Assembly: GCA_051294905.1 (NCBI GenBank)
Contig: CM119371.1
Coordinates: 41,170,001-41,234,000 of the forward strand
Direction: 5' to 3'
Length of the DNA: 64,000 nucleotides
DNA from: Botryllus schlosseri
Lineage: Eukaryota
Both the position numbers and the translations under genes were made by a program. This document shows, in pieces, positions 1 to 64,000 of this stretch. The notes under the pieces were generated by a model. That model did not search any database. It saw nothing but the letters and a program-made list of their open reading frames with translations, and was not told where the DNA came from. The first letter of the stretch is position 1. The number at the start of each line of letters is the position of its first letter.

Positions 1-327
1 CATAAGGTTCTTATAACAATTTCACTCACAATGCTGCATTATCCCAGAAATAATTTCGACGCTTAAAAATCCCATCTGTACAATTTACAGAACTGTGGGA
101 GCAGTCTGAAAGATTATCCACTTGAACAGTGCAAGCAGACAAAATGTATGTGGCTATTCTGTAAAAGCGCTTCGCTACTGATCCCCTCTGAAATACCGTA
201 ACCTATCTGTTCTACACAAGGTGCTGCCCACTTTTATGAGCACAGCAAAGATCCTGGCACAAACATCCCATTTTCTGTACAATTCCGGCTATAATTGCTT
301 GACAGGGTCCAAACAAAATCCATTTAC

Positions 328-551
328 CTGTAGTTCTCGGGATAAGGCATTCCATGAGTGATAATGGTACTCTCGAGTGCAACCACCGGTAACTTTCTCT
401 TCACAGCATCGCTGACATCAGGATGTATTCTGATTAAATCAGACTGCACTGGTACAGAAGTTGCGCAACGAGACAAAAAGCCTAAATGTGGCTTCACACT
501 AGCTGCTTTCAGCCTTTGTGCTGTCAACAAACACAGTCTACTGAAAATCAT
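328..551 (-). CDS. psuG: First coding exon of a pseudouridine-5'-phosphate glycosidase (PsuG/IndA family) domain gene; remaining exons lie beyond the window start
   Basis: Translation contains the family motif [19 protein letters not shown]; splice donor AG|GTAAAT at 328/327; acceptor-like TTTCAG upstream (exon start 588); basic, acid-free N-terminus. Confidence 0.85.
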
Positions 552-1519
552 AATGAATGTGGACTAACCATCAAGAAATCACAACCATCTGAAACACATG
601 TAATTATTATCGTAAAAATAGGAGTATGTAGTTAAAAGTTAGGTACATACAGTAGGCTACATAATGATGAAGTGATGTCAACAGACAACATAAGTACAAC
701 ACAAGTGAATAACAATATATTCATATTGTAATAAACCCTAATATTTTCGGCCAAGACTTCTCAGTGGAATGCTTCAGCAACTAGTTTACGAGAGTCAGCC
801 GAAAATATTTGGGTTTATTTCAATACGATTGTATTATATAATACTATTTTGAAGTTCTGTGTCTCCAAAAACCTCTTCTAACATAATTGCACTCCTAACA
901 GCATTTTTAACAGATAGACTGCTATCGTATTTAAAACGGTGCCACAGTCGGAAAAACAAATTGCAGCAAGCAGTTTCTTCATAATTTCAAATGATACCAT
1001 GAGCCTATCGAGTTCAGAAAAATGGGTAATATTGCAATCAATGAAATATTTTTGGCATTAATCCCGGACTTATGAATACAATAAGTCTAAATCCAGTGAT
1101 GCAATATTCAAATTCACGGTACAATGTAACGGTTGATGAAGTCATACACAAGAATATACCTATGCGGTCCCAGTTAAATTCTGTAATCACCAAAATGACA
1201 ATTAGTTAAAAGATTGGTTGGAGAAATCGCGAAAGATTCATACTGCTTGTTGCAATCTCAGTTTGAAGTAAAGTACAGGAACCGTTGTGCCCAGTCATGG
1301 TCAGTTGTTTGACTAGGAGATAAAATAGTAAAGTGAACGGATAAAATGATTAGAATGCCGTCACTTCTGAGTGGAGTGGCTATAAACATAAAAAATACCT
1401 GGCGCAGTGTGACAATAATTATGCAATTAATGCGAATTTAAAGGCATACTAGTAAGGATACTAACTATCAAAATAACGAAAGTACAACTGGTCCGCTATT
1501 TATTTTGAACTTTATAACC

Positions 1520-2523
1520 CAGGGGTCACCAACACGCGACCCGCGGGCCGCATGCGGCCCGCCGAGTCCTATTTTGCGGCCCGCGACCTGATTTGAGATT
1601 TCGGAAGAAAGCTAAGAAAACCAATTTGAAATTCTGAAATTGACTACGCGGTGTCAACATGTTGCTGTTGTTGTTTCAAAATAAGCTCTCTTCTGCCCAA
1701 TATCACGATTCGTCACTAGCTAAAACGGCTGTGGTGATGGCAACGACATTCCATCGAGGGAGAATCAGCTGATAAGAATGGGCATACTGTCTTGACTTGC
1801 AATAGCCCAAACACTGCCAAGACCGAGACGCTTTGAAAACGGCTTAAGGCAGTACGTGGTTCCTAAAACTGGGGAGCGCGTGCCCCTTGAGGGGGCGCGA
1901 AAGCATCTGACGGGGAGACGGAGTTGCGCTCAACTAAAAAATTTTTCACGCTCCTCGCAATTTACCTGTAATTCATTGTTTTTGCTCTATGTATAGTCCG
2001 GAATTCATCTTATAGAATTCTCTTATCAACAGTCATAACCTTGCATGCCATCAAACTAGCCGTTGAGATTGCTTGCATTCTGGTTGCATTTTGTGATATG
2101 ACGATTTTTCAGTATGATATATGGGGGCGTGTCTAAAAAAGTTTGAGAACCACTGGCTTAGGGCTTCCCCACAAGATCAAGCTTAACGTGAATATGGTCT
2201 TTCGTCTAGTCACGTATCTCGCTAGTCCCAATATCGATTCCTTTGTCGCTGAAAATCGTTTCCAGGTATCGCGCACAGCTTACAGTTCAAAATAAAATGA
2301 ATTGATGATATTGATCTTTTGTTGTCTTTGTAATCCTTAAGTAAAATATTGTTTCTTTTGTGGTCAATGTGCCCATCGCCTTTGTTAGGTTGCTCACCGT
2401 CGTACTGAGGTAGAGTTTTTGAACGTTGTTGCCTATTTTTTATCGATATCGAATTCATGCGGCCCGCGGCCCCTACGAAATTTGAAAAGTGGCCCGTGAC
2501 CCGTTTTGAGTTGGCGACCCCTG
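1520..2523. mobile_element. hAT-type MITE carrying a nested MITE
   Basis: TIRs CAGGGGTCACCAAC / GTTGGCGACCCCTG; perfect 8-bp TSD TTATAACC (1512-1519, 2524-2531); GGCCCGCG subterminal motifs. Confidence 0.9.
1850..2155. mobile_element. CAGTGGTTCTCAAAC-family MITE (nested); other copies 14658-14928, 19072-19385, 47951-48246
   Basis: Right TIR GTTTGAGAACCACTG; TSD GCTTAAGG/GCTTAGGG; shared body among the four copies; copy at 47951 has TSD TTCTAAGG. Confidence 0.8.
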
Positions 2524-3819
2524 TTATAACCCAATAAAAGAACTTTGGTACTGTGCGGCCATACAGTATTGCATTGAAAATGTGCACATTATCGCATTTA
2601 TGATACGATGATTGGTACAAGATCACATATCCTGCTCAAAAATGAGTGCAAATTAAAATAACAGAATCATTATTGGATGTTGAGGACAATGGGTCCAAGT
2701 AGTTTGACATATCAAAGAGTCTTATCATACTAAACAATGAAGATGAGTCACAGTAAATTTATTGTATTCTAGCAATCAGTTACACAGATAGACAGGCAAT
2801 CAATGCAATTTAACGTGATGACGCTTTTGGAATGCAAGGTACTACAGTCGAGCCTTTTCCTAGTTTTGTATTGGTCTCTAGATCAGTGATTCGTAACATT
2901 AGTTCACACCATCCAGTCTTAGGGGTTCACTGGATGTTAAGACACACACTCGTGTAGCAGAAGTCATAACAATTTACAGTAGATATTCATTATAATCTCT
3001 TGCTTTGTGTGAAACTCGTGTTGCAATGGTTCCATTCATTTAACACTGTTGTTGATACACACACAGTTCATTAATGTAGACCTACCAGTATTATATAGTG
3101 ATGTATCATATGTGCAACGTGGTATATTCTGTTTCTGCGAATCATCGAAAATTTGAGGTTCACTAAAGGCTTGGAGATTTGCGTAACGGTTTGCCAGGCT
3201 AGTAAAGTTCAAGAACCAATGATGTCGAATCACCTAGTTATTGCAACTCCAACTATCTATAATGTAGGGTTACCATACTTCAGGAGAATTTTGAAGATTG
3301 CTAATGGCTGTTGCCATCGTGTCCTACAATGTTGTGGACACAAGAAAATCTCACGACTCAGTGCGATTAGGTGACGTCACACTTTCCATTTGATCAAAGG
3401 CAATTGTACAATAATTTTTTGGCTGGCTTGCCAAGCTCGAAATTTGATAAAGTTAGTATCCATTGAAAGCCATCGCGGTGCTGATTGCGGAAATATAAAT
3501 TTTATTCTGCTCGTGGTCCTGTATCCCCAAAATATCAGCTTTGAATTTTGCATTGTAACACAGTTTGGTATTGTGACGCAACCATGCTGTCTGGAATATG
3601 GCGCCCTTGCGCAACAATGCCGAATAAGCTTGCGGTTGCCCTGCTTCCAGATGGCCTTATTGCGTCACAAAACAGAAATTTGTTATGATGCAACATTTGA
3701 AGCAGATTTTGGGGAGTTCCATATCCACAAGCAGAATAAACGTTTTATATTTGCAAGCAGTACCTCGATAGCATCAATTTTCATACTCGGCAAGCCAGTA
3801 GAACACTATTCTGATGCTG

Positions 3820-4300
3820 TGATGACTCAACTTGACCCGAGTCATTTTCTCAAATACGGAGATGACTCGACTTGGAGTCGAGTGATTGCGCATGACTCGA
3901 ACCAAGTCATATGACCCGAGCCTCGGACGGCCAAGGCCGACATTGCATTGTAATTTCGAAGAATAGTCAAGTAACCACACTATTGGGATTTCGTCTATTG
4001 GCACTGGCACTTGAAAATGCGACCAGAAACTGCTAAAAGTGAGGAAAATTAGTAGGCCCTATATTATAAATGCGAACCATTCGATATCACCACATAAAGT
4101 TATAAAAAGTGGGTTTAACAAGACTTAAACTGGAACCCGAGCAGTCAACACAATGACTTGGACTCGAGTCATAATAGCAGATCTTGGACTCTGCTCGCTG
4201 ATTTGGACTCAGACTTGAGTCGGTTGTGAATTGATAATGACTCAACTTGACTCGAGTCAAAACTATAAAAGTGGAGCTTTGCGACTTGTTTGCAACCTTG
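3820..4300 (+). mobile_element. Degenerate copy of the GACTCGAGTC-rich MITE family (best copy 25233-25864)
   Basis: Long colinear similarity to 25400-25860 (e.g. CTTGAAAATGCGACCAGAAACTGCTAAAAGTGA). Confidence 0.75.
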
Positions 4301-4476
4301 GCTGATACCATTATTTATTTCATTGTGTGATATGTACTCAATATTATCGGCGAGCCGGTGATTGATCGCGCTCTGCATCACAACTGTGACTATCCATGTC
4401 ACAACAATAGCGAGAATACCGCAAAATATCATATCAATATTGCATTTTCATAATAGGTTGACAAAATATTTGGTTA

Positions 4477-6024
4477 TCACAATGGAGTCCCTTCGTATAT
4501 GTGAATTTTGGATTCCTTCACAGTGACAACGTGACTGATTTTAAAGTGTCTTTTCAATTTGGCGACAAACTTCTCCTCTCTGGAATACCTCATTTTAGCC
4601 GACAATATTAAAGATGGACGATTTGCGGTCGTATTTTTACTATAATCAGACAGAACAGATGAGTGAGTCTTGCATCTGCATAAATAACATATCGTGTCCA
4701 ACAAATCGTCGAAAGTATCTTCGATGTACACTATATCCGCACCGATTACGAAATCGTAATCGTTAGGGTTGTAAAGATGATGTTTTTCTCCCCATTTCAG
4801 CTCTTGCACGACAGGCTGGTTTGTATCGTTTTCGGCAAAATTCATGCAGACATTTCGCGATAAAAACGGTAGAAATTCACACAAGTCCGTAACGGTAACT
4901 TTGGCTCCGAGTTTAGAACATGCTATCCCGACCAGACCAGTGCCAGCTCCCAGCTCCAACACACGTGCTCCTTTCAAATTTTTATTCGCAACGACGTAAT
5001 TTGTGAGCTCGATTGCCTGAAAAAAAAAGGAATGCTAAAGAGAGAGATTACCGAACTGTTTCGAAATACAGTAGCAATGAATAGGGTTTGGAAAAATGAT
5101 TGGAGTAGTGAGGGATGATTTGTTTGAGAACCAGTACTGAAATTTTACACTGCTTACCAGGGATGCAATGACTCGAGTCATGGTTTTTGGGTTACCTGAC
5201 TCGAGTCGTTTTTTCAGAAGCGTAAAATGACTCGACTCAGTCAATTTTAGTATTGATTCGACTTGTATTCGAGTCATTGTGTATAACTATGGATAACTAA
5301 CCTACGGATAGATGCGCATCACGTGATTCACGGCCCAGTGAATCACGTCAGTGAATCACGACAGTCGCAGTGTTGTTGTGGCCTTCATAGCATGTAACGG
5401 CAACGTAGATGACGACCCGAGCGCTCAAATTTATTAACGTTGATATTATCCGAAAGCTCCAGTCGCGCTGATTCTGACAATATACATTAAATTTTCATCA
5501 AGGCAACGGAACCACCCCGAAATAGCTTTCAAAGTCTGAAAATCGGCATTGTTCTAAACAATCGCAACGACGCAGCACAATGACCCTACCAATGGTTCTT
5601 GCGTGGTTGCGATTGCGGTTGACTAAGTAAACTAAGTAAACTTGATTCCCGAAATACCCGTCAATTTGTCCCATGTTTCATATAATTTGTGGTCTTTTTT
5701 AGTAAGTTTAGCTAAAAATGAGGACAAATTGTAAAAAACTAGGTCATTTGAGCTAAGGGAGGAAACATCTTCAAAATGGTCGATGTAAGGTAACCCTAAT
5801 TTACAGCAGCAATAATAACAACTTACCGCTTCCCAAACGACAGCTGACACGCCTTGGCCATCCCAATTCTGCTCGATCACAATTTCATCAGCAATACCTT
5901 CGAAGCGAAACGTACGCTTTTTTTCAGTGAAGGACGGAAACAGATTGATTTGCGAGACGTCATAAGGCACTAAAGCCCAGCTTTGTTCATTTTCTTCACT
6001 TTTGCTCCTATTGTGCGCCGACAT
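4477..6024 (-). CDS. METTL21A: METTL21-family protein-lysine methyltransferase, two exons: 5827-6024 and 4477-5016 (245 aa)
   Basis: Exon 1 ends SAVVWEA at donor GCG|GTAAGT; exon 2 starts after T-tract CAG with AIELTNY...VLELGAGTGLVGI (SAM motif I), VTD, ELKWG, FVIGADIVY; phase-0 join is in frame. Exact paralog (A vs others) less certain. Confidence 0.9.
5291..5630 (+). mobile_element. Interspersed repeat in the METTL21 intron; related copies ~7020-7380 and ~30927-32010
   Basis: Shared start ATAACTAACCTACGGATAGATG and body (GATGACGACCCGAGCGCTCAAATT...AAATCGGCATTGTTCTAAACAAT). Confidence 0.7.
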
Positions 6025-7900
6025 ATTGGACGCAGCGACCACACCGATGATTATTATTAAAAAGTCATATAAGTTGATGAACATGATATTTGAGACCTGG
6101 GTTAAATTTATTGAATGTTAACGACTACACATCACCTGATTTTCAAGCAAAAAAATTCGTAAATATTTTTGCACAATTCAGTGAAAATTAGCCTACAGTA
6201 GTTGTGAGTTTTGAAAGTGAGCAGTTCTAGTTCTAGTCGCCCATTTTGAAAGCCCAGTAGGTTATAAGAGTCTGCTGACAACTGATACCGTAATTGCAAA
6301 CAAAAGATCGCAAGCGGAACATAATGAGCAAACAAACAAAGATTGTTACAACTTATTGTCATCAAATAGTTGCCTTTACATGACAGTATGACAATAATTT
6401 GACAATTAGGACAACAAAAGTAAAATTTAGACATTTTTGCAACAAAAATATTATTTGTGCCATAGTCGTCAAAAAGTACCAGTGTCAAAAATACTTTGTT
6501 CATAATTATCGTGAACGCATCATCATGCTTTGATATTCAGCAAGATTCGTAGGTCTACGTGACCATGGCTGGTATACTTGGGCTACATTTCAAATGTTAG
6601 CAGCAAGTAGCATACTTTCTAAAATCCAGTGTTAGTAGCCTATATATATAAGGAACCATTTGCCTGGAAATTGATACTTAGACAGAGATACAATGCGCAA
6701 TCAGTATGAACCGGTATTGGTAATGCTATCATGATTAGAGCACGCACAATTATTGGTTGGCAGATAATATCGAGTTAAAATTACACTTTAAAATAAATAT
6801 CGATATCGACCATAGGAGGTAGAAAAATATCATCAAATTTCGTGATGTCATAACATGGTAATCGGGTCAAGAGAAATATAGTATGCGATTGACAGACTTG
6901 GAATATTCATCTATATCTTATAGCTTACAGCTGTCTAGATGTAGCCTTCTAGTTTTTGAAATGCACCCTAAGCTAGATGCCATATCTTCAGAATACATAT
7001 TGGTCAGCCTCTAATTATTGATTACTAACCTAGGGATAGACACGCAACTCCGGTTGTTACGCTCCGGCAAGCAGTTACAGTTGTTGCACAGCAATTTAAA
7101 ACCGGAATATTAGATGCGGTAATAGCTTCCGACCCAAGGGCTAAAATTTAGTTAAATTGGTCTTAATCGAGAGCTAATGTCGAGCTGATTCCGAAAATAC
7201 AAATTAAAATCTTCTCAGGGACATGGAAACACCTCAAAACAGACGTCAAAGTCTGAAATTCGGCATTGTTCCAACACAATGAACATAGCAATGGCCAATT
7301 TCATCAAGCCATTGTTTGGGACAATCCCGGTTTACAGACTTTGAGGGCTGTTTCGACGTGGTTCCGTGGTTCCTACATCACTGATTACGCACTATTTTTA
7401 TTTCGCGATGATGATAATTCTATCTATTACGGTTTAGTTGCAGTATCTTTCTCAACAGCCTACCATTTCAGTCAACAATTGACAGCCAAACTGCGTTTTC
7501 GCACAATGATCCAATGGAAAACACTATCTAATCGAATCTCGGGGCACCTTTTTGCAACACGGTCAGCCGTTTTTAATCATATGATTAGCATTCTGGCGGA
7601 TCAGCTAACTTATTATCTCTGCCTAATATGTGTCCCGATTAGCTGTGTTTATCACATGATTAGCAATCTCTCGGATCAGCCAACTTTATGATTTCTGCCC
7701 TTAGAGTTGGAGAATTTTACAATTATTATTAAAATAATGACTTTTTAAAAATTTAACTGCATTTAGCCAACCTAACAACTTCATCAAATTAGCCAGTGAT
7801 ATTTGAAGTGATAAGTTAATTTATACCAACACTATTGTGCACTCAAAATGCATTTTAACTTGGTGAAGATTGAATCTATTCACTTGGCGGATTCATTCCG

Positions 7901-8314
7901 TTATCTTTTCGAACGAGATTGTATCGGAACAGGCTTTTCCAATTCCTTCACGTATGTCGCTTCCCAGTTCTGTCCATCGTAAGTCTCAATGGTGATACTT
8001 CGGACTGTATCACCGTCCAAACAATCGGGGTTCACCCCATATCCATCAGGATTGGACCTCGGTCGGTAAAAGCTTTGTACTCCGCAAATCTTACAGAATT
8101 GGTGTTTCGCCTTATGTGAGTTGAAGGTGTATGTGGTTAATGCGTCCTGCCCTTGCAACAAGGTGAAGTCGCTTTCCGGCACCACGAAATGGATATTGTG
8201 CTTCTTCTTGCAAATACTGCAGTTGCAGTCGTAAACAACCAAGTTTTCAGCGGCCTGAACCTCAAATTTTACTGCGCCACAGTGGCAGCTTCCTTTGTGC
8301 GTGACGAGAGACAT
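7901..8314 (-). CDS. CENPV: CENP-V / GFA (Mss4-like zinc-binding) family protein, about 137 aa in one exon
   Basis: HKGSCHCGAVKF, DCNCSIC, YTFNSHKAKHQFCKICGVQSFYRPRSNPDGYGVN, YDGQNWE motifs; acceptor TTTTGTTTACAG just upstream (exon start 8328), so an upstream exon or leader may exist. Confidence 0.9.
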   Translation of the reverse strand: MSLVTHKGSCHCGAVKFEVQAAENLVVYDCNCSICKKKHNIHFVVPESDFTLLQGQDALTTYTFNSHKAKHQFCKICGVQSFYRPRSNPDGYGVNPDCLDGDTVRSITIETYDGQNWEATYVKELEKPVPIQSRSKR

Positions 8315-8344
8315 CTCATTAAGTTTTTCTGTAAACAAAAGACA

Positions 8345-9731
8345 GCTGAGATGACTCATTCCATTATAATTTAGCAAATTTTCTGACCGTTGTGATGTAT
8401 GCCCTCAGAATTGTCCAATATTTACAAATGTTTTCTGTTAATTCTGGCTACATTTAAAAAAAATTAAATTGTAAAATTTCCAGCGGTTTAAAAGATAATG
8501 CGATTAGAAATTCTCATGTCACTAGGTGGCGCTGCATGCAAAAATCTTCAAAATCCATATTTTTTGCTGTAATGATGGTGGAGAATCAACTAAAATGTCT
8601 AATTCAGGGCTGGCCAACCTTTTCAGCCAACGGGCCACATTCGATTGACGAATTAGTGAGCGGGCCACTGGCCGCGCGAAGCGCGAACATTTTTTGAAGT
8701 TCATAGGTCATTAATATTGTTATTTGACTATATTGCGGGCCTGCTGTTTATCGCTGGGCTAATTTTGCGAGGACTGGGCTATTCGGCGCATGGACATATC
8801 GATATCGAAAGATGCGACCAACATATGCGTCAATCATTTCGTGCCTAGGTTGCATAGTCGACGGTCTTACTGCGAGCAAAAACGTCATGTCACATATGTT
8901 GAACGACACTTTGTCTCGTAATCGCGAATGTAGTTAGACTCAATCTGATACATTAGGTGTTCTTCCATTTTCACAAAAGGGCAACAATATTAAAAACGAA
9001 TGACAACATGTTGCACCAAGCTTGAGATAATTTTTACCTTTGATAAATCTACCGCAAATTATTCTGCTTTATTGTAGTGTACGAAGATATACCAATATGT
9101 GAATGGCTGATGGATCTGTCAATGCGTAGGAACTGATATTTTAGTCATCACATCTCAAGTGTTGCGACCAGACTAATCAAATTTTTGGTTGGCCTTGCAA
9201 GTTCACAATCTGTGCAATCCATTTTTGATGATATTAGAAATTTCGGAAATGACCTCGCGGGCCACTCAAAACCTTCCCGCGGGCCACATGTGGCCCGCGG
9301 GCCACGGGTTGGCCGGCCCTGGTCTAATTACACAATTTTGAGGCCAAGGAATTGAAAAAAATCAACTTTTTCGCTCTAAACTCAAAGGAAAAAAAGTTAC
9401 GGACGAAACAAAATTGGGGGGAGCGGACTTGAAAATCCATGTAGGATTCCATTTACGCAAAAAAATTTGCAAAATGTAGGCTACTTTGAAACAGTATGAT
9501 TGATAAAAAATAGGATTTTCAAATTAATCTCTATTCCAGAAGGAAATCACGAAAAAATTTCTCTTTGTATTCAGTAATTGGTTATAATAGTAGATACGAT
9601 GAGCAGCATTTCAATTTAATATTTTTTAATGTAGCCAGAATTAAAAAAAAAAACATTTGTTAATATTAGACAGTTCTGAGGGTATGCATTACAGCCCTTG
9701 TTAAGTTGTAATGGAATTAGCCAGATGTCAG
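8345..9731. mobile_element. Old inverted-repeat element hosting the 8605-9321 MITE
   Basis: ~8345-8475 is an imperfect reverse complement of ~9610-9731 (TAATTCTGGCTACATT / AATGTAGCCAGAATTA). Confidence 0.6.
8605..9321. mobile_element. hAT-type MITE, 717 bp; same family as the ZNF-disrupting element
   Basis: TIRs CAGGGCTGGCCAAC / GTTGGCCGGCCCTG; perfect TSD GTCTAATT. Confidence 0.95.
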
Positions 9732-9839
9732 TTTATCGACAATATCTAGTCGATAACACCGGTATCAACCTTTTAGAGGTAAAAAAACTGCAGGCAAGGC
9801 ATTTTTTGTGACATCACAGCATGGTAGTCAGTAGGTAGT

Positions 9840-10530
9840 AGTGTCGGGATCAAGTCACTACCTTCGAGTCAAAAGTCATCTCGAGTCATTGCACATTTTG
9901 ACTCGAATCAAGTCGAGTCAATCGGTTTTTTAAAGTGACTCGAGTCAAGTCACAATTCAAGTCTTCTCGAAGCATGAGGCATGATTAAGTCATTGTATTG
10001 TGCCAGCTGTTCGAAATTCAGATTGAGTGGCCATTTATTTTAAACCAAGGGATGAATAAGGAGGTAAATATACATGCATCGAATTTGTTTTGCCCACCCA
10101 AGGGATATTTAATTGAATAATGCAAATAGAATATATATCTGCCACTCAAGGCCATTGCTGCCAAGCGCCATAATTCAATACAACAACAACATGCAAAAGC
10201 AAAAGGACGTTGTATAGGCCTAGATCACGAATGCATAATACTGCTAAACTACCGACCTATCTGTATGCCCACAGTCTTTAATTATCCGGCGAAATAGGGA
10301 CTAGAACACGAAACCTCAAATAGGGGAAACAAATTTATATGATATATTACCCAACTACATATCCCTGTGATACAATTTTAGCTGCGCCAATGCTGGACTA
10401 GTAATATAAACTTGTGAACTAAAGTCGAATTTGATTTAGATCATACAAGAGATTTGGTTAAGGTGATCACCGAGCACGAATGAGCAGTCTGTAGAACAGT
10501 GATGTCTTGCTATCATATTACTTTACTACT
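9840..10530 (+). mobile_element. Truncated copy of the CAGTGTTGGGAT family (full copy 27369-28362)
   Basis: Start GTGTCGGGATCAAGTCACTACCTTCGAGTC matches 27370; patchy similarity continues; no right TIR found. Confidence 0.65.
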
Positions 10531-10999
10531 TCAACAACGTAGCACTGTACCTTATAAACAGCCATCTACTTGGTTTGATCGAAAAATGCTAGCCCATGTA
10601 TCTGTCTACCTGTCATGCCTAGCTCACAAAATGCTTTTGCCATTTTGCGTGTGCGATTCGCTTGCTCAGCAGCTAGCACTCCCCTAGCAGCATTTTATAG
10701 ATGACTAACCTACTAGAAATTTACAGGATCATCATCATCTGACATCTGGTAATTCCCCTACAATGATATATCAAATTGGGTATCAGTGGTCTGGTATCAG
10801 CTGGCGTCATTGCGCGCAGTTCATTTCTTGTTGGTTGTTGTAGCAACTCGCTGCATACATGGAGTTGCATTATTTACGAGCATACAAGTTACAAATGCAC
10901 GTCGGTCGTTTTAAACTGGTGTTCCAGCGGGAGGTCCAGGGGTTCTGTGAACCGGGCTCGGGGGTTCTCTGGAGTCGGAGATCAAGACACACACTCAAT

Positions 11000-11300
11000 T
11001 TCATCATCATCATTGGTTTATTAGCAATTTTATCACTTCAATACACCACAAAAAATGCGATACACTGAATAGACAGGAAGATGTCGAAGCGACTTGGATT
11101 TGTCAATGGAATCGGACACCCACCTTGGCCTAGGCGTAGTAAAGAGGAGGCATGCACACTGAATGAAAGTAAAGAATACAGTATAGAAAAAGAAAGCGAC
11201 AAGAAATAGGGCGGCATGTCATGGGAAGCGAGATCGATAGGTCAGTCGTGGTCCGGTAATCTTGAGGATGGACTGTATTTATTTAGTAGTAATTTAGTAG
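11000..11300 (-). mobile_element. 3' end fragment of an L2/Crack-like LINE; other copies 13650-13915, 30430-30670 (+), 32010-32100, 40740-41030, 62530-62815
   Basis: Shared GGAGGCATGCACACTGAATG core; (ATG)n-type tail; the 32010 copy is contiguous with a LINE ORF C-terminus. Confidence 0.8.
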
Positions 11301-11453
11301 TAAATTTCTCATACATAATCAGGGATTTCGATCATAACTGGAAATTAAGGCTGAAGTAACCAAGTATTCCTGTATGGTCCCACGTCGTATTGCTTTCAAA
11401 AGGGTTACGTGGGTTAGTATTTTAAAATGAAGTGTATTTGATGTAGATGTACG

Positions 11454-13506
11454 CAGGGCTGTGGAGTCGGAGTCGGAGTCGGAGTTTGACTAATTTTCAC
11501 TTGATGGAGTCGGAGTCGGAGTCGGAGTCGTGGAAACTATAATGGCTGGAGTCGGAGTCGGGGAAAAATACTGACTGGAGTCGGAGTCGGAGTTTGAGAA
11601 AATGACCCTGACTTCGACTCCGACTCCAACTTCTCTATCATAAAATCAATTGCTGTCAAAGGATTTTCAATATATATTTTTTTGTGTAGGCTACCACCAA
11701 TCACTGTTATTAATAACCATACAGATCAGGTGCGGCCAACCCGTGGCACGCAGGCCAATTTCTAGACTGCGAGAAGCTTTTGTGTGGCCTGCGAGGTAAT
11801 TCTCGAAATTATTTATAACATCAGGTAAAATTGCAAGGCCAACCAAAATTTGATTATCCTCATGACCGCGAAATTTGATGATGACTAAAACATCAGTTCT
11901 GACGCATTGGCGTTTCCAGGGGCCAACCACATTTATCGCAGATCTTCGTGTATTAGGATATTCCGCAGCAGATTTATTTGACACGAAAATTTTCTCGGCA
12001 CTGAGCATGTTTTATTGTCACTAGATTTCTTACATTTAGTATTGGAGCCCCCTTCTGAAAATTATAAATGCATGTTGTTTACAGAATTGAGTCTAACTAT
12101 ATTCGCAATAAAGAGATAACGTGTCGTCCAACATGCGGCTTCGCTTGTGCACTCGCAGCGAGATCGTCGACGACGAAACATTTGCACAAAATGATAGAGG
12201 CATGTTCACCGAAACATTCGTTATTGCTATGTCTAAACATCGAATAATCCTGTCCTTACCACATGAGCCCAGTGGTATACAGATGTGACCCCAAATAGAT
12301 GTTAGTAACATATTTATTGATAGAATTCAGTCATAACCTCTGAAAAAATTTCGCGCTTCGCGCGACCAGGGTGTTACTGCGCACAGCACAGTTGCATGAC
12401 ATAATTGTTATCAATTTTAGTGCGTAGTCATATAAGTATTGTTTGCAATGTTACCTAATTCGGGTCGTTCCTATCGGACGAATGAAAATGGTTATCAACA
12501 TTCCAGTTGCGCGCTTAATGGTTCTTAAATCCCATGTGCCTTTGGCCGAGAAAGTTGGCCACCCTTGACATCGATAAAATTAGACATTACTTGCAAATTA
12601 CAATTCGTTGCATAAAGGAAGAAAATCGCAATATGCATTTTTACCATGCAGTCAAAATTGATGCAATTTTGTGAATTATACCATGATACTGTGACAGAGA
12701 AAATGCATCGGCTGGTTGTAAAATTGATGTAAATATAACCAAACGATGCTTTCCACTTGACAAAATATTTGTAGTGTAGCTTAGATGTTTGGGTCGAATA
12801 AATGATTAAGAAAGACTGCAACTCCTAGTCCATAAATAGGCCTACTTGACCAAGTACATGTAGACTAGACAGACATATAGGCTATAGTATTTGACTACCT
12901 GCTAAATTTCATTTATGACCAATGTCTATTAGTAGTAAGAGTGTGTGTGCTTGTAATCAGTATAGTGTGTAATGACAAAATTAGTAAGTTCAATCTCTGT
13001 AATAGTTGCTGACTCATACACATGTGCAAGAGCTAGACTTGGATTTTTCGTCTACATTTTTATGATACAGGATTGGATATATGTCGTATTTGAATGATTC
13101 ATACATATTAGGATATTACACAGTCCATGTTATAAAAACTTATAAAATATGAAAAAAGAAGGATATTAGCAAATTATTCTGTCATTTTAATTGCATAGTG
13201 GATAATTCGAGCTGTGCCACAATGAAACAATTTTGCATGCCACCGTTAATCATATGTTTGCGTATGTTTGATGATTGTATGATGATAGTCATTCAACCGA
13301 CAGTGTGGCATATAATTTTCGAAGTAAATCGGTAATACTGTTGGAGTCGGAGTCGGGAGTCGGAGTCAGTACGTTTAAAGACTCTGGAGTCGGTACGTTT
13401 TAAGACTCAGGAGTCGGAGTCGGAGTGTGAGTCGGTATATTGAAAATGTGTGGACTCGGAGTCGGAGCCGGAGTCGGTGGTAAAATTTACCGACTCCACA
13501 GCCCTG
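11454..13506. mobile_element. hAT-type non-autonomous element with (GGAGTC)n subterminal arrays; nested MITE 11727-12567
   Basis: TIRs CAGGGCTGTGGAGTCGG / CCGACTCCACAGCCCTG; perfect TSD GATGTACG. Confidence 0.95.
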
Positions 13507-14246
13507 GATGTACGGTCCTTCGGCAGGTCGTAACATTAAAATAGCCAAAATTGCACTTTATGATCAATTATCAACTTCATGTGGAATTTTATCACACCAC
13601 CGTAACGAATCGTAATGGATAGAGGATTTAGCGTAGCTTAACAATCTCATCATAATCATTGGTGTATTAGCAATTTTTATCAGTTCAATACACCACAAAA
13701 ATGCGATACAATGCAAAGATAGGATGGTGTCGAAGCGACTTGGAGTAGTCTGTGGAATCGGAACCCTACCTTGGCCCAGGCGATGTAAAGAGGAGGCATG
13801 CACACTGAATGCAAAGTAAAAAAAGATATTATAGAAAAAATCAAGCGACAAATATGGGGGGGCATGTCATGGAAGGCGAGATTGATAGATCAGGGTCCAA
13901 GTCCGGTGATCTTTGGAGTCTGTCTAAAATGTCATGCCTCGAAATTATTGGACTAATGTAAGAGTTGCATATCATCGGATTCAATGTTCTGACATCGCAA
14001 CTTCATTACGTACAAATACGCGTATAGAATATACGCGCAGCTTGCACAATAGAAATACTGTCTCGACTTCTCGACAATATCACATTCACTGAAATCACGC
14101 TAAGAATTGTTTGAAACTAGACCAGAATCAGTGGTGGCTTTTGGGGTGGGTGAGGTGGGCGGTCGCCCGGGGACCCCTGGTCGAACCCCCCCTCTTTAGT
14201 CAATCATCAAATCTCTGCATTTGTTAGAAAAGTCCCATATCCCGAT

Positions 14247-15780
14247 CAGAGTTGGATCAATTGTAATTTGTAATTGAGCTGAATGTAATGATTACATTTT
14301 TTCATGTAATTGTAATTGTAATTGTAATTGAAGCATTTCTATTTTGTGTAATTGTGATTGTAATTTGATCAAAATTTTGCTCAATTACAATCTGAATTAC
14401 ATTTTCATGGAAACCTGACAATCACAACATACAATAATCAATTAATCAATCATTTATTCGTCACACCAGTGAAAATCCGGTACGAACCAGGATGATGACG
14501 AGGGGCCTTAGTAAACAGTCACCACTTGTAATAATTAGCCTATTTACATCGGTGTTCTATGCGTGCTGGGTTATAACTAGATAATTCAGTCACGTTAAAC
14601 TATTTCCCATACTTCAGTAGCAACAGAAAACTTTGTGAATTACAATATACGCTAAACCAGTGGTTCTCAAACTGGGGGCGCGACGCTCCAGTGAACTAAA
14701 TTTTTTTCCGCGCTTTGCCCGATTCACCTCGGTTTTATGGTTATTGCTCGGTGTATAGTCTGAATTTCGTATTGGAGAATTCTCTCATCAACAGTCATAA
14801 CCTTCCATACCATCAAACTATATGTAAGGATTGCGAACTTTCTGGTTTCATTGTGTGCTACAGCGATAAGGGGTGCACGAAATATTAACCTTAAGGGGGG
14901 CGTGTCTAAAAAAGTTAGAGGACCAGTGGGCTAAACTAAGTCTTAATATTTCAAAAATGGATGAACAGCAAATAAACTCTTCTGAAACCCGTGCTGAACC
15001 ATTTTCTACATCATGGTCAAAGTTTTTTAAATCTCTGACCACTACCGAGCCTTGTTGCAACAATTGCAAAAAAATTCAAGTTTCCAACTAAGGCTTCATC
15101 AAATTTGATCACGCATTTGTAGAGATGTTATCCCAATGTTACCTTCAATCTTGGCCAAATTTACTGGGGCCAGAAACTTTTCGCACCCTAATGTTCATCA
15201 AATGCAATCTAACAGTTTCCGAGCAAGTGAAAATGTAATTGCGAACCAAAATATTGTAATTCTTAGTTATAAGGAGGTTCTTTCCTTTTGCATTTATTTT
15301 ACGCACCGTATCGGTGTCTTCCTTAAAACTGACGCGTTACCAATTACATCTCATTGACTGTCCTGTAGCCTATTCGCTGTTAGTCGCTCAAACCTTTGGT
15401 TCTTAACAGTCGCTTGAAACATTTTTCTGTGCTTGTAGTTTTCAGTACTCATGATTAGGAATAGTTCGAATATGTTCGAGTTTTTTTTATTTAAGGGGTA
15501 TTTTACATATAATGAATGAAACATGAATAGCTTGAGATTGTTGCTAATTACGTCGCTTCGGTTGACAAAGAACACCTCTTTACTGAATCAATTACCTGTT
15601 TAAAAGTAATTGTAATTGTAATTATAATTGTACTTAATTGCATGTTTAACAGTAATTATAATTGTAATTTGATATTTTTAGCATTGAGTAATTGTAATTG
15701 TAATGTGATTGAAACACGCAAAGAAGTAATTGTAATTGTAATTGTAATTGAATTAAAATATTGTAATTGATCCAACTCTG
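14247..15780 (+). mobile_element. hAT-type element with (GTAATT)n subterminal arrays, copy 1
   Basis: TIRs CAGAGTTGGATCAATT / AATTGATCCAACTCTG; perfect TSD ATCCCGAT; nested MITE 14658-14928. Confidence 0.95.
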
Positions 15781-16252
15781 ATCCCGATAGTCTTCAAGTC
15801 TCATGCGGTAGAGATATTTATAGTTTTGATGTAGTCTATCCTTGCGACCATGCAATAGACATGACCTAATCCAGCGCGTGGCTCAAACCTTGACGTGGTG
15901 TGCTGACTCATGTCAGCGGATAGCATTCCAGATTAGAGTGGGTCCATTCAGCATGCAGCAGTTGTATCGCTATTCTATTATTTCACGCTACATGCAATAC
16001 ATCTTCACTAAGAAGGCATGAGCTATAGTTAGCTGGTTCACTTCTTTTATAATTTGACAATGTATCATAAAAGAAGGCTCCGGAGCTAGAGCAATTCAGC
16101 ATCCCGGTCAGCTTCAAAGCCGTGTTATAGTCTCACACCTACACATCACTACCCCGTTCCATATGTCGCACTAATATCCAGTTGCTAACAATACATGCGA
16201 AATGAGGGTGTGTGGGGGCGGAGCAGTTCAGCATTCCGGCCAGCTTCAAAGC

Positions 16253-17913
16253 CAGAGGTGGCCAGTAGCGAAGTACTTCTACTTACTCAAGTAGAACTGA
16301 TTTTCGCTACTTATACTTCTACTTCGTAATATTTTGTGATCTACTTACTTACTTTTCACTATTTTCAGTTTGTCAAGTAGAAGTATTATATCTTCCAATT
16401 AGGAAGATAGCCCGAGGAATTTCGGGGCATGTTTTCACGGAGTATCAACATTTAATTTTCATAAAAGTTGAGTAAAGCCCAGAATTTCCGTCGCGCCTGG
16501 CGCGCATTGGATACAGAGTTACCAGTATGATTTCACGACGGTATCGATGAATATAGTTTAGGTAGCGGGTTGGCGTGGATCCGTTCACATAGGGATATCT
16601 AGAAGTAGATATCTAGATATTCCCGCGTTCGCACCACATTGTCGCCCTTCGCCTATATGAAATAATTCATCACAGTATATATGGCTCATCATAGCGTTTG
16701 AAACTGATGTTTCGCAATCTAGCATTTACTTGTCATATCGTAATCTAGCATGTCCATGGCGCGTCCTAACCTGGAAAAGTGGATTCTGACTTTTTCCAGC
16801 TTTACACCTGTTTTAGCATGCCACCATTGAAACTGCATGTCTGGACTAAAGGCATGAAAAACGTGTTCCGCTTTTAGAAGTAGTATTTATGTTTCATTTT
16901 CAATTCCCAGTATCATATACTTTGAGTTATAATTAATATCAGTTCTTTTGTGCAAGTGTAGTAATGCCTTTAATTTCCGGAAATAAAGCTACACAATATG
17001 TCATTTTTACGGTCCACCATATTTTTTATTAGCGTTTACTAATCGCGCAAAGTGTTTACACCTAGGGTTACCATACGTCCTCTTTTAAGAGGATTTGTCC
17101 TCTTTTTTGACTTTTTTGAAAGTGTCCTCGGAGGACGCCCTTTTGTCCTCTCTTTTGAGATTTTGTCCTCTTTTTTGAAAGTTTAGGTAACATTTAGATC
17201 AAAATGCGAGGGATATGCCGTAAATTAGCACAGATGTGACGTCCGGCGGGTATTTCGGAGGGAAAAACGGTGATTTGATCTCTGAGCAAGAAGTTCACCT
17301 TTTTTTTAGTCAACCACCAAGCAATGTGGAGTGGAAAACGGTATTTTGAACAGTCAACCGATCACAAAGTGGGAAAATTCACCGATTTTTGAGAATAATT
17401 CTCCGGTTTTGCAAGTCTCAAATTTCTGAAAAAGTGTCCTCGTTTTAGTTTTCCAAAATATGGTAAGCCTACTACACCGTATCCTATACAACTTCTCCGT
17501 ATTGCTCTGGGGATGGCGCCATACCATGCTATTTTCCAAAACGCGCTGTTCGAGAAAACAAAGGATAAGTATTGCATTTCCATATCAATCCTATCATTTT
17601 CATCCCATGATGCGGAAGAATGCTTATGCTATCGCAAATTGGATACCTGCTGGTATATGCATCAATATGAATCAAGCTCGTCACCTCTCGCAGCTTAATT
17701 TGCACCTTTTTGCAATCCATGTGAACGAATTAGGATCGTTTTCACAACTACTTACTTACTTGAGTACTTTTAAAGTCAGTCAATTCTACTTCTACTTTAA
17801 GTAGTTTTAGGGTGCTTATGGAAGAAGTACTTCTACTCGTACTTGGGTAGATTTTTTCGTCGCTTCTTCTACTACAACTTGAGTAGCTTTCTTGACTACT
17901 TTGGTCACCTCTG
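16253..17913. mobile_element. hAT-type element with TACTT-rich subterminal arrays; nested MITE 17063-17471
   Basis: TIRs CAGAGGTGGCCA / TGGTCACCTCTG; TSD TTCAAAGC/CTCAAAGC; interrupts the second unit of a ~130-bp tandem duplication (16090-16252, resumes 17922-18030). Confidence 0.85.
17063..17471. mobile_element. TAGGGTTACCATA-family MITE; other copies ~40001-40330, 53122-53386, 54603-55017, ~61793-62120
   Basis: TIRs TAGGGTTACCATA / TATGGTAAGCCTA, repeated TGTCCTCTTTT motifs; 54603 copy has TSD CTATATCG/CTATATGG. Confidence 0.85.
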
Positions 17914-18269
17914 CTCAAAGCCGTGTTATAGTGTCACATAGGCCTACACATAACTACCTCCGTTTCATATGTCGCACTAATATCAAGTTGATAACGACAC
18001 ATGCGAAAGGGGTTGTGCGGGCGGAGCCCCCCCAGAAGCTGCGGAGACATACTTATCGAATCGAGTCATTTTTTCATTCACCACCGAGTCGAGTTTGAGT
18101 CCAAGTCAGCTAGTAGAGGGCCGAGTCCGAGTCATAGCGTTTTGACTCTGGTGCGAGTCCAAGTCATTATAATCACTGTTCAGTTTTCAGCTTAGTCGGG
18201 TTGGTTCAACTCTGCTCGAGTGATATAGAATGGCTCGCATTCATAATATAGTAATTTTTCTGTCTTAAC

Positions 18270-19769
18270 CAGAGTTGGATCAATTACAATATTTTAATTC
18301 AATTAAAATTACAATTACCTCCTTGCATGTTTCAATTACATTACAATTACAATTACTCAATGCTAATAATATCAAATTACAATTACAATAACTGTTAAAC
18401 AGGTATTTGATTCAGTAAAGAGGTGTTCTTTGACAAACGTAGCGACGTAAATAGCAACAATCTCAAGCTATTAATGTTTCATTCATGATATGTAGAATAC
18501 CCATAAATTTAAAAAAAAACACTTGAACGTATTCGAACTATTCATAATCATGAGTACTGAAAAGCACAGAAAAATGTTTCAAGCGACTGTTAACAACCGA
18601 AGGTTTGAGCGACTAACAGCGAATAGGCTACACTCTACAGGACATGAGTCAATGAAATGTAATTGGTAAAGCGTCAGTGATAAAGATGATACCGATAAGG
18701 CGCGTAAAATTTAAATAACTGCAAAAGGAAATAACCTCCTGATAACTAAGAATTACAATATTTTGGTTCGCATTGACATTTTCACTTGCTCGGAAACTGT
18801 TAGATTCAAGTTTCTGGCCCCAGTAAATTTGGCCAAGATTGGAGATGAGATTGGGATAACATCTCTACAAATGCGTGATCATACTGATCAAGTATGAAGA
18901 AGCCTTGGTTGGAAACTTGAAATTCTTTTTGCAATTGTTGCAACAAGCCTCGGTACTGGTCAGAGATTTAAAAAAAAACTTTGACCGTGGTGTAGAAAAT
19001 GGTTTAGCACAGGTTTCAGAAGAGTTTAGTTGCTGTTCATCAATTTTTGTAATATTAGGATTCAGTTCAGCCACTGGTTCCCTAACTTTTTTAGATGCGC
19101 CCGCCTCTATGACAGGGAAATGTTTCGTGCCCCCCTTATCGTCACAGCACACAATGAAACCAGAATGTTAGCAATCCCTAAATATGGTTTGATTGTATGG
19201 AAGGTTATGACTGTTGATGAGAGAATTCTCAAATACGAAATTCAGACTATACGCCGAACAATAACTATAGAACGGAGGTGAATCGGGCCACGCGGGGAAA
19301 AGATTTCAGTTCACTGGAGCGTCGCGCACCGTTTAAATGCTTTAACGCCGCCCAAGGGGGCACGCTCCCAGATTGAGAACCACTGGTTTAGCCTATATTG
19401 TAATTCACAAAGTTTTCTGTTGCCACTGAAGTATGGGAAACAGTTAAGCGTGACTGAATTATATAGTTATAACGCAGCACGCATAGAACACCTATGTAAA
19501 TACGCTAATTATTACAGGTGTTGACTGTTCACTAAGGCCTTAAGGCCCCTCGTAGTCATCCTGGTCCGTACCGGATTTTTACTGGTGCGACGAATAAATG
19601 ATTGAATAATTGATTATTTTATGTTGTGATTGTCAGGTTCCCATAAAAATGTAATTGAAATTGTAATTGAGCAAAATTTTTATGAAATTACAATTATAAT
19701 TAGGCCTACATGAAAAAATGTAATGAATTACATTCAGGTCAATTACAAATTACAATTGACCCAACTCTG
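18270..19769 (-). mobile_element. (GTAATT)n hAT-type element, copy 2, inverted relative to copy 1
   Basis: Same TIRs; TSD GTCTTAAC/GTTTTAAC; reverse complement of 14247-15780 including the nested MITE; inserted in a reversed GACTCGAGTC-family element (~18055-19945). Confidence 0.95.
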
Positions 19770-21271
19770 GTTTTAACAGTTTCTGGTCCTATTTTCCAAG
19801 TATCAGGTCTGATATACGAAATACCAATACTGTGATAACTTTACATCGCAGTTGCAATGGAATCTCTGTCCTGGTCGTCCTGGTCTGGAGTCGTATGACT
19901 TCTGACTTGGCTCGAGTCATGCTGAATGACTCGACTCGCTACAAAAATTCGTAATCTGCTCCTCTTTCGATTGATACCAATTTTCGCGCTCGGCAAGCCC
20001 ATAAAAATCACTGTCAAATTGCCTTTAGCCAAATGGAAAGTGTGACGTAAACCAGTCGCAGTGAGCCCCTCATTTGCTCCTGAGCTACGCTCCCGTTTAA
20101 TCAGGCAGTATTGTTGCGTCACAAATACCAAACTTGACCACAATGCAAAATTCGAGGCTGATTTTGGGGGGTTCCAAGACCATGAGATGAATAACATTTA
20201 TATTTTTGTAATCACTACAGCAGCAGCTTTCCATTGATACCCATTTTATCAAAATTAATGCTCGGCAAGCCGGTCAGAAATTACCGTCAAATCGCCTTTA
20301 GCCAAATGGAAAGTGGGTCACAGTCCAATTCCACTGAGCCGTGAGATTTTCTTGTTTCTATGTCCTCACCATATAGGACAACATGTCCACACCATTACAG
20401 GACATCATGTTGCAAATAATATCGACTCCCACTTCCGTGGTTATGTTTCTAGCGGTTTTGGTCAATCGCAACGCAACGATGTGCCGTCTAGGATGCCATA
20501 TCACACTTATAAATACTCGACTTAGATAACGAATTTACTACTCTAATCAGTTAGTGGTAATCTTGAAATTGACTACCGCGTTATATGACATCATCAAGAT
20601 ATACAATTCGAATTCTAGTCGCCCATCTCGAAATAGAACACCGTCAAAATCTACATTGACCGATACCGGCTTTTGAGAAATATCTCTTTTGTGTTAGGCT
20701 TGAGGCGCGCATCGATACATAGGCCTACTCGAATTCGACAACGAAACTACTAGGTAGGGAGAGATTAACTTAATGGCACTGCCCTCCTGTTGTGGCAATT
20801 TCTGTTATAATAAACTTCGCAGCAGCTATGGCTGCTTATTTAGCAACAAAGGACAGCTTTAAGGGAACTGATGTGCTCATCCATAGCTGATTATCCACAA
20901 CACAAGTGCTAATGAGACTTTATTAATGCACCAAGGCCAGCGAGTAAGCAAGAAATTTAAATAAAACCTGATTTGTACATTAAAAAGAGAAACACAATAG
21001 GTCATCAAACTCAACAGGTATTTATTTCCGAGTCACGAGTTCATAAAATATTGATGAAAAAGTCTTTTTATTATCAGGCAGCTATATAAACAAAAGTGGG
21101 TGTATTGTAAATATAATGGTCAGATGGCCTGCTTAATAAATCGCTTACTCGCTTCCAGCAAGGTAAGACTTCATTTTCAGAATAGTAGCGGTTCATGTAG
21201 TAATTGCAATCGAATCATTAATCCTCAGACAGTTTGCTTTTATCGACAAATGTTTGACCCAAATCTCTCCA

Positions 21272-23234
21272 TCAATCAGTCTTACCAGCCAAATGAATCA
21301 TCATGTGCCTTTTCAAGTCACCCTTCTGGGTAAATTTCTTGCCACAAATATTGCATTCATAGTTTCTTATGCCAGCATGAGATTCCATATGGTGTGTAAG
21401 GGAACTGCCATAGGCAAGTTTCTTACCACAGAGTTCACAATTGCGGTTTTTGACGCCAGTATGTACAGCCATATGCATCTTCAAGTATGATTTCAATTTA
21501 AATTTATCATGACAAATGTCACATGTAAAATCTTTAACAGAGCTATGGAGTTTTATATGAGTATTAAGATGAACCTTTTGAGTAAATTCCTTCCCGCAAA
21601 TCTCGCATGCATAGTTTTTGACATTTGCATGTACAATATTCATATGGTGCTTAACGGATTTTTTCTGCATCAATTCCTTCCCACAGATATCACACTTATA
21701 ATATTTGGGCCTATCGGCAGCATGCACATGCATATGGTTCTTCAAGCCCGACTTCAGAGGAAACTTTTTCTCACAGATATCACATTTGTAATTTTCTGTG
21801 TCAGTAGGTCTATGTCAGGGCTGGCCAACCTTTTCAGCCAAAGGGCCACATTTGATTGACGAACTAATGCGCGGGCCACCAGCCGCGCGAAGCGCGAAAT
21901 TTTTTTGAAGTTCATAGGTCAATAATATTGAAGCTTGACTATCTTGCGGGCCTGATGTATTTCGCTGGGCTAAATTTGCTAGGACTGGGCTACGTGGTGC
22001 CTGGACATATCGATATCGAAAGCTGCGACCAACATGCGCCAATTGGTTGGTTGGTTTTGAGGTATTTATGGTGTTTGACGACTACTATGGTCATTTACAC
22101 CAGATCGATATTCTTTATTTATATTCCGTAACTGCCGACTTTCAGCACGGCCCACTTCCAGGCTTTTTGTAAAACACCGCTTACGCGGATGAGGTGGCCA
22201 GGAGTCGCCTAGAAAAACCTCCAACACTTGGATATAGGAAATGCCTGAATCATTTTATGCCTAGGTTTCATAGTCGACGGTCTTACTGCGAGCGCAAACG
22301 TAAGGTCGTATATGTTGGACGACACTTTGTCTCGTAATCGCGAATATAGTTAGACTCAATCTGATACATTAGGAGTTCTTTCAGCTTCACAAAGGGGCAA
22401 CAATATCAAAAACAAGAAATCAAGTGACACCATGTTGCGCGAAGCTTGTCCAAAAATTTTACATCTGATAAACCCATCCCAAATCATTCTGCTTTATTGT
22501 AGTGTACGAATATCTACCAATATGTGACTGGCTGATGGATCTGCCAAAGCGCCGGAACTGATATTTTAGTCATCACATCTCAAGTGTCAGACACTAATCA
22601 AATTTTTGTTTGGCCTTGCAAGTTTACAATCTGTGCAATACATTTTGGTGATATTAGAAACTTCTGAAATTACCTCGCGGGCCACTCAAAACGTTCTCGC
22701 GGGCCACATGTGGCCCGCGGGCCACGGGTTGGCCGGCCCTGGTCTATGTTGAAGCATGTGTGTCTTGAAACAGTATTTCCTTGAAAACTCCATCCCACAA
22801 ACTTCGCACTGAAGATCTTTGATGCCGGAATGTACAATATCCATATGCCTCCGCAAGCTTGGCTTATGAGCATATTCGTTTCCGCAAACATCACATTTAT
22901 GATGTATGGCGCGAACATGAGTTTTCATGTGAGTGACGACGCCCTTGCGAGTAAACTTCTTTCCACAAATCTCACATCCATGATTTCGGATAGTAGCAGC
23001 AGCATGATTCGCTTCATGTTCCTTCAAGACCCATTCTCGTTTAAAGCCTTTCCCACAAGTACCACATTTATGTGTTTTTCGCCCCGTATGGCAAATCATG
23101 TGAATATCGCGGTTACCCTTTTGCGTGAAAGTCTTCCCACAAATTTCGCATTCATGATTTTTGACACCATAATGAATATTCATATGGTGCTTGATGGAGT
23201 TCGTCACTAATTCTTTGCCACATATCTCGCACAT
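21272..23234 (-). pseudogene. C2H2 zinc-finger gene copy 1 (12 fingers), interrupted between fingers 6 and 7 by a MITE; as it stands encodes a truncated 182-aa, 6-finger ORF
   Basis: ORFs 22686-23234 and 21272-21745; removing 21816-22741 plus one TSD restores ...HMLQHRPTDTENYKC..., as in the paralog at 62967-63995. Confidence 0.9.
21816..22741. mobile_element. hAT-type MITE (926 bp) inserted in ZNF copy 1; contains a SINE fragment ~22044-22245
   Basis: TIRs as in 8605-9321; perfect TSD GTCTATGT (21808-21815, 22742-22749); single GTCTATGT at the paralogous site near 63503. Confidence 0.97.
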
Positions 23235-23717
23235 TTCGTTATAACTTCGAACAATAGTAAGTTACCAAATTATTGGTATTCAGTCTGTCGGTACTGGTGT
23301 TTCTAAAATATAGGATCAGAAACAGTGTAAAGCAGGGAAAATTACTGTATTATGAATGCGAAGCATTGAGTATCACCCAGTTTACAAGTCGAGTCAATAT
23401 TCACTGGAGCCGAGTTTAATCCATTTTCCATAATTCTGGAAAGAACTCAAGTCGAGTACCATAATTACAATCCTGCCATGACGGCAATTGAAACAAATCT
23501 TACATAAAACCATACATGCAGCAATTGCCAGTTGAGCTCCCCACAGGGCCATAATCCAAAAGCACACACTATATTAGAGATTAGCCTTATTTAGGTTTAC
23601 CGGGTTTTGATATCCGGAAGTGAGGAACCTTTTCAAAAAATCTGAAAGCTGGTGATTTTGGAAACTCTTTTTTACCCGTAGCAGTATTGCGTTGACTTAA
23701 AAAGGTCACCGCTCAGG

Positions 23718-25007
23718 AGGGTGTCTTTGATTTGTACATGTCGCCAATGTCACCAATGTCGACGTCTATCTATTTTGTCAATGTCACCCATGTCGCCAAT
23801 GTCGACGTCTATCAATTTTGTCAATGTCACCAATGTCGACTTCTATCTATTTTGTCAATGTCACCAATATCGCCAATGTCACCAATGTCGGCAATGTCAC
23901 CAATGTCGGCAATGTCACCAATGTCGCCAATGCCACCAATGTCGGCTATGTCACCAATGCCGACAATGCCAACATTGCCGACGATGCCGAAACTAGGATA
24001 CTGTAATGACTCGAGTAAGGATTTTTGGTGACTCGACTTGAATCAATTTTGGTATTGACTTGACCTGCACTCGGCTACTCAAGCACTTCGACGTTTATTC
24101 AATTCAACAGGCCTAATAATGTAAATCATATCATTGGAGTTATAAATAATTTGCGTTTGTGGCAAATCTTCAGGTCTGGTCGAAATCGAAAATAATCGCA
24201 ATGTCTGTTTTGCATGCGTAGGCCTCCTCTATCTTGCAGGTGGTCTGTCTGTACCAGATGAGTCCGTAAGTTATCCCATGCGGTCTGGAGTCATGCGCAA
24301 TGACTCAAGTACAGTACAACGAGCCTACTTTTTGCCAGCGTACCTCACGTCCAGTCGTGTATTTTCATTGCGAATCTTACAGTGGAATGTATAAAGACTT
24401 CGACGTTTATTCAATTCAACAGGCCTAATAATGTAAATAATATGATTAGTTATATTATAATAACATTGATAATGACATTTATTCAATTCAACATAGGCCT
24501 AATAATGTAAATAATATGATTAGTTATATGATAATAACATTGATAATGACATTTATTCAATTCAACGTAGGCCTAATAATGTGAATAATATGATTAGTTA
24601 TATGATAATAACATTGATAATGACATTTATTCAATTCAACGTAGGATTAATAATGTAAATAATATGATTAGTTATAAATAATTTGCGTTTGTGGCCATGC
24701 AATCTTCAGGTCTTCCCGTCAAGAATCGCGTAGTATGTAGCGAGATAGTCGAAGTACTTGAGTAGCTGAGTGCAGGTCAAGTCAATACCAAGATTGATTC
24801 AAGTCGTGTCGAGTCACCAAAAATCCTTACTCGAGTCATTACAGTATCCTAGTTTCGGCCCCCGAGCGGCATCGTCGGCAATGTCGGCATTGTCGGCATT
24901 GGTGACATAGCCGACATTGGTGACATTGCCGACGTTGGCGACATTGACAAAATAGATAGACGTCGACATCGGCGACATTGACGACATGTACAAATCAAAG
25001 ACACCCC
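23718..25007. mobile_element. Foldback-type element with long modular inverted arms and internal tandem repeats
   Basis: Ends GGGTGTCTTTGATTTGTACATGTC / GACATGTACAAATCAAAGACACCC; TSD CGCTCAGG (8-9 bp); 9-bp (ATGTCRCCA)n arrays in both arms. Confidence 0.85.
24406..24675. repeat. 72-74-bp tandem repeat, about 3.6 units
   Basis: Units beginning TTTATTCAATTCAAC at 24406, 24478, 24552, 24626. Confidence 0.9.
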
Positions 25008-25232
25008 CGCTCAGGCTCTATTCCTGAATCACCCGCGATAATATGTGTGGACTAAAAGAAAAATATGTCATCACTTGGACAGAACTCTGATGCTCGCTGC
25101 ATCGGGATCGAGTTTTTGATCGTTTCTTGATGCTTTTTCTAGTAAAAGAGGACAAATTTCTAAAAATGAGGACATTTAAAGGCGTCCTCCGAGGACACTT
25201 TCAATCAGGGATGTCTTGAAATTAGATATGCC

Positions 25233-25864
25233 CAGGGTTGTAATGATTTAAGTCATCACTCGACTCGAGTCACGATTTTCGGATGATTCGACTCGAGTCA
25301 TTTTTTCAAAATACAAAAATGACTCGACTCGAGTCTATCTGTGTGTTGACTTGACTTGGACTCGAGTCATTTGCTCAAAATACAAAAATGACTCGACTCG
25401 AGTCTATCTGTGTGTTGACTTGACTTGGACTCGAGTCATTGCGCATGACTCGAAGCAAGTCATTGACTCGAGATTCAGATGGCCAAGACTGACATTTCAT
25501 TGTAATTTCGAAGCCAACACAGTATTGGGATTTCGTTTGTTGGTACTGGTGCTTGAAAATGCGACCAGAAACTGCTAAAAGTGATGAAAATTGATATATT
25601 ATAAATTCGAACCATTCAATATCACCAAACATAGTTGAAAAAGTGGGTTAAGGAAGACTTTAATTGGAAACTGAGCAGTCAACACAATGACTTGGACTCG
25701 GACTCGAGTCATAATACGATGACTCGGACTCGATCCTCTGTTGGCTGACTTGGACTCAGACTTGACTCGGTGGGAATTGAAAATGACTCCACTTGACTCG
25801 AGTCAAAAATATATAAGTGAGATTGACTTGTGACTCGGAGCCTTGTGACTTGGTTACAACCCTG
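25233..25864. mobile_element. GACTCGAGTC-rich MITE
   Basis: TIRs CAGGGTTGTAA / TTACAACCCTG; TSD GATATGCC/GATATCCC; internal direct duplication near 25300-25440. Confidence 0.85.
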
Positions 25865-27368
25865 GATATCCCTGCTTTCAACTTATAGTAAAAAGAGAAC
25901 TCCTGGTGCTTCTTCGGTAGTGGTGAGCGGACTGTGATATTTTTCCGTCTAAGTTCAATCCTGAAAATTTCCAAGTCAGTCCTACTCCCTCCTGTTCCAA
26001 AAATATTTTCAAAATCTCAAGTCCCAATCTAGGCTATAACTGAAAAAAAATAGAAAACAGAGAATAATTAGGCTCTCTGAAATATAACTCTGGTCTGTGA
26101 CAAGATGTATAATTCCAATGTTTGCCTACACTCGAAACTACAGTGGGCCTACATGACTCAGCAACTTTCATTTCACATTTTAGCAACACTATTGTAAATA
26201 ACAAGAGTAGCAAGATGGCTATATCAATACCATAATCATTACATCAGGAGCAATGAGCATGTACCATAAGTTAAATCAATATATAATCATTGTACACAAT
26301 AATTATAAAGCTGCAACACTATGTTTGTAGAGCTTCTTGGAGGTACAGAACTTGAATATACAATTGAATAGTATATTAATATTGAAACGAACAGGAATAT
26401 TTACGGCAGAAACTCGTCAGGGGTTATCGTCCGCAACTAGCAGAGAATTGGAGAGAACATTATATATCAACAATCGTATCACAAAATATGACAGCCAAAT
26501 ATATGTCATCCATTATTTATTAGCATTGTTTTGGCAGGATTTTTCCGGATTCCGAATTGGACATTCACCAGTTGGATTTTTTCGGACTCTGAATTTTCAA
26601 TTGCAAACCGGATCTGGATAGATTCGGATCCCGAAATTTTGGAATCCGACCATCTCTGGTAGACATTGAACAATGTTCACCACGATCACTAATATGTGCT
26701 TCTCATGAACACATCAACATTTATAAACGTCCAAATAATTTGTTTTTCGCTTTAGGATTAGGGTTATTGGGGTTGGGAAGAGGGTATTAGGGTTGGGATA
26801 GAGGGATCTTAGATTTGAGGTGGGGTATGGGTAATTGGGTATAGAGGGTTGGGATAAGGTCATCCCAAGATTATGCTTGGGGGCAATGTTCCCTCTAAGC
26901 TGCGCACGTGCGCAGTGCTGACACGGTCTCTGCGCACAGAATATCACAAGTTGCGCACAAAAAATCTGAAATGATGACTTTTTTATAGTCGTTATGAATT
27001 GTTGTCCAAGTGACTGCGCAGTGAGTTTGTGAGTGTGCGCAGACTCGTCAAAAATTAGAGGGAACGTTGCTTTGGGATGACATATAACAAGCTTGAGAGT
27101 ATTGTGCCCTTCACCGGCTCACCATAAAAGAAACCCTAATTTTGGGATACCCTTATATCTTTGACCCTAACTCACCTTCAACCCCAATACCCCCTACAAA
27201 ACTAATATATTCCACCTCCACCCTAATATCCCATAACCTTAACACCAAATCACCTATAACACAAAAATCCCCAGACCAACCCTAATGTCTCTCCAAGGCA
27301 AAAAACAATTTATTTTAACGTTCATAAATTGCAAAATGTTCATGAGAAACATTTATTGGTGATCACGG

Positions 27369-28362
27369 CAGTGTTGGGATCAAGTCACTACCTTCGAGTC
27401 ACGAGTCATTGCACTTTTTGACTCGAGTCAAGTCAAGTGTCAAGTCACCATTCAAGTCAGAGTTGCCTTTTCGAAGTAGTGGGCATGATAACGTCATCAC
27501 ATTTAGCTAGCTGTCTGAAATACAGATTGAGGGTCATTGACTTTGAACCGATGAATGAATATAGAGTTAATATAGGCCTACACACGTAAGAAGGCGCTGT
27601 ATCTGTCACATATACGTAGAACTGCTAAACCACAGTTTATAGGTATCAGCCAAAATCGAGAACAGATACGAAATGATAGAATACAATACGGTACATTACT
27701 AATTTACAAATCGATATGATACAATTCGAGCCTGCGCCAATGGTCGAGGACTATGTAAACTAGGCTATATTCGAATTCAATTTCAATAAAACAAGAAGTT
27801 TGGTTAAGGTACAGAGATTAATTACTTTACTTCAACTTTACTATACTATACTAGTTTACGACAACATATACTGTAAGCCTCGATCACTTCGTTTGCGGCC
27901 AATTATTTGTAACGGAACAATGGAGGTTCAGTAAAATGCATGATCATTAAATGATTGGTCGCTCTCACGGTTACATGGTTACACTACAATCTCTATAGTT
28001 ATACACCAGCATTTCGCAAACAATCCGAACATATGCAAGATTCATTGATATTGATCTAGACCAGTGGTTCCAAACTTGGGCGATATCGGCCCCCAGGGGG
28101 CGATTTGGCGGTCTAGCAGGGCGGCAGGGGAGCGAAAATTCGGTGTTGACCTAGAAAAGGGGGCGATGGGTCGAATAAAAAGGTTGGGAACCACTGATCT
28201 AGACCGATTACTTGATGACTTGAAATTGACTCGTGAATTTTGCTCCGAGTCAAGAGTCAATCTATAATTCTGATACACCGAGTCAAGTCGAGTCACTTTA
28301 ACAAAGTGACTCGAGTCAAGTCAAGGTAATCGAAAAAGGTGACTCGAGTCATCCCAACACTG
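27369..28362. mobile_element. hAT-type MITE with GAGTCA-rich ends
   Basis: TIRs CAGTGTTGGGAT / ATCCCAACACTG; perfect TSD GATCACGG. Confidence 0.95.
28062..28196. mobile_element. 135-bp MITE, short relative of 31259-31974
   Basis: TIRs CAGTGGTTCC / GGAACCACTG; perfect TSD ATCTAGAC. Confidence 0.9.
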
Positions 28363-28711
28363 GATCACGGTGAACATTGTTCGATATATGCCCTATTCTA
28401 CTGCCCTTAACCGACGAGTATCGACTCAACGGGCAATCATCACTCTTTAGCATGCAAACTCGAGCATTGTCAGCTCTCCTGTATAGTACCATGACCAATC
28501 AACAGTTGAATTCCTTGTCGTGGCTATTTGGTCTCCAACCCCAGAAAAACTCTCAACCATTTGTAGACGGATAACCAAACGGCGTACCGAGCAGGCCGCA
28601 AGAGAGGTGGAACTTGCAATGCAATACTATAAGCCGCGGGACAGGTAGAAGTTCTAATACTAAAGCGCGGACCAAACCTAAACGATGGAAAGCAGAACAG
28701 TGGATTGTGGA

Positions 28712-30184
28712 TTGGGTTGTTCAGATTTGAAAAATTGTCAGGAAATTTCGATGCTTGTGACCCAAATGATGGTTTAGTACATAAAAACACTTATATGATC
28801 AATTTTGGTCATCTTCGTCGTGATCTTCTATCCCCGAAAGGCCCCCAAAGATGCACGGGGCAATTCTCCTTACTGCTTGATCTGTAGTGTTGACCATGTC
28901 ACCGGTTTATAGCTTTGGTGACGTTATCATTCGAAAACGGCCATGCAGAGACGAGATATTGCAATAAAATAGATATGTTTTCAAAATGTTATTTAAATGC
29001 AGTCCTGTAAAGGCCACTTGCATCTCAGTTTTGCTCAGCAAAACCTGTCTGTCATGCTCATGGGAATCATGTATTGGCTGCACCATAGACATCGGTTTGA
29101 TTTGGATCGTACATTGAAGAAGCGCCGTTGGGTTGTAATTCGTGAACGAATACTGATATTCCCAACTAGTTTTCAGCCATAAGGTATTATTCAAAGGTAT
29201 GTAATGTCAGTAATACTCTTCTCAACTTCAAATCATCTGTAAAATACCGAGTTATCTTATTTTATGGTAGACGGCAATTTAGTTGAAGAAAAATGCCTGA
29301 AACAATGCATCAACACAATGTTCAGTGCTTGCCATATAGGTATTATTGTCATATTCCATACGTTGGCAACCTCTTCAACAGTTTGAAGGACACAGTCCTG
29401 CGTTGTGGTAGTTCCGGAGCAATTTTCTTTCAGATATGGCGGATATAGTAGAACCTCATCTAGAGTCGGTTACTTGGAGTGACTAATGCACTCAGATGAA
29501 TATCCGACCGAATAGTGACCAGAATATCAGACCAAATAGTGGGCAGACCTGAATATTGTTTATGGTTGATCCGCAAAACCCATATCCGCTTTGTTTCAGA
29601 CATTCTTCTGCAACTAAATTGCAGTCTACCATAAAATAAGATAACTCGGTATTTTACAGATGATTTGAAGTTTAGAAAAGTATTACTGACATTACATACC
29701 TTTGAATAATATCTTATGGCTGAAAACTAGCTGGGAATATCAGTATTTGTTCACGAATTGCAACCCAACGGCGCTTCTCCAATGTTCGATCGAAATCAAA
29801 CCGATGTCTATGGTGCAACCAATACATGATTCCCATGAGCATGATAGACAGGTTGTACAGAGTGAAATCGATAAGCATGTGGCCTCAATAGGACTGCATT
29901 CAAGTACAATTTTGAAAACATGACTTTTTTATTGCAATATATTATCTCTATACGGCCGTTTTCAACTGATAACGTCACAAAAGCTATAAACCGGTGTCGT
30001 GGTCAACATTACATATCCAGCAGTAAGGAGAATTGCCCCATGGATCTTTGGGGGGTTTTCGGGGATTGAAGATCATGATGAAGATGACCAAAATTGCTCA
30101 TAAAAGTGTTTTTATGTACTAAACCGTCATTTTGGTCACAAGCATTGAAGTTTCCTGACAATTTTTCAAATCTGAACAACCCTA
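28712..30184. mobile_element. Foldback element with ~600-bp inverted arms
   Basis: 28712-29310 is the reverse complement of ~29590-30184 (mirrored ORFs 28907-29194 and 29702-29923); flanked by TGTGGA direct repeat. Confidence 0.9.
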
Positions 30185-31258
30185 TGTGGAACTTGTATAC
30201 TAAACAACGGAACTATGAACAGACCGGACCAAGACGCAAAAGAGCGGACCGAGAAACATACGGAACTCGCAATATTAAACGGCGAAATTGGGGACAACCA
30301 CATAATGCACAGTGAAAACGTCGGCCTGTGTAGCGACTACAAGGCTAATACGTAACGATAGATTACTCGTGCACAAAATGAACTGTGCATCAACACTTAA
30401 CAGAGTTTAAAAGAACAATACTAGTCAGCCGTCTAGTTTACCGGACCTCAACCTGACATATCGATCTCGCCTTCAGAGACATGCCACCTCTGTTTGTCGC
30501 CTGTCCGCTTATATCGATCTTCTTCTGCTTTTCATTCAGTGTGGATGCCTCCTTTTTTACATCATCTAGGCCAGGTGGGTGTCTGATTTGGAAGACTACT
30601 CCAAAAGTCGTTTCGGCAACTTCCTATCTTTCATTGTATCGCAGTCTTTGTGGTATATTGAAATGATGAAATTGTTACGTTTTTCGTGTGTATGAATTCA
30701 AATCACATGTATCAGCATCGGTATCAGTTTATTATTATTTTCATCATTTTCAAACATCAAATTTAATGAGTGTGTATCTTGTGTGTTTCCTCCAGGGACC
30801 TCTTGAGACTAGGTTAGGGTTCCGGGGAATACCGTTATGAACCATTGTACAAAGGAAATTGCACTCATTTTGGCGCCGTGGATATACTCAGCTATCGCAG
30901 CTCCTGCAGCTATCGCATCTATCTATAGATAACTAACCTACGGATAGATGGGCAGCACGAGAGTCACGGTCGAGTGATGCGACAACGGCAGATTTGTTGT
31001 CGCTTCATAGCATGAAACGGGAGCGTAATTGCTAATCCCATAGATGACGACCCGAGCGCTCAAATTAAATAAAGTTGATATTATTTGAAAGCTACAGTCG
31101 CGCTGATTCTGATTATATACATTAAATTTTCATCAAGGCAATGGAACCACCCCGAAATAGCCTTCAAAATATGAAAATCCGCATTGTTCTAAAACAATTG
31201 CAACGGCGCAGCACAATGGCCATAACTACGGTCCGTTCGTGGTTGCGATTGTTTAGAA

Positions 31259-31974
31259 CAGTGGTTCCCAACGTGGGCGATATCGCCCCCCAGGGGGCGA
31301 TTAGGCGTTCTATGGGGGCGAAAATAACGAATAGGGCGATAGGGGGGCGAAAACGGACGAAGGGGGCGAAAACAACGAAGGGGGCGATGGCACATTAAAA
31401 CGGCTATATGGAGTCAGGACCGAAGATCTTTAATTATTATTTAGGGATTTTACTTTTCCAACACACCACACTCAGCTCTACCGGTAAATCTGATTACGTG
31501 AGCAGAGAGAGGATAAAAATTGATAGCAATATATATGCAATTTCCGACTATATTGACTGATTTAAACATGAATTATATAATTTGTCGCGCTTCGCGCGTT
31601 TAGGCGCAATACGGTAGCTCACCAAACAATACATGAAATAGGGTATATAGCTGATATGTAGCGATGTAGCGACAAAAAGCCCACTGGCTGAAGGGGGTCT
31701 GGGGTTTGATTTATCCCCCTATGGCGGTCCAAGACCAACGTTTGGGTGGGGGCGACGAAGTACTGTTACTGTCCTGATTCGAGTCAAGTTGGAGAAATGA
31801 CTCACAAAAATTGAGCTGTAAAAGTGTAATTTCGAGGTCGAGCCGAAAAGTTGACCTTATTTTTTATCAGTCCCAGTTTGTATACCCATTTTTCGGTTCC
31901 CAATATTTGGGGGGCGATGATCGGTTTGGAGCTTCAAAAGGGGGCGATGAGTCGAAAAAGGTTGGGAACCACTG
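31259..31974. mobile_element. hAT-type MITE with GGGGGCGA repeats
   Basis: TIRs CAGTGGTTCCCAAC / GTTGGGAACCACTG; perfect TSD GTTTAGAA. Confidence 0.95.
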
Positions 31975-33629
31975 GTTTAGAACAATGCCGATTTTCATAT
32001 TTTGAAAAATGGGGTGGCATGTCATGGAAGGCGAGATCGATAGGTCAGTCGTGGTCCGGTAAGCTTGGGGATGGACTAGTATTCATTTAGTAGTAATAAA
32101 TTGCTTGTATTTCGACTTGAATGTGGACATGCTCGTCGACTGTCGGATAGCCGGTGGGATACTGTTCCACACATCAGGTCCGGCACATTGGACGGAGCGA
32201 TGATCTTTTCGGTCGATCATCCCAGCAAACACAAAACCGTAAAAGGATCATCCGGGATCATCTCGATTAGGTTCTGATTTTCTAAGTGTCGAGGGAATGT
32301 CTAAAATACGTAGTAGGATGGTCTTGTGGTTATATTCAATCAGAATAAATTCATACTCGGTGTTGTTCCATCTCATGCATTAGACTTCGTTATATCCGGT
32401 AGTTAACCTAATAATGCAAATTTTCTATCTCTCGCGGGTACGACTAAAATACGTAGAAAGGATGACTTTGTCGGTACATTCAATCACGATGAATTCTGTC
32501 CGGTTTTGTTCGATCTCATGCGGTAGCTTCGTTCTATCCATTAGAAAACAATGTTCTCCCTTCGTTTTATTGCGTGAGGATGTCACCGGTGTTGTATATT
32601 CGTGTTGTTGCTCTAAGGTCGAATAGTTTTGTTTTCCTCTGATATATATGATCTTCATTATATATATATTCGCTCTTTCGGTAATCTCGCATGTTCAACT
32701 AGAATGGTCAATAGTTTTATTCAGAGAATAACTAAATAAAAGTGATATGTTGTACGTTTAGGAATATGATTATCGATGCGTGACTTCTAGAATATTTCGG
32801 CGATTCAAATTTTACGTCATCGCGCCATACAAAGATTTGACGCGCAACAGGTCGCAGCCAGGCATAGTTCGCTCTTTCTGTATGGTAAATGCCGTAAATA
32901 TATAGGAATTGTGACTGACTGAGGTAGCGGGTTAAAGGTATATATGCAGTAGCATATAGCTTATGGGGTATTTCGAATTGCCTGTAGTATATGACGTCTA
33001 GAGCTGTTTGACTTTCTGCAAAACAGGTGTAGACAACTATAGAAAAGTTTCAGCTTTTCCAGGTTAGAATTAGAGCTAAACCGTTTTTCCGAATTAGATT
33101 ACAATTATATTGCTGGCATTTTGCTCTAATTTAGTGAAATTAGACCACTATAATTCGCTTCAAACATCTGAATTACCGGTAACTATACCTACGGTATATC
33201 ATAATATTTATGCTTGAATTTTCTAGGTATATAAGTCATATAGATACATTCCTGTAGAACACTGATTCATGATTTTATAAAAGTTGGTGCAAGAATGGAC
33301 ATTTTCAACTTGATGTTGATTAATGGAGCAAAATTTGATATTTGAGTGCAATTATACCTCGAATCCAGTGACAAGATTATTAATCGTTGAAACCAAACGC
33401 AGCTTGATTATGTTGGCCCAGAGAATTTGGCTAGCCAGACCATATTGATGGAATATGGTCACAGTAAGATAATATTTTGGGGTATTTTACATGAACTTTC
33501 CAACATTTGATTTGATATGTCCACTAAAACAGTTGTTATTCTGCTTTCGAACAAGACCTTAATTGCTGGTTTCAATGGTAACTGTGTTTGTCAAAGGCTG
33601 CAAAGGTAATTTCTTTTCCATGTTAGATG

Positions 33630-34803
33630 TTTATTTGTTTGTTTGTGGTGTTCATGGTGGTGGTTCGACTACACTGGTCATTTTACACCAGGCCGGTTCT
33701 TCTTCTTATTATTCCGTATCTGCCCGATTACCAGTGAACTCGGCACTTGGTGAATTCGGCCGCACAAACTCGGCACTTGATGAATTCGGCCGTGGTAGAT
33801 CTCGTAGCGGTACCGGTCACCATGATTGGTTACTGGAATGTTTGCCGGTGAACTTGGCACCTTGAGTGGTTGTCAATGTTGTACGGGGGTCAGGGCATGC
33901 GTAGATCACACAGTCACGGCGTGATTAGATCACAGATTGCGTAATTGCGGGAAATAACGCGACGCTCTTCACTTGGTGAACTCGGCCCTTGGAGGAATTG
34001 GCACTAGAACACCTTCGCATTAGAAATGCATTTAGTATGAATGAACAGTATCAAAAAGGAAATTTAAACGTGTCGTGGCTCGTGGTAGATCTCGTAATCT
34101 TGGGATCCTTCAACCGTGTTATCGAGACACCCTAATCCCAGAGTGGAATCGTCTCTCCAAAGGCAAAAAATAATTTATTTTGACGTGATCATGCGAAACA
34201 TTTGTTGATGAGGAACACTGGCTTGTCGTGATCGATAAACGAAGAAGCGCCGCTTGATGTTCCACAGTTTTGATCTCACATACAACGCCAAGATCCATCT
34301 TCTCAAAACTTACACGACACAGGCCCGTGACTCATGCCATCGATTCCAAGCAGACCGCGCGTGGTCGGTATATGAGCGCTGTGTTATTTCCCGTGGCTAC
34401 GCAATCCGTGATCTAATCACGCCGTGACTGCGCGATCTACGGATGCCCTGACCTCCTTACAAGATTGACGAATCATTTGATAATACTATTATTAGTTTGA
34501 TAATTCATATTAATAGCTGTAAATACACTTCATTTCAAAATTTCCCGAGGGCCGAATTCACCAAGTGCCGAGTTTGTGCGGCCGAATTCACCAAGTGCCG
34601 GGTGCATCGGCAACCATCTGCCCACTTACAGCACGGCCCACTCCTAGGCTTTTTAAGACATGGCTATGCGAATCAGATGGCGAGGAGGAGCCTAGATAAA
34701 CGGCCAACACTTCGGTAGGAATTATGGAGTCGACGTGTCACGCTCGAACCCGCAATTCATTGGTGTTTAGCTATAATGGAACGTACCACTACGTTTCCTC
34801 GCC
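33630..34803 (-). mobile_element. tRNA-derived SINE, full length, split by an inverted-repeat element (~33732-34612)
   Basis: Head with A-box-like GTAGTGG and B-box GGTTCGAG; body matches copies at 22044, 46120, 47673, 53732; (AAAC)n tail. Confidence 0.75.
33732..34612. mobile_element. Inverted-repeat element with CGGCACTTGGTGAATTCGGCC modules; relative at ~47427-47670
   Basis: Terminal modules are reverse complements; second internal inverted pair ~33870-33960 / 34380-34470. Confidence 0.75.
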
Positions 34804-35239
34804 ATACCTTGTAAAATGAGACCGTAGCATTTGGCATTTCGTGTGGCAATTGACTTTTGTGTGGAAAATTGTGTTCGTTTTAGAACTTATCCGAAACTTT
34901 TATTCCGCCATAGATTGTATATGATAAAACGATATCGGAATTGATCCTAGGAGAATTCCAAAGCAACTCACCACAAAGGAGGATTTAAAGAAGTTTGATG
35001 GAAAATTGAATGAAAGCAAAAGCAAGAGATGTGGTATGTTGAATCTGTTTTGGTATTTTTAAATAGGCCTACTTTGTTGTGCCGATAGCAGACGGTATAT
35101 ATAAACGTAAGATGTGGAAGCTATCAAGGTGTTTTTAGAAATTCAGTCAGTCAAAGTGGACGATCGTATTGCTTGGATTATATTTAGGCTTATTTTAGCA
35201 TCTTTAAATGCAACTCTAAACGTGGACGGTCATGAACAG

Positions 35240-35903
35240 TAGGGCTCTTCAAAAATGACTTTTTTTCTCAAATCGTACTGGCTACTTGATAAAATTGTTA
35301 GGTTACCTAATTTAAGCCTACAAACAAAATATGGTTCATCCAGCCAGTATCCGCTTTGCTACAAGAGAAGAAAGTTCCTATTTATTATATAAAAATGAAT
35401 AATAAAAAATTTGAAGATTTTCTGTTCACCCCATGAAAGTGTTAGGCTGTCTATAGAAACGATGCTCACCAAATTTGGTTCAATTCCAACCAGTGGAAGC
35501 GGAGTTATTGCTGTCGAAAAATTTGGATTTTAATAAAATAGTACTTACGGTGAGCACAACTTTAATAAGTAAACAAAGAATCGGTCACCGTAAATACTAT
35601 TTTATTCAAATCCAAATTTTTCGACGGCTATATCTCCGCTTCCACTGGTTGGAATTGAACCAAATTTGGTGAGCATCGTTTCTATAGACAGCCTAACACT
35701 TTCATGGGGTGAACAGAAAATTTTCAAATTTTTATTACCTATTCATTTTTATGTAATAAATAGAAACTTTCTTCTCCTGTAGCAAAGCGGTTACTGGCTG
35801 GAATTGAACCAAATTTTGTGTTTAGGCTTAAATTAGGTAACCTAACAATTTTATCAAGTAGCCAGAACGATTTGAGAAAAAAAGTCATATTTTAAGAGCC
35901 CTA
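35240..35903. mobile_element. Near-perfect palindromic foldback element; half copy at 44362-44716
   Basis: Arms 35240-35553 and 35585-35903, 31-bp spacer; ends TAGGGCTCTT / AAGAGCCCTA. Confidence 0.9.
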
Positions 35904-38900
35904 ATGTCCATGTCAGGGAAACGTTTTAGGGTAGGCCTACTCATATGTCTCGCAGCGTTCTCTACATAATTGTCAATTGCGATACAAACTGTTTGCTTGT
36001 ATTGGTAAAGCCATCCAACTTCGAATTGTAAAATGTTGGGAGTCTTGATATCAAATTTTTGAAAGGTGCACTTTGAGAAGATTTTGGAATCTGTCAAATT
36101 ATACAAAAATTTAGCAAATTCTTTGACATATTTCATCTATTTGGGACTCGATCAACGTAAAAGAATTAGTAATCATTTTATACAATATATTGTATTTGTA
36201 GTTGAAGTATAGTAATAATTCTTATGGTTACCGCACTTGTAACGATTCACGGCCATAACTGGAATAATTAGAATGATGTAACTTTCAAATTGTCATGCAT
36301 TTTGCAACAACATTGTTCTCAATTTTCAAGGTGCTGACCATTCGAGGAAGAATCACCCACCGGGAATTCACGATCCGTAAACGCGGCCAACTGTTTCTCT
36401 CCTCAAGCGGAAGCGACAGAGAAGAGGAACGAAGAGAAAAAAGGAGCAGAAATAGCAAGAGTGTGACAAGTCGCGTCCGTTCGCTTTAATGCGTATTTCC
36501 ATCCGCGAAGTAGTAGGTGGGAAAACTAATGGGCGTTTGGTTAGCGCTTATATAAGGTTGACTCCAGCGCTGTATTTGCTAAATGTTGCTATGAAATAGG
36601 GGTGGTGTCATTCGGTATCAATATTGACTATTGAAAGACCATTTGTTAGTGGTCATGGATTTGTTCGGCCAGTATGCAGTAATTTCTGATGGTCACTTCC
36701 TGGGCTTCTGTTCTCTAACCCCTCATGATTGTTATTCTGCTTCTAGTAAGACTGTCGATTCTAATGTTTATCGTATCATTTGTCGGAGGTTTCGCTCGCT
36801 TTATTTACAACGTTTTGCTCTCTGCTAGGTCAATTACTGGCTGAGTATCACTACAGCCTAAGAAACTGCACTAATTCTCATTTTAATGTCTTGCTGGTTA
36901 TCTTGCTGTCAATTCTAATAATTTATTAATGTATATACCAGTGCCGCCACTCAAATGTTTTGTTCTCTGTACACAATATTATTAGGTCTTCAGCTTTCCA
37001 TGCAGAGTATCATTACACTTTCTAGACTTGAGCATATATCTCTCCAACTAGCTGCCAAATAACTGATTCATTTGGATTGTTGAATTGATCATTTTGGACA
37101 GAATGTGAAGAAATTTTAGTCAAGAATTCTTTTTGTGTTAGTGGCTGTTTTCAAAGAGTGCTGAAGTAGTCATCGTTGATCTTGATAATCAAGTAGAAGT
37201 GACGATTGAAGTCAGTTCTCTAGTCATATAATATTAAAAAATATAATAATAAAACTTGAAAACTTGAGTGGAAATAGTTCAGAATCGAATCCATTTTAGT
37301 AAGTATGGGCGAAAAAAATGTAGGAGTCATTCGTTAGTCGCTACCTCTGCCATTTTCGCAGTACGAATGTCTTAGCTATCAATCATCATTTTCATTTTAT
37401 TTCTGCAGGGTGTTGAAAAGAAAAGGCCGCATGCTGGTTATTTAACTGGCTCATCAGAAGATGAAACCTGATGATAAGGACTGTTTTCACTTTCTTTCTG
37501 AAGACATTCGTTCGTTTGTTCGTTTTATTTTTTACAACGGCATTATTGCCAATTCGGTTGAAATTAAATTATCACAAATGTGATTAATATGTAGTAAATA
37601 ATGTGGTGTGTGTACGCAGCCGTGATCAGGTTAAGCCCATAGTGGTAGAAAACAGGTTATTATATCAGGATCTTCTTCTTCTAACGTAGGATCTACATTC
37701 TACTCACCATGTTTAAAGGCTGTAGCATCTGCATAATATTTACATTATTGAAGGACATGGAAAAGACGTTGAATCGAGTCGACACAAAATCCCCCTTTCT
37801 ACGACCTGCCAAGATCTAATATCTACTACATCGGCTCGACTTTTCTACATCTTTGGTCTGTACTGTGTTTGCTGGGATATGATAGGCCTATTTGGACGAC
37901 GTGGACGCGCGTGTGTTGTACTTGTGCGCTTTTGATTCCGAGGTAAAAAAGTCATTGAAATATTTGGGGCAACGACCGCAGTGGAACTGATACATAAACT
38001 TGGCGATTTCTAGTTTTCGCATATCTTCTATGTTTAGGACACCGAATCTCTTCAGCAGCGACTTGTTGGATGGACCAACAGGCTTCTATGGGGCTCTAGC
38101 TATGATACGGAGTACCTTATGTTATAGTTTTTGCAGTGGCTCGAGTGCAGTTTTATTGCCAGCCCCCCAACAAAGGATGCCATATTGTAACTTCGATTGG
38201 ATTAGGGATTTAAAGAGTATCAGAAGAACCCAGGCTGGCATGAAGCGTCCAAGGCTGTAGAACAGGCCGCAAGTCGGTGATAATTTAGGGTAGAGAGAGA
38301 CTGAATATGACTCTTCCAGGACATGTCCGAGTCCAATAAAACCCCGAGATATTTGTCATTATCTGTGTTGGAAACGGGCTGACCAGCCACGTTAACGGTT
38401 AGGTTATTTTTTTAATTTCTCATTAATATATACCTATTACCCAAGGAACAGCTCTTGGTTTCAAATAGGTTGTTGGAAATTGAGATATAGTCTTCAGGGG
38501 TAGTGATGAATATAAGTTGAGCTTAACAAGGTGTGTTGAGTCAAAAAAGTATGGGAACAATCGGTTTACCGTATTCCAAACTTAAGCATATCCATGAACA
38601 AATGCAGTGTACTCTTGAGATGGCGATTTCCCCACCTTACAGTCAAAAAACCAAAATGAAATGGAATGGAAAATTTTCTTTGTAACCAGCTTTCATATGA
38701 TACCCTACTCGCTGGAATATACTTATAAGGTTTTGCTCAATTCGCATTCTAATTTGTGTAACGCTTGACCGATTTCAGACCATCGACCAAGTTTCGCCTC
38801 AATTTAACCTTTAACACTACACCGCATGGCATTCAATACCACATGAGAATATAGACCAATATACTAGCTACTCAGAAAACCCAGTGCCAAATCTCAACTG

Positions 38901-39139
38901 TAATCCAACATTTGTTTACACCTTTTTGAATTTTACATTGATAAACCTGAATGCTGCAGAGCTGACATGAGCAAAAAATCGTCAATTTTTCAAAATGACA
39001 TAACTTTTGACCCCGGGGATCAATTTTCCTCAAATAAACTTTATTGTGTTCGAAATTAACTCATCTATGCATGTACCAAATTTCAGAAGATTTGGGAATG
39101 TGGTGGTTCCAACTTTTGTTGTCCAGGTTGGGAATGGCC

Positions 39140-41260
39140 CCTTTGTGATTTGGGGGGGGAGGGAGGTTCTGATGCTCTGTCGATTTTAACTATTAAATTT
39201 CGAAATCAGTGCGACGATATCATTCGATTAATGAGGTGATGAAATTTTCTGAATAAACTAATATCAGCAGTTATATATTCTGAGCTGTTTTTGAATTAAT
39301 GACGCTATCCTAGGTGTTGCTTGGCGTTTCTGTGCCTTACTTCTCCCTCAACACTATATTTTGGAACAATAAATGTAAGTATGTGGTTTTGGGTGTATTA
39401 ATATGTTAACTATTTAGTCATTCATGAATGTCGTGATGTTATAATCATTTACGGTTTCACAATTGCCTTTTAGTCATCCTGACTGCAGGTGGGGCACTGT
39501 GTTGTTTGACCGAACATATGAATCACGGACTGCTACTATTCACCGGCATAAGATACATATAAGTCAAAAACAACTCACGTATCACATTTATTATTAATTT
39601 ATCTTGATCAAAACATCACGAAACTGCAATACAATGACAAGTTGAGGCATGCACATTGCACACTTAATGAAAGTAATAGAAGAGAGCATAAAAAGGATAA
39701 GGGTGAAAATAAGGTGGCGCGTGTCGAGGTCGATATATTTAGACATTGGGTCTGATAATATTGAATTTCTCCATCGCAAAAGTAGCTGAAAGTACAGTGC
39801 CTCATGTAAAGAAGCCTTTGCATCAGCAGATAAGCCTAATGGATCTTCTTTCCACAAAATGTATCGCAGCGACCATATTTCATGCCTGAAATAGCTTGTC
39901 AAATTGCTATTCGGTCGACCCAACGCCTTATCGAACCCCGTCCAAGCATAGTCATAAATACGCACGTCGGTTTGAAATAGATTCCATTGCTCTCATATAG
40001 TAGGCTTTCCATATGTCCTCGTTTATAAGGATTTGTCCTCTTTTTGACTTTTGGACGCCCTTTTGTCCTCATTTTTGAAAATTTAGGTCAGATTTAGAGC
40101 AAATTGGGAGTGATATGCCGCAAATTAGCACAGAAGTGAAGCTCCGGCGGGTATTTCGGAGTGAAAAACGATGATTTCAGCTCGGAGCGAAAAGATGACC
40201 TTTTTTTTAGTTAACCGATCACAAAGTGGGAAAAATTAACCGGTTTTTGAGAATTCTACTCCGGTTTTGCAAGTTGCAAATTTCTGAAAAAGTATCCTCT
40301 TTTCAGATTTCCAAAATATGGTAAGCCGATCATATAGACACATTTAACCTAGATATAAAATACTTCGGAGCAATGAAATTCAATGCCTAAGAACGTCTAC
40401 AGCAGATAATGTAAGTCTCAACCGTCTTTAGATTTTGGAAAAGCTAAAAACTGAGCAAAATGGTAAGCAAGTAATCTCGCGTTTAGGACTGCTCGTTGTA
40501 ACCAAACCCACGGATCAGTGCCCTATTGTCATTATTGGTATGTAAACCCGTCTCTCCAAACATATTAATTTATACCCGACGCGTACATGAAAAGGAGAAT
40601 ACATAATAGGCTATAAATCCACATTCAACAGGTATTTATTTCCTGATAGGATGTGACAACGACCAAGTCACGTGTTCATAAAATCTTGACAGGTTTCATA
40701 AATGTCATTTCACAAATGAATGATACAATTCGATATGCTACAATTTTCATCATTTCAATACACTGCAAGACTGCGATACAGTGAAAGATAGAAAGGCGTC
40801 GAAACAACTCTGAGTAGTCTTTGAAATCAGACACCCACGTGGCCTAGACGATGTAAAAAGGAGGCATGCACACTGAATGACAAGTAAAAACAAGATAATA
40901 GAAAAAAACAGGTCACAAAAAAAGGTGGCATGTATCGAAAGGCGAGATCGATATGTCAGGTCGTGGACCGGTAGACTAGAGGATTAAAAGTATTTATTCA
41001 GCAGAAATTGTCAGTCTTTCAACTTGAATTCTCCATAATGCTACCATAAATAAAGCGACATACTTGACTAAATGTTTTGAAAATAAGACAGGTGGTTGGC
41101 CAGATGGGAGACTAATTTCGAGAACAGTAGCTTCCCTTCCTTCCATTACCCACAGATGATTGCTTTGAGTATATTTTTACACAAATCCCCACATCATTCA
41201 GTCATAGTAGCCAAATGAATTTTCATGTGGGTGTTGAAGTTGCTGCTTTGGGTAAATGTC
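39140..41260 (+). repeat. Segmental duplication, direct copy at 60939-63040
   Basis: About 2.1 kb nearly identical (duplicated spurious ORFs 39594-39965 / 61386-61757); covers 3' flank and last finger of ZNF copies 2 and 3. Confidence 0.95.
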
Positions 41261-42282
41261 TTGCCACAAATATTGCATTCATAGTTTCTTATGCCAGCAT
41301 GAGATTCCATATGGCGTGTAAGGGAACTGCCATGGGCAAGTTTCTTACCACAGAGTTCACAATTGCGATTTTTGACGCCAGTATGTACAGCCATATGCAT
41401 CTTCAAGTATGATTTCAATTTAAATTTATCATGACAAATGTCACATGTAAAATCTTTAACAGAGCTATGGAGTTTTATATGAGTATTAAGATGAACCTTC
41501 TGAGTGAACTTCTTCCCGCAAATATCGCATCTATAGTTCTTGGCACCTGTATGTATATCCATATGATGCTTCATGGATTTGATGTGCATCAATTCTTTCC
41601 CACAGATATCACACTTATGATATTTAGGTCTATCGTCGGCATGCGCATGTACAAGCATATGGTTGGTCAATGCAGACTTTAGAGAATACATTTTGTCACA
41701 GACATCGCATTTGTAATTCTTTATATTGGTATGGATGAGCATATGTGTCTTTAAACAGTATTTCCGAGCAAACTCCATTCCACAGATTTTGCACTGGAGA
41801 TCTTTGACGCCAATATGTACAGCAGCTATATGCCTCCACAAGCTGTTCTTGGAATATTCTTTTCCACAAACATCGCATTCGTGTTTGAGGCGAACATGAG
41901 ATTTTATGTGCATGAGGACGCCCATTTTGCGAGCGAAATTTTTCCCACAAATTTCACATTCATGATTTCTAATAGCAACACTAGCATGATTCGCTTCATG
42001 TTTCTTCAAGCCCCATTTTCGTTTAAAGCCTTTCCCACAAGTAACACATTTATGCAATTTTCGGCCAGTATGGCAAATCATGTGAATATCGCGGTTACCA
42101 TTTTGCGTGAATGTTTTCCCACAAATTTCGCATTCGTAATTCTTGACACCATAATGTATATCTATATGGTGCTTGATGGAGTTCTTGAATAATTCTTTTC
42201 CACATACATCACACGTTTCCTTTCGATGAAATTCTTCTCCCAAAACACCCCATGGCTGATTTGTTACACCGCCATTATCCAT
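41194..42282 (-). CDS. C2H2 zinc-finger protein copy 2, 362 aa, 12 fingers, no effector domain seen
   Basis: Uninterrupted ORF with 12 CxxC...HxxxH units and TGVKN/AGIRN-type linkers; acceptor-like CCAG near 42366; AATAAA at 40635-40640. Confidence 0.9.
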   Translation of the reverse strand: MDNGGVTNQPWGVLGEEFHRKETCDVCGKELFKNSIKHHIDIHYGVKNYECEICGKTFTQNGNRDIHMICHTGRKLHKCVTCGKGFKRKWGLKKHEANHASVAIRNHECEICGKNFARKMGVLMHIKSHVRLKHECDVCGKEYSKNSLWRHIAAVHIGVKDLQCKICGMEFARKYCLKTHMLIHTNIKNYKCDVCDKMYSLKSALTNHMLVHAHADDRPKYHKCDICGKELMHIKSMKHHMDIHTGAKNYRCDICGKKFTQKVHLNTHIKLHSSVKDFTCDICHDKFKLKSYLKMHMAVHTGVKNRNCELCGKKLAHGSSLTRHMESHAGIRNYECNICGKTFTQSSNFNTHMKIHLATMTE

Positions 42283-45096
42283 AAGTTTAGTCCAGGAGAT
42301 ATAACTCTTGCCAACAAATATTAAACTTCCGAGTATATTCTTCCTCAGAAACTAGCAAGCAAAACCTGGATCACACAGAAGAGAAGAACACATTTAAGAA
42401 AGGGCATTTCATTTTCTACCAAATATTTCAGAGGAAACGAATACTGTACAGTAGTGGTTCCCAGACTTTTCACATTTTGGCACACTCGAGAAATGATATA
42501 AGACTCTCTCGGTTATGGGTCTGTTTGCGTTAATACGAATTGACATACACGACTGAAACGAGATTGCATTGTTGACAAACCTGGCACCATTTCGGTCGGC
42601 AGCCAAAGATTCAAAGTTTATGCAATTTTCGTGGGAACATTGCTTCAAACATAGATAGCCAAGTAAATCTATATTCTCAACTTTGAATATACCTGTGGTT
42701 CCTACACTTTTTCAGCTTGTGGCACCCTAGAAAAATTATACCACGTTCGAAAGATATATACAACAGAAGGAAGGTTGCTTTAAAAGAATTTATTGCTATA
42801 CCCGCTAATGCAGTGGCGGGTAACATATAGGCCCGCGGGGCGGATCTGGCATGCGACTGGAATTTGAGTGGCCCGTAGACACTTTCCGGTGGTCCGCGTA
42901 TCCATACATGTGCGCATAGTCGCCTACTTTTATTTTTACATGGGGTGGCGAGATTGAAAAGGGAAGGGGTTTAAAAATTGTTCAAACTTACCAAGTTAAC
43001 ATCAATTTATTACTGTTAAATACATGGGTAAATGCCCATAATACATGAATAGGATTTACGCGTATAAGTACGCATAAGCTTGCCAGCGAGTCTAGCGGTC
43101 AATTAGCGATTCTTCGATCTTGCTTCAATATCAAACATTTACCAACACGCACGCCTGCACGCGAAAAATTGAATACGCAACCTCGCTGTCTACGAACTAT
43201 TTCACAAATTAATGTGATTGAAGTCTGCTGTGGAATCTGCTCTGTGATGGCACCGATTTCAGGTGATTCAGGCCTGACGTATCTTCTGATAACTCGGCCT
43301 TAAGCCTTAACACACATCTTCTGATGTTCTAGTGATAGCACTAATCAATTACGTCCGTACGTTAGAGTTGTTCAATGTTCATGGCCCATTGCGCAGATTC
43401 AAAGTTATTCAATTTCACGCTTTCAGTCTTGCTGGAGCAACAATCGCATAAGTAGAGATAGCATGCAAATCATGCGAGGCCTGTGGCAGTTACTACAATT
43501 TAAGGCCAGCGGTGTTATCGCATGCGCCAGTCCTACTGTGGTAACGATATCCGGCCTAGCCTGCACGCGGACGCGCAAATCAAAGACGTGACGATGGTGA
43601 AAATCAGATGTCAATGACCCATTTCACATACAAATGATTCTCGCTAATTTGCAGTACGCAGCATCGATAACGCGAATTAGTGGATTGGCATTTCAAAAGG
43701 AAGCTATTACTAGTTTTAAATGAGAAACATCCTGACTCCGAACGTAGGTATGGTTTTAATACCGGCACGCGCTGGTTAATATCAGCCCGGGGCCTACAGC
43801 CAACGTAGGCCCCGATCAGTCAGTCGAATTTGATCGTGAAACGGTACTATTTTAATTACACAGGCGTTATTGCAACAAGGGCAATATGGGCGCATGCCGC
43901 GACCATATCAATAGAAATACAAATTCCAGTAGTTTGAAATCCGCGATGTGGTTGCGCTCGATACAGTCCGTCCATCAATGAGGTCCGTTGGAACATGGAA
44001 GGCTCCCGTTCAAACTAATCGAATGAATTCAGAATTTGGGCCACAGATAGTCTTGTGTTGCATCAATATTTGACAACGTGATTCAACGCCGTACATTGCA
44101 CAATGCGCAGTATCAATAACAAATCAAACACTGACAACTAACATCGCGGGAATATGAGTATATAAGCAGACAAGAATTTGTAGTCTACAGATGTTAGCGA
44201 ACGAGAAAGCGCGCTGCGCGCATCTAATCAGTAATTCCTCAACTTGCGTACGGCGCATTGGGGATCCGAATCTGACAACGCGACAATTGTTTTACTCATT
44301 ATAACGACGTTTAAGCTGCATTGCTGCTTTTCCCGATAAAAGCTGGTTTGTCAGAGTATTGTACGGTGAGCACAACTATAATAAAAAAACAAAGAATTGG
44401 TCACCGTAAATACTATTTTATTCAAATCCAAGTTTTACGACGGCAATAACTCCGCTTCCACTGGTTGGAATTGAACCAAATTTGGTGAGCATCGTTTCTA
44501 TAGACAGCCTAACACTTTCATGGGGTGAACAGGAAATTTTCAAATTTTATAATATTTATTTTTATATGATAAATAAAAACTTTATTCTCCTGTAACAAAG
44601 CGGTTACCGGCTGGAATTGAACCAAATTTTGTGTGTAGGCTTAAATTAGGTAACCCAACAGTTTGATTTAGTAGCCAGTACGATTTGAGAAAAAAAGTCA
44701 TTTGTGAAGAGCCCTAATGCGCACTTTGGGCAGAAATGACTTTGAAGTCGCAGGCATACACAAACACACCGTCCTATTTCGCGCTCCAGTTAAAGCGACT
44801 ATCACTATCAAGAATTATTTTGTGAACGAATATGCGCGCAAATATAATTTAATGTGAACGTGAATTCGCTCGTCTGGTCGAGAGAGAAGATGGTGTTTCT
44901 CTGCGCAGGCCGCAGACTCGTCGAAATCGACCATAAACGAGGTCGCTTCGATTGTCTCATTATCAATACTAATCACGGACCACAATCTATTGGGGCGTTT
45001 TAGCACGAGTTCGTCGTCTCTATTCACGCGTGCGTATTGGTTAATCGTAAATAGTTGACATTTGTGCGATAACACGGACTCGCTTATTAACATCGA

Positions 45097-45808
45097 CAGG
45101 GCTGGGCACGATGATTCGAGTACTCGAATCTGAATCGAGTATTAATTTTAATGATTCGAGTCGAGTAGTAAAAGACGATTTTTTCGAGTAATGAAATTAG
45201 ACGTTTTTCGTCACTGCAAGCTAATTTGCCAACGAGAACTGTAGTTTCGATACCATTTTCTACCCTGAAGCCTTGAAACCTTGATTGGCCTATCGCAGCA
45301 TACGAAAGATATAGTACAAAGCTACGAAGGTTTCCGGAAATAACACATTTCCGAAGTCATGGTTGTACCACAGCATTGTCACGAGGTGCAACGAAATCGG
45401 TATGGTCGGAAAAGTACCAAAGCATCTTTCGTGATGCATAACAAGCATTATATTTTTTGTGGTGGCATAAAAGATACTTATTTGAACTTGGACATCTCAC
45501 ATACTGTTATGACGTCATAATTAGTGATACTCGACTACTCGACTCGACTCGAAGCATAATACGTGATTCAGAATCGAATCACCCAGGTACTCGATTTTGC
45601 CCAGCCCTAATTATCATAGTCACTATTCCCGAATACCTGCGGTAGGCCATGGTCTGGTCTGGCCGTTTTCTGATAGCATAGTGGTGACAATAAGCGCGGC
45701 ACGGGTTCGATTCCCGTCGGAGGTTTAATATCTGGGCTTCTCTTCCCTCGCCGTTCTGACGGCGACAAAAAAGCGCAGAAAACGACCCGACGAATTTGCC
45801 CAGCCCTA
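45097..45808. mobile_element. AGGGCTGGGCA-family MITE with two right ends; related element 56594-58412
   Basis: Left TIR CAGGGCTGGGCA; TGCCCAGCCCTA ends at 45609 and 45808; TSD AACATCGA/AACATCGT matches the outer end. Confidence 0.8.
45667..45723 (+). pseudogene. tRNA-derived fragment lacking a complete anticodon arm
   Basis: A-box TAGCATAGTGG, perfect T-arm ACGGG-TTCGATT-CCCGT, imperfect acceptor pairing; only ~57 nt. Confidence 0.55.
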
Positions 45809-46119
45809 AACATCGTTGATGATCTGGTTTGCGTCGTTGGGCTGATGTCGTGTCGCAGACGAAGGGTGTTCAATCATTTTGCATGACGTGGCCACCCCGT
45901 AACTCGGCGCCTATGCATGTGCGAGCAAACATTTTCGACCATGAACATTAACAAAACAAAGCTGCGTTACTATCAAACTGATACTCACGTACAGTCTTTA
46001 CTAAGGGTTTCTACGTCCGACTTATAAGGCTAGGGTTCAACAGCGCTAGGGTTCATCGACCACACATGTCTCATTGAGTTCAACCGCTATTGAAGGACAT
46101 CACCTTCTTAAATTGCGTG

Positions 46120-46778
46120 TGACGAGACAGCGTATCGGTATAATCCACAACTGCAACATCAATGGATTGCATGTTCGAGGTCAACTCCAGAATTCCTTGG
46201 AAGGTTATTTAACTGAAGGCTCCTCCTCACCATCTCATCCCCGTCAGCGGTGTCTTATGAAAGCCTAGAAGGGAAGCGATTAGCGCAGTGTGCGGTTGTT
46301 GGTTCGAGTCTCGGCTCTACCAAATCTCTCTGTGTCGGAGGTTTGTCTGGGCTCCTCATTGCCGACCTCGCTGCGATTGCAGTGTCTTAAAATGCCCAGG
46401 AAGTACAACAGTGAGCCGAGCTGGAAAGTCGACGCCAAAGCACCGATGAATGAATGCGTATAAAAGAGAGGGAGAGAGAGAGACTGATTCTTGGAAAAAA
46501 GAGAGCAAGAATGAGTGCCAATAAAAGAAAATGCGTAGAACTGTTGAAATGACCATTGTGCCATTGTCGTGGCTCGTGGAGCACGAGGACGAAGCCTCAT
46601 AAACCTATAAGCACCACTGTCTTATCTTATCAATACGATACAATGAAAGCCTAAGAGCGGGCCGTAGCCTACATGCTCCAAGTCAGCCTGTACAGAATAC
46701 AAATGATAAAAATTAGCCTAGCGTAAATGATCGTAGTAGTCGAGAAACACCAGGAATACCACAAACAACAACAACAAC
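46120..46778 (+). mobile_element. tRNA-derived SINE, full length, interrupted by ~370 bp of unrelated sequence
   Basis: 46120-46268 aligns with the head and body of the 33630-34803 copy; resumes ~46643 with repeated ATGAAAGCCTA; (AAC)n tail. Confidence 0.65.
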
Positions 46779-47159
46779 GTTACAATATTCGTTTAATTCT
46801 GTTTTTGGTTTCTGTAAACTGTAGTGTAAACTTGAAGTTTACATCAAATACGACTTATTCCCTGTATAGGCGGATAAATCTTCGCTTGATATACCGATTC
46901 AGGAATCCGGCCCCAAGGTACTTCATCTTAGCTTTCAATACAACATCCATTGCAGGAAAATATTTTTTCAAATCGAAGACTTTTCGGGAGCCTCTTTCCA
47001 AGAGTTAACGGCATACTGAAGGGATTTAAGCAGAATGAAAAGCAAAACCCAAAAGGCAACGTATGACGCAACAATCAAAAATTACATACCGTATGAAGTC
47101 CGCAATGTAACAATGACAACAATAATAAACTTTGAACTGTTATGACGATTATCAACTAT

Positions 47160-47363
47160 CAAGCATACGCTTTGTCAATCGGCCAACATTTAAGTGACAA
47201 CCCTTCTTGTGCTCAAAACTATATTGACCAAATGTTTACTGTCATTGCGCGAGGCAGATCCTTGTTTGATTTGAAAATCTTAGAATCAACAATCATCCAA
47301 TTGCCGAAGCCTATTTTATGTAAACAGAAAGATTCTCTGTACAACTTACAAATTTCCCATTAG
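47160..47363 (+). mobile_element. Penelope-like element remnant, GIY-YIG-region C-terminus
   Basis: SIGQHLSDNPSCAQNY...FTVIARGRSLFDLKILES.II...KPILCKQK matches the recognisable C-terminal pattern of Penelope-like ORFs. Confidence 0.75.
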
Positions 47364-47801
47364 CGAGTTCTAATTCGTGTTCGTTATTGTTTAATTTCCA
47401 ATTGCTGTTACTATAGTACGATTTCCAGTAAACTCGACCCGCGGGAAACTCGGCCCGGTAAATTCGGCCCGCGGTCATTTCAGCCCTCGGTAAATTCGGG
47501 TTAGGGGTTAGGGTTCGGGCCAGGGTAACAATAACAGTTACAATAACATTACCTAACCCTAACCCCTAACCTCCAAATCACTTGATAATAATATAATTAT
47601 GTATTATAATTCACATTATTAGTTCGTGATTCAATTTTACATAAAATTCTCCAAGGGCCGAATTTACCGATTGAAAAGCCTAGAGATGGGCCGTGCTATA
47701 AGTCGGCAGTTACGGAAAATAAGAAGAATATCGGCCAGGTGTAAATGACCATAGTCGTCGACAAACACCATGAATACCCCCAAACAAACAAAAACAAACC
47801 G

Positions 47802-49443
47802 CAGGGGTGGGCAAACTACGGCCCGCAACACCGCTCTGTGCGGCCCACGAGAGTCTAAAGAAACTCTTGAAAATATTGATAGAATGCGTACTAAAAATCG
47901 GGACTTGATTAAAAATTTTCTTAGTTTATTTCATCGTCATAATTCTAAGGCAGTGGTTCTCAAACTGGGGGCCTGGAAGCATCCGAAAGGAGTGCGAAGC
48001 TGAGCTCAACTGAAATTTTTTATCGTGCTCCGCGCAATTTACATCCAAGTCATAATTATTGCTATGTATTTAGCCTGGATTTCATTCTTTAAAATCTCTT
48101 ATCCCCAGTCGTAATCTTTTATGCCATCAAACTATCCGTTAGGTTTGCTGGCACCGTGGTTGCTTTTTGTGATATGATGTTAAAAGGGGGCGAGAAATCT
48201 TTCACCATCATAAGGGGGCGTTTCTTGAAAAGTTCGAGAACCACATTTCTAAGGTAAGTATACTTCCTATAATATTTTCATGTCCAATTTCTGACGCGAC
48301 AGCCCGATCTCAAGGCCCACACAGTTTAAAAGGTTTCAACTGCTAAATATTACAGAAATCCTGAACGAGAGTGACATAATTCGGATCACGAGTGTTATTT
48401 CAGATTGGTAACTTCAGTTTTAATTAGTTCAGTGATGTCCTTATAAAAACGATTCGCACGTGTCTTAGGTAGATTCGTTCTCCGCATGCGTAGAATTAGG
48501 GTATTTAGATTTTATCTACACGCAATAGAAGCGTGTTCGAAGCTAACATGGTTGGTTATCATGCTGTCAGCATTGTGCGTCCTGGAACTGAACCAAAAGT
48601 GGACTAAGTCAATATATGAACAGATCGCTGCTCACTGATTTAAATTTCAATCTACCGTAGTTTTATGAATCGGGACAACCGACTTTTTCATCACTTTAGG
48701 TTTGACATATTGGTTATTGAGGTCGACCAGCCTATGAAATCTCGCCACTATTTCTGACGCGTGTACGATATCATCAAAGCAATGTTTGTTTTGTCTTAAA
48801 TAAGCAAATATATTATCTTCATGTCCTCACCATATAATCAAATACCAATATTGCGTTTCGGTTTATAATCCCAATTTTAAAAAGCTTCTGGGAGGTAAAA
48901 AACTTTAATATACAATTGAATTGTATATTGATGTTGAAATGAAATGAGCCCGACTATTTTCGGCTGACACTCGTCTGGGGTAATCGAAAGCAACTAGTAG
49001 AGAATTTGAGAGAACATTGTATATCAACAGTCGTATCACGAAATATGACGTCACCAGCATGTGATGAGATCCCAAATAAGAGAGCGTACTATTTTAAGAT
49101 GGGACACGAAATTCTTCCGTAGACGAAGCTTGGGCTGATGTATTTTGATAAAGGTTGATTCCAAGGCACTCAGGTGAAAAAGTGTGAGCGGCCCCTCCCG
49201 AAGACGGGAAATCTGTCGTCTTGATAATTTTTCGCGCAAGCTGGATTATCCAACAGGTGTTTGCCAGAATTTACGGCCTTTGAACGCTCAGCCTCCAGGT
49301 TAAGTGGAGGAGTCAAGGGTGGGCTTTTCACGGAGCGTGATTAACGTGTTCTGATAAATCTAGGGACAATTTTATATAGTGCGGCCTGCGAATGGATTCT
49401 GATGTTGAATGCGACCCGCGAGCTCAAATGTTTGCCACCCCTG
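47802..49443. mobile_element. Old hAT-type MITE containing a nested MITE and a Penelope remnant
   Basis: Ends CAGGGGTGGGCAAAC / GTTTGCCACCCCTG; TSD not recognisable. Confidence 0.6.
48905..49370 (-). mobile_element. Penelope-like element 3' remnant with 3'UTR; UTR copy at ~26355-26492
   Basis: GKHLLDNPACAKNY..RF...GRGRS (frameshift) FHLSALESTFIKIHQPKL; downstream non-coding part matches 26355-26492. Confidence 0.8.
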
Positions 49444-50186
49444 GCCTACCCTGACCTCCAAATCACGCGATATTAATATAATTATGTAATTAATTCACAT
49501 TAATAGTTGGAAATACATTTTTATACAAAATTCTCCGAGGGACTAAAACGAGGGCGCAGACTAGATGACCTATCGTATCGCCGTATCGCAACTCCGTCGT
49601 CAAAGCATCTCGATGGTGCAGGCGAAAAAGAATATCATATCTCTCTCTCTCAATCAGGGGGGCTGACCAAGTGCTGTTACGGCCCGGCGAACAAGTAGCC
49701 ATTAAAGACAGCAACTGAGATGCATACATCCCATAATCACACCTGATACAGCAGCCATTCACATTGCCATTCACAGACGAGTATAAGGACTCCCTTTTTC
49801 TCTAGAATGCTAACCCAAGCTTCGCATTTCAAGCCGTTCCGAACAGTTGCATACATATGCATACTTATGACTACTATGTCTCCTACCCCTAGATAAACCT
49901 ACTAGCACGCAGCAATCTTCATGGACACACTCCGCAGCCAAACTCTTATTGAACCCGCTCAAACCGACTCACCAAGCCAGTTCCAGCAACAAGCCCACAA
50001 CCACGTGCTGAATAAATACCCAGCGGCAATACAGAACATTCTGGAAGCCTGGCATGCGATTACCACATGAAGAAAAAGTCACTCGTCAAATAATGGAACG
50101 TACAACACTAGTTATATGGGTCTACGAAATAAGCGTGCACGGTACGCGCCATAACTGCAAAGTTTATCGATCAAGTCGCTACTAAG

Positions 50187-52963
50187 CAGACATGGGGTGA
50201 TTACTTCGTGAATGTAATCGATTGCGATTACGATTACTTCTGAATGACGCGATTACGATTACGATTACGATTACAGCAAAATCAGGAAGTAGTCGATTAC
50301 GATTACGATTACATTGTAAAAGTAATCACGATTACTCACGATTACATTTATTTTGCATCTTAGAAGTTACATTGGAAGACAATATATGGATTGCGCTGAT
50401 TGCTTTAAAAAAAGACGCGATAATTGCTTGTTATGTCATAAAGTACCCATTGCCTATTTTATAGAGGACGATTTATCGCACCCAACGATTTGCATTCTTG
50501 CCAGGTCCACAACAGTCGCACCCCAAATTTCCTAATAAGGTGAGGAGCGATCTCGAAGGGGACTCAAAAGTATTTCGTAAACCAACACAAATTATAGACT
50601 ATTTGCGAGAGATTTCATGAACTTGAAAATTATCTACGAGCATCGCGATTTAAATGTCTCAACTAGATAGCTTGATTTTGAAATACATACGCCAAGAAAA
50701 AAAGCATGTATAATTTGTAGTAATAGGCATTTAGGTGCCAGTTAATACCGCGCCACGTCACACCAAAACACATCTGCAGTTTCGGCCAACATGCGAATCC
50801 ACGAAGTGTGCTACTAATGAAAGACATAGGCCGAAACTTGGGGTATGTGTCCATTGTCAATAATAGTAATAGTAATAGGAATAGACTAATAGTCCGGTCC
50901 TTCCAATCTGAGCCCACAATGCAAATGCCACCCGGGCACCCGCAGAGCATTAAAGACATGGCAATTAGTGTGTGCGTCTCACGCACGTATTTTTTTTAGT
51001 CTGCTACGTTTGGGCCACAACAATATCTTTTGATTATACAACAGACCGGAGGTCACCAATTAACAACACACCCCAAAGTAACTAATTATTACAAGATACA
51101 AGATTTTATAATTATGAATTACGTGCCTCCAGCTCTTCAGGTAAGTCTGACCATAGACGGGTGACCGAATACGGGCCATAACCAACAGCATATCGAAGAA
51201 ATTGGGCGAAGAATTACGCAAACTATTGAACAACACGCGATAAGCCTAAAGGCGACGCAAATAACCGTTTTACACGCGATCGCAAAATTTAGTTAATATC
51301 CTGAAATATGACTACATGCATATCTCAAATTTCCCGCGTAGCGTATATATGCAATGCATATTGTCTAGTCATTCCATATACATGTACCAATATGAATATT
51401 TATTTTTACGCCTTTTTTCCTTTTCCATATGCAAATAGAACTGCCATTTCGTGTGTTTTACTACCCCCATACCCCTCCCCGAAAATATCACATCCCATAT
51501 ACCCCAACAGCGGCTCCACCAACACCACACCCTACCAAAACCACCCAATAGGAGATATCGTCATCCTGGAAATGAGAAAATTACCAGGGTCACCATAAAC
51601 TAAAATGTAAGGTAGGTAATTGGGAACATAAATATTGAAAATATCATAATTACGATGATTGGCAAATTTCTAAAAATGGACAAACCCAGAACATGGAAAA
51701 TTATTGAGATATAAATATGACTGAAAATATGAGTTCAATTTTCGTCACGCTCCAATAACACCCTAAAGACTATAAACCCAAGGACCATTTAAATATAAAA
51801 AGAATGGTGCAGGCGTATAAGACTTGAGATCTTAAGTTCAGCCATCCAGGATTCACATAGGCACGCACTATATTTCTTCTTTTCTTACTTTATTATGCTT
51901 TATCATGCACTTTGAAATAAAATCACTAAAGAGAGACCATCGGGGGCTGAGAGAGGATTAAAAATGAATAGTAATATAATGAAATTACCAATATTATTGA
52001 CGAAATTAAATCTTCAACTTGAAAATTTACTACCCTATGGGGACCCAAGAGCAACGTTTGGAGTGGAGGACGATTTGCTGTGTTTGTCCTGCCACGCTAA
52101 CATTGTATATAAGCCGATGGCTATGGCGGCAGGCCCAAATGTTGAGTAAAGAATTGTGAAATAACGATTAGCGCCCGTTTCAAGTAGAATCATATGAGAA
52201 TAAGAGAAAGTAAACATAAAATTCTGCCTACAACTTAATACAGATAATGTAATGCAAGCGGCCATTACGAGAACCAGCTCGGTTATGATATATATCAGCA
52301 GCTGTTGATTTTAATGCTTCGTCGTGGAAACCGTAATGTTTTATTTGACGAGTAGGCTACAAAATTTCAAACCTTTGTCCGGTGTACGTTCGTACTTCGT
52401 CCTACACAGGCCTACTGCTCGCCAAGCAGCAACGGTCAAACCGCGTTTAACTAAGCATAACCAAACATCAATACAAAAGTTACTATTTCAAACTAGGCAG
52501 AGTGGTGGTTAATTATCTTGCTGCGAGGTAGTGGCGTCTGGAATGTATTGATAACCTGATATGCAGTACGGTGAGTGTTCTTACAATCACACAAATGTAC
52601 ATCGAATATCTATTCACTATGTGTGGATAGCTGGATACTTCTTACGCAATGACGAGCAAAGCTAATGGTCCCTTTCTGACGTAATAATGAGCATTGGCAT
52701 TTGAAAATCTGACGTTTGTGCTATCACTAACTGGTATAATACCTTTTCCTTGTTCACGAATGTTCAGTTTATCTCATAGTCCTGTACAAATAAAAAGTAA
52801 TCGTTCTTTTGCAAAGAAATCGATTAAATATGGGAAGTAGTCGATTACGATTACGATTACTTCGGAATTTTCTCGAATGTAATCGATTGCGATTACGATT
52901 ACTTGAAAATGCTGTAATCGTCGTAATCGATTACGATTACTAATCGCGATTACCCCATGTCTG
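50187..52963. mobile_element. 2.8-kb hAT-type non-autonomous element with (GATTAC)n subterminal arrays
   Basis: TIRs CAGACATGGGGT / ACCCCATGTCTG; perfect TSD CTACTAAG. Confidence 0.95.
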
Positions 52964-53731
52964 CTACTAAGTAGGGGCTACTATGTAATAAGCGAGTGTT
53001 TTTGCAGTGGCGGAAATTATCATCTCAAATCACATGCGGCCATGAAATCTCCAACCTAACGACAATTTTAATTATCACCCTAATTGTTTGCGAGACCGAT
53101 CACACAGACCGGTTTCAGCTATAGGGTTAACATACGTCCTCCATTAGGAGGATTTGTCCTCACTTCGCCTAAATTGCCTAAAACGACCACGAAATAGCCT
53201 ACGTTACATTTTTGCCTAACAGGGAGATGATGGGATTTGTACAGTCAAATCAGAAAAAATGATATTTTTTCAGTCAGCACCTGTAATAAAAGGTGAAAGC
53301 GGGTATTTTGGGAGTCAAATGGGACAAGATGACCTTATCTCGATAAAAGTGTGTTCCTTTTCCGATTACAAAATATGGTTACCCTACTTTAGTGTAACTG
53401 CCACTGGGGGACAATTTTCAGATCCGATTGCGGGGATCATAAAGTTACCCAGAGGATGCTAATAGTCCGACCAAAACTGTTAATTGCGGCGCATCAAGTA
53501 GGTTAAGCTTTCGCTTGATGATTATCCCGGGTCGTGTGGTGGTAATCTCAATCCAGCAGCAGCGAAGTATGTTTCCACGATTAACAGGTTTTAATCAGAC
53601 GATTACCATTCTCCCGTACGCCGCAGGTCTCATGTGATAGGGCTGTGCATCTAATGTGATGATTATGAGTAGAAATTATCTGAAACCTGCACCGCCCGAA
53701 GCTATTGGCAACTGAACACACTTATCACTTC

Positions 53732-53879
53732 CTCATCCGCTGAAGCGGTGTCTTACCAGAGGTGGGCCGTGCTATAAGTCGTCACTCGTCAGTTACGGAA
53801 TAAAAATGAAGAATATCGGCCTGGTGTAAATGACCTTAGTAATCGACAATCACCATGAATACCTCAAAACAAACAAAGA
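53732..53879 (+). mobile_element. 5'-truncated SINE copy
   Basis: 14-bp TSD ACACTTATCACTTC (53718-53731, 53880-53893); AAAC tail. Confidence 0.85.
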
Positions 53880-56593
53880 ACACTTATCACTTCAAAATTT
53901 CCCACGCGAGAACAAGCAAATATTTCCCTGGCAGTAACAGTGAATGACTCAAACAAAAGTGTGATTGAATCGATGATATACAGAAGATAAGCTCCCAGCT
54001 ATGGGCAGTTGGGCACACAAAGTTAATTAATTTCCGTTGCTCTAGGGCAGGGGTTCCCAAACTTTCTACGGTCGCGACCCCAAATTTCGATTTGAAAGTG
54101 TTTGAAAATGTTTCACTACCCTATGCCTATCAATATTATTACAATGCCGATTACTATGTGTTTATTTACGTGATTATTACGTATGAATGTGTCAGCACAT
54201 ATCACTACCTGAAGGAAATACAACCTGTCTATTGTTTTTTATCTTCCCGACAGTTCAATAGTTATGATAACCAGATACCAACCTTGCGTCATAGTCGGTG
54301 GCGCTTTAAATGACGCTTCGACTGATCTGGTACCTTGTTTGCCGGATTCGCATTATGTTCAGAAAAGAGCCGCCGATAGCACCCGCTTAATTGACATTTT
54401 TCTAATATAGTCATTAGTATTATATTTTCGGCTCCGCGACCCCAGAGAATAGACAAACGACCCCGATTTCCTGGAAAGTAGGACAAAATCCTCCTGAAGC
54501 TGCATGGACTATATGGTATGATCGATTTACCGGACTGAGTCATAAATAACAAACGATAGCTTCATCTTCTATACGACTTGCTGTCGTGGTGATGCTATAT
54601 CGTAGGGTTACCTTCATCATACGTCCTCTTTTAAGAGGATTTGTCCTGTTTTTGACTTTTTTGACTGTCTTCGGAGGACGCCCATTTGTCCTCTTTTTTT
54701 TGAGATTTTGTCCTCTTTTTTGAGAATTTTGGTCAATCTTACGGCCAAAGCCAAATTCGACTGAGACGCCGTAAATCGGCACCGAAGTAACGCTTCGGTG
54801 GGTATTTCGGGAGCTGAGCCGGAAAGTTGACCTTTTTTTAGTCAACCACCTGATAATGTAAAAGAAAACTGTATTTTGGGCACTGAGCGAGAAAGATAAC
54901 TTTTTTAGTCAACCAACCACGAAATCGAAAAAATTCACCATTTTTCAGGATTTCCTCCGGTTTAGCAAGTTTGAAAAAGTGACGTCTTTTCAGATTTCCA
55001 AAATATGGTAACCCTTACTATATGGCCGTTTCGCAGAAGCCCGCTCTTGACATTTTGTCTATAGCAGGCGCCGGCAATCTTTTGTGTGCAGCGTGCCAAA
55101 ATATGTTTATCCAAAAGTATTATAACTGGTGTGCCAAACATTTATAGTTTTGTCATATTTATCGTTTCAAGCAAGGAATTTCAACAACCACTTATCTGAA
55201 GCTGGCAACAGCATCCGTTACGCCAGTGGTTCTCAGAGTATGAGTCGCGAAAGGTATAAATTCTGGTCGCTACCGCGCAACAGCTATCAGTTGATGTGCA
55301 TATTATTTGCGTAATTTATTGAAAAAAACTTTATTCGCGGTAAGGATCATCTACTGTGGTTACTTTTAGTAGTTTCTGTGATCACTACCTTGGCCAATAG
55401 CGACATGCCTTTCAACGTTGTTACGACGGTATGGCTTGATCGTGAAGAATGTACTACCGCCGTATCACACAGTTCATTTTAACACATAGGTTTGTCTAAA
55501 AATCTCTATAAAGATAGCTGTTCTAAATATATTGGAATCACTAACACGCATCAGACTAAACTATATGGAATAAAATATCCTTTCGTGAGACGAACGCGCA
55601 TTTCGTCGCGGGGCTCATTATTTTCATTTGAGGGTCTAATTTGCACCGTGCGACTCAGGCTGCGGGCACAGGACTGTTCGGCCCCGGTCATTTCGACGCC
55701 TGGACTGGTCATATCAATATCGAACGTTTTGGCCACCATGCGGCGTTTATATTTAAGTTTAAGGTTTTATCGCCGCCAATCATTTCAGCAGCGCAGTTAA
55801 CGGAGTCGCAAGTTTCCCAAAATGTTATGTGCTGGTGTCTCCTAGCATCGAAACACCCAGTGCCGAATAGAATGTTACTAATAGTCGCACTCCTACGGGC
55901 TGTATAGAGAGACAAAAGCATCCCAACGACCGCATACGATATTAGCATGTAATTCTTTTTTCTCACAATTGCTAATACGTTTGAAGTCATCGGTGTATAT
56001 TAAGCATCTCTTGTATTTTTTCGATGTATTTTGTGGGTGAAGCGCGGGGAAAATTTTCAAAATAAATATAATAATAATAATCAATTAGAATTCTAATTAA
56101 TAGAATCTGCCGCTAAAGACTCTACTTTATAATAATTTACAAAATAATTTTGGCCACATTCGAGCATTTCCATTTTAAATATTTCCGTTAGACTTTTCGC
56201 CATAACACAAACATGATTATATTTGGCGTGCCATGAAAAATCACCTCGCGTGCCACAATTGGTTGCCGACGTCAGCTGCTATACAGTATGGTATATTTAA
56301 TCCATATAGTGAATAGTTTATCATATCAAAGTGCGTGGTTGGTGATGCACTGACACATTTACCAATATGTAAACCCAAAATGGTAGCTATGATTCAGTTC
56401 ACTTGTTTCTCATCACATTAGCGTTCTTCACGCGCAGGCTACGTCAGAATCTGCAACGCATATCCACAATTGAATGTGGGTATGGATAGAAAATACATAA
56501 ACAGTAACATCAGTAAGTTGTGGAGCTCGGTTTCCCTCTCTCCTATGTGTATGGAGCAATACTACATCACGTGGCTTATCGCATAGTTATAAC

Positions 56594-58412
56594 TAGGGCG
56601 GGGCACAATGATTCGAGTACTCGAATCTGAATAGAGCAGGGATCACCAACCCGGTGCCCGCGGGCACCGGTTAGCCCGCGAGGACAAGATGACTAGCCCG
56701 CGAGGCCATTCTAAAAATAGGTGGAATAACAGCAATTACCAATATTCGTCAGATTATTACCAATCAGCTTTTACATATATAGATCGATCGATTCAGCCAT
56801 TCTTGTTCAAAACACACTAACATGTAACTTACTTATATAAACACTTATCTTCCATTACAATTAGTAACATATAGATATGTGATAGAATCACCATAAATTC
56901 GAGATACGGCGCATTGCCTATACAGGTGACATGACGGAATGCCATTCACGGTCTTCTTGAAATGGCGGGGGTTTCCGTTATGATAGCTCGACGTCCAGGA
57001 CAATGCCAAAGTAGTAAACAATATTACTATTCGGAGTTAGATGGCCGTGAAGTACTAGCAGATTGTGAATATCTGTATAGTGCGACATCAGGTAGTAGCC
57101 GTCGGTTAGTCTGCGATAAGTATACGGCAAGTCCGTGGTCAACGGATATCCGCTTACAGTTTATACTTAACTGGCACTTCCGCAGTAGCTGACACGAACG
57201 TCCTGTGTTCTGTGTAGTTCTTGACTGTAGTTCAATAGACACAAACAATTGCCTTTTCCAGATATATTGTACGGGTTGAGAGTAATTTGGATAGTTTAAG
57301 CAGTAAGTACAGCGTACATGAGTCTCGTATAAATCTGAGTCAATCTTTGATATGCACTGGGTTATAACTATGCGATAAGTCACGTGATATAGCATTCTAC
57401 CATAACAGATATAGGAGAGAGAAGGGGCCAGAGCCCTACAATAGTGTATGCACATTACGTATTGCATCTTTTGACACAGCTTGTTTCTGTTACACTCGAC
57501 GCAGTTTAATATACCATGTTTCTAACTTTCCGTAATTGTTGCTGCTGTCCGGTATAATGAATTCTTGTCATTCCTGGATGCTGAACTTTGGGAGATTGAA
57601 ATTGTAACACTGCAAAGTGACCCCCACCTCACTGTGCAGCAACGTTTGGTGCATTGTTGATACGGAAAAGTACAGTGGTGTAATCACTCAGAATTGCAGT
57701 GTCAAGTTAAATACCAGAGTACAGCGCACTAGTTGATATCATACAATGCCAGGCTTCCCACTGACTGCTATAGAAACAGACGACATGATGTCCAGTCCTG
57801 CCCAGTGCTATGAATATCAAAGCAGAAATTCAGTGTGGTACGGGTAAACAGTGGGAGTAAATAGTAGCTCGCCGCTTCAATCACTACGCAAAAGTAGCCC
57901 TCGGTTGCAAAAAGGTTGGTGACCCCTGGAATAGAGTATTAATTTTAATGATTCGAGTCGAGTAGTAAAAAAAGTTTTTTTCGAGTACTGGAATTATACT
58001 CTCCTCGCCACGAAAGTTAATTGATCAACCAAATTTATAGTTTCGGTACTAATTTTCACGGTTGAAGCCTTAAAAATTTGATCGGCCGTATCGTAGCATG
58101 CGAGACATATAGTACAGGCTACGAACGAAGGTTACTGGAAATAGCACATTTTCGAAGTCATGATCATCCCACAACATTGTCACCAAGTTCAATGAAATCG
58201 GTACGGTCGAAAAAATACCAAAGTATCTTTAATGTGATGGATAACAGGCAATATATTCTTTCTGGTCGCATAAAAGGTACATATTTGAACTTTGACATAT
58301 TACATTCTGTTACGACGTCATAATGAGTGTTACTCGATTACTCGACTCGACTCGAAGCATATCACGTGGTTCAGAATCGAATCACTCAGGTACTCGATTT
58401 TGCCCAGCCCTA
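56594..58412. mobile_element. AGGGCTGGGCA-family MITE with nested hAT MITE
   Basis: Ends TAGGGCGGGGCA / TGCCCAGCCCTA; perfect TSD GTTATAAC; body matches 45097-45609. Confidence 0.9.
56637..57928. mobile_element. hAT-type MITE (nested)
   Basis: TIRs CAGGGATCACCAAC / GTTGGTGACCCCTG; perfect TSD GAATAGAG. Confidence 0.92.
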
Positions 58413-58647
58413 GTTATAACCGAGCGCATATCGCAGACCATCCCTTTTTATATATAGAGACTCATGTACGTCGTATAACCTACTGTTTGAATTACTACCC
58501 TTTCGTCCAATACATATGGAAAAGGCAATTGTCGTCTATTGAACTACCAGTCAAGAGCTACACGCAGAACATTCGTATTCGCTACTGCCAGTTAAGTATA
58601 TTGGAAGCCGCTATCCGTAACAAAGGCTACGGACTTGCTGTAAATAC

Positions 58648-60699
58648 CAGTGGCGGCTCGTCCTATAGGGCAACTGGGGCATTGCCCCACCTAAAATTCT
58701 GCTCAATAACACTTCCTTACCATTTATAGACGCACAGCAATCTATATATACCGGAATCATAGCGAAAATCGTATTCTTATTGTCCTTTCGCTTGTAAATG
58801 CCCATATATAGCGAAGTCTCTACGAAAATCGAATTGTCTTCGTGTTTTCGCGTTTCGAATGCCTAGCCGGGGCATGCCCCGGTAGCGCTCATAACAAGCT
58901 TTCACTGTCTATTCTCTCAAAGCCGCGCACAATAAAGAAAGACTGATTTATTCTCTCCTATTCATAAAATTACCGAGCAGCTTGGGCAACATAGCCTGGT
59001 CTCCTTTAAGGTGTGATGTAACAATCGTATATCTATATATGAAGTCGGTTACCGTCATATGCGTTCAGTCGACCTTTGCTGGTATAGGTCGATTTTGATG
59101 GTGTTTCACACCATGATAATTCTTGAAACTTGGTATGTCATGTCGTGATGGTGATATTTAACACTGTCCCAAGTTTCAGGGTTTCTACTTAAAGTTTAGG
59201 GTAGTAATTCCGTTTCCGAAGTTGAGTGTGTGCTGATCCGTTCCATATCGCAAACAGATTTTACTCAAAAGCTGGTATTGGTATCCATTGATTTTGACGA
59301 TGTTCCATACCGAGATCGGTCATGACATTTTTTACGGTAAAGTCTTAATGTTAGTATCGAACGCTGTACCAAGTTTCAAGTTTGTCACTGAACTATGTAG
59401 TGGTAATTTCGTTTCCTAAGTCGAGTGAGAGCTGACTCGTCATTTATCGCAAACATATTTTACGAAAAGCCGGTATTGATCCCTATTGATTTTAACGATG
59501 CTCCATACCTAGATCCGTCATGAGCTTTTGCATGGTATGTCTTGATTTTAGTATCGAAAGCTGTGTCAAGTCTCAAGGTTGGCACTCAATGATTAGGGCA
59601 GCAATTTGGTTATCAAGGTCGAATATGGTAGAGATGTGCGCTGATCTGACACTTGGCCTACCTAACGCATTGCGGATTTCACGCAAAAGCCGGCGTATCT
59701 GCGTTAACGCTAACTGTATTCCATACTGAGATAAGTGATGAGTTGATGATATCATGAAACAGTTTACTAACATCCTCGGTTTGCATTCAAATATTTACTT
59801 TTATTTTATATTCTCCAATGTCAATTTCACCGTGGAATCGTGGCCTTCAGCCATTTGCTTTTGATTACAACCCCTGTCAAGCGCGATAGCTGTTTCGTTT
59901 TCGATGGCGGCTATAACAGCAGATCGCTTGATCAGCCTATTCCTCAGTAAATTTTACGCAAAATTCGGTGTTGGTCTGTTCGTATTAATTTTGACAGTGT
60001 ACCATATACCGAAAACGGTCATGAGGCTACTTCTCGATGATTTCATGTAACAGTGTACCAAGTTTTCGGCTTTCATCCACGTATTTATTCGGTAATATAT
60101 TTTCCAAAGGCGATTTTGCAGCAGACATATAGACAGTTAGACACTCGTAAGCCGTATGTGTCGTGTGACAGTCTCCAGCCTCAAGGCAAAATCTCCTATG
60201 CTGTACCGGGACCGAATTTCCGAGGCTACTATCAGTAGTTCTTCAAAATGATGTTCTGGATTCAATATGACATGCCCAATCTATGAGATAACGATTGTGT
60301 ATATGTGTCCGAACTCGTTGACCTTTCCAGTTAGGCTTACGTAATCTCCCGAGTTATACTCATTTCTATAGGACACTATGCTCATTTCCATTTCTGCAGA
60401 TAATTAGTCAGCTATAGTGCGAACATGAACCGTGTCGAATCTTTGTTCCGTACGCCGTTTACGCAGTTACCACACTTCAAGTCACAGCTGAGCGGCAGAC
60501 CTCTCGCGGCACATACGTTAAAATCACTGTTGTCGGGAAGTTCGTGTTTCCGTACCACTATAGAGGATGTAGTCCTACATCATCTATAGTACCACCAAGT
60601 TACTTGTTTAGGTTGGAAAACGCCATTGTGACGTCATGTTGATAAAAAGTCGCTTGCAGCCCTTGCCCCAGCACCCGATATTGTCACGAGCCGCCACTG
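58648..60699. mobile_element. hAT-type non-autonomous element, 2.05 kb
   Basis: TIRs CAGTGGCGGCTCGT / ACGAGCCGCCACTG; TSD GTAAATAC/GTATATAT. Confidence 0.8.
59032..60238 (+). repeat. Diverged ~200-bp tandem array, possibly inside a Helitron-like element
   Basis: GATTTT(G/A)A at ~59090, 59290, 59488; CCAAGTTTCA at 59169, 59369; further unit near 59985-60070; starts TCTATATAT. Confidence 0.6.
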
Positions 60700-62966
60700 G
60701 TATATATCATCGCAGAATATCGGACAGCCCCTTTCACCGCAAACTGAATACATTTGCTCTGCACTACATGTTGGTCGGTGCAGCTATACGATTCGGACCA
60801 CGCGATCGGATTGCGAAGTCGATAGCGCATTTTGTCACCTGCGATTGTCAGATAGTGATGATGAAGCGAAGTAATCTGTGCCTCACCTGATTAGTGTTCC
60901 GCCGCGCTGACATTGTACGTACTGGCTAACTTCACATTCCTTTGTGATTTGGGGGAGGGAGGTTCTGATGCTCTGTCGATATTAACTATTAAATTTCGAA
61001 ACCAGTGCGACGATATCATTCGATTAATGAGGTGATGAAATTTTCTGAATAAACTAATATCAGCAGTTATATATTCTGAGCTGTTTTTGAATTAATGACG
61101 CTATCCTAGGTGTTGCTTGGCTTTTCTGTGGCTCACTTCTCCCTCAACACTATATTTTGGAACAATAAAAGTATGTGGTTTTGGGTGTATTAAAATGTTA
61201 ACTATTTAGTCATTCATGAATGTCGCGATGTTACAATCATTGACGGTTTCATAATTGCCTTTTAGTCATCCTGACTGCAGGTGGGGCACTGTGTTGTTTG
61301 ACCGAACATATGGATCACGGACTGCTACCATTCATCGGCATAAGATACATATAAGTCAAGAACAACTCACGTATCACATTTATTATTAATTTATCTTGAT
61401 CAAAACATTACGAAACTGCAATACAATGAAAAGTTGAGGCATGCACATTGCACACTTAATGAAAGTAATAGAAGAGAGCATAAAAAGGATAAGGGTGAAA
61501 ATGAGGTGGCGCGTGTCGAGGTCGATATATTTAGACATTGGGTCTGATAATATTGAATTTCTCCATCGCAAAAGTAGCTGAAAGTACAGTGCCTCATGTA
61601 AAGAAGCCTTTGCATCAGCAGATAAGCCTAATGGATCTTCTTTCCACAAAATGTATCGCAGCGACCTTATTTCATGCCTGAAATAGCTTGTCAAATTGCT
61701 ATTCGGTCGACCCAACGCCTTATCGAACCCCGTCCAAGCATAGTCATAAATACGCACGTCGGTTTGAAATAGATTCCATTGCTCTCATATAGTAGGCTTT
61801 CCATACGTCCTCGTTTATAAGGATTTGTCCTCTTTTTGACTTTTGGACGCCCTTTTGTCCTCTTTTTTGAAAATTTAGGTCAGATTTAGAGCAAATTGCG
61901 AGTGATATGCCGCAAATTAGCACAGAAGTGAAGCTCCGGCGGGTATTTCGGAGTGAAAAACGATGATTTCAGCTCGGAGCGAAAAGATGACCTTTTTTTT
62001 AGTTAACCGATCACAAAGTGGGAAAAATTAACCGGTTTTTGAGAATTCTACTCCGGTTTTGCAAGTTGCTAATTTCTGAAAAAGTATCCTCTTTTCAGAT
62101 TTCCAAAATATGGTAAGGCGATCATATAGACACATTTAACCTAGATATAAAATACTTCGGAGCAATGAAATTCAATGCATAAGAACGTCTACAGCAGATA
62201 ATGTAAGTCTCAATCGTCTACAGATTTTTGAAAAACTAAAAACTGAGCAGAATGCTAAGCAAGTAATCTCGCGTTTAGGACTGCTCGTTGTAACCAAACC
62301 CACGGATCAGTGCCCTATTGCCATTATTGGTATGTAAACCCGTCTCTCCAAACATATTAATTTGTATCCGACGCGTACATGAAAAGGAGAATACATAATA
62401 GGCTATAAATCAACACTAAACAGGTATTTATTTCCTGATGGGATGTGACAACGACCAAGTCACGTGTTCATAAAATCTAGACAGGTTTCATAAATGTCAT
62501 TTCACAAATGAATGATACAATTCATGCTACAATTTTCATCATTTTAATGCACAAGACTGCGATACAATGAAAGATAGGAAGGCGTCGAAACGACTTGGAG
62601 TAGTCTTTGAAATCAGACACCCACCTGGCCTAGACGATGTAAAAAGGAGGCATGCACACTGAATGACAAGTAAAAAAAAGATAATAGAAAAGGACAGGTC
62701 ACAAAAAAGGTGGCGTGTATCGAAAGGTGAGATCGATGTCAGGTCGTGGACCTGTATACTAGAGGATTAAGAAGTAGTTATTCAGTAGAAATTGTCAGTA
62801 TTTCAACTTGAATTCTCCATAAATAAAGCGTCATACTTGACTGAATGTTTCGAAAATAAGACAGGTGGTTGGCCAGACGGGAGACTAATTTCCAGAACAG
62901 TAGCTTCCCTTCCTTCCATTACCCACAGATGATTGCTTTGAGCATATTTTTACACAAATCCCCATA

Positions 62967-63995
62967 TCATTGAGTCATATTAGCCAAATGAATTTTCATG
63001 TGGGTGTTGAAGTTACTGCTTTGGGTAAATGTCTTGCCACAAATATAGCATTCATAGTTTTTTATGCCAGCATGCGATTTCATATGGCTTCCAAGGGAAC
63101 TGCTATAGGCAAATTTCTTCCCACAGACTTCACAATTGTAGTTTTTTGTGCCTCTATGTACAGTCATATGCACCTTCAAGTGCGATTTCAATTTAAATTT
63201 ACCATGACAAATGTCACACGTAAAATCTTTAACAGAGCTATGGATTTTCATATGAGTTTCAAGATGAACCTTTTGAGTAAATTCCTTTGCGCAAATCTCG
63301 CATGCATGGTTTTTTACATTTGCATGTACAATATCCATATGGTGCTTAACGGATTTTTTCTGCATCAATTCCTTCCCACAGATATCACACTTATAATATT
63401 TATGCCCATCGGCAGCATGCACACGCATATGGTGCTTCAAGCCAGACTTTAGAGGAAACTTTTTCTCACAGATGCCACATTTGTAATTTTCTGTGTCAGT
63501 AGGTCTATGTTGAAGCATGTGTGTCTTTAGACAGTATTTCCGAGAAAACTCCATCCCACAAACTTCGCACTGAAGATCTTTGATGCCAGAATGTACAATA
63601 TCCATATGCCTCCGCAAGCTTGGCTTATGAGCATATTCGTTTCCGCAAACATCACATTTATGATGTATGGCGCGAACATGAGTTTTCATGTGAGTGACGA
63701 CGCCCTCACGAGTGAATTTCTTTCCACAAATCTCACATTCATGATTTCGGATAGTAACAACAGCATGATTCGCTTCATGTCTCTTCAAGTCCAATCCTCG
63801 TTTAAAGCCTTTCCCACAAATACCACATTTATGTGTTTTACGCCCCGTATGGCAAATCATGTGAATATCGCGGTTACCCTTTTGCGTGAAAGTCTTCCCA
63901 CAAATTTCGCATTCATGATTTTTCACACCATAATGCATATTCATATGGTGCTTGATGGAGTTCGTCACTAATTCTTTGCCACATATCTCGCACAT
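62967..63995 (-). CDS. C2H2 zinc-finger protein copy 3, 342 aa, 12 fingers; 5' context cut by window end
   Basis: Uninterrupted ORF with 12 fingers; near-identical to copy 1 over fingers 1-9; AATAAA at 62427-62432. Confidence 0.92.
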   Translation of the reverse strand: MCEICGKELVTNSIKHHMNMHYGVKNHECEICGKTFTQKGNRDIHMICHTGRKTHKCGICGKGFKRGLDLKRHEANHAVVTIRNHECEICGKKFTREGVVTHMKTHVRAIHHKCDVCGNEYAHKPSLRRHMDIVHSGIKDLQCEVCGMEFSRKYCLKTHMLQHRPTDTENYKCGICEKKFPLKSGLKHHMRVHAADGHKYYKCDICGKELMQKKSVKHHMDIVHANVKNHACEICAKEFTQKVHLETHMKIHSSVKDFTCDICHGKFKLKSHLKVHMTVHRGTKNYNCEVCGKKFAYSSSLGSHMKSHAGIKNYECYICGKTFTQSSNFNTHMKIHLANMTQ

Positions 63996-64000
63996 TTCGT

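What the first reader, a model, noticed from the sequence alone, without database searches (positions are those of the whole stretch)
21272..63995. Three 12-finger ZNF paralogs are patchworks of one another
Seen: copy 1 matches copy 3 over fingers 1 to mid-9, then switches to near-identity with copy 2 (HLNTHIKLH...KSYLKMHMAVHTGVKNRNCELCGKKLA...HAGIRNYECNICGK), then has a private last helix. Copy 3 differs from both in fingers 9-11 yet shares the last helix (TFTQSSNFNTH) and ~2 kb of 3' flank with copy 2. No single tree fits. Inference: finger blocks are being shuffled by gene conversion or unequal crossover, generating new DNA-binding combinations in an effector-less ZNF cluster sitting in transposon-saturated DNA.
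Basis: partly seen in the sequence, partly recalled or inferred. Interest (0 to 1): 0.75.

Follow-up and report, generated by a model that had tools for sequence, protein, structure and literature searches.

The report
Recombined zinc-finger genes in sea squirt
Three neighbouring zinc-finger genes of a sea squirt have swapped matching blocks of fingers with one another, a clear example of the ordinary recombination known between duplicated genes, which here gives each copy a different predicted DNA-reading code.

Summary
The mosaic is real. Three minus-strand 12-finger C2H2 paralogs in an ascidian split into three blocks, each with a different closest pair. Fingers 1-9a: c1=c3 (35/711 differences, against 124-131 to c2). 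Fingers 9b-12a: c1=c2 (3/241). Last helix plus 2 kb of flank: c2=c3 (3/65; 64/2027). Permutations never matched the clustering (0/5000, 0/300), and silent sites rule out one tree with rate shifts. Contigs from the best-matching DNA run and two other samples hold the same blocks, so an assembly chimera is unlikely. Corrections: exchanges are in register (finger n for finger n), not reshuffling. c1's 'private' end is an old homologue of the c2/c3 end. c1 is cut after finger 6 by a hAT-type insertion. 'Effector-less' is untested. Best reading: ordinary ectopic conversion and unequal crossover at several times between two old parental genes, leaving c1 and c2 as complementary Lepore/anti-Lepore-like hybrids. 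Donor direction cannot be fixed without an outgroup. All three fingerprint arrays differ; function is not shown. The scan had not noted this locus; it noted paralog conversion in an unrelated bacterial zinc-finger family. Known process, well-supported new example.

The parts
21272..23237 (-). Copy 1 (c1): 12-finger C2H2 array, interrupted after finger 6; the reading frame stops inside the insertion at 22686-22688
21816..22741 (.). 926-bp hAT-type non-autonomous element with terminal inverted repeats and an 8-bp target-site duplication (21808-21815 / 22742-22749); carries a nested ~197-bp piece absent from its relative at 8605-9321
   Evidence: hAT label from TIR and 8-bp TSD pattern is recalled knowledge
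21578..23237 (-). Block A of c1 (fingers 1-9a), closest to c3 (35/711)
21337..21577 (-). Block B of c1 (fingers 9b-12a), closest to c2 (3/241), including a 131-bp identical run 21447-21577
20957..21336 (-). Block C of c1: finger-12 helix, relic 13th finger and 3' UTR, an old homologue of the c2/c3 end
41194..42282 (-). Copy 2 (c2): intact 362-aa ORF from ATG 42282, 23 residues then 12 fingers
41500..42219 (-). Block A of c2, the old divergent type (124-131/711; silent divergence about 0.37)
41259..41499 (-). Block B of c2, shared with c1; the only two amino-acid differences lie at positions -1 and +6 of finger 11
39140..41258 (-). Block C and 2-kb 3' flank of c2, shared with c3 (3/65; 64/2027)
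62967..63998 (-). Copy 3 (c3): open 12-finger array, 5' end beyond the window
60939..62966 (-). 3' flank of c3 shared with c2

Best explanation
A small tandem cluster of lineage-specific C2H2 genes descends from two old parental genes (about 37% apart at silent sites). Misaligned paralogs paired in register and exchanged sequence several times by unequal crossover and/or gene conversion. SHOWN: every block exists in two recent copies and one divergent copy; c1 has a c3-type 5' part and an old-type 3' end, c2 has an old-type 5' part and a c3-type 3' end, and the 241-bp block between the two junctions is almost identical in c1 and c2. INFERRED: c1 and c2 are complementary Lepore-like and anti-Lepore-like hybrids, and the middle block was homogenised last by conversion, confined to the stretch where both were of the same type. 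INFERRED order: A split c1/c3 (11% silent) is oldest, then the c2/c3 3' end (3%), then block B (about 1-2%). Point mutations at base-contacting residues then separated the arrays further; c1 was later cut by a transposon. The proteins most likely act as sequence-specific DNA binders; targets unknown.
For: Block counts and breakpoints. Silent-site drop c1-c2, p=4e-6. In-register finger identities. Old homology of c1's 3' end. Different ages: A silent 15/136 vs flank 64/2027, p=7e-5, not explained by CpG decay, 2 of 35 differences. Read support: run X1 contigs match c2 with 0 differences at 40944-41150, 41121-41273, 41259-41496, 41467-42097 and 42070-42950; contig ends fall next to the c2/c3 split (41274) and the c1/c2 split (41258); the B contig is deeper (30.8 vs 20-22), as expected for a block shared by two genes. 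X6, another sample, has B-contig ends at the same places, carrying the three c1 alleles plus one more. X5, a third sample, has one contig across the B/C junction with 24 differences to c2 where c1 predicts 23. Precedent for chimeric paralogs by both routes: PMC4041002 (passages).
Against: Three sequences and no outgroup (best database relatives 40%, 43%), so parents and donors are not identifiable. Block B does not fit one depth: amino-acid change c1-c3 matches the old split (19/81 vs 64/236, p=0.56) but silent change is shallower (p=0.02-0.06). The c1 A/B junction itself was not displayed in reads, since only c2 was laid. The contig fork in X1 and X6 is at 41497, 3 bases from where the window's c1 leaves c2 (41500), which is unexplained. 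Contig forks are indirect evidence and only 24 of about 5000 pieces were shown.
Confidence: 0.7

Rival explanations
1. Same process, other polarity: c1 is an unrecombined gene, c3 is its duplicate that took c2's 3' end and flank, and c2 received block B from c1 by conversion; fingers 9-11 then diverged fast between c1 and c3 through relaxed or positive selection.
For: c1-c3 silent divergence is flat across A and B (0.110 vs 0.123; p 0.8-1), so c1 need not switch at finger 9.
Against: Needs a 3.5-fold rise of amino-acid change confined to B (pN 0.034 to 0.118, p=4e-5), which is spread over helix and scaffold alike (0.139-0.179 vs 0.098); c3's own old 3' flank would have to be lost (no homologue found).
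Confidence: 0.2
2. One event: a circular copy of the c3-type gene with its upstream region and 2 kb of 3' flank integrated into the old paralog by homologous recombination, gap repair giving both resulting hybrids the same block B.
For: The order c3, c2, c1 and the complementary structure of c1 and c2 with one shared overlap are exactly what such an integration would leave; the c2-c1 spacer has no long homology to the c3-c2 spacer.
Against: A single event predicts equal ages, but A (15/136 silent) is older than the flank (64/2027, p=7e-5; near flank p=0.007). Sequential crossovers and conversions give the same layout.
Confidence: 0.04
3. Assembly artefact: collapsed or mis-joined paralogs or haplotypes, or polishing that copied c2 bases into c1.
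For: c1-type contigs in X5 and X6 carry a variant at 41380 and X1/X6 fork at 41497, both in or at the edge of the window's 131-bp perfect c1=c2 run, so a few bases of that run could be polishing errors.
Against: Even those contigs differ from c2 at only 4 of 238 bases in B, against 30 for c3; block types of all three copies occur in X5 and X6; X1 tiles c2 without a difference across the A/B boundary.
Confidence: 0.03
4. One tree, no recombination: lineage- and region-specific rate changes mimic a mosaic.
For: Three sequences have no topology to conflict; B shows unusual amino-acid divergence.
Against: Pairwise path length cannot fall from 49/130 to 2/46 silent sites (c1-c2) or from 0.37 silent to 0.032 non-coding (c2-c3) under one tree.
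Confidence: 0.01

Closest known systems
Lepore and anti-Lepore chimeric beta-globin genes (HBD/HBB; PMC4041002, passages read)
   Same: Adjacent paralogs recombine in register; 5' and 3' parts of one gene have different affinities; crossover and conversion leave the same pattern; two-step histories (conversion then crossover) occur.
   Different: Here the product is a modular DNA-binding array, and complementary hybrids would sit side by side on one chromosome, which the passages read do not describe for globins.
Young KRAB-zinc-finger clusters of mouse (PMC12575710 passages; PMC5363842 section 7 and passages)
   Same: Tandem poly-finger genes in repeat-rich DNA, non-allelic recombination, distinct fingerprint arrays (-1, 2, 3, 6), finger-level plasticity, pseudogenised copies.
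   Different: No KRAB domain found; the passages read describe segmental duplication and finger duplication, deletion and mutation, not in-register block exchange between paralogs; host is an ascidian.
Lineage-specific metazoan ZNF families such as cyprinid FiNZ-ZNF (PMC10547256, passages)
   Same: Species-restricted multi-finger family with faster change at base-contacting residues (6/74 vs 12/456 in block A, p=0.03).
   Different: No N-terminal accessory domain identified; no evidence here for transposon targeting or for dN/dS above 1.
PRDM9 zinc-finger array (search listings only; mechanism recalled)
   Same: Recombination alters the finger code.
   Different: PRDM9 fingers are near-identical and exchange out of register within one array; here fingers within a gene are only 42-77% alike and exchange is between genes, in register; no SET domain found.

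Membership tests
Multi-finger C2H2 (Kruppel-type) ZNF genes | Tandem C-x2-C-x12-H-x3/4-H fingers matching zf-C2H2 | tested here: met
   Pfam PF00096 E 6e-51 (c2) and 1e-51 (c3); 12 fingers each with all ligands present, two with an 11-residue core
Multi-finger C2H2 (Kruppel-type) ZNF genes | Sequence-specific DNA binding | not testable with these tools
   Inferred from family; linkers depart from the recalled TGEKP consensus
Interparalog gene conversion / unequal-crossover chimeras | Significant, contiguous tracts with a different closest paralog | tested here: met
Interparalog gene conversion / unequal-crossover chimeras | Signal present at silent or non-coding sites | tested here: met
   (silent codons only: p=0.04)
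Interparalog gene conversion / unequal-crossover chimeras | Chimera exists in raw data, not only in the assembly | tested here: met
   contigs of three samples; indirect for the c2 B/C fork, not displayed for the c1 A/B junction
Lepore / anti-Lepore reciprocal fusion pair | Both unrecombined parents identified and donors polarised | tested here: inconclusive
   No outgroup; block B depth ambiguous
KRAB-ZNF / effector-bearing ZNF (KRAB, SCAN, BTB, ZAD, SET) | N-terminal effector domain in frame | tested here: inconclusive
   No such Pfam hit in the c2 or c3 ORF; 0 hits of 109 N-termini of database relatives against both spacers; but upstream exons unresolved, weak open-phase acceptors exist at 42343 and 23244, no splice joint shown, c3's 5' end is outside the window
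PRDM9-type minisatellite finger array | Near-identical fingers within one array | tested here: not met
   Within-gene finger identity 0.42-0.77

The most novel reading that the evidence does not exclude
In-register exchange of finger blocks between paralogs is an ongoing, still segregating source of new DNA-binding codes in this ascidian ZNF family, coupled to selection at contact residues: c1 and c2 are complementary hybrids kept side by side, the only two amino-acid differences in their shared block hit positions -1 and +6 of finger 11, a third combination of those two sites appears in another sample's contig (X5, depth 4.3), and the finger-3 helix differs in all three copies. This would be an intergenic counterpart of PRDM9-style array turnover in an invertebrate chordate.
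Probability: 0.15. Interest if true: 0.65.

Novelty: new member of a known kind. Interest (0 to 1): 0.38.

Why it matters
How poly-finger genes gain new specificities is usually described as duplication plus point mutation plus finger gain or loss. This locus shows cleanly that whole in-register blocks also move between paralogs, giving arrays that no single parent had, and that trees built on whole ZNF genes mislead. The process is textbook for paralogs in general. My six searches on it (ascidians 29, 54) returned no paper whose listing or passages described this block exchange for ZNF clusters or ascidians, but the library lacks most subscription papers and I recall older KRAB-cluster work discussing conversion. 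It would matter more if population data showed junctions segregating and selected.

Tried and rejected
No whole genome was held, so further paralogs and c3's upstream region could not be read. Protein searches gave only generic finger proteins: at most 40% identity among 120 listed of 562, none among 1524 short candidates, at most 43% among 150 listed; the exact c2 protein is not in the collection. No RNA holder listed. The raw RNA run X23 (6% read) gave depth about 0-1 on the coding part and no splice joint; X5 and X6 are not on record as RNA, so expression is not shown. Joints that skip 240-326 bases in the array had sides under 30 bases and were set aside as cross-mapping between related fingers. 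c1's last helix as a copy of finger 2 or 9: rejected (65-68% vs 80%). CpG decay as cause of the older A age: rejected. Positive selection: not shown, pN at contact residues 0.081 is below block-A pS 0.110. Effector exons in the spacers: none found. PMC10547255 and PMC2865497 term searches found nothing on finger exchange. No structure or complex prediction was run, as it would not bear on the question. Supplements were not consulted.
Full report
Setting. The window is animal DNA. A neighbouring CENP-V/GFA gene (7904-8314) has its best named relatives in Styela clava (77%) and Phallusia mammillata (69%), so the host is an ascidian, most likely near Styela (inference). About 43% of the window matches itself elsewhere, the finger duplications included. 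No whole genome was available.

Anatomy. Three C2H2 arrays lie on the minus strand about 20 kb apart. In transcription order they are c3 (>=63998-62967), c2 (42282-41194) and c1 (23237-21272). Each has 12 fingers with all zinc ligands and a relic 13th finger after the stop. c2 is an intact 362-aa ORF with 23 residues before finger 1. c1 carries a 926-bp element with terminal inverted repeats and an 8-bp target duplication after finger 6, which ends its frame at 22686.

The mosaic. Of 187 informative sites, 111 single out c2, 48 c3 and 28 c1, and they are clustered. The best two breaks lie in finger 9 (c1 21578/21565) and finger 12 (21352/21336); 0 of 5000 and 0 of 300 permutations reached the scores. 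Differences c1-c2 / c1-c3 / c2-c3 are 124/35/131 of 711 in block A, 3/29/30 of 241 in B and 17/17/3 of 65 in C. c2 and c3 share a further 2 kb at 64/2027 mismatches.

It is recombination, not rate variation. With three sequences 'no tree fits' needs neutral sites. Silent divergence c1-c2 is 49/130 in A and 2/46 in B (p=4e-6; this B count includes the boundary codon), and c2-c3 is 48/131 in A against 3.2% in the non-coding flank. On purely synonymous codons alone the A/B shift still holds (p=0.04).

It is probably not an assembly artefact. Reads were laid on c2 only. Run X1 tiles 40944-42950 with contigs showing 0 differences; one (41467-42097) crosses the A/B boundary. Contig ends sit beside the c2/c3 split at 41274 and the c1/c2 split at 41258, and the B contig is deeper (30.8 vs 20-22). 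X1 may be the source sample, so this tests the assembly, not generality. X6 (another sample and study) has the same B-contig ends and the three c1 alleles plus a variant at 41380. X5 (a third) has one contig across the B/C junction with 24 differences where c1 predicts 23. Against: the c1 A/B junction was not displayed, forks are indirect, only 24 pieces were listed, and the fork at 41497 is 3 bases from the window's c1/c2 split at 41500. A c1 allele, a fourth paralog, or polishing of the window's 131-bp perfect run could explain that; none removes the mosaic.

Exchanges are in register: same-position fingers are 73-100% alike, different positions within a gene 42-77%. c1's end is not new: finger 12 is 80% like the c2/c3 finger 12 and its UTR aligns in 65-79% pieces, about the depth of c2's block A. 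So A and C each come in two old types, and c1 (c3-type 5', old 3') and c2 (old 5', c3-type 3') are complementary, overlapping in B. The ages differ: A c1-c3 15/136 silent, flank 3.2%, B 3/241 (p=7e-5 for A vs flank), which argues for several events. Polarity is open. B's amino-acid divergence from c3 matches the old split (p=0.56) while its silent divergence is shallower (p=0.02-0.06) and equals that of A between c1 and c3. No outgroup was found.

Consequences for the code. Residues at -1, 2, 3, 6 differ among all three arrays. Within B the only two c1-c2 amino-acid changes are at -1 and +6 of finger 11; X5's low-depth contig has one but not the other. In A, c1-c3 replacements are enriched at contact positions (6/74 vs 12/456, p=0.03) and five fall in the finger-3 helix (p=0.003 before correction for nine fingers), but pN there stays below pS, so positive selection is not shown. 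'Effector-less' stays open: no effector in the ORFs or spacers, weak in-frame acceptors exist, and no splice joint was seen.

Comparison. Chimeric paralogs from unequal crossover or conversion are well described for globins (PMC4041002, passages). Mouse KRAB-ZNF clusters are recombinogenic and vary in fingerprint arrays (PMC12575710 passages; PMC5363842 section 7 and passages). Fast lineage-specific ZNF families are general in animals (PMC10547256 passages). Searches listed no paper whose title, abstract start or passages read described in-register block exchange in an ascidian ZNF cluster; the library is incomplete. Earlier scan notes had nothing on this locus or sequence.

Verdict. Observation confirmed; mechanism is a known kind; example is clean and supported in more than one sample; function and direction unresolved. 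Interest 0.38.

Noticed in passing
window 31502-31566 and 31709-31776 vs 51946-52010 and 52025-52091: The only homology between the two spacers that is not repeated elsewhere in the window (75-77%, same strand, collinear, 8-10 kb upstream of c1 and c2). On the minus strand it resembles a short exon plus a polypyrimidine acceptor; possibly the genes' 5' exons.
   Followed up: partly
window 21195-21290, 41130-41212, 62903-62985: Relic 13th finger after the stop codon in all three copies, frameshifted in c2 and c3.
   Followed up: yes
window 8605-9321 and 11723-12282: Relatives of the element in c1 (87% and 67%); the 8605 copy has an 8-bp target duplication similar to that in c1, suggesting a target preference.
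   Followed up: partly
window 41472-41739: Summed contig depth in X1 is about 136-150 against about 21 for single copy, so many related finger sequences exist elsewhere in the genome.
   Followed up: no
window 39700-40300 vs 61500-62100: The shared c2/c3 flank is uneven: about 2 mismatches per 200 bp here against 8-12 near the gene, hinting at a younger tract inside the flank.
   Followed up: no
window 4480-6117 and 7904-8314: Neighbouring host genes: a lysine methyltransferase (PF10294) in at least two exons and a CENP-V/GFA gene.
   Followed up: partly
window 28711-30185, 14247-19769, 35237-35906: Long inverted repeats (598-bp arms at 89%; 1.6-kb at 79%; a fold-back element related to 44362-44719) and several tandem arrays (74-bp x3.7, 9-bp, 198-bp).
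   Followed up: no

Follow-up and report, generated by a model that had tools for sequence, protein, structure and literature searches.

Three tandem zinc-finger genes and their surroundings

The minus strand of the window, the whole stretch of 64 kb of DNA that was analyzed, carries three tandem copies of a 12-finger C2H2 zinc-finger gene spaced 19-22 kb apart. The copies display a DNA identity of 82-96% and all lie on the same strand, as clustered recent paralogs. The features needed to follow the analysis are listed below.

21272-23237, minus strand: copy 1, 12 fingers in two parts with a MITE between them
22742-23237, minus strand: 5' part of copy 1, fingers 1-6, 96% identical to copy 3
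21272-21807, minus strand: 3' part of copy 1, fingers 7-12 (the last at 21293-21355) and stop codon
23004-23066, minus strand: finger 3 of copy 1, helix positions -1 to +7 at 23016-23039 (REWVLKEH)
41194-42282, minus strand: copy 2, intact ORF of 362 codons counted from the first in-frame ATG, short leader followed by 12 C2H2 fingers
41986-42048 and 41215-41277, minus strand: fingers 3 and 12 of copy 2
62967-63998, minus strand: copy 3, open 12-finger ORF truncated by the end of the window
63765-63827 and 62988-63050, minus strand: fingers 3 and 12 of copy 3
21816-22741, no strand assigned: hAT-type MITE of 926 bp with terminal inverted repeats, between fingers 6 and 7 of copy 1
23231-23377, no strand assigned: diverged dispersed repeat, 70-72% identical to 3940-4091 and 25523-25626, adjoining finger 1 of copy 1
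39140-41193, no strand assigned: 3' flank of copy 2, duplicated behind copy 3 at 60939-62966

Copies 2 and 3 are recognized by Pfam as arrays of C2H2 fingers with the zinc ligands present (PF00096, E 6e-51 and 1e-51, respectively), and fingers 2-3 can be aligned to solved DNA-bound arrays such as ZFP568 (5v3m). Degenerate fingers are nevertheless present: finger 1 is short, finger 2 lacks the leucine at +4 and fingers 4 and 5 contain deletions. Finger 3 is the last of a three-finger run joined by 7-residue linkers. TGxK linkers amount to 2, 3 and 1 of the 11 linkers of copies 1, 2 and 3, respectively, and the exact TGEKP linker was found in none of the three copies (11 linkers each). The overall dN/dS of fingers 1-8 ranges from 0.28 to 0.33, indicating purifying selection. 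A resemblance between fingers 8-9 (21574-21695) and fingers 1-2 (23117-23232), with a DNA identity of 71-73%, points to a putative old internal duplication of the array.

The in-frame ATG of copy 1 is located at 23234-23232, immediately ahead of finger 1. The MITE that splits this copy is bordered by a perfect target-site duplication of 8 bp (21808-21815 and 22742-22749); from this duplication and the ends of the element, we take it to be of the hAT type. A second copy of the same element is found at about 8605-9321 and lacks a nested insert of ~200 bp (22044-22240) carried by the MITE in copy 1. The target-site duplications of both elements (21808-22749 and about 8597-9329) share their first five bases and a central TA, suggesting a target preference, presumably Buster-like. 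Copy 1 is probably a pseudogene since, unless the MITE is spliced out, its product would be reduced to six fingers followed by a short MITE-derived tail.

The dispersed repeat at 23231-23377 does not resemble the leader found in copy 2. Its alignment extends over the ATG of copy 1, so that the repeat may have supplied the start codon seen in the copy-1/3 type. The junction of this repeat with finger 1 also recurs as a loose end in DNA contigs of the sequencing run X4, described further below. Repeated sequences make up about a third of the non-gene DNA of the window (19.7 kb, versus 37.1 kb of unique DNA). A large inverted repeat occupies 14247-19769, with arms of about 1.5 kb that are 79% alike and ends carrying a hexamer repeated 11 times, and more foldback-type elements lie at 23719-25006, 28711-30185 and 35231-35912.

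The ORF and 3' flank of copies 2 and 3 form a single alignment of 3.1 kb at 91% identity. A 132-codon open frame is present on the minus strand of both duplicated flanks (39594-39992 and 61386-61784); Pfam returned no match for the first of these, and its survival in both flanks may be due to chance, given their identity of 96%. Two further genes were recognized on the minus strand of the window. The first is a CENP-V-like gene with a GFA domain (7901-8404); the portion that was matched sits in a single open frame, and the best named match is from Styela clava (77%), followed by Phallusia (69%), which makes a stolidobranch ascidian the probable host. The second is represented by a lysine methyltransferase exon (Methyltransf_16, 4477-5034).

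Mosaic structure and the case of finger 12

The relationships between the three copies change along the gene. A total of 190 topology-informative sites are grouped in 56 runs (permutation p 5e-5) and all three topologies are represented: copy 2 stands apart in fingers 1-8; copy 3 does so between late finger 9 and early finger 12, and copy 1 beyond that, starting with the finger-12 helix. The central segment corresponds to the following feature.

21338-21577 (partner 41260-41499), minus strand: tract common to copies 1 and 2, running from late in finger 9 into the first part of finger 12

This tract (codons 245-324) contains 3 differences over 240 nt, including a stretch of 131 identical nt, and stops just before the helix of finger 12. 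Beyond it, the same two copies disagree at 10 of the 21 nt of the finger-12 helix and at 6 of 33 nt in the remainder of the gene. The 3' flank of copy 1 can no longer be aligned about 50 nt past the stop codon, and copies 2 and 3 remain alike for about 2 kb. The three copies are patchworks of one another, likely produced by unequal crossing-over or gene conversion: copies 1 and 3 share fingers 1-8, copies 1 and 2 the stretch between late finger 9 and early finger 12, and copies 2 and 3 everything from the helix of finger 12 to about 2 kb into the flank. The near-identity of copies 1 and 3 that the sequence-only reading had described around finger 3 is a regional property: it was confirmed for fingers 1, 2, 4, 5, 6 and 8, with 0-2 non-synonymous differences per block, but does not extend to fingers 9-12, where 31 of 115 residues are different.

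This structure bears directly on finger 12, for which divergence at the base-contacting residues had been proposed. Copy 1 indeed has the helix QKGDLKRH, and copies 2 and 3 have QSSNFNTH. However, the difference is not contact-specific: all positions from +1 to +6 differ, including the structural +4 (L/F) and +5, synonymous changes are present as well, and the helix marks the start of a tract over which copy 1 is deeply diverged from copies 2 and 3. Because the identity of copies 1 and 2 ends at this point and copies 2 and 3 share their flank, the finger-12 difference is better explained by a recombination boundary; it would be the edge of a swapped tract and require no separate contact-specific event. 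The helix is more diverged than the codons that follow (10 of 21 versus 6 of 33 nt, p 0.023), and an older helix-directed change, inseparable from the tract edge, is possible. Finger 12 thus illustrates a trap, in which a tract boundary in mosaic paralogs mimics contact-specific divergence.

Different fingers within the gene have a DNA identity of at most 73%, with a mean of 55%. These values argue against finger-to-finger homogenization of the PRDM9 type and against a donor within the window for the helix of either finger 3 or finger 12. When the other fingers of the window were considered as donors of these two helices, the best match reached 15-19 of 24 nt and the candidates were rejected.

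Helix differences and selection at finger 3

In C2H2 fingers, helix positions -1, 2, 3 and 6 are the usual DNA-reading positions. The finger-3 helices (-1 to +7) were found as originally read, namely REWVLKEH for copy 1, RKWGLKKH for copy 2 (at 41998-42021) and RGLDLKRH for copy 3. The residues of copies 1, 2 and 3 are E, K and G at +1, W, W and L at +2, V, G and D at +3, and E, K and R at +6, respectively; R at -1, L at +4 and K at +5 are constant. The proposed concentration of divergence at the contact residues of this finger holds as a clustering beyond random expectation, with two reservations: contact position -1 is invariant and +1, which is not a main contact, varies too.

Over fingers 1-8, copies 1 and 3 are separated by 14 synonymous and 18 non-synonymous differences. 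The contact codons of finger 3, four in number, account for four of the latter (4/18), or for 5/18 when +1 is included. The cluster is real, since random placement of at least 4 of 18 differences on the contact codons of any finger has a probability of 0.0015, or 0.004 when the structural C/F/L/H codons are set aside; inclusion of +1 lowers these values to 0.0002-0.0008, corrected for the choice of finger. Inside finger 3 itself, 4 of the 8 non-synonymous differences are located at contact codons (p 0.013-0.031; 0.004-0.013 with +1).

The rate of change at the contact codons of finger 3 corresponds to a dN/dS of about 4 (4 changes per 9.2 non-synonymous sites versus 14 per 129 synonymous sites). 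This excess over 1 has an uncorrected p of 0.017-0.019, is not significant after correction for 8-12 fingers and can be called suggestive. When all three copies are counted, finger 3 is the sole finger of 12 with p below 0.05 (0.027, or 0.32 after multiplication by 12); with +1 included, p is 0.0037 (0.044 after multiplication).

Nothing comparable is seen over the whole array. Variable positions represent 16 of 46 contact columns versus 84 of the 220 remaining non-structural columns (p 0.72, in a three-sequence comparison of low power), and the contact residues of fingers 2, 6 and 9 are identical in all copies. The excess at contact positions across the family by which the sequence-only reading proposed to judge itself is absent in the three copies: 20 of 127 non-synonymous changes fall on contact positions (p 0.22), and pairwise Fisher tests give p 0.10-0.49. 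The array-wide contact rate is 0.18 per non-synonymous site versus 0.39 per synonymous site, a dN about half of dS, and pairwise dN/dS at the contact codons of the whole array is 0.41-0.96. Diversifying selection on DNA specificity is consequently a fair reading for finger 3 only and is not supported for the array.

Four of 24 listed runs were mapped to positions 41860-42480 at 82% likeness. The RNA run X20 provided 12 reads (6 pairs) that match copy 3 at 25 of the 25 variant positions listed, including 8 of the 8 positions that separate copy 3 from copy 1 and the entire finger-3 helix. The copy-3 helix is therefore not an assembly error, and the copy-3 locus is transcribed, irrespective of the strand of the RNA. 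The first mate lies on the minus strand in 6 of 6 pairs (41923-42132); if the library is of the dUTP type, these reads are antisense transcripts of the zinc-finger gene. Run X16 yielded 5 RNA reads, 2 of which are at least 99% alike to copy 2, and run X18 yielded 0 reads, a result uninformative on expression. No RNA reads of X16 or X20 cover the 5' leader.

The DNA contigs of run X4 contain copy 2 with 0 differences over 41860-42480, as well as a finger 3 of the copy-3 type and a finger 1 of the copy-1 type with its flank. Over 41860-42219, the copy-1-type finger 1 and the copy-3-type finger 3 are found at single-copy depth, and a copy-1-type finger 3 is not among the matches listed; these contigs were used as evidence of presence only and this missing sequence was not counted as an absence. 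The combination could be due to a recombinant haplotype, a copy-number polymorphism or a simplification of the contigs. At the start of finger 4, the summed contig depth reaches 626, versus about 16 for a single copy; the genome must therefore contain numerous additional finger genes of more distant relationship.

We consider it somewhat probable that the helix of finger 3 has been under selection for altered DNA specificity, as its pattern of replacements suggests, with the limits that the comparison comprises three sequences, one of them a broken gene, and that +1 is as variable as +6. The backbone of finger 3 would have been homogenized between the copies and its helix repeatedly replaced, and the target of the protein would be set in part by this finger, the last of its three-finger run.

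Relaxed constraint could produce a similar picture if finger 3 were no longer needed, or if copy 1 were decaying after the MITE insertion, with neutral drift appearing targeted post hoc. We regard this as unlikely, though deserving of attention. The finger-3 block as a whole has a pN of 0.113, equal to the neutral synonymous rate (pS 0.108), and the dN/dS above 1 fails the correction for finger number; furthermore, the other 11 fingers show no contact excess, copy 1 is broken and several fingers (1, 2, 4 and 5) are degenerate. Against this reading, the changes of finger 3 are still clustered in the helix, at the p values given above. When copy 2 is taken as outgroup, 3 of the 5 helix differences (+1, +2 and +6) map to the branch leading to copy 3, an open and transcribed gene, 1 maps to that of copy 1, and 1 is unplaceable. 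In addition, R at -1 and K at +5 have stayed fixed in all three copies.

Short conversion patches from unsampled paralogs or old alleles would replace many selected substitutions at finger 3 by a few events, an explanation that we find improbable. The genes are demonstrably mosaic and the contig depth of 626 versus about 16 reveals many related finger genes as potential donors. The comparison of the three copies shows no synonymous differences across codons 55-78, a blank with a probability of 0.0006 against the copy-1/copy-2 background of 0.42 per site (longest-run p 0.051), which suggests additional short conversion around finger 3. A diverged donor should, however, have imported synonymous changes into these same codons, and the X4 contigs display two sequences of at least 82% likeness over finger 3 among the matches listed (presence only). 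Codons +1, +3 and +6 exhibit three different states in the three copies, so a single swap is insufficient as an explanation and several patches would be required.

Effector domains, predicted targets and known systems

Only finger families were detected by Pfam in copies 2 and 3. In order to cover the upstream DNA, 145 minus-strand peptides of at least 47 aa were submitted to Pfam (78 of 83 and 67 of 72, the ten omitted lying in the 3' flanks of neighbouring copies), and none scored above threshold; one sub-threshold match to a Tudor-knot was returned (E 0.003). This search covered exons of at least 47 aa in the DNA upstream of copies 1 and 2. PR/SET, SSXRD and KRAB domains had no Pfam match in copies 2 and 3 or in the upstream peptides of at least 47 aa, and the earlier statement that no KRAB-like domain is visible is upheld by the copy-2 ORF and the 145 peptides, which gave no effector match. 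A search by tblastn and sensitive blastn for upstream exons common to copies 1 and 2 returned short matches only, mostly recognizable repeats, and no collinear chain. The protein is likely finger-only, short exons aside, and the products would act as DNA-binding factors composed of fingers alone.

Searches beyond the window were directed at relatives of the gene. The 120 matches listed, out of 639 in a protein search with copy 2, are at most 41% identical, and the best 150 obtained with HMMER against 1.84 billion representatives are at most 44% identical, all of them generic arrays. None of 33 candidates qualified as a shorter protein of the family. An exact 21-nt scan of metagenome contigs gave 0 matches and a protein scan of the metagenome contig collection retrieved 1 unrelated locus (37%).

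Targets were predicted as crude six-base patterns for fingers 2-3, derived from a C2H2 recognition code; codes of this type are error-prone (PMC7293014). None of the three motifs is enriched in repeated versus unique DNA of the window (p 0.2-0.6). Of 18 motif tests on the ends of six inverted-repeat elements, 16 were negative, including those on both copies of the hAT-type MITE. The two positive tests concern the copy-1 and copy-2 motifs, which match the 14247-19769 element through its hexamer repeated 11 times. This match is a lead at most, because about 25% of arbitrary patterns score likewise: 99/384 and 97/384 arbitrary motifs of the same form (25-26%) match at least one of the six elements. 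Two three-base motifs for finger 12 were also compared between repeat and unique DNA, one being depleted and the other slightly enriched, and contain too little information for use.

These results bear on the model initially put forward, a KRAB-less arms race in which the fingers recognize subterminal motifs of the local MITEs. Throughout metazoans, binding to transposons is predicted for ZNF genes irrespective of their accessory domain (PMC10547256), and about a third of the non-gene DNA of the window is repeated. The two hexamer matches also point in this direction. We nonetheless hold the model to be very improbable: the motifs lack enrichment in repeats, most element-end tests were negative and a quarter of arbitrary motifs do as well on at least one element. 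Moreover, the published correlation concerns the copy number of retroelements, and the insertion in copy 1 is a MITE that struck the gene, not a protein that binds the MITE. The subterminal motifs are accordingly not supported as targets, with motifs that are too weak to refute the idea. By analogy, transposons are a plausible driver of the finger-3 change, and no support for a link with nearby transposons was found in the window. A more speculative version, which we would call a long shot, is that finger 3 might serve as the single specificity switch of an effector-less module chasing a DNA transposon, for instance the 14247-19769 foldback, with its backbone kept uniform by conversion between the copies, its helix rewritten by selection, and long swapped tracts reassorting the finger blocks.

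Comparison with known systems places selection at finger 3, which we favour, in a familiar setting. PRDM9 combines SET, SSXRD and KRAB domains with an array whose fingers are homogenized as a coding minisatellite. Finger 3 resembles this array, when compared between copies, by its synonymously homogeneous backbone and divergent helix; in contrast to PRDM9, no homogenization between fingers takes place within the gene and no SET, SSXRD or KRAB domain was found.

A close parallel is provided by the poly-ZF expansions described by Emerson and Thomas in 2009 (PMC2604467). That paper reports positive selection at helix positions -1, 3 and 6, along with some gene conversion, for mammals, frog and fish; two dipterans showed no such pattern. 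Clustered recent tandem C2H2 genes, helix replacements and gene conversion between paralogs are common to those expansions and to the present locus. Their selected sites are spread over many fingers, centered on -1, 3 and 6, in sets of at least 5 genes, whereas three copies, one hot finger, a fixed -1, changes at +1 and +2 and long conversion tracts are found here. Table 2 of PMC2604467 lists nine species and no tunicate.

Young KRAB clusters of the mouse expand by non-allelic recombination (PMC12575710). Tetrapod KRAB clusters, as described there, are similar to the present locus in forming transposon-rich tandem clusters with differences at fingerprint residues and pseudogenes among live copies; the locus differs by its non-tetrapod origin and in that no KRAB domain and no exact TGEKP linker were found. 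Repression of transposons by KRAB-independent families was tested in zebrafish (Wells et al. 2023, PMC10547256). FiNZ-ZNFs and other non-KRAB metazoan families share with the present genes a KRAB-independent tandem organization and variable base-contacting residues, and differ from them in that no N-terminal accessory domain was seen here. The words tunicate and Ciona are absent from the main text of PMC10547256. Among the transcription-factor families of tunicates, C2H2 genes vary most in number, with 154 in Styela clava (PMC8122590). Literature searches, over a collection largely without subscription journals, showed no study of ascidians that deals with selection on the contact residues of fingers.

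The genes behave like a young poly-ZF cluster and are neither KRAB-ZFPs nor PRDM9. This kind of evolution is already well known, with published cases of selection on contact residues in other animals, and specialists would not find it surprising; three copies, one of them broken, are too few to settle selection or to name a target. If finger 3 is selected, a tunicate case would be added to a pattern known from mammals and fish. Three natural variants that are nearly confined to +1, +2, +3 and +6 on an identical backbone would also constitute a tidy test case for asking whether effector-less zinc-finger genes of an invertebrate chordate change their targets in the way KRAB-ZFPs do.
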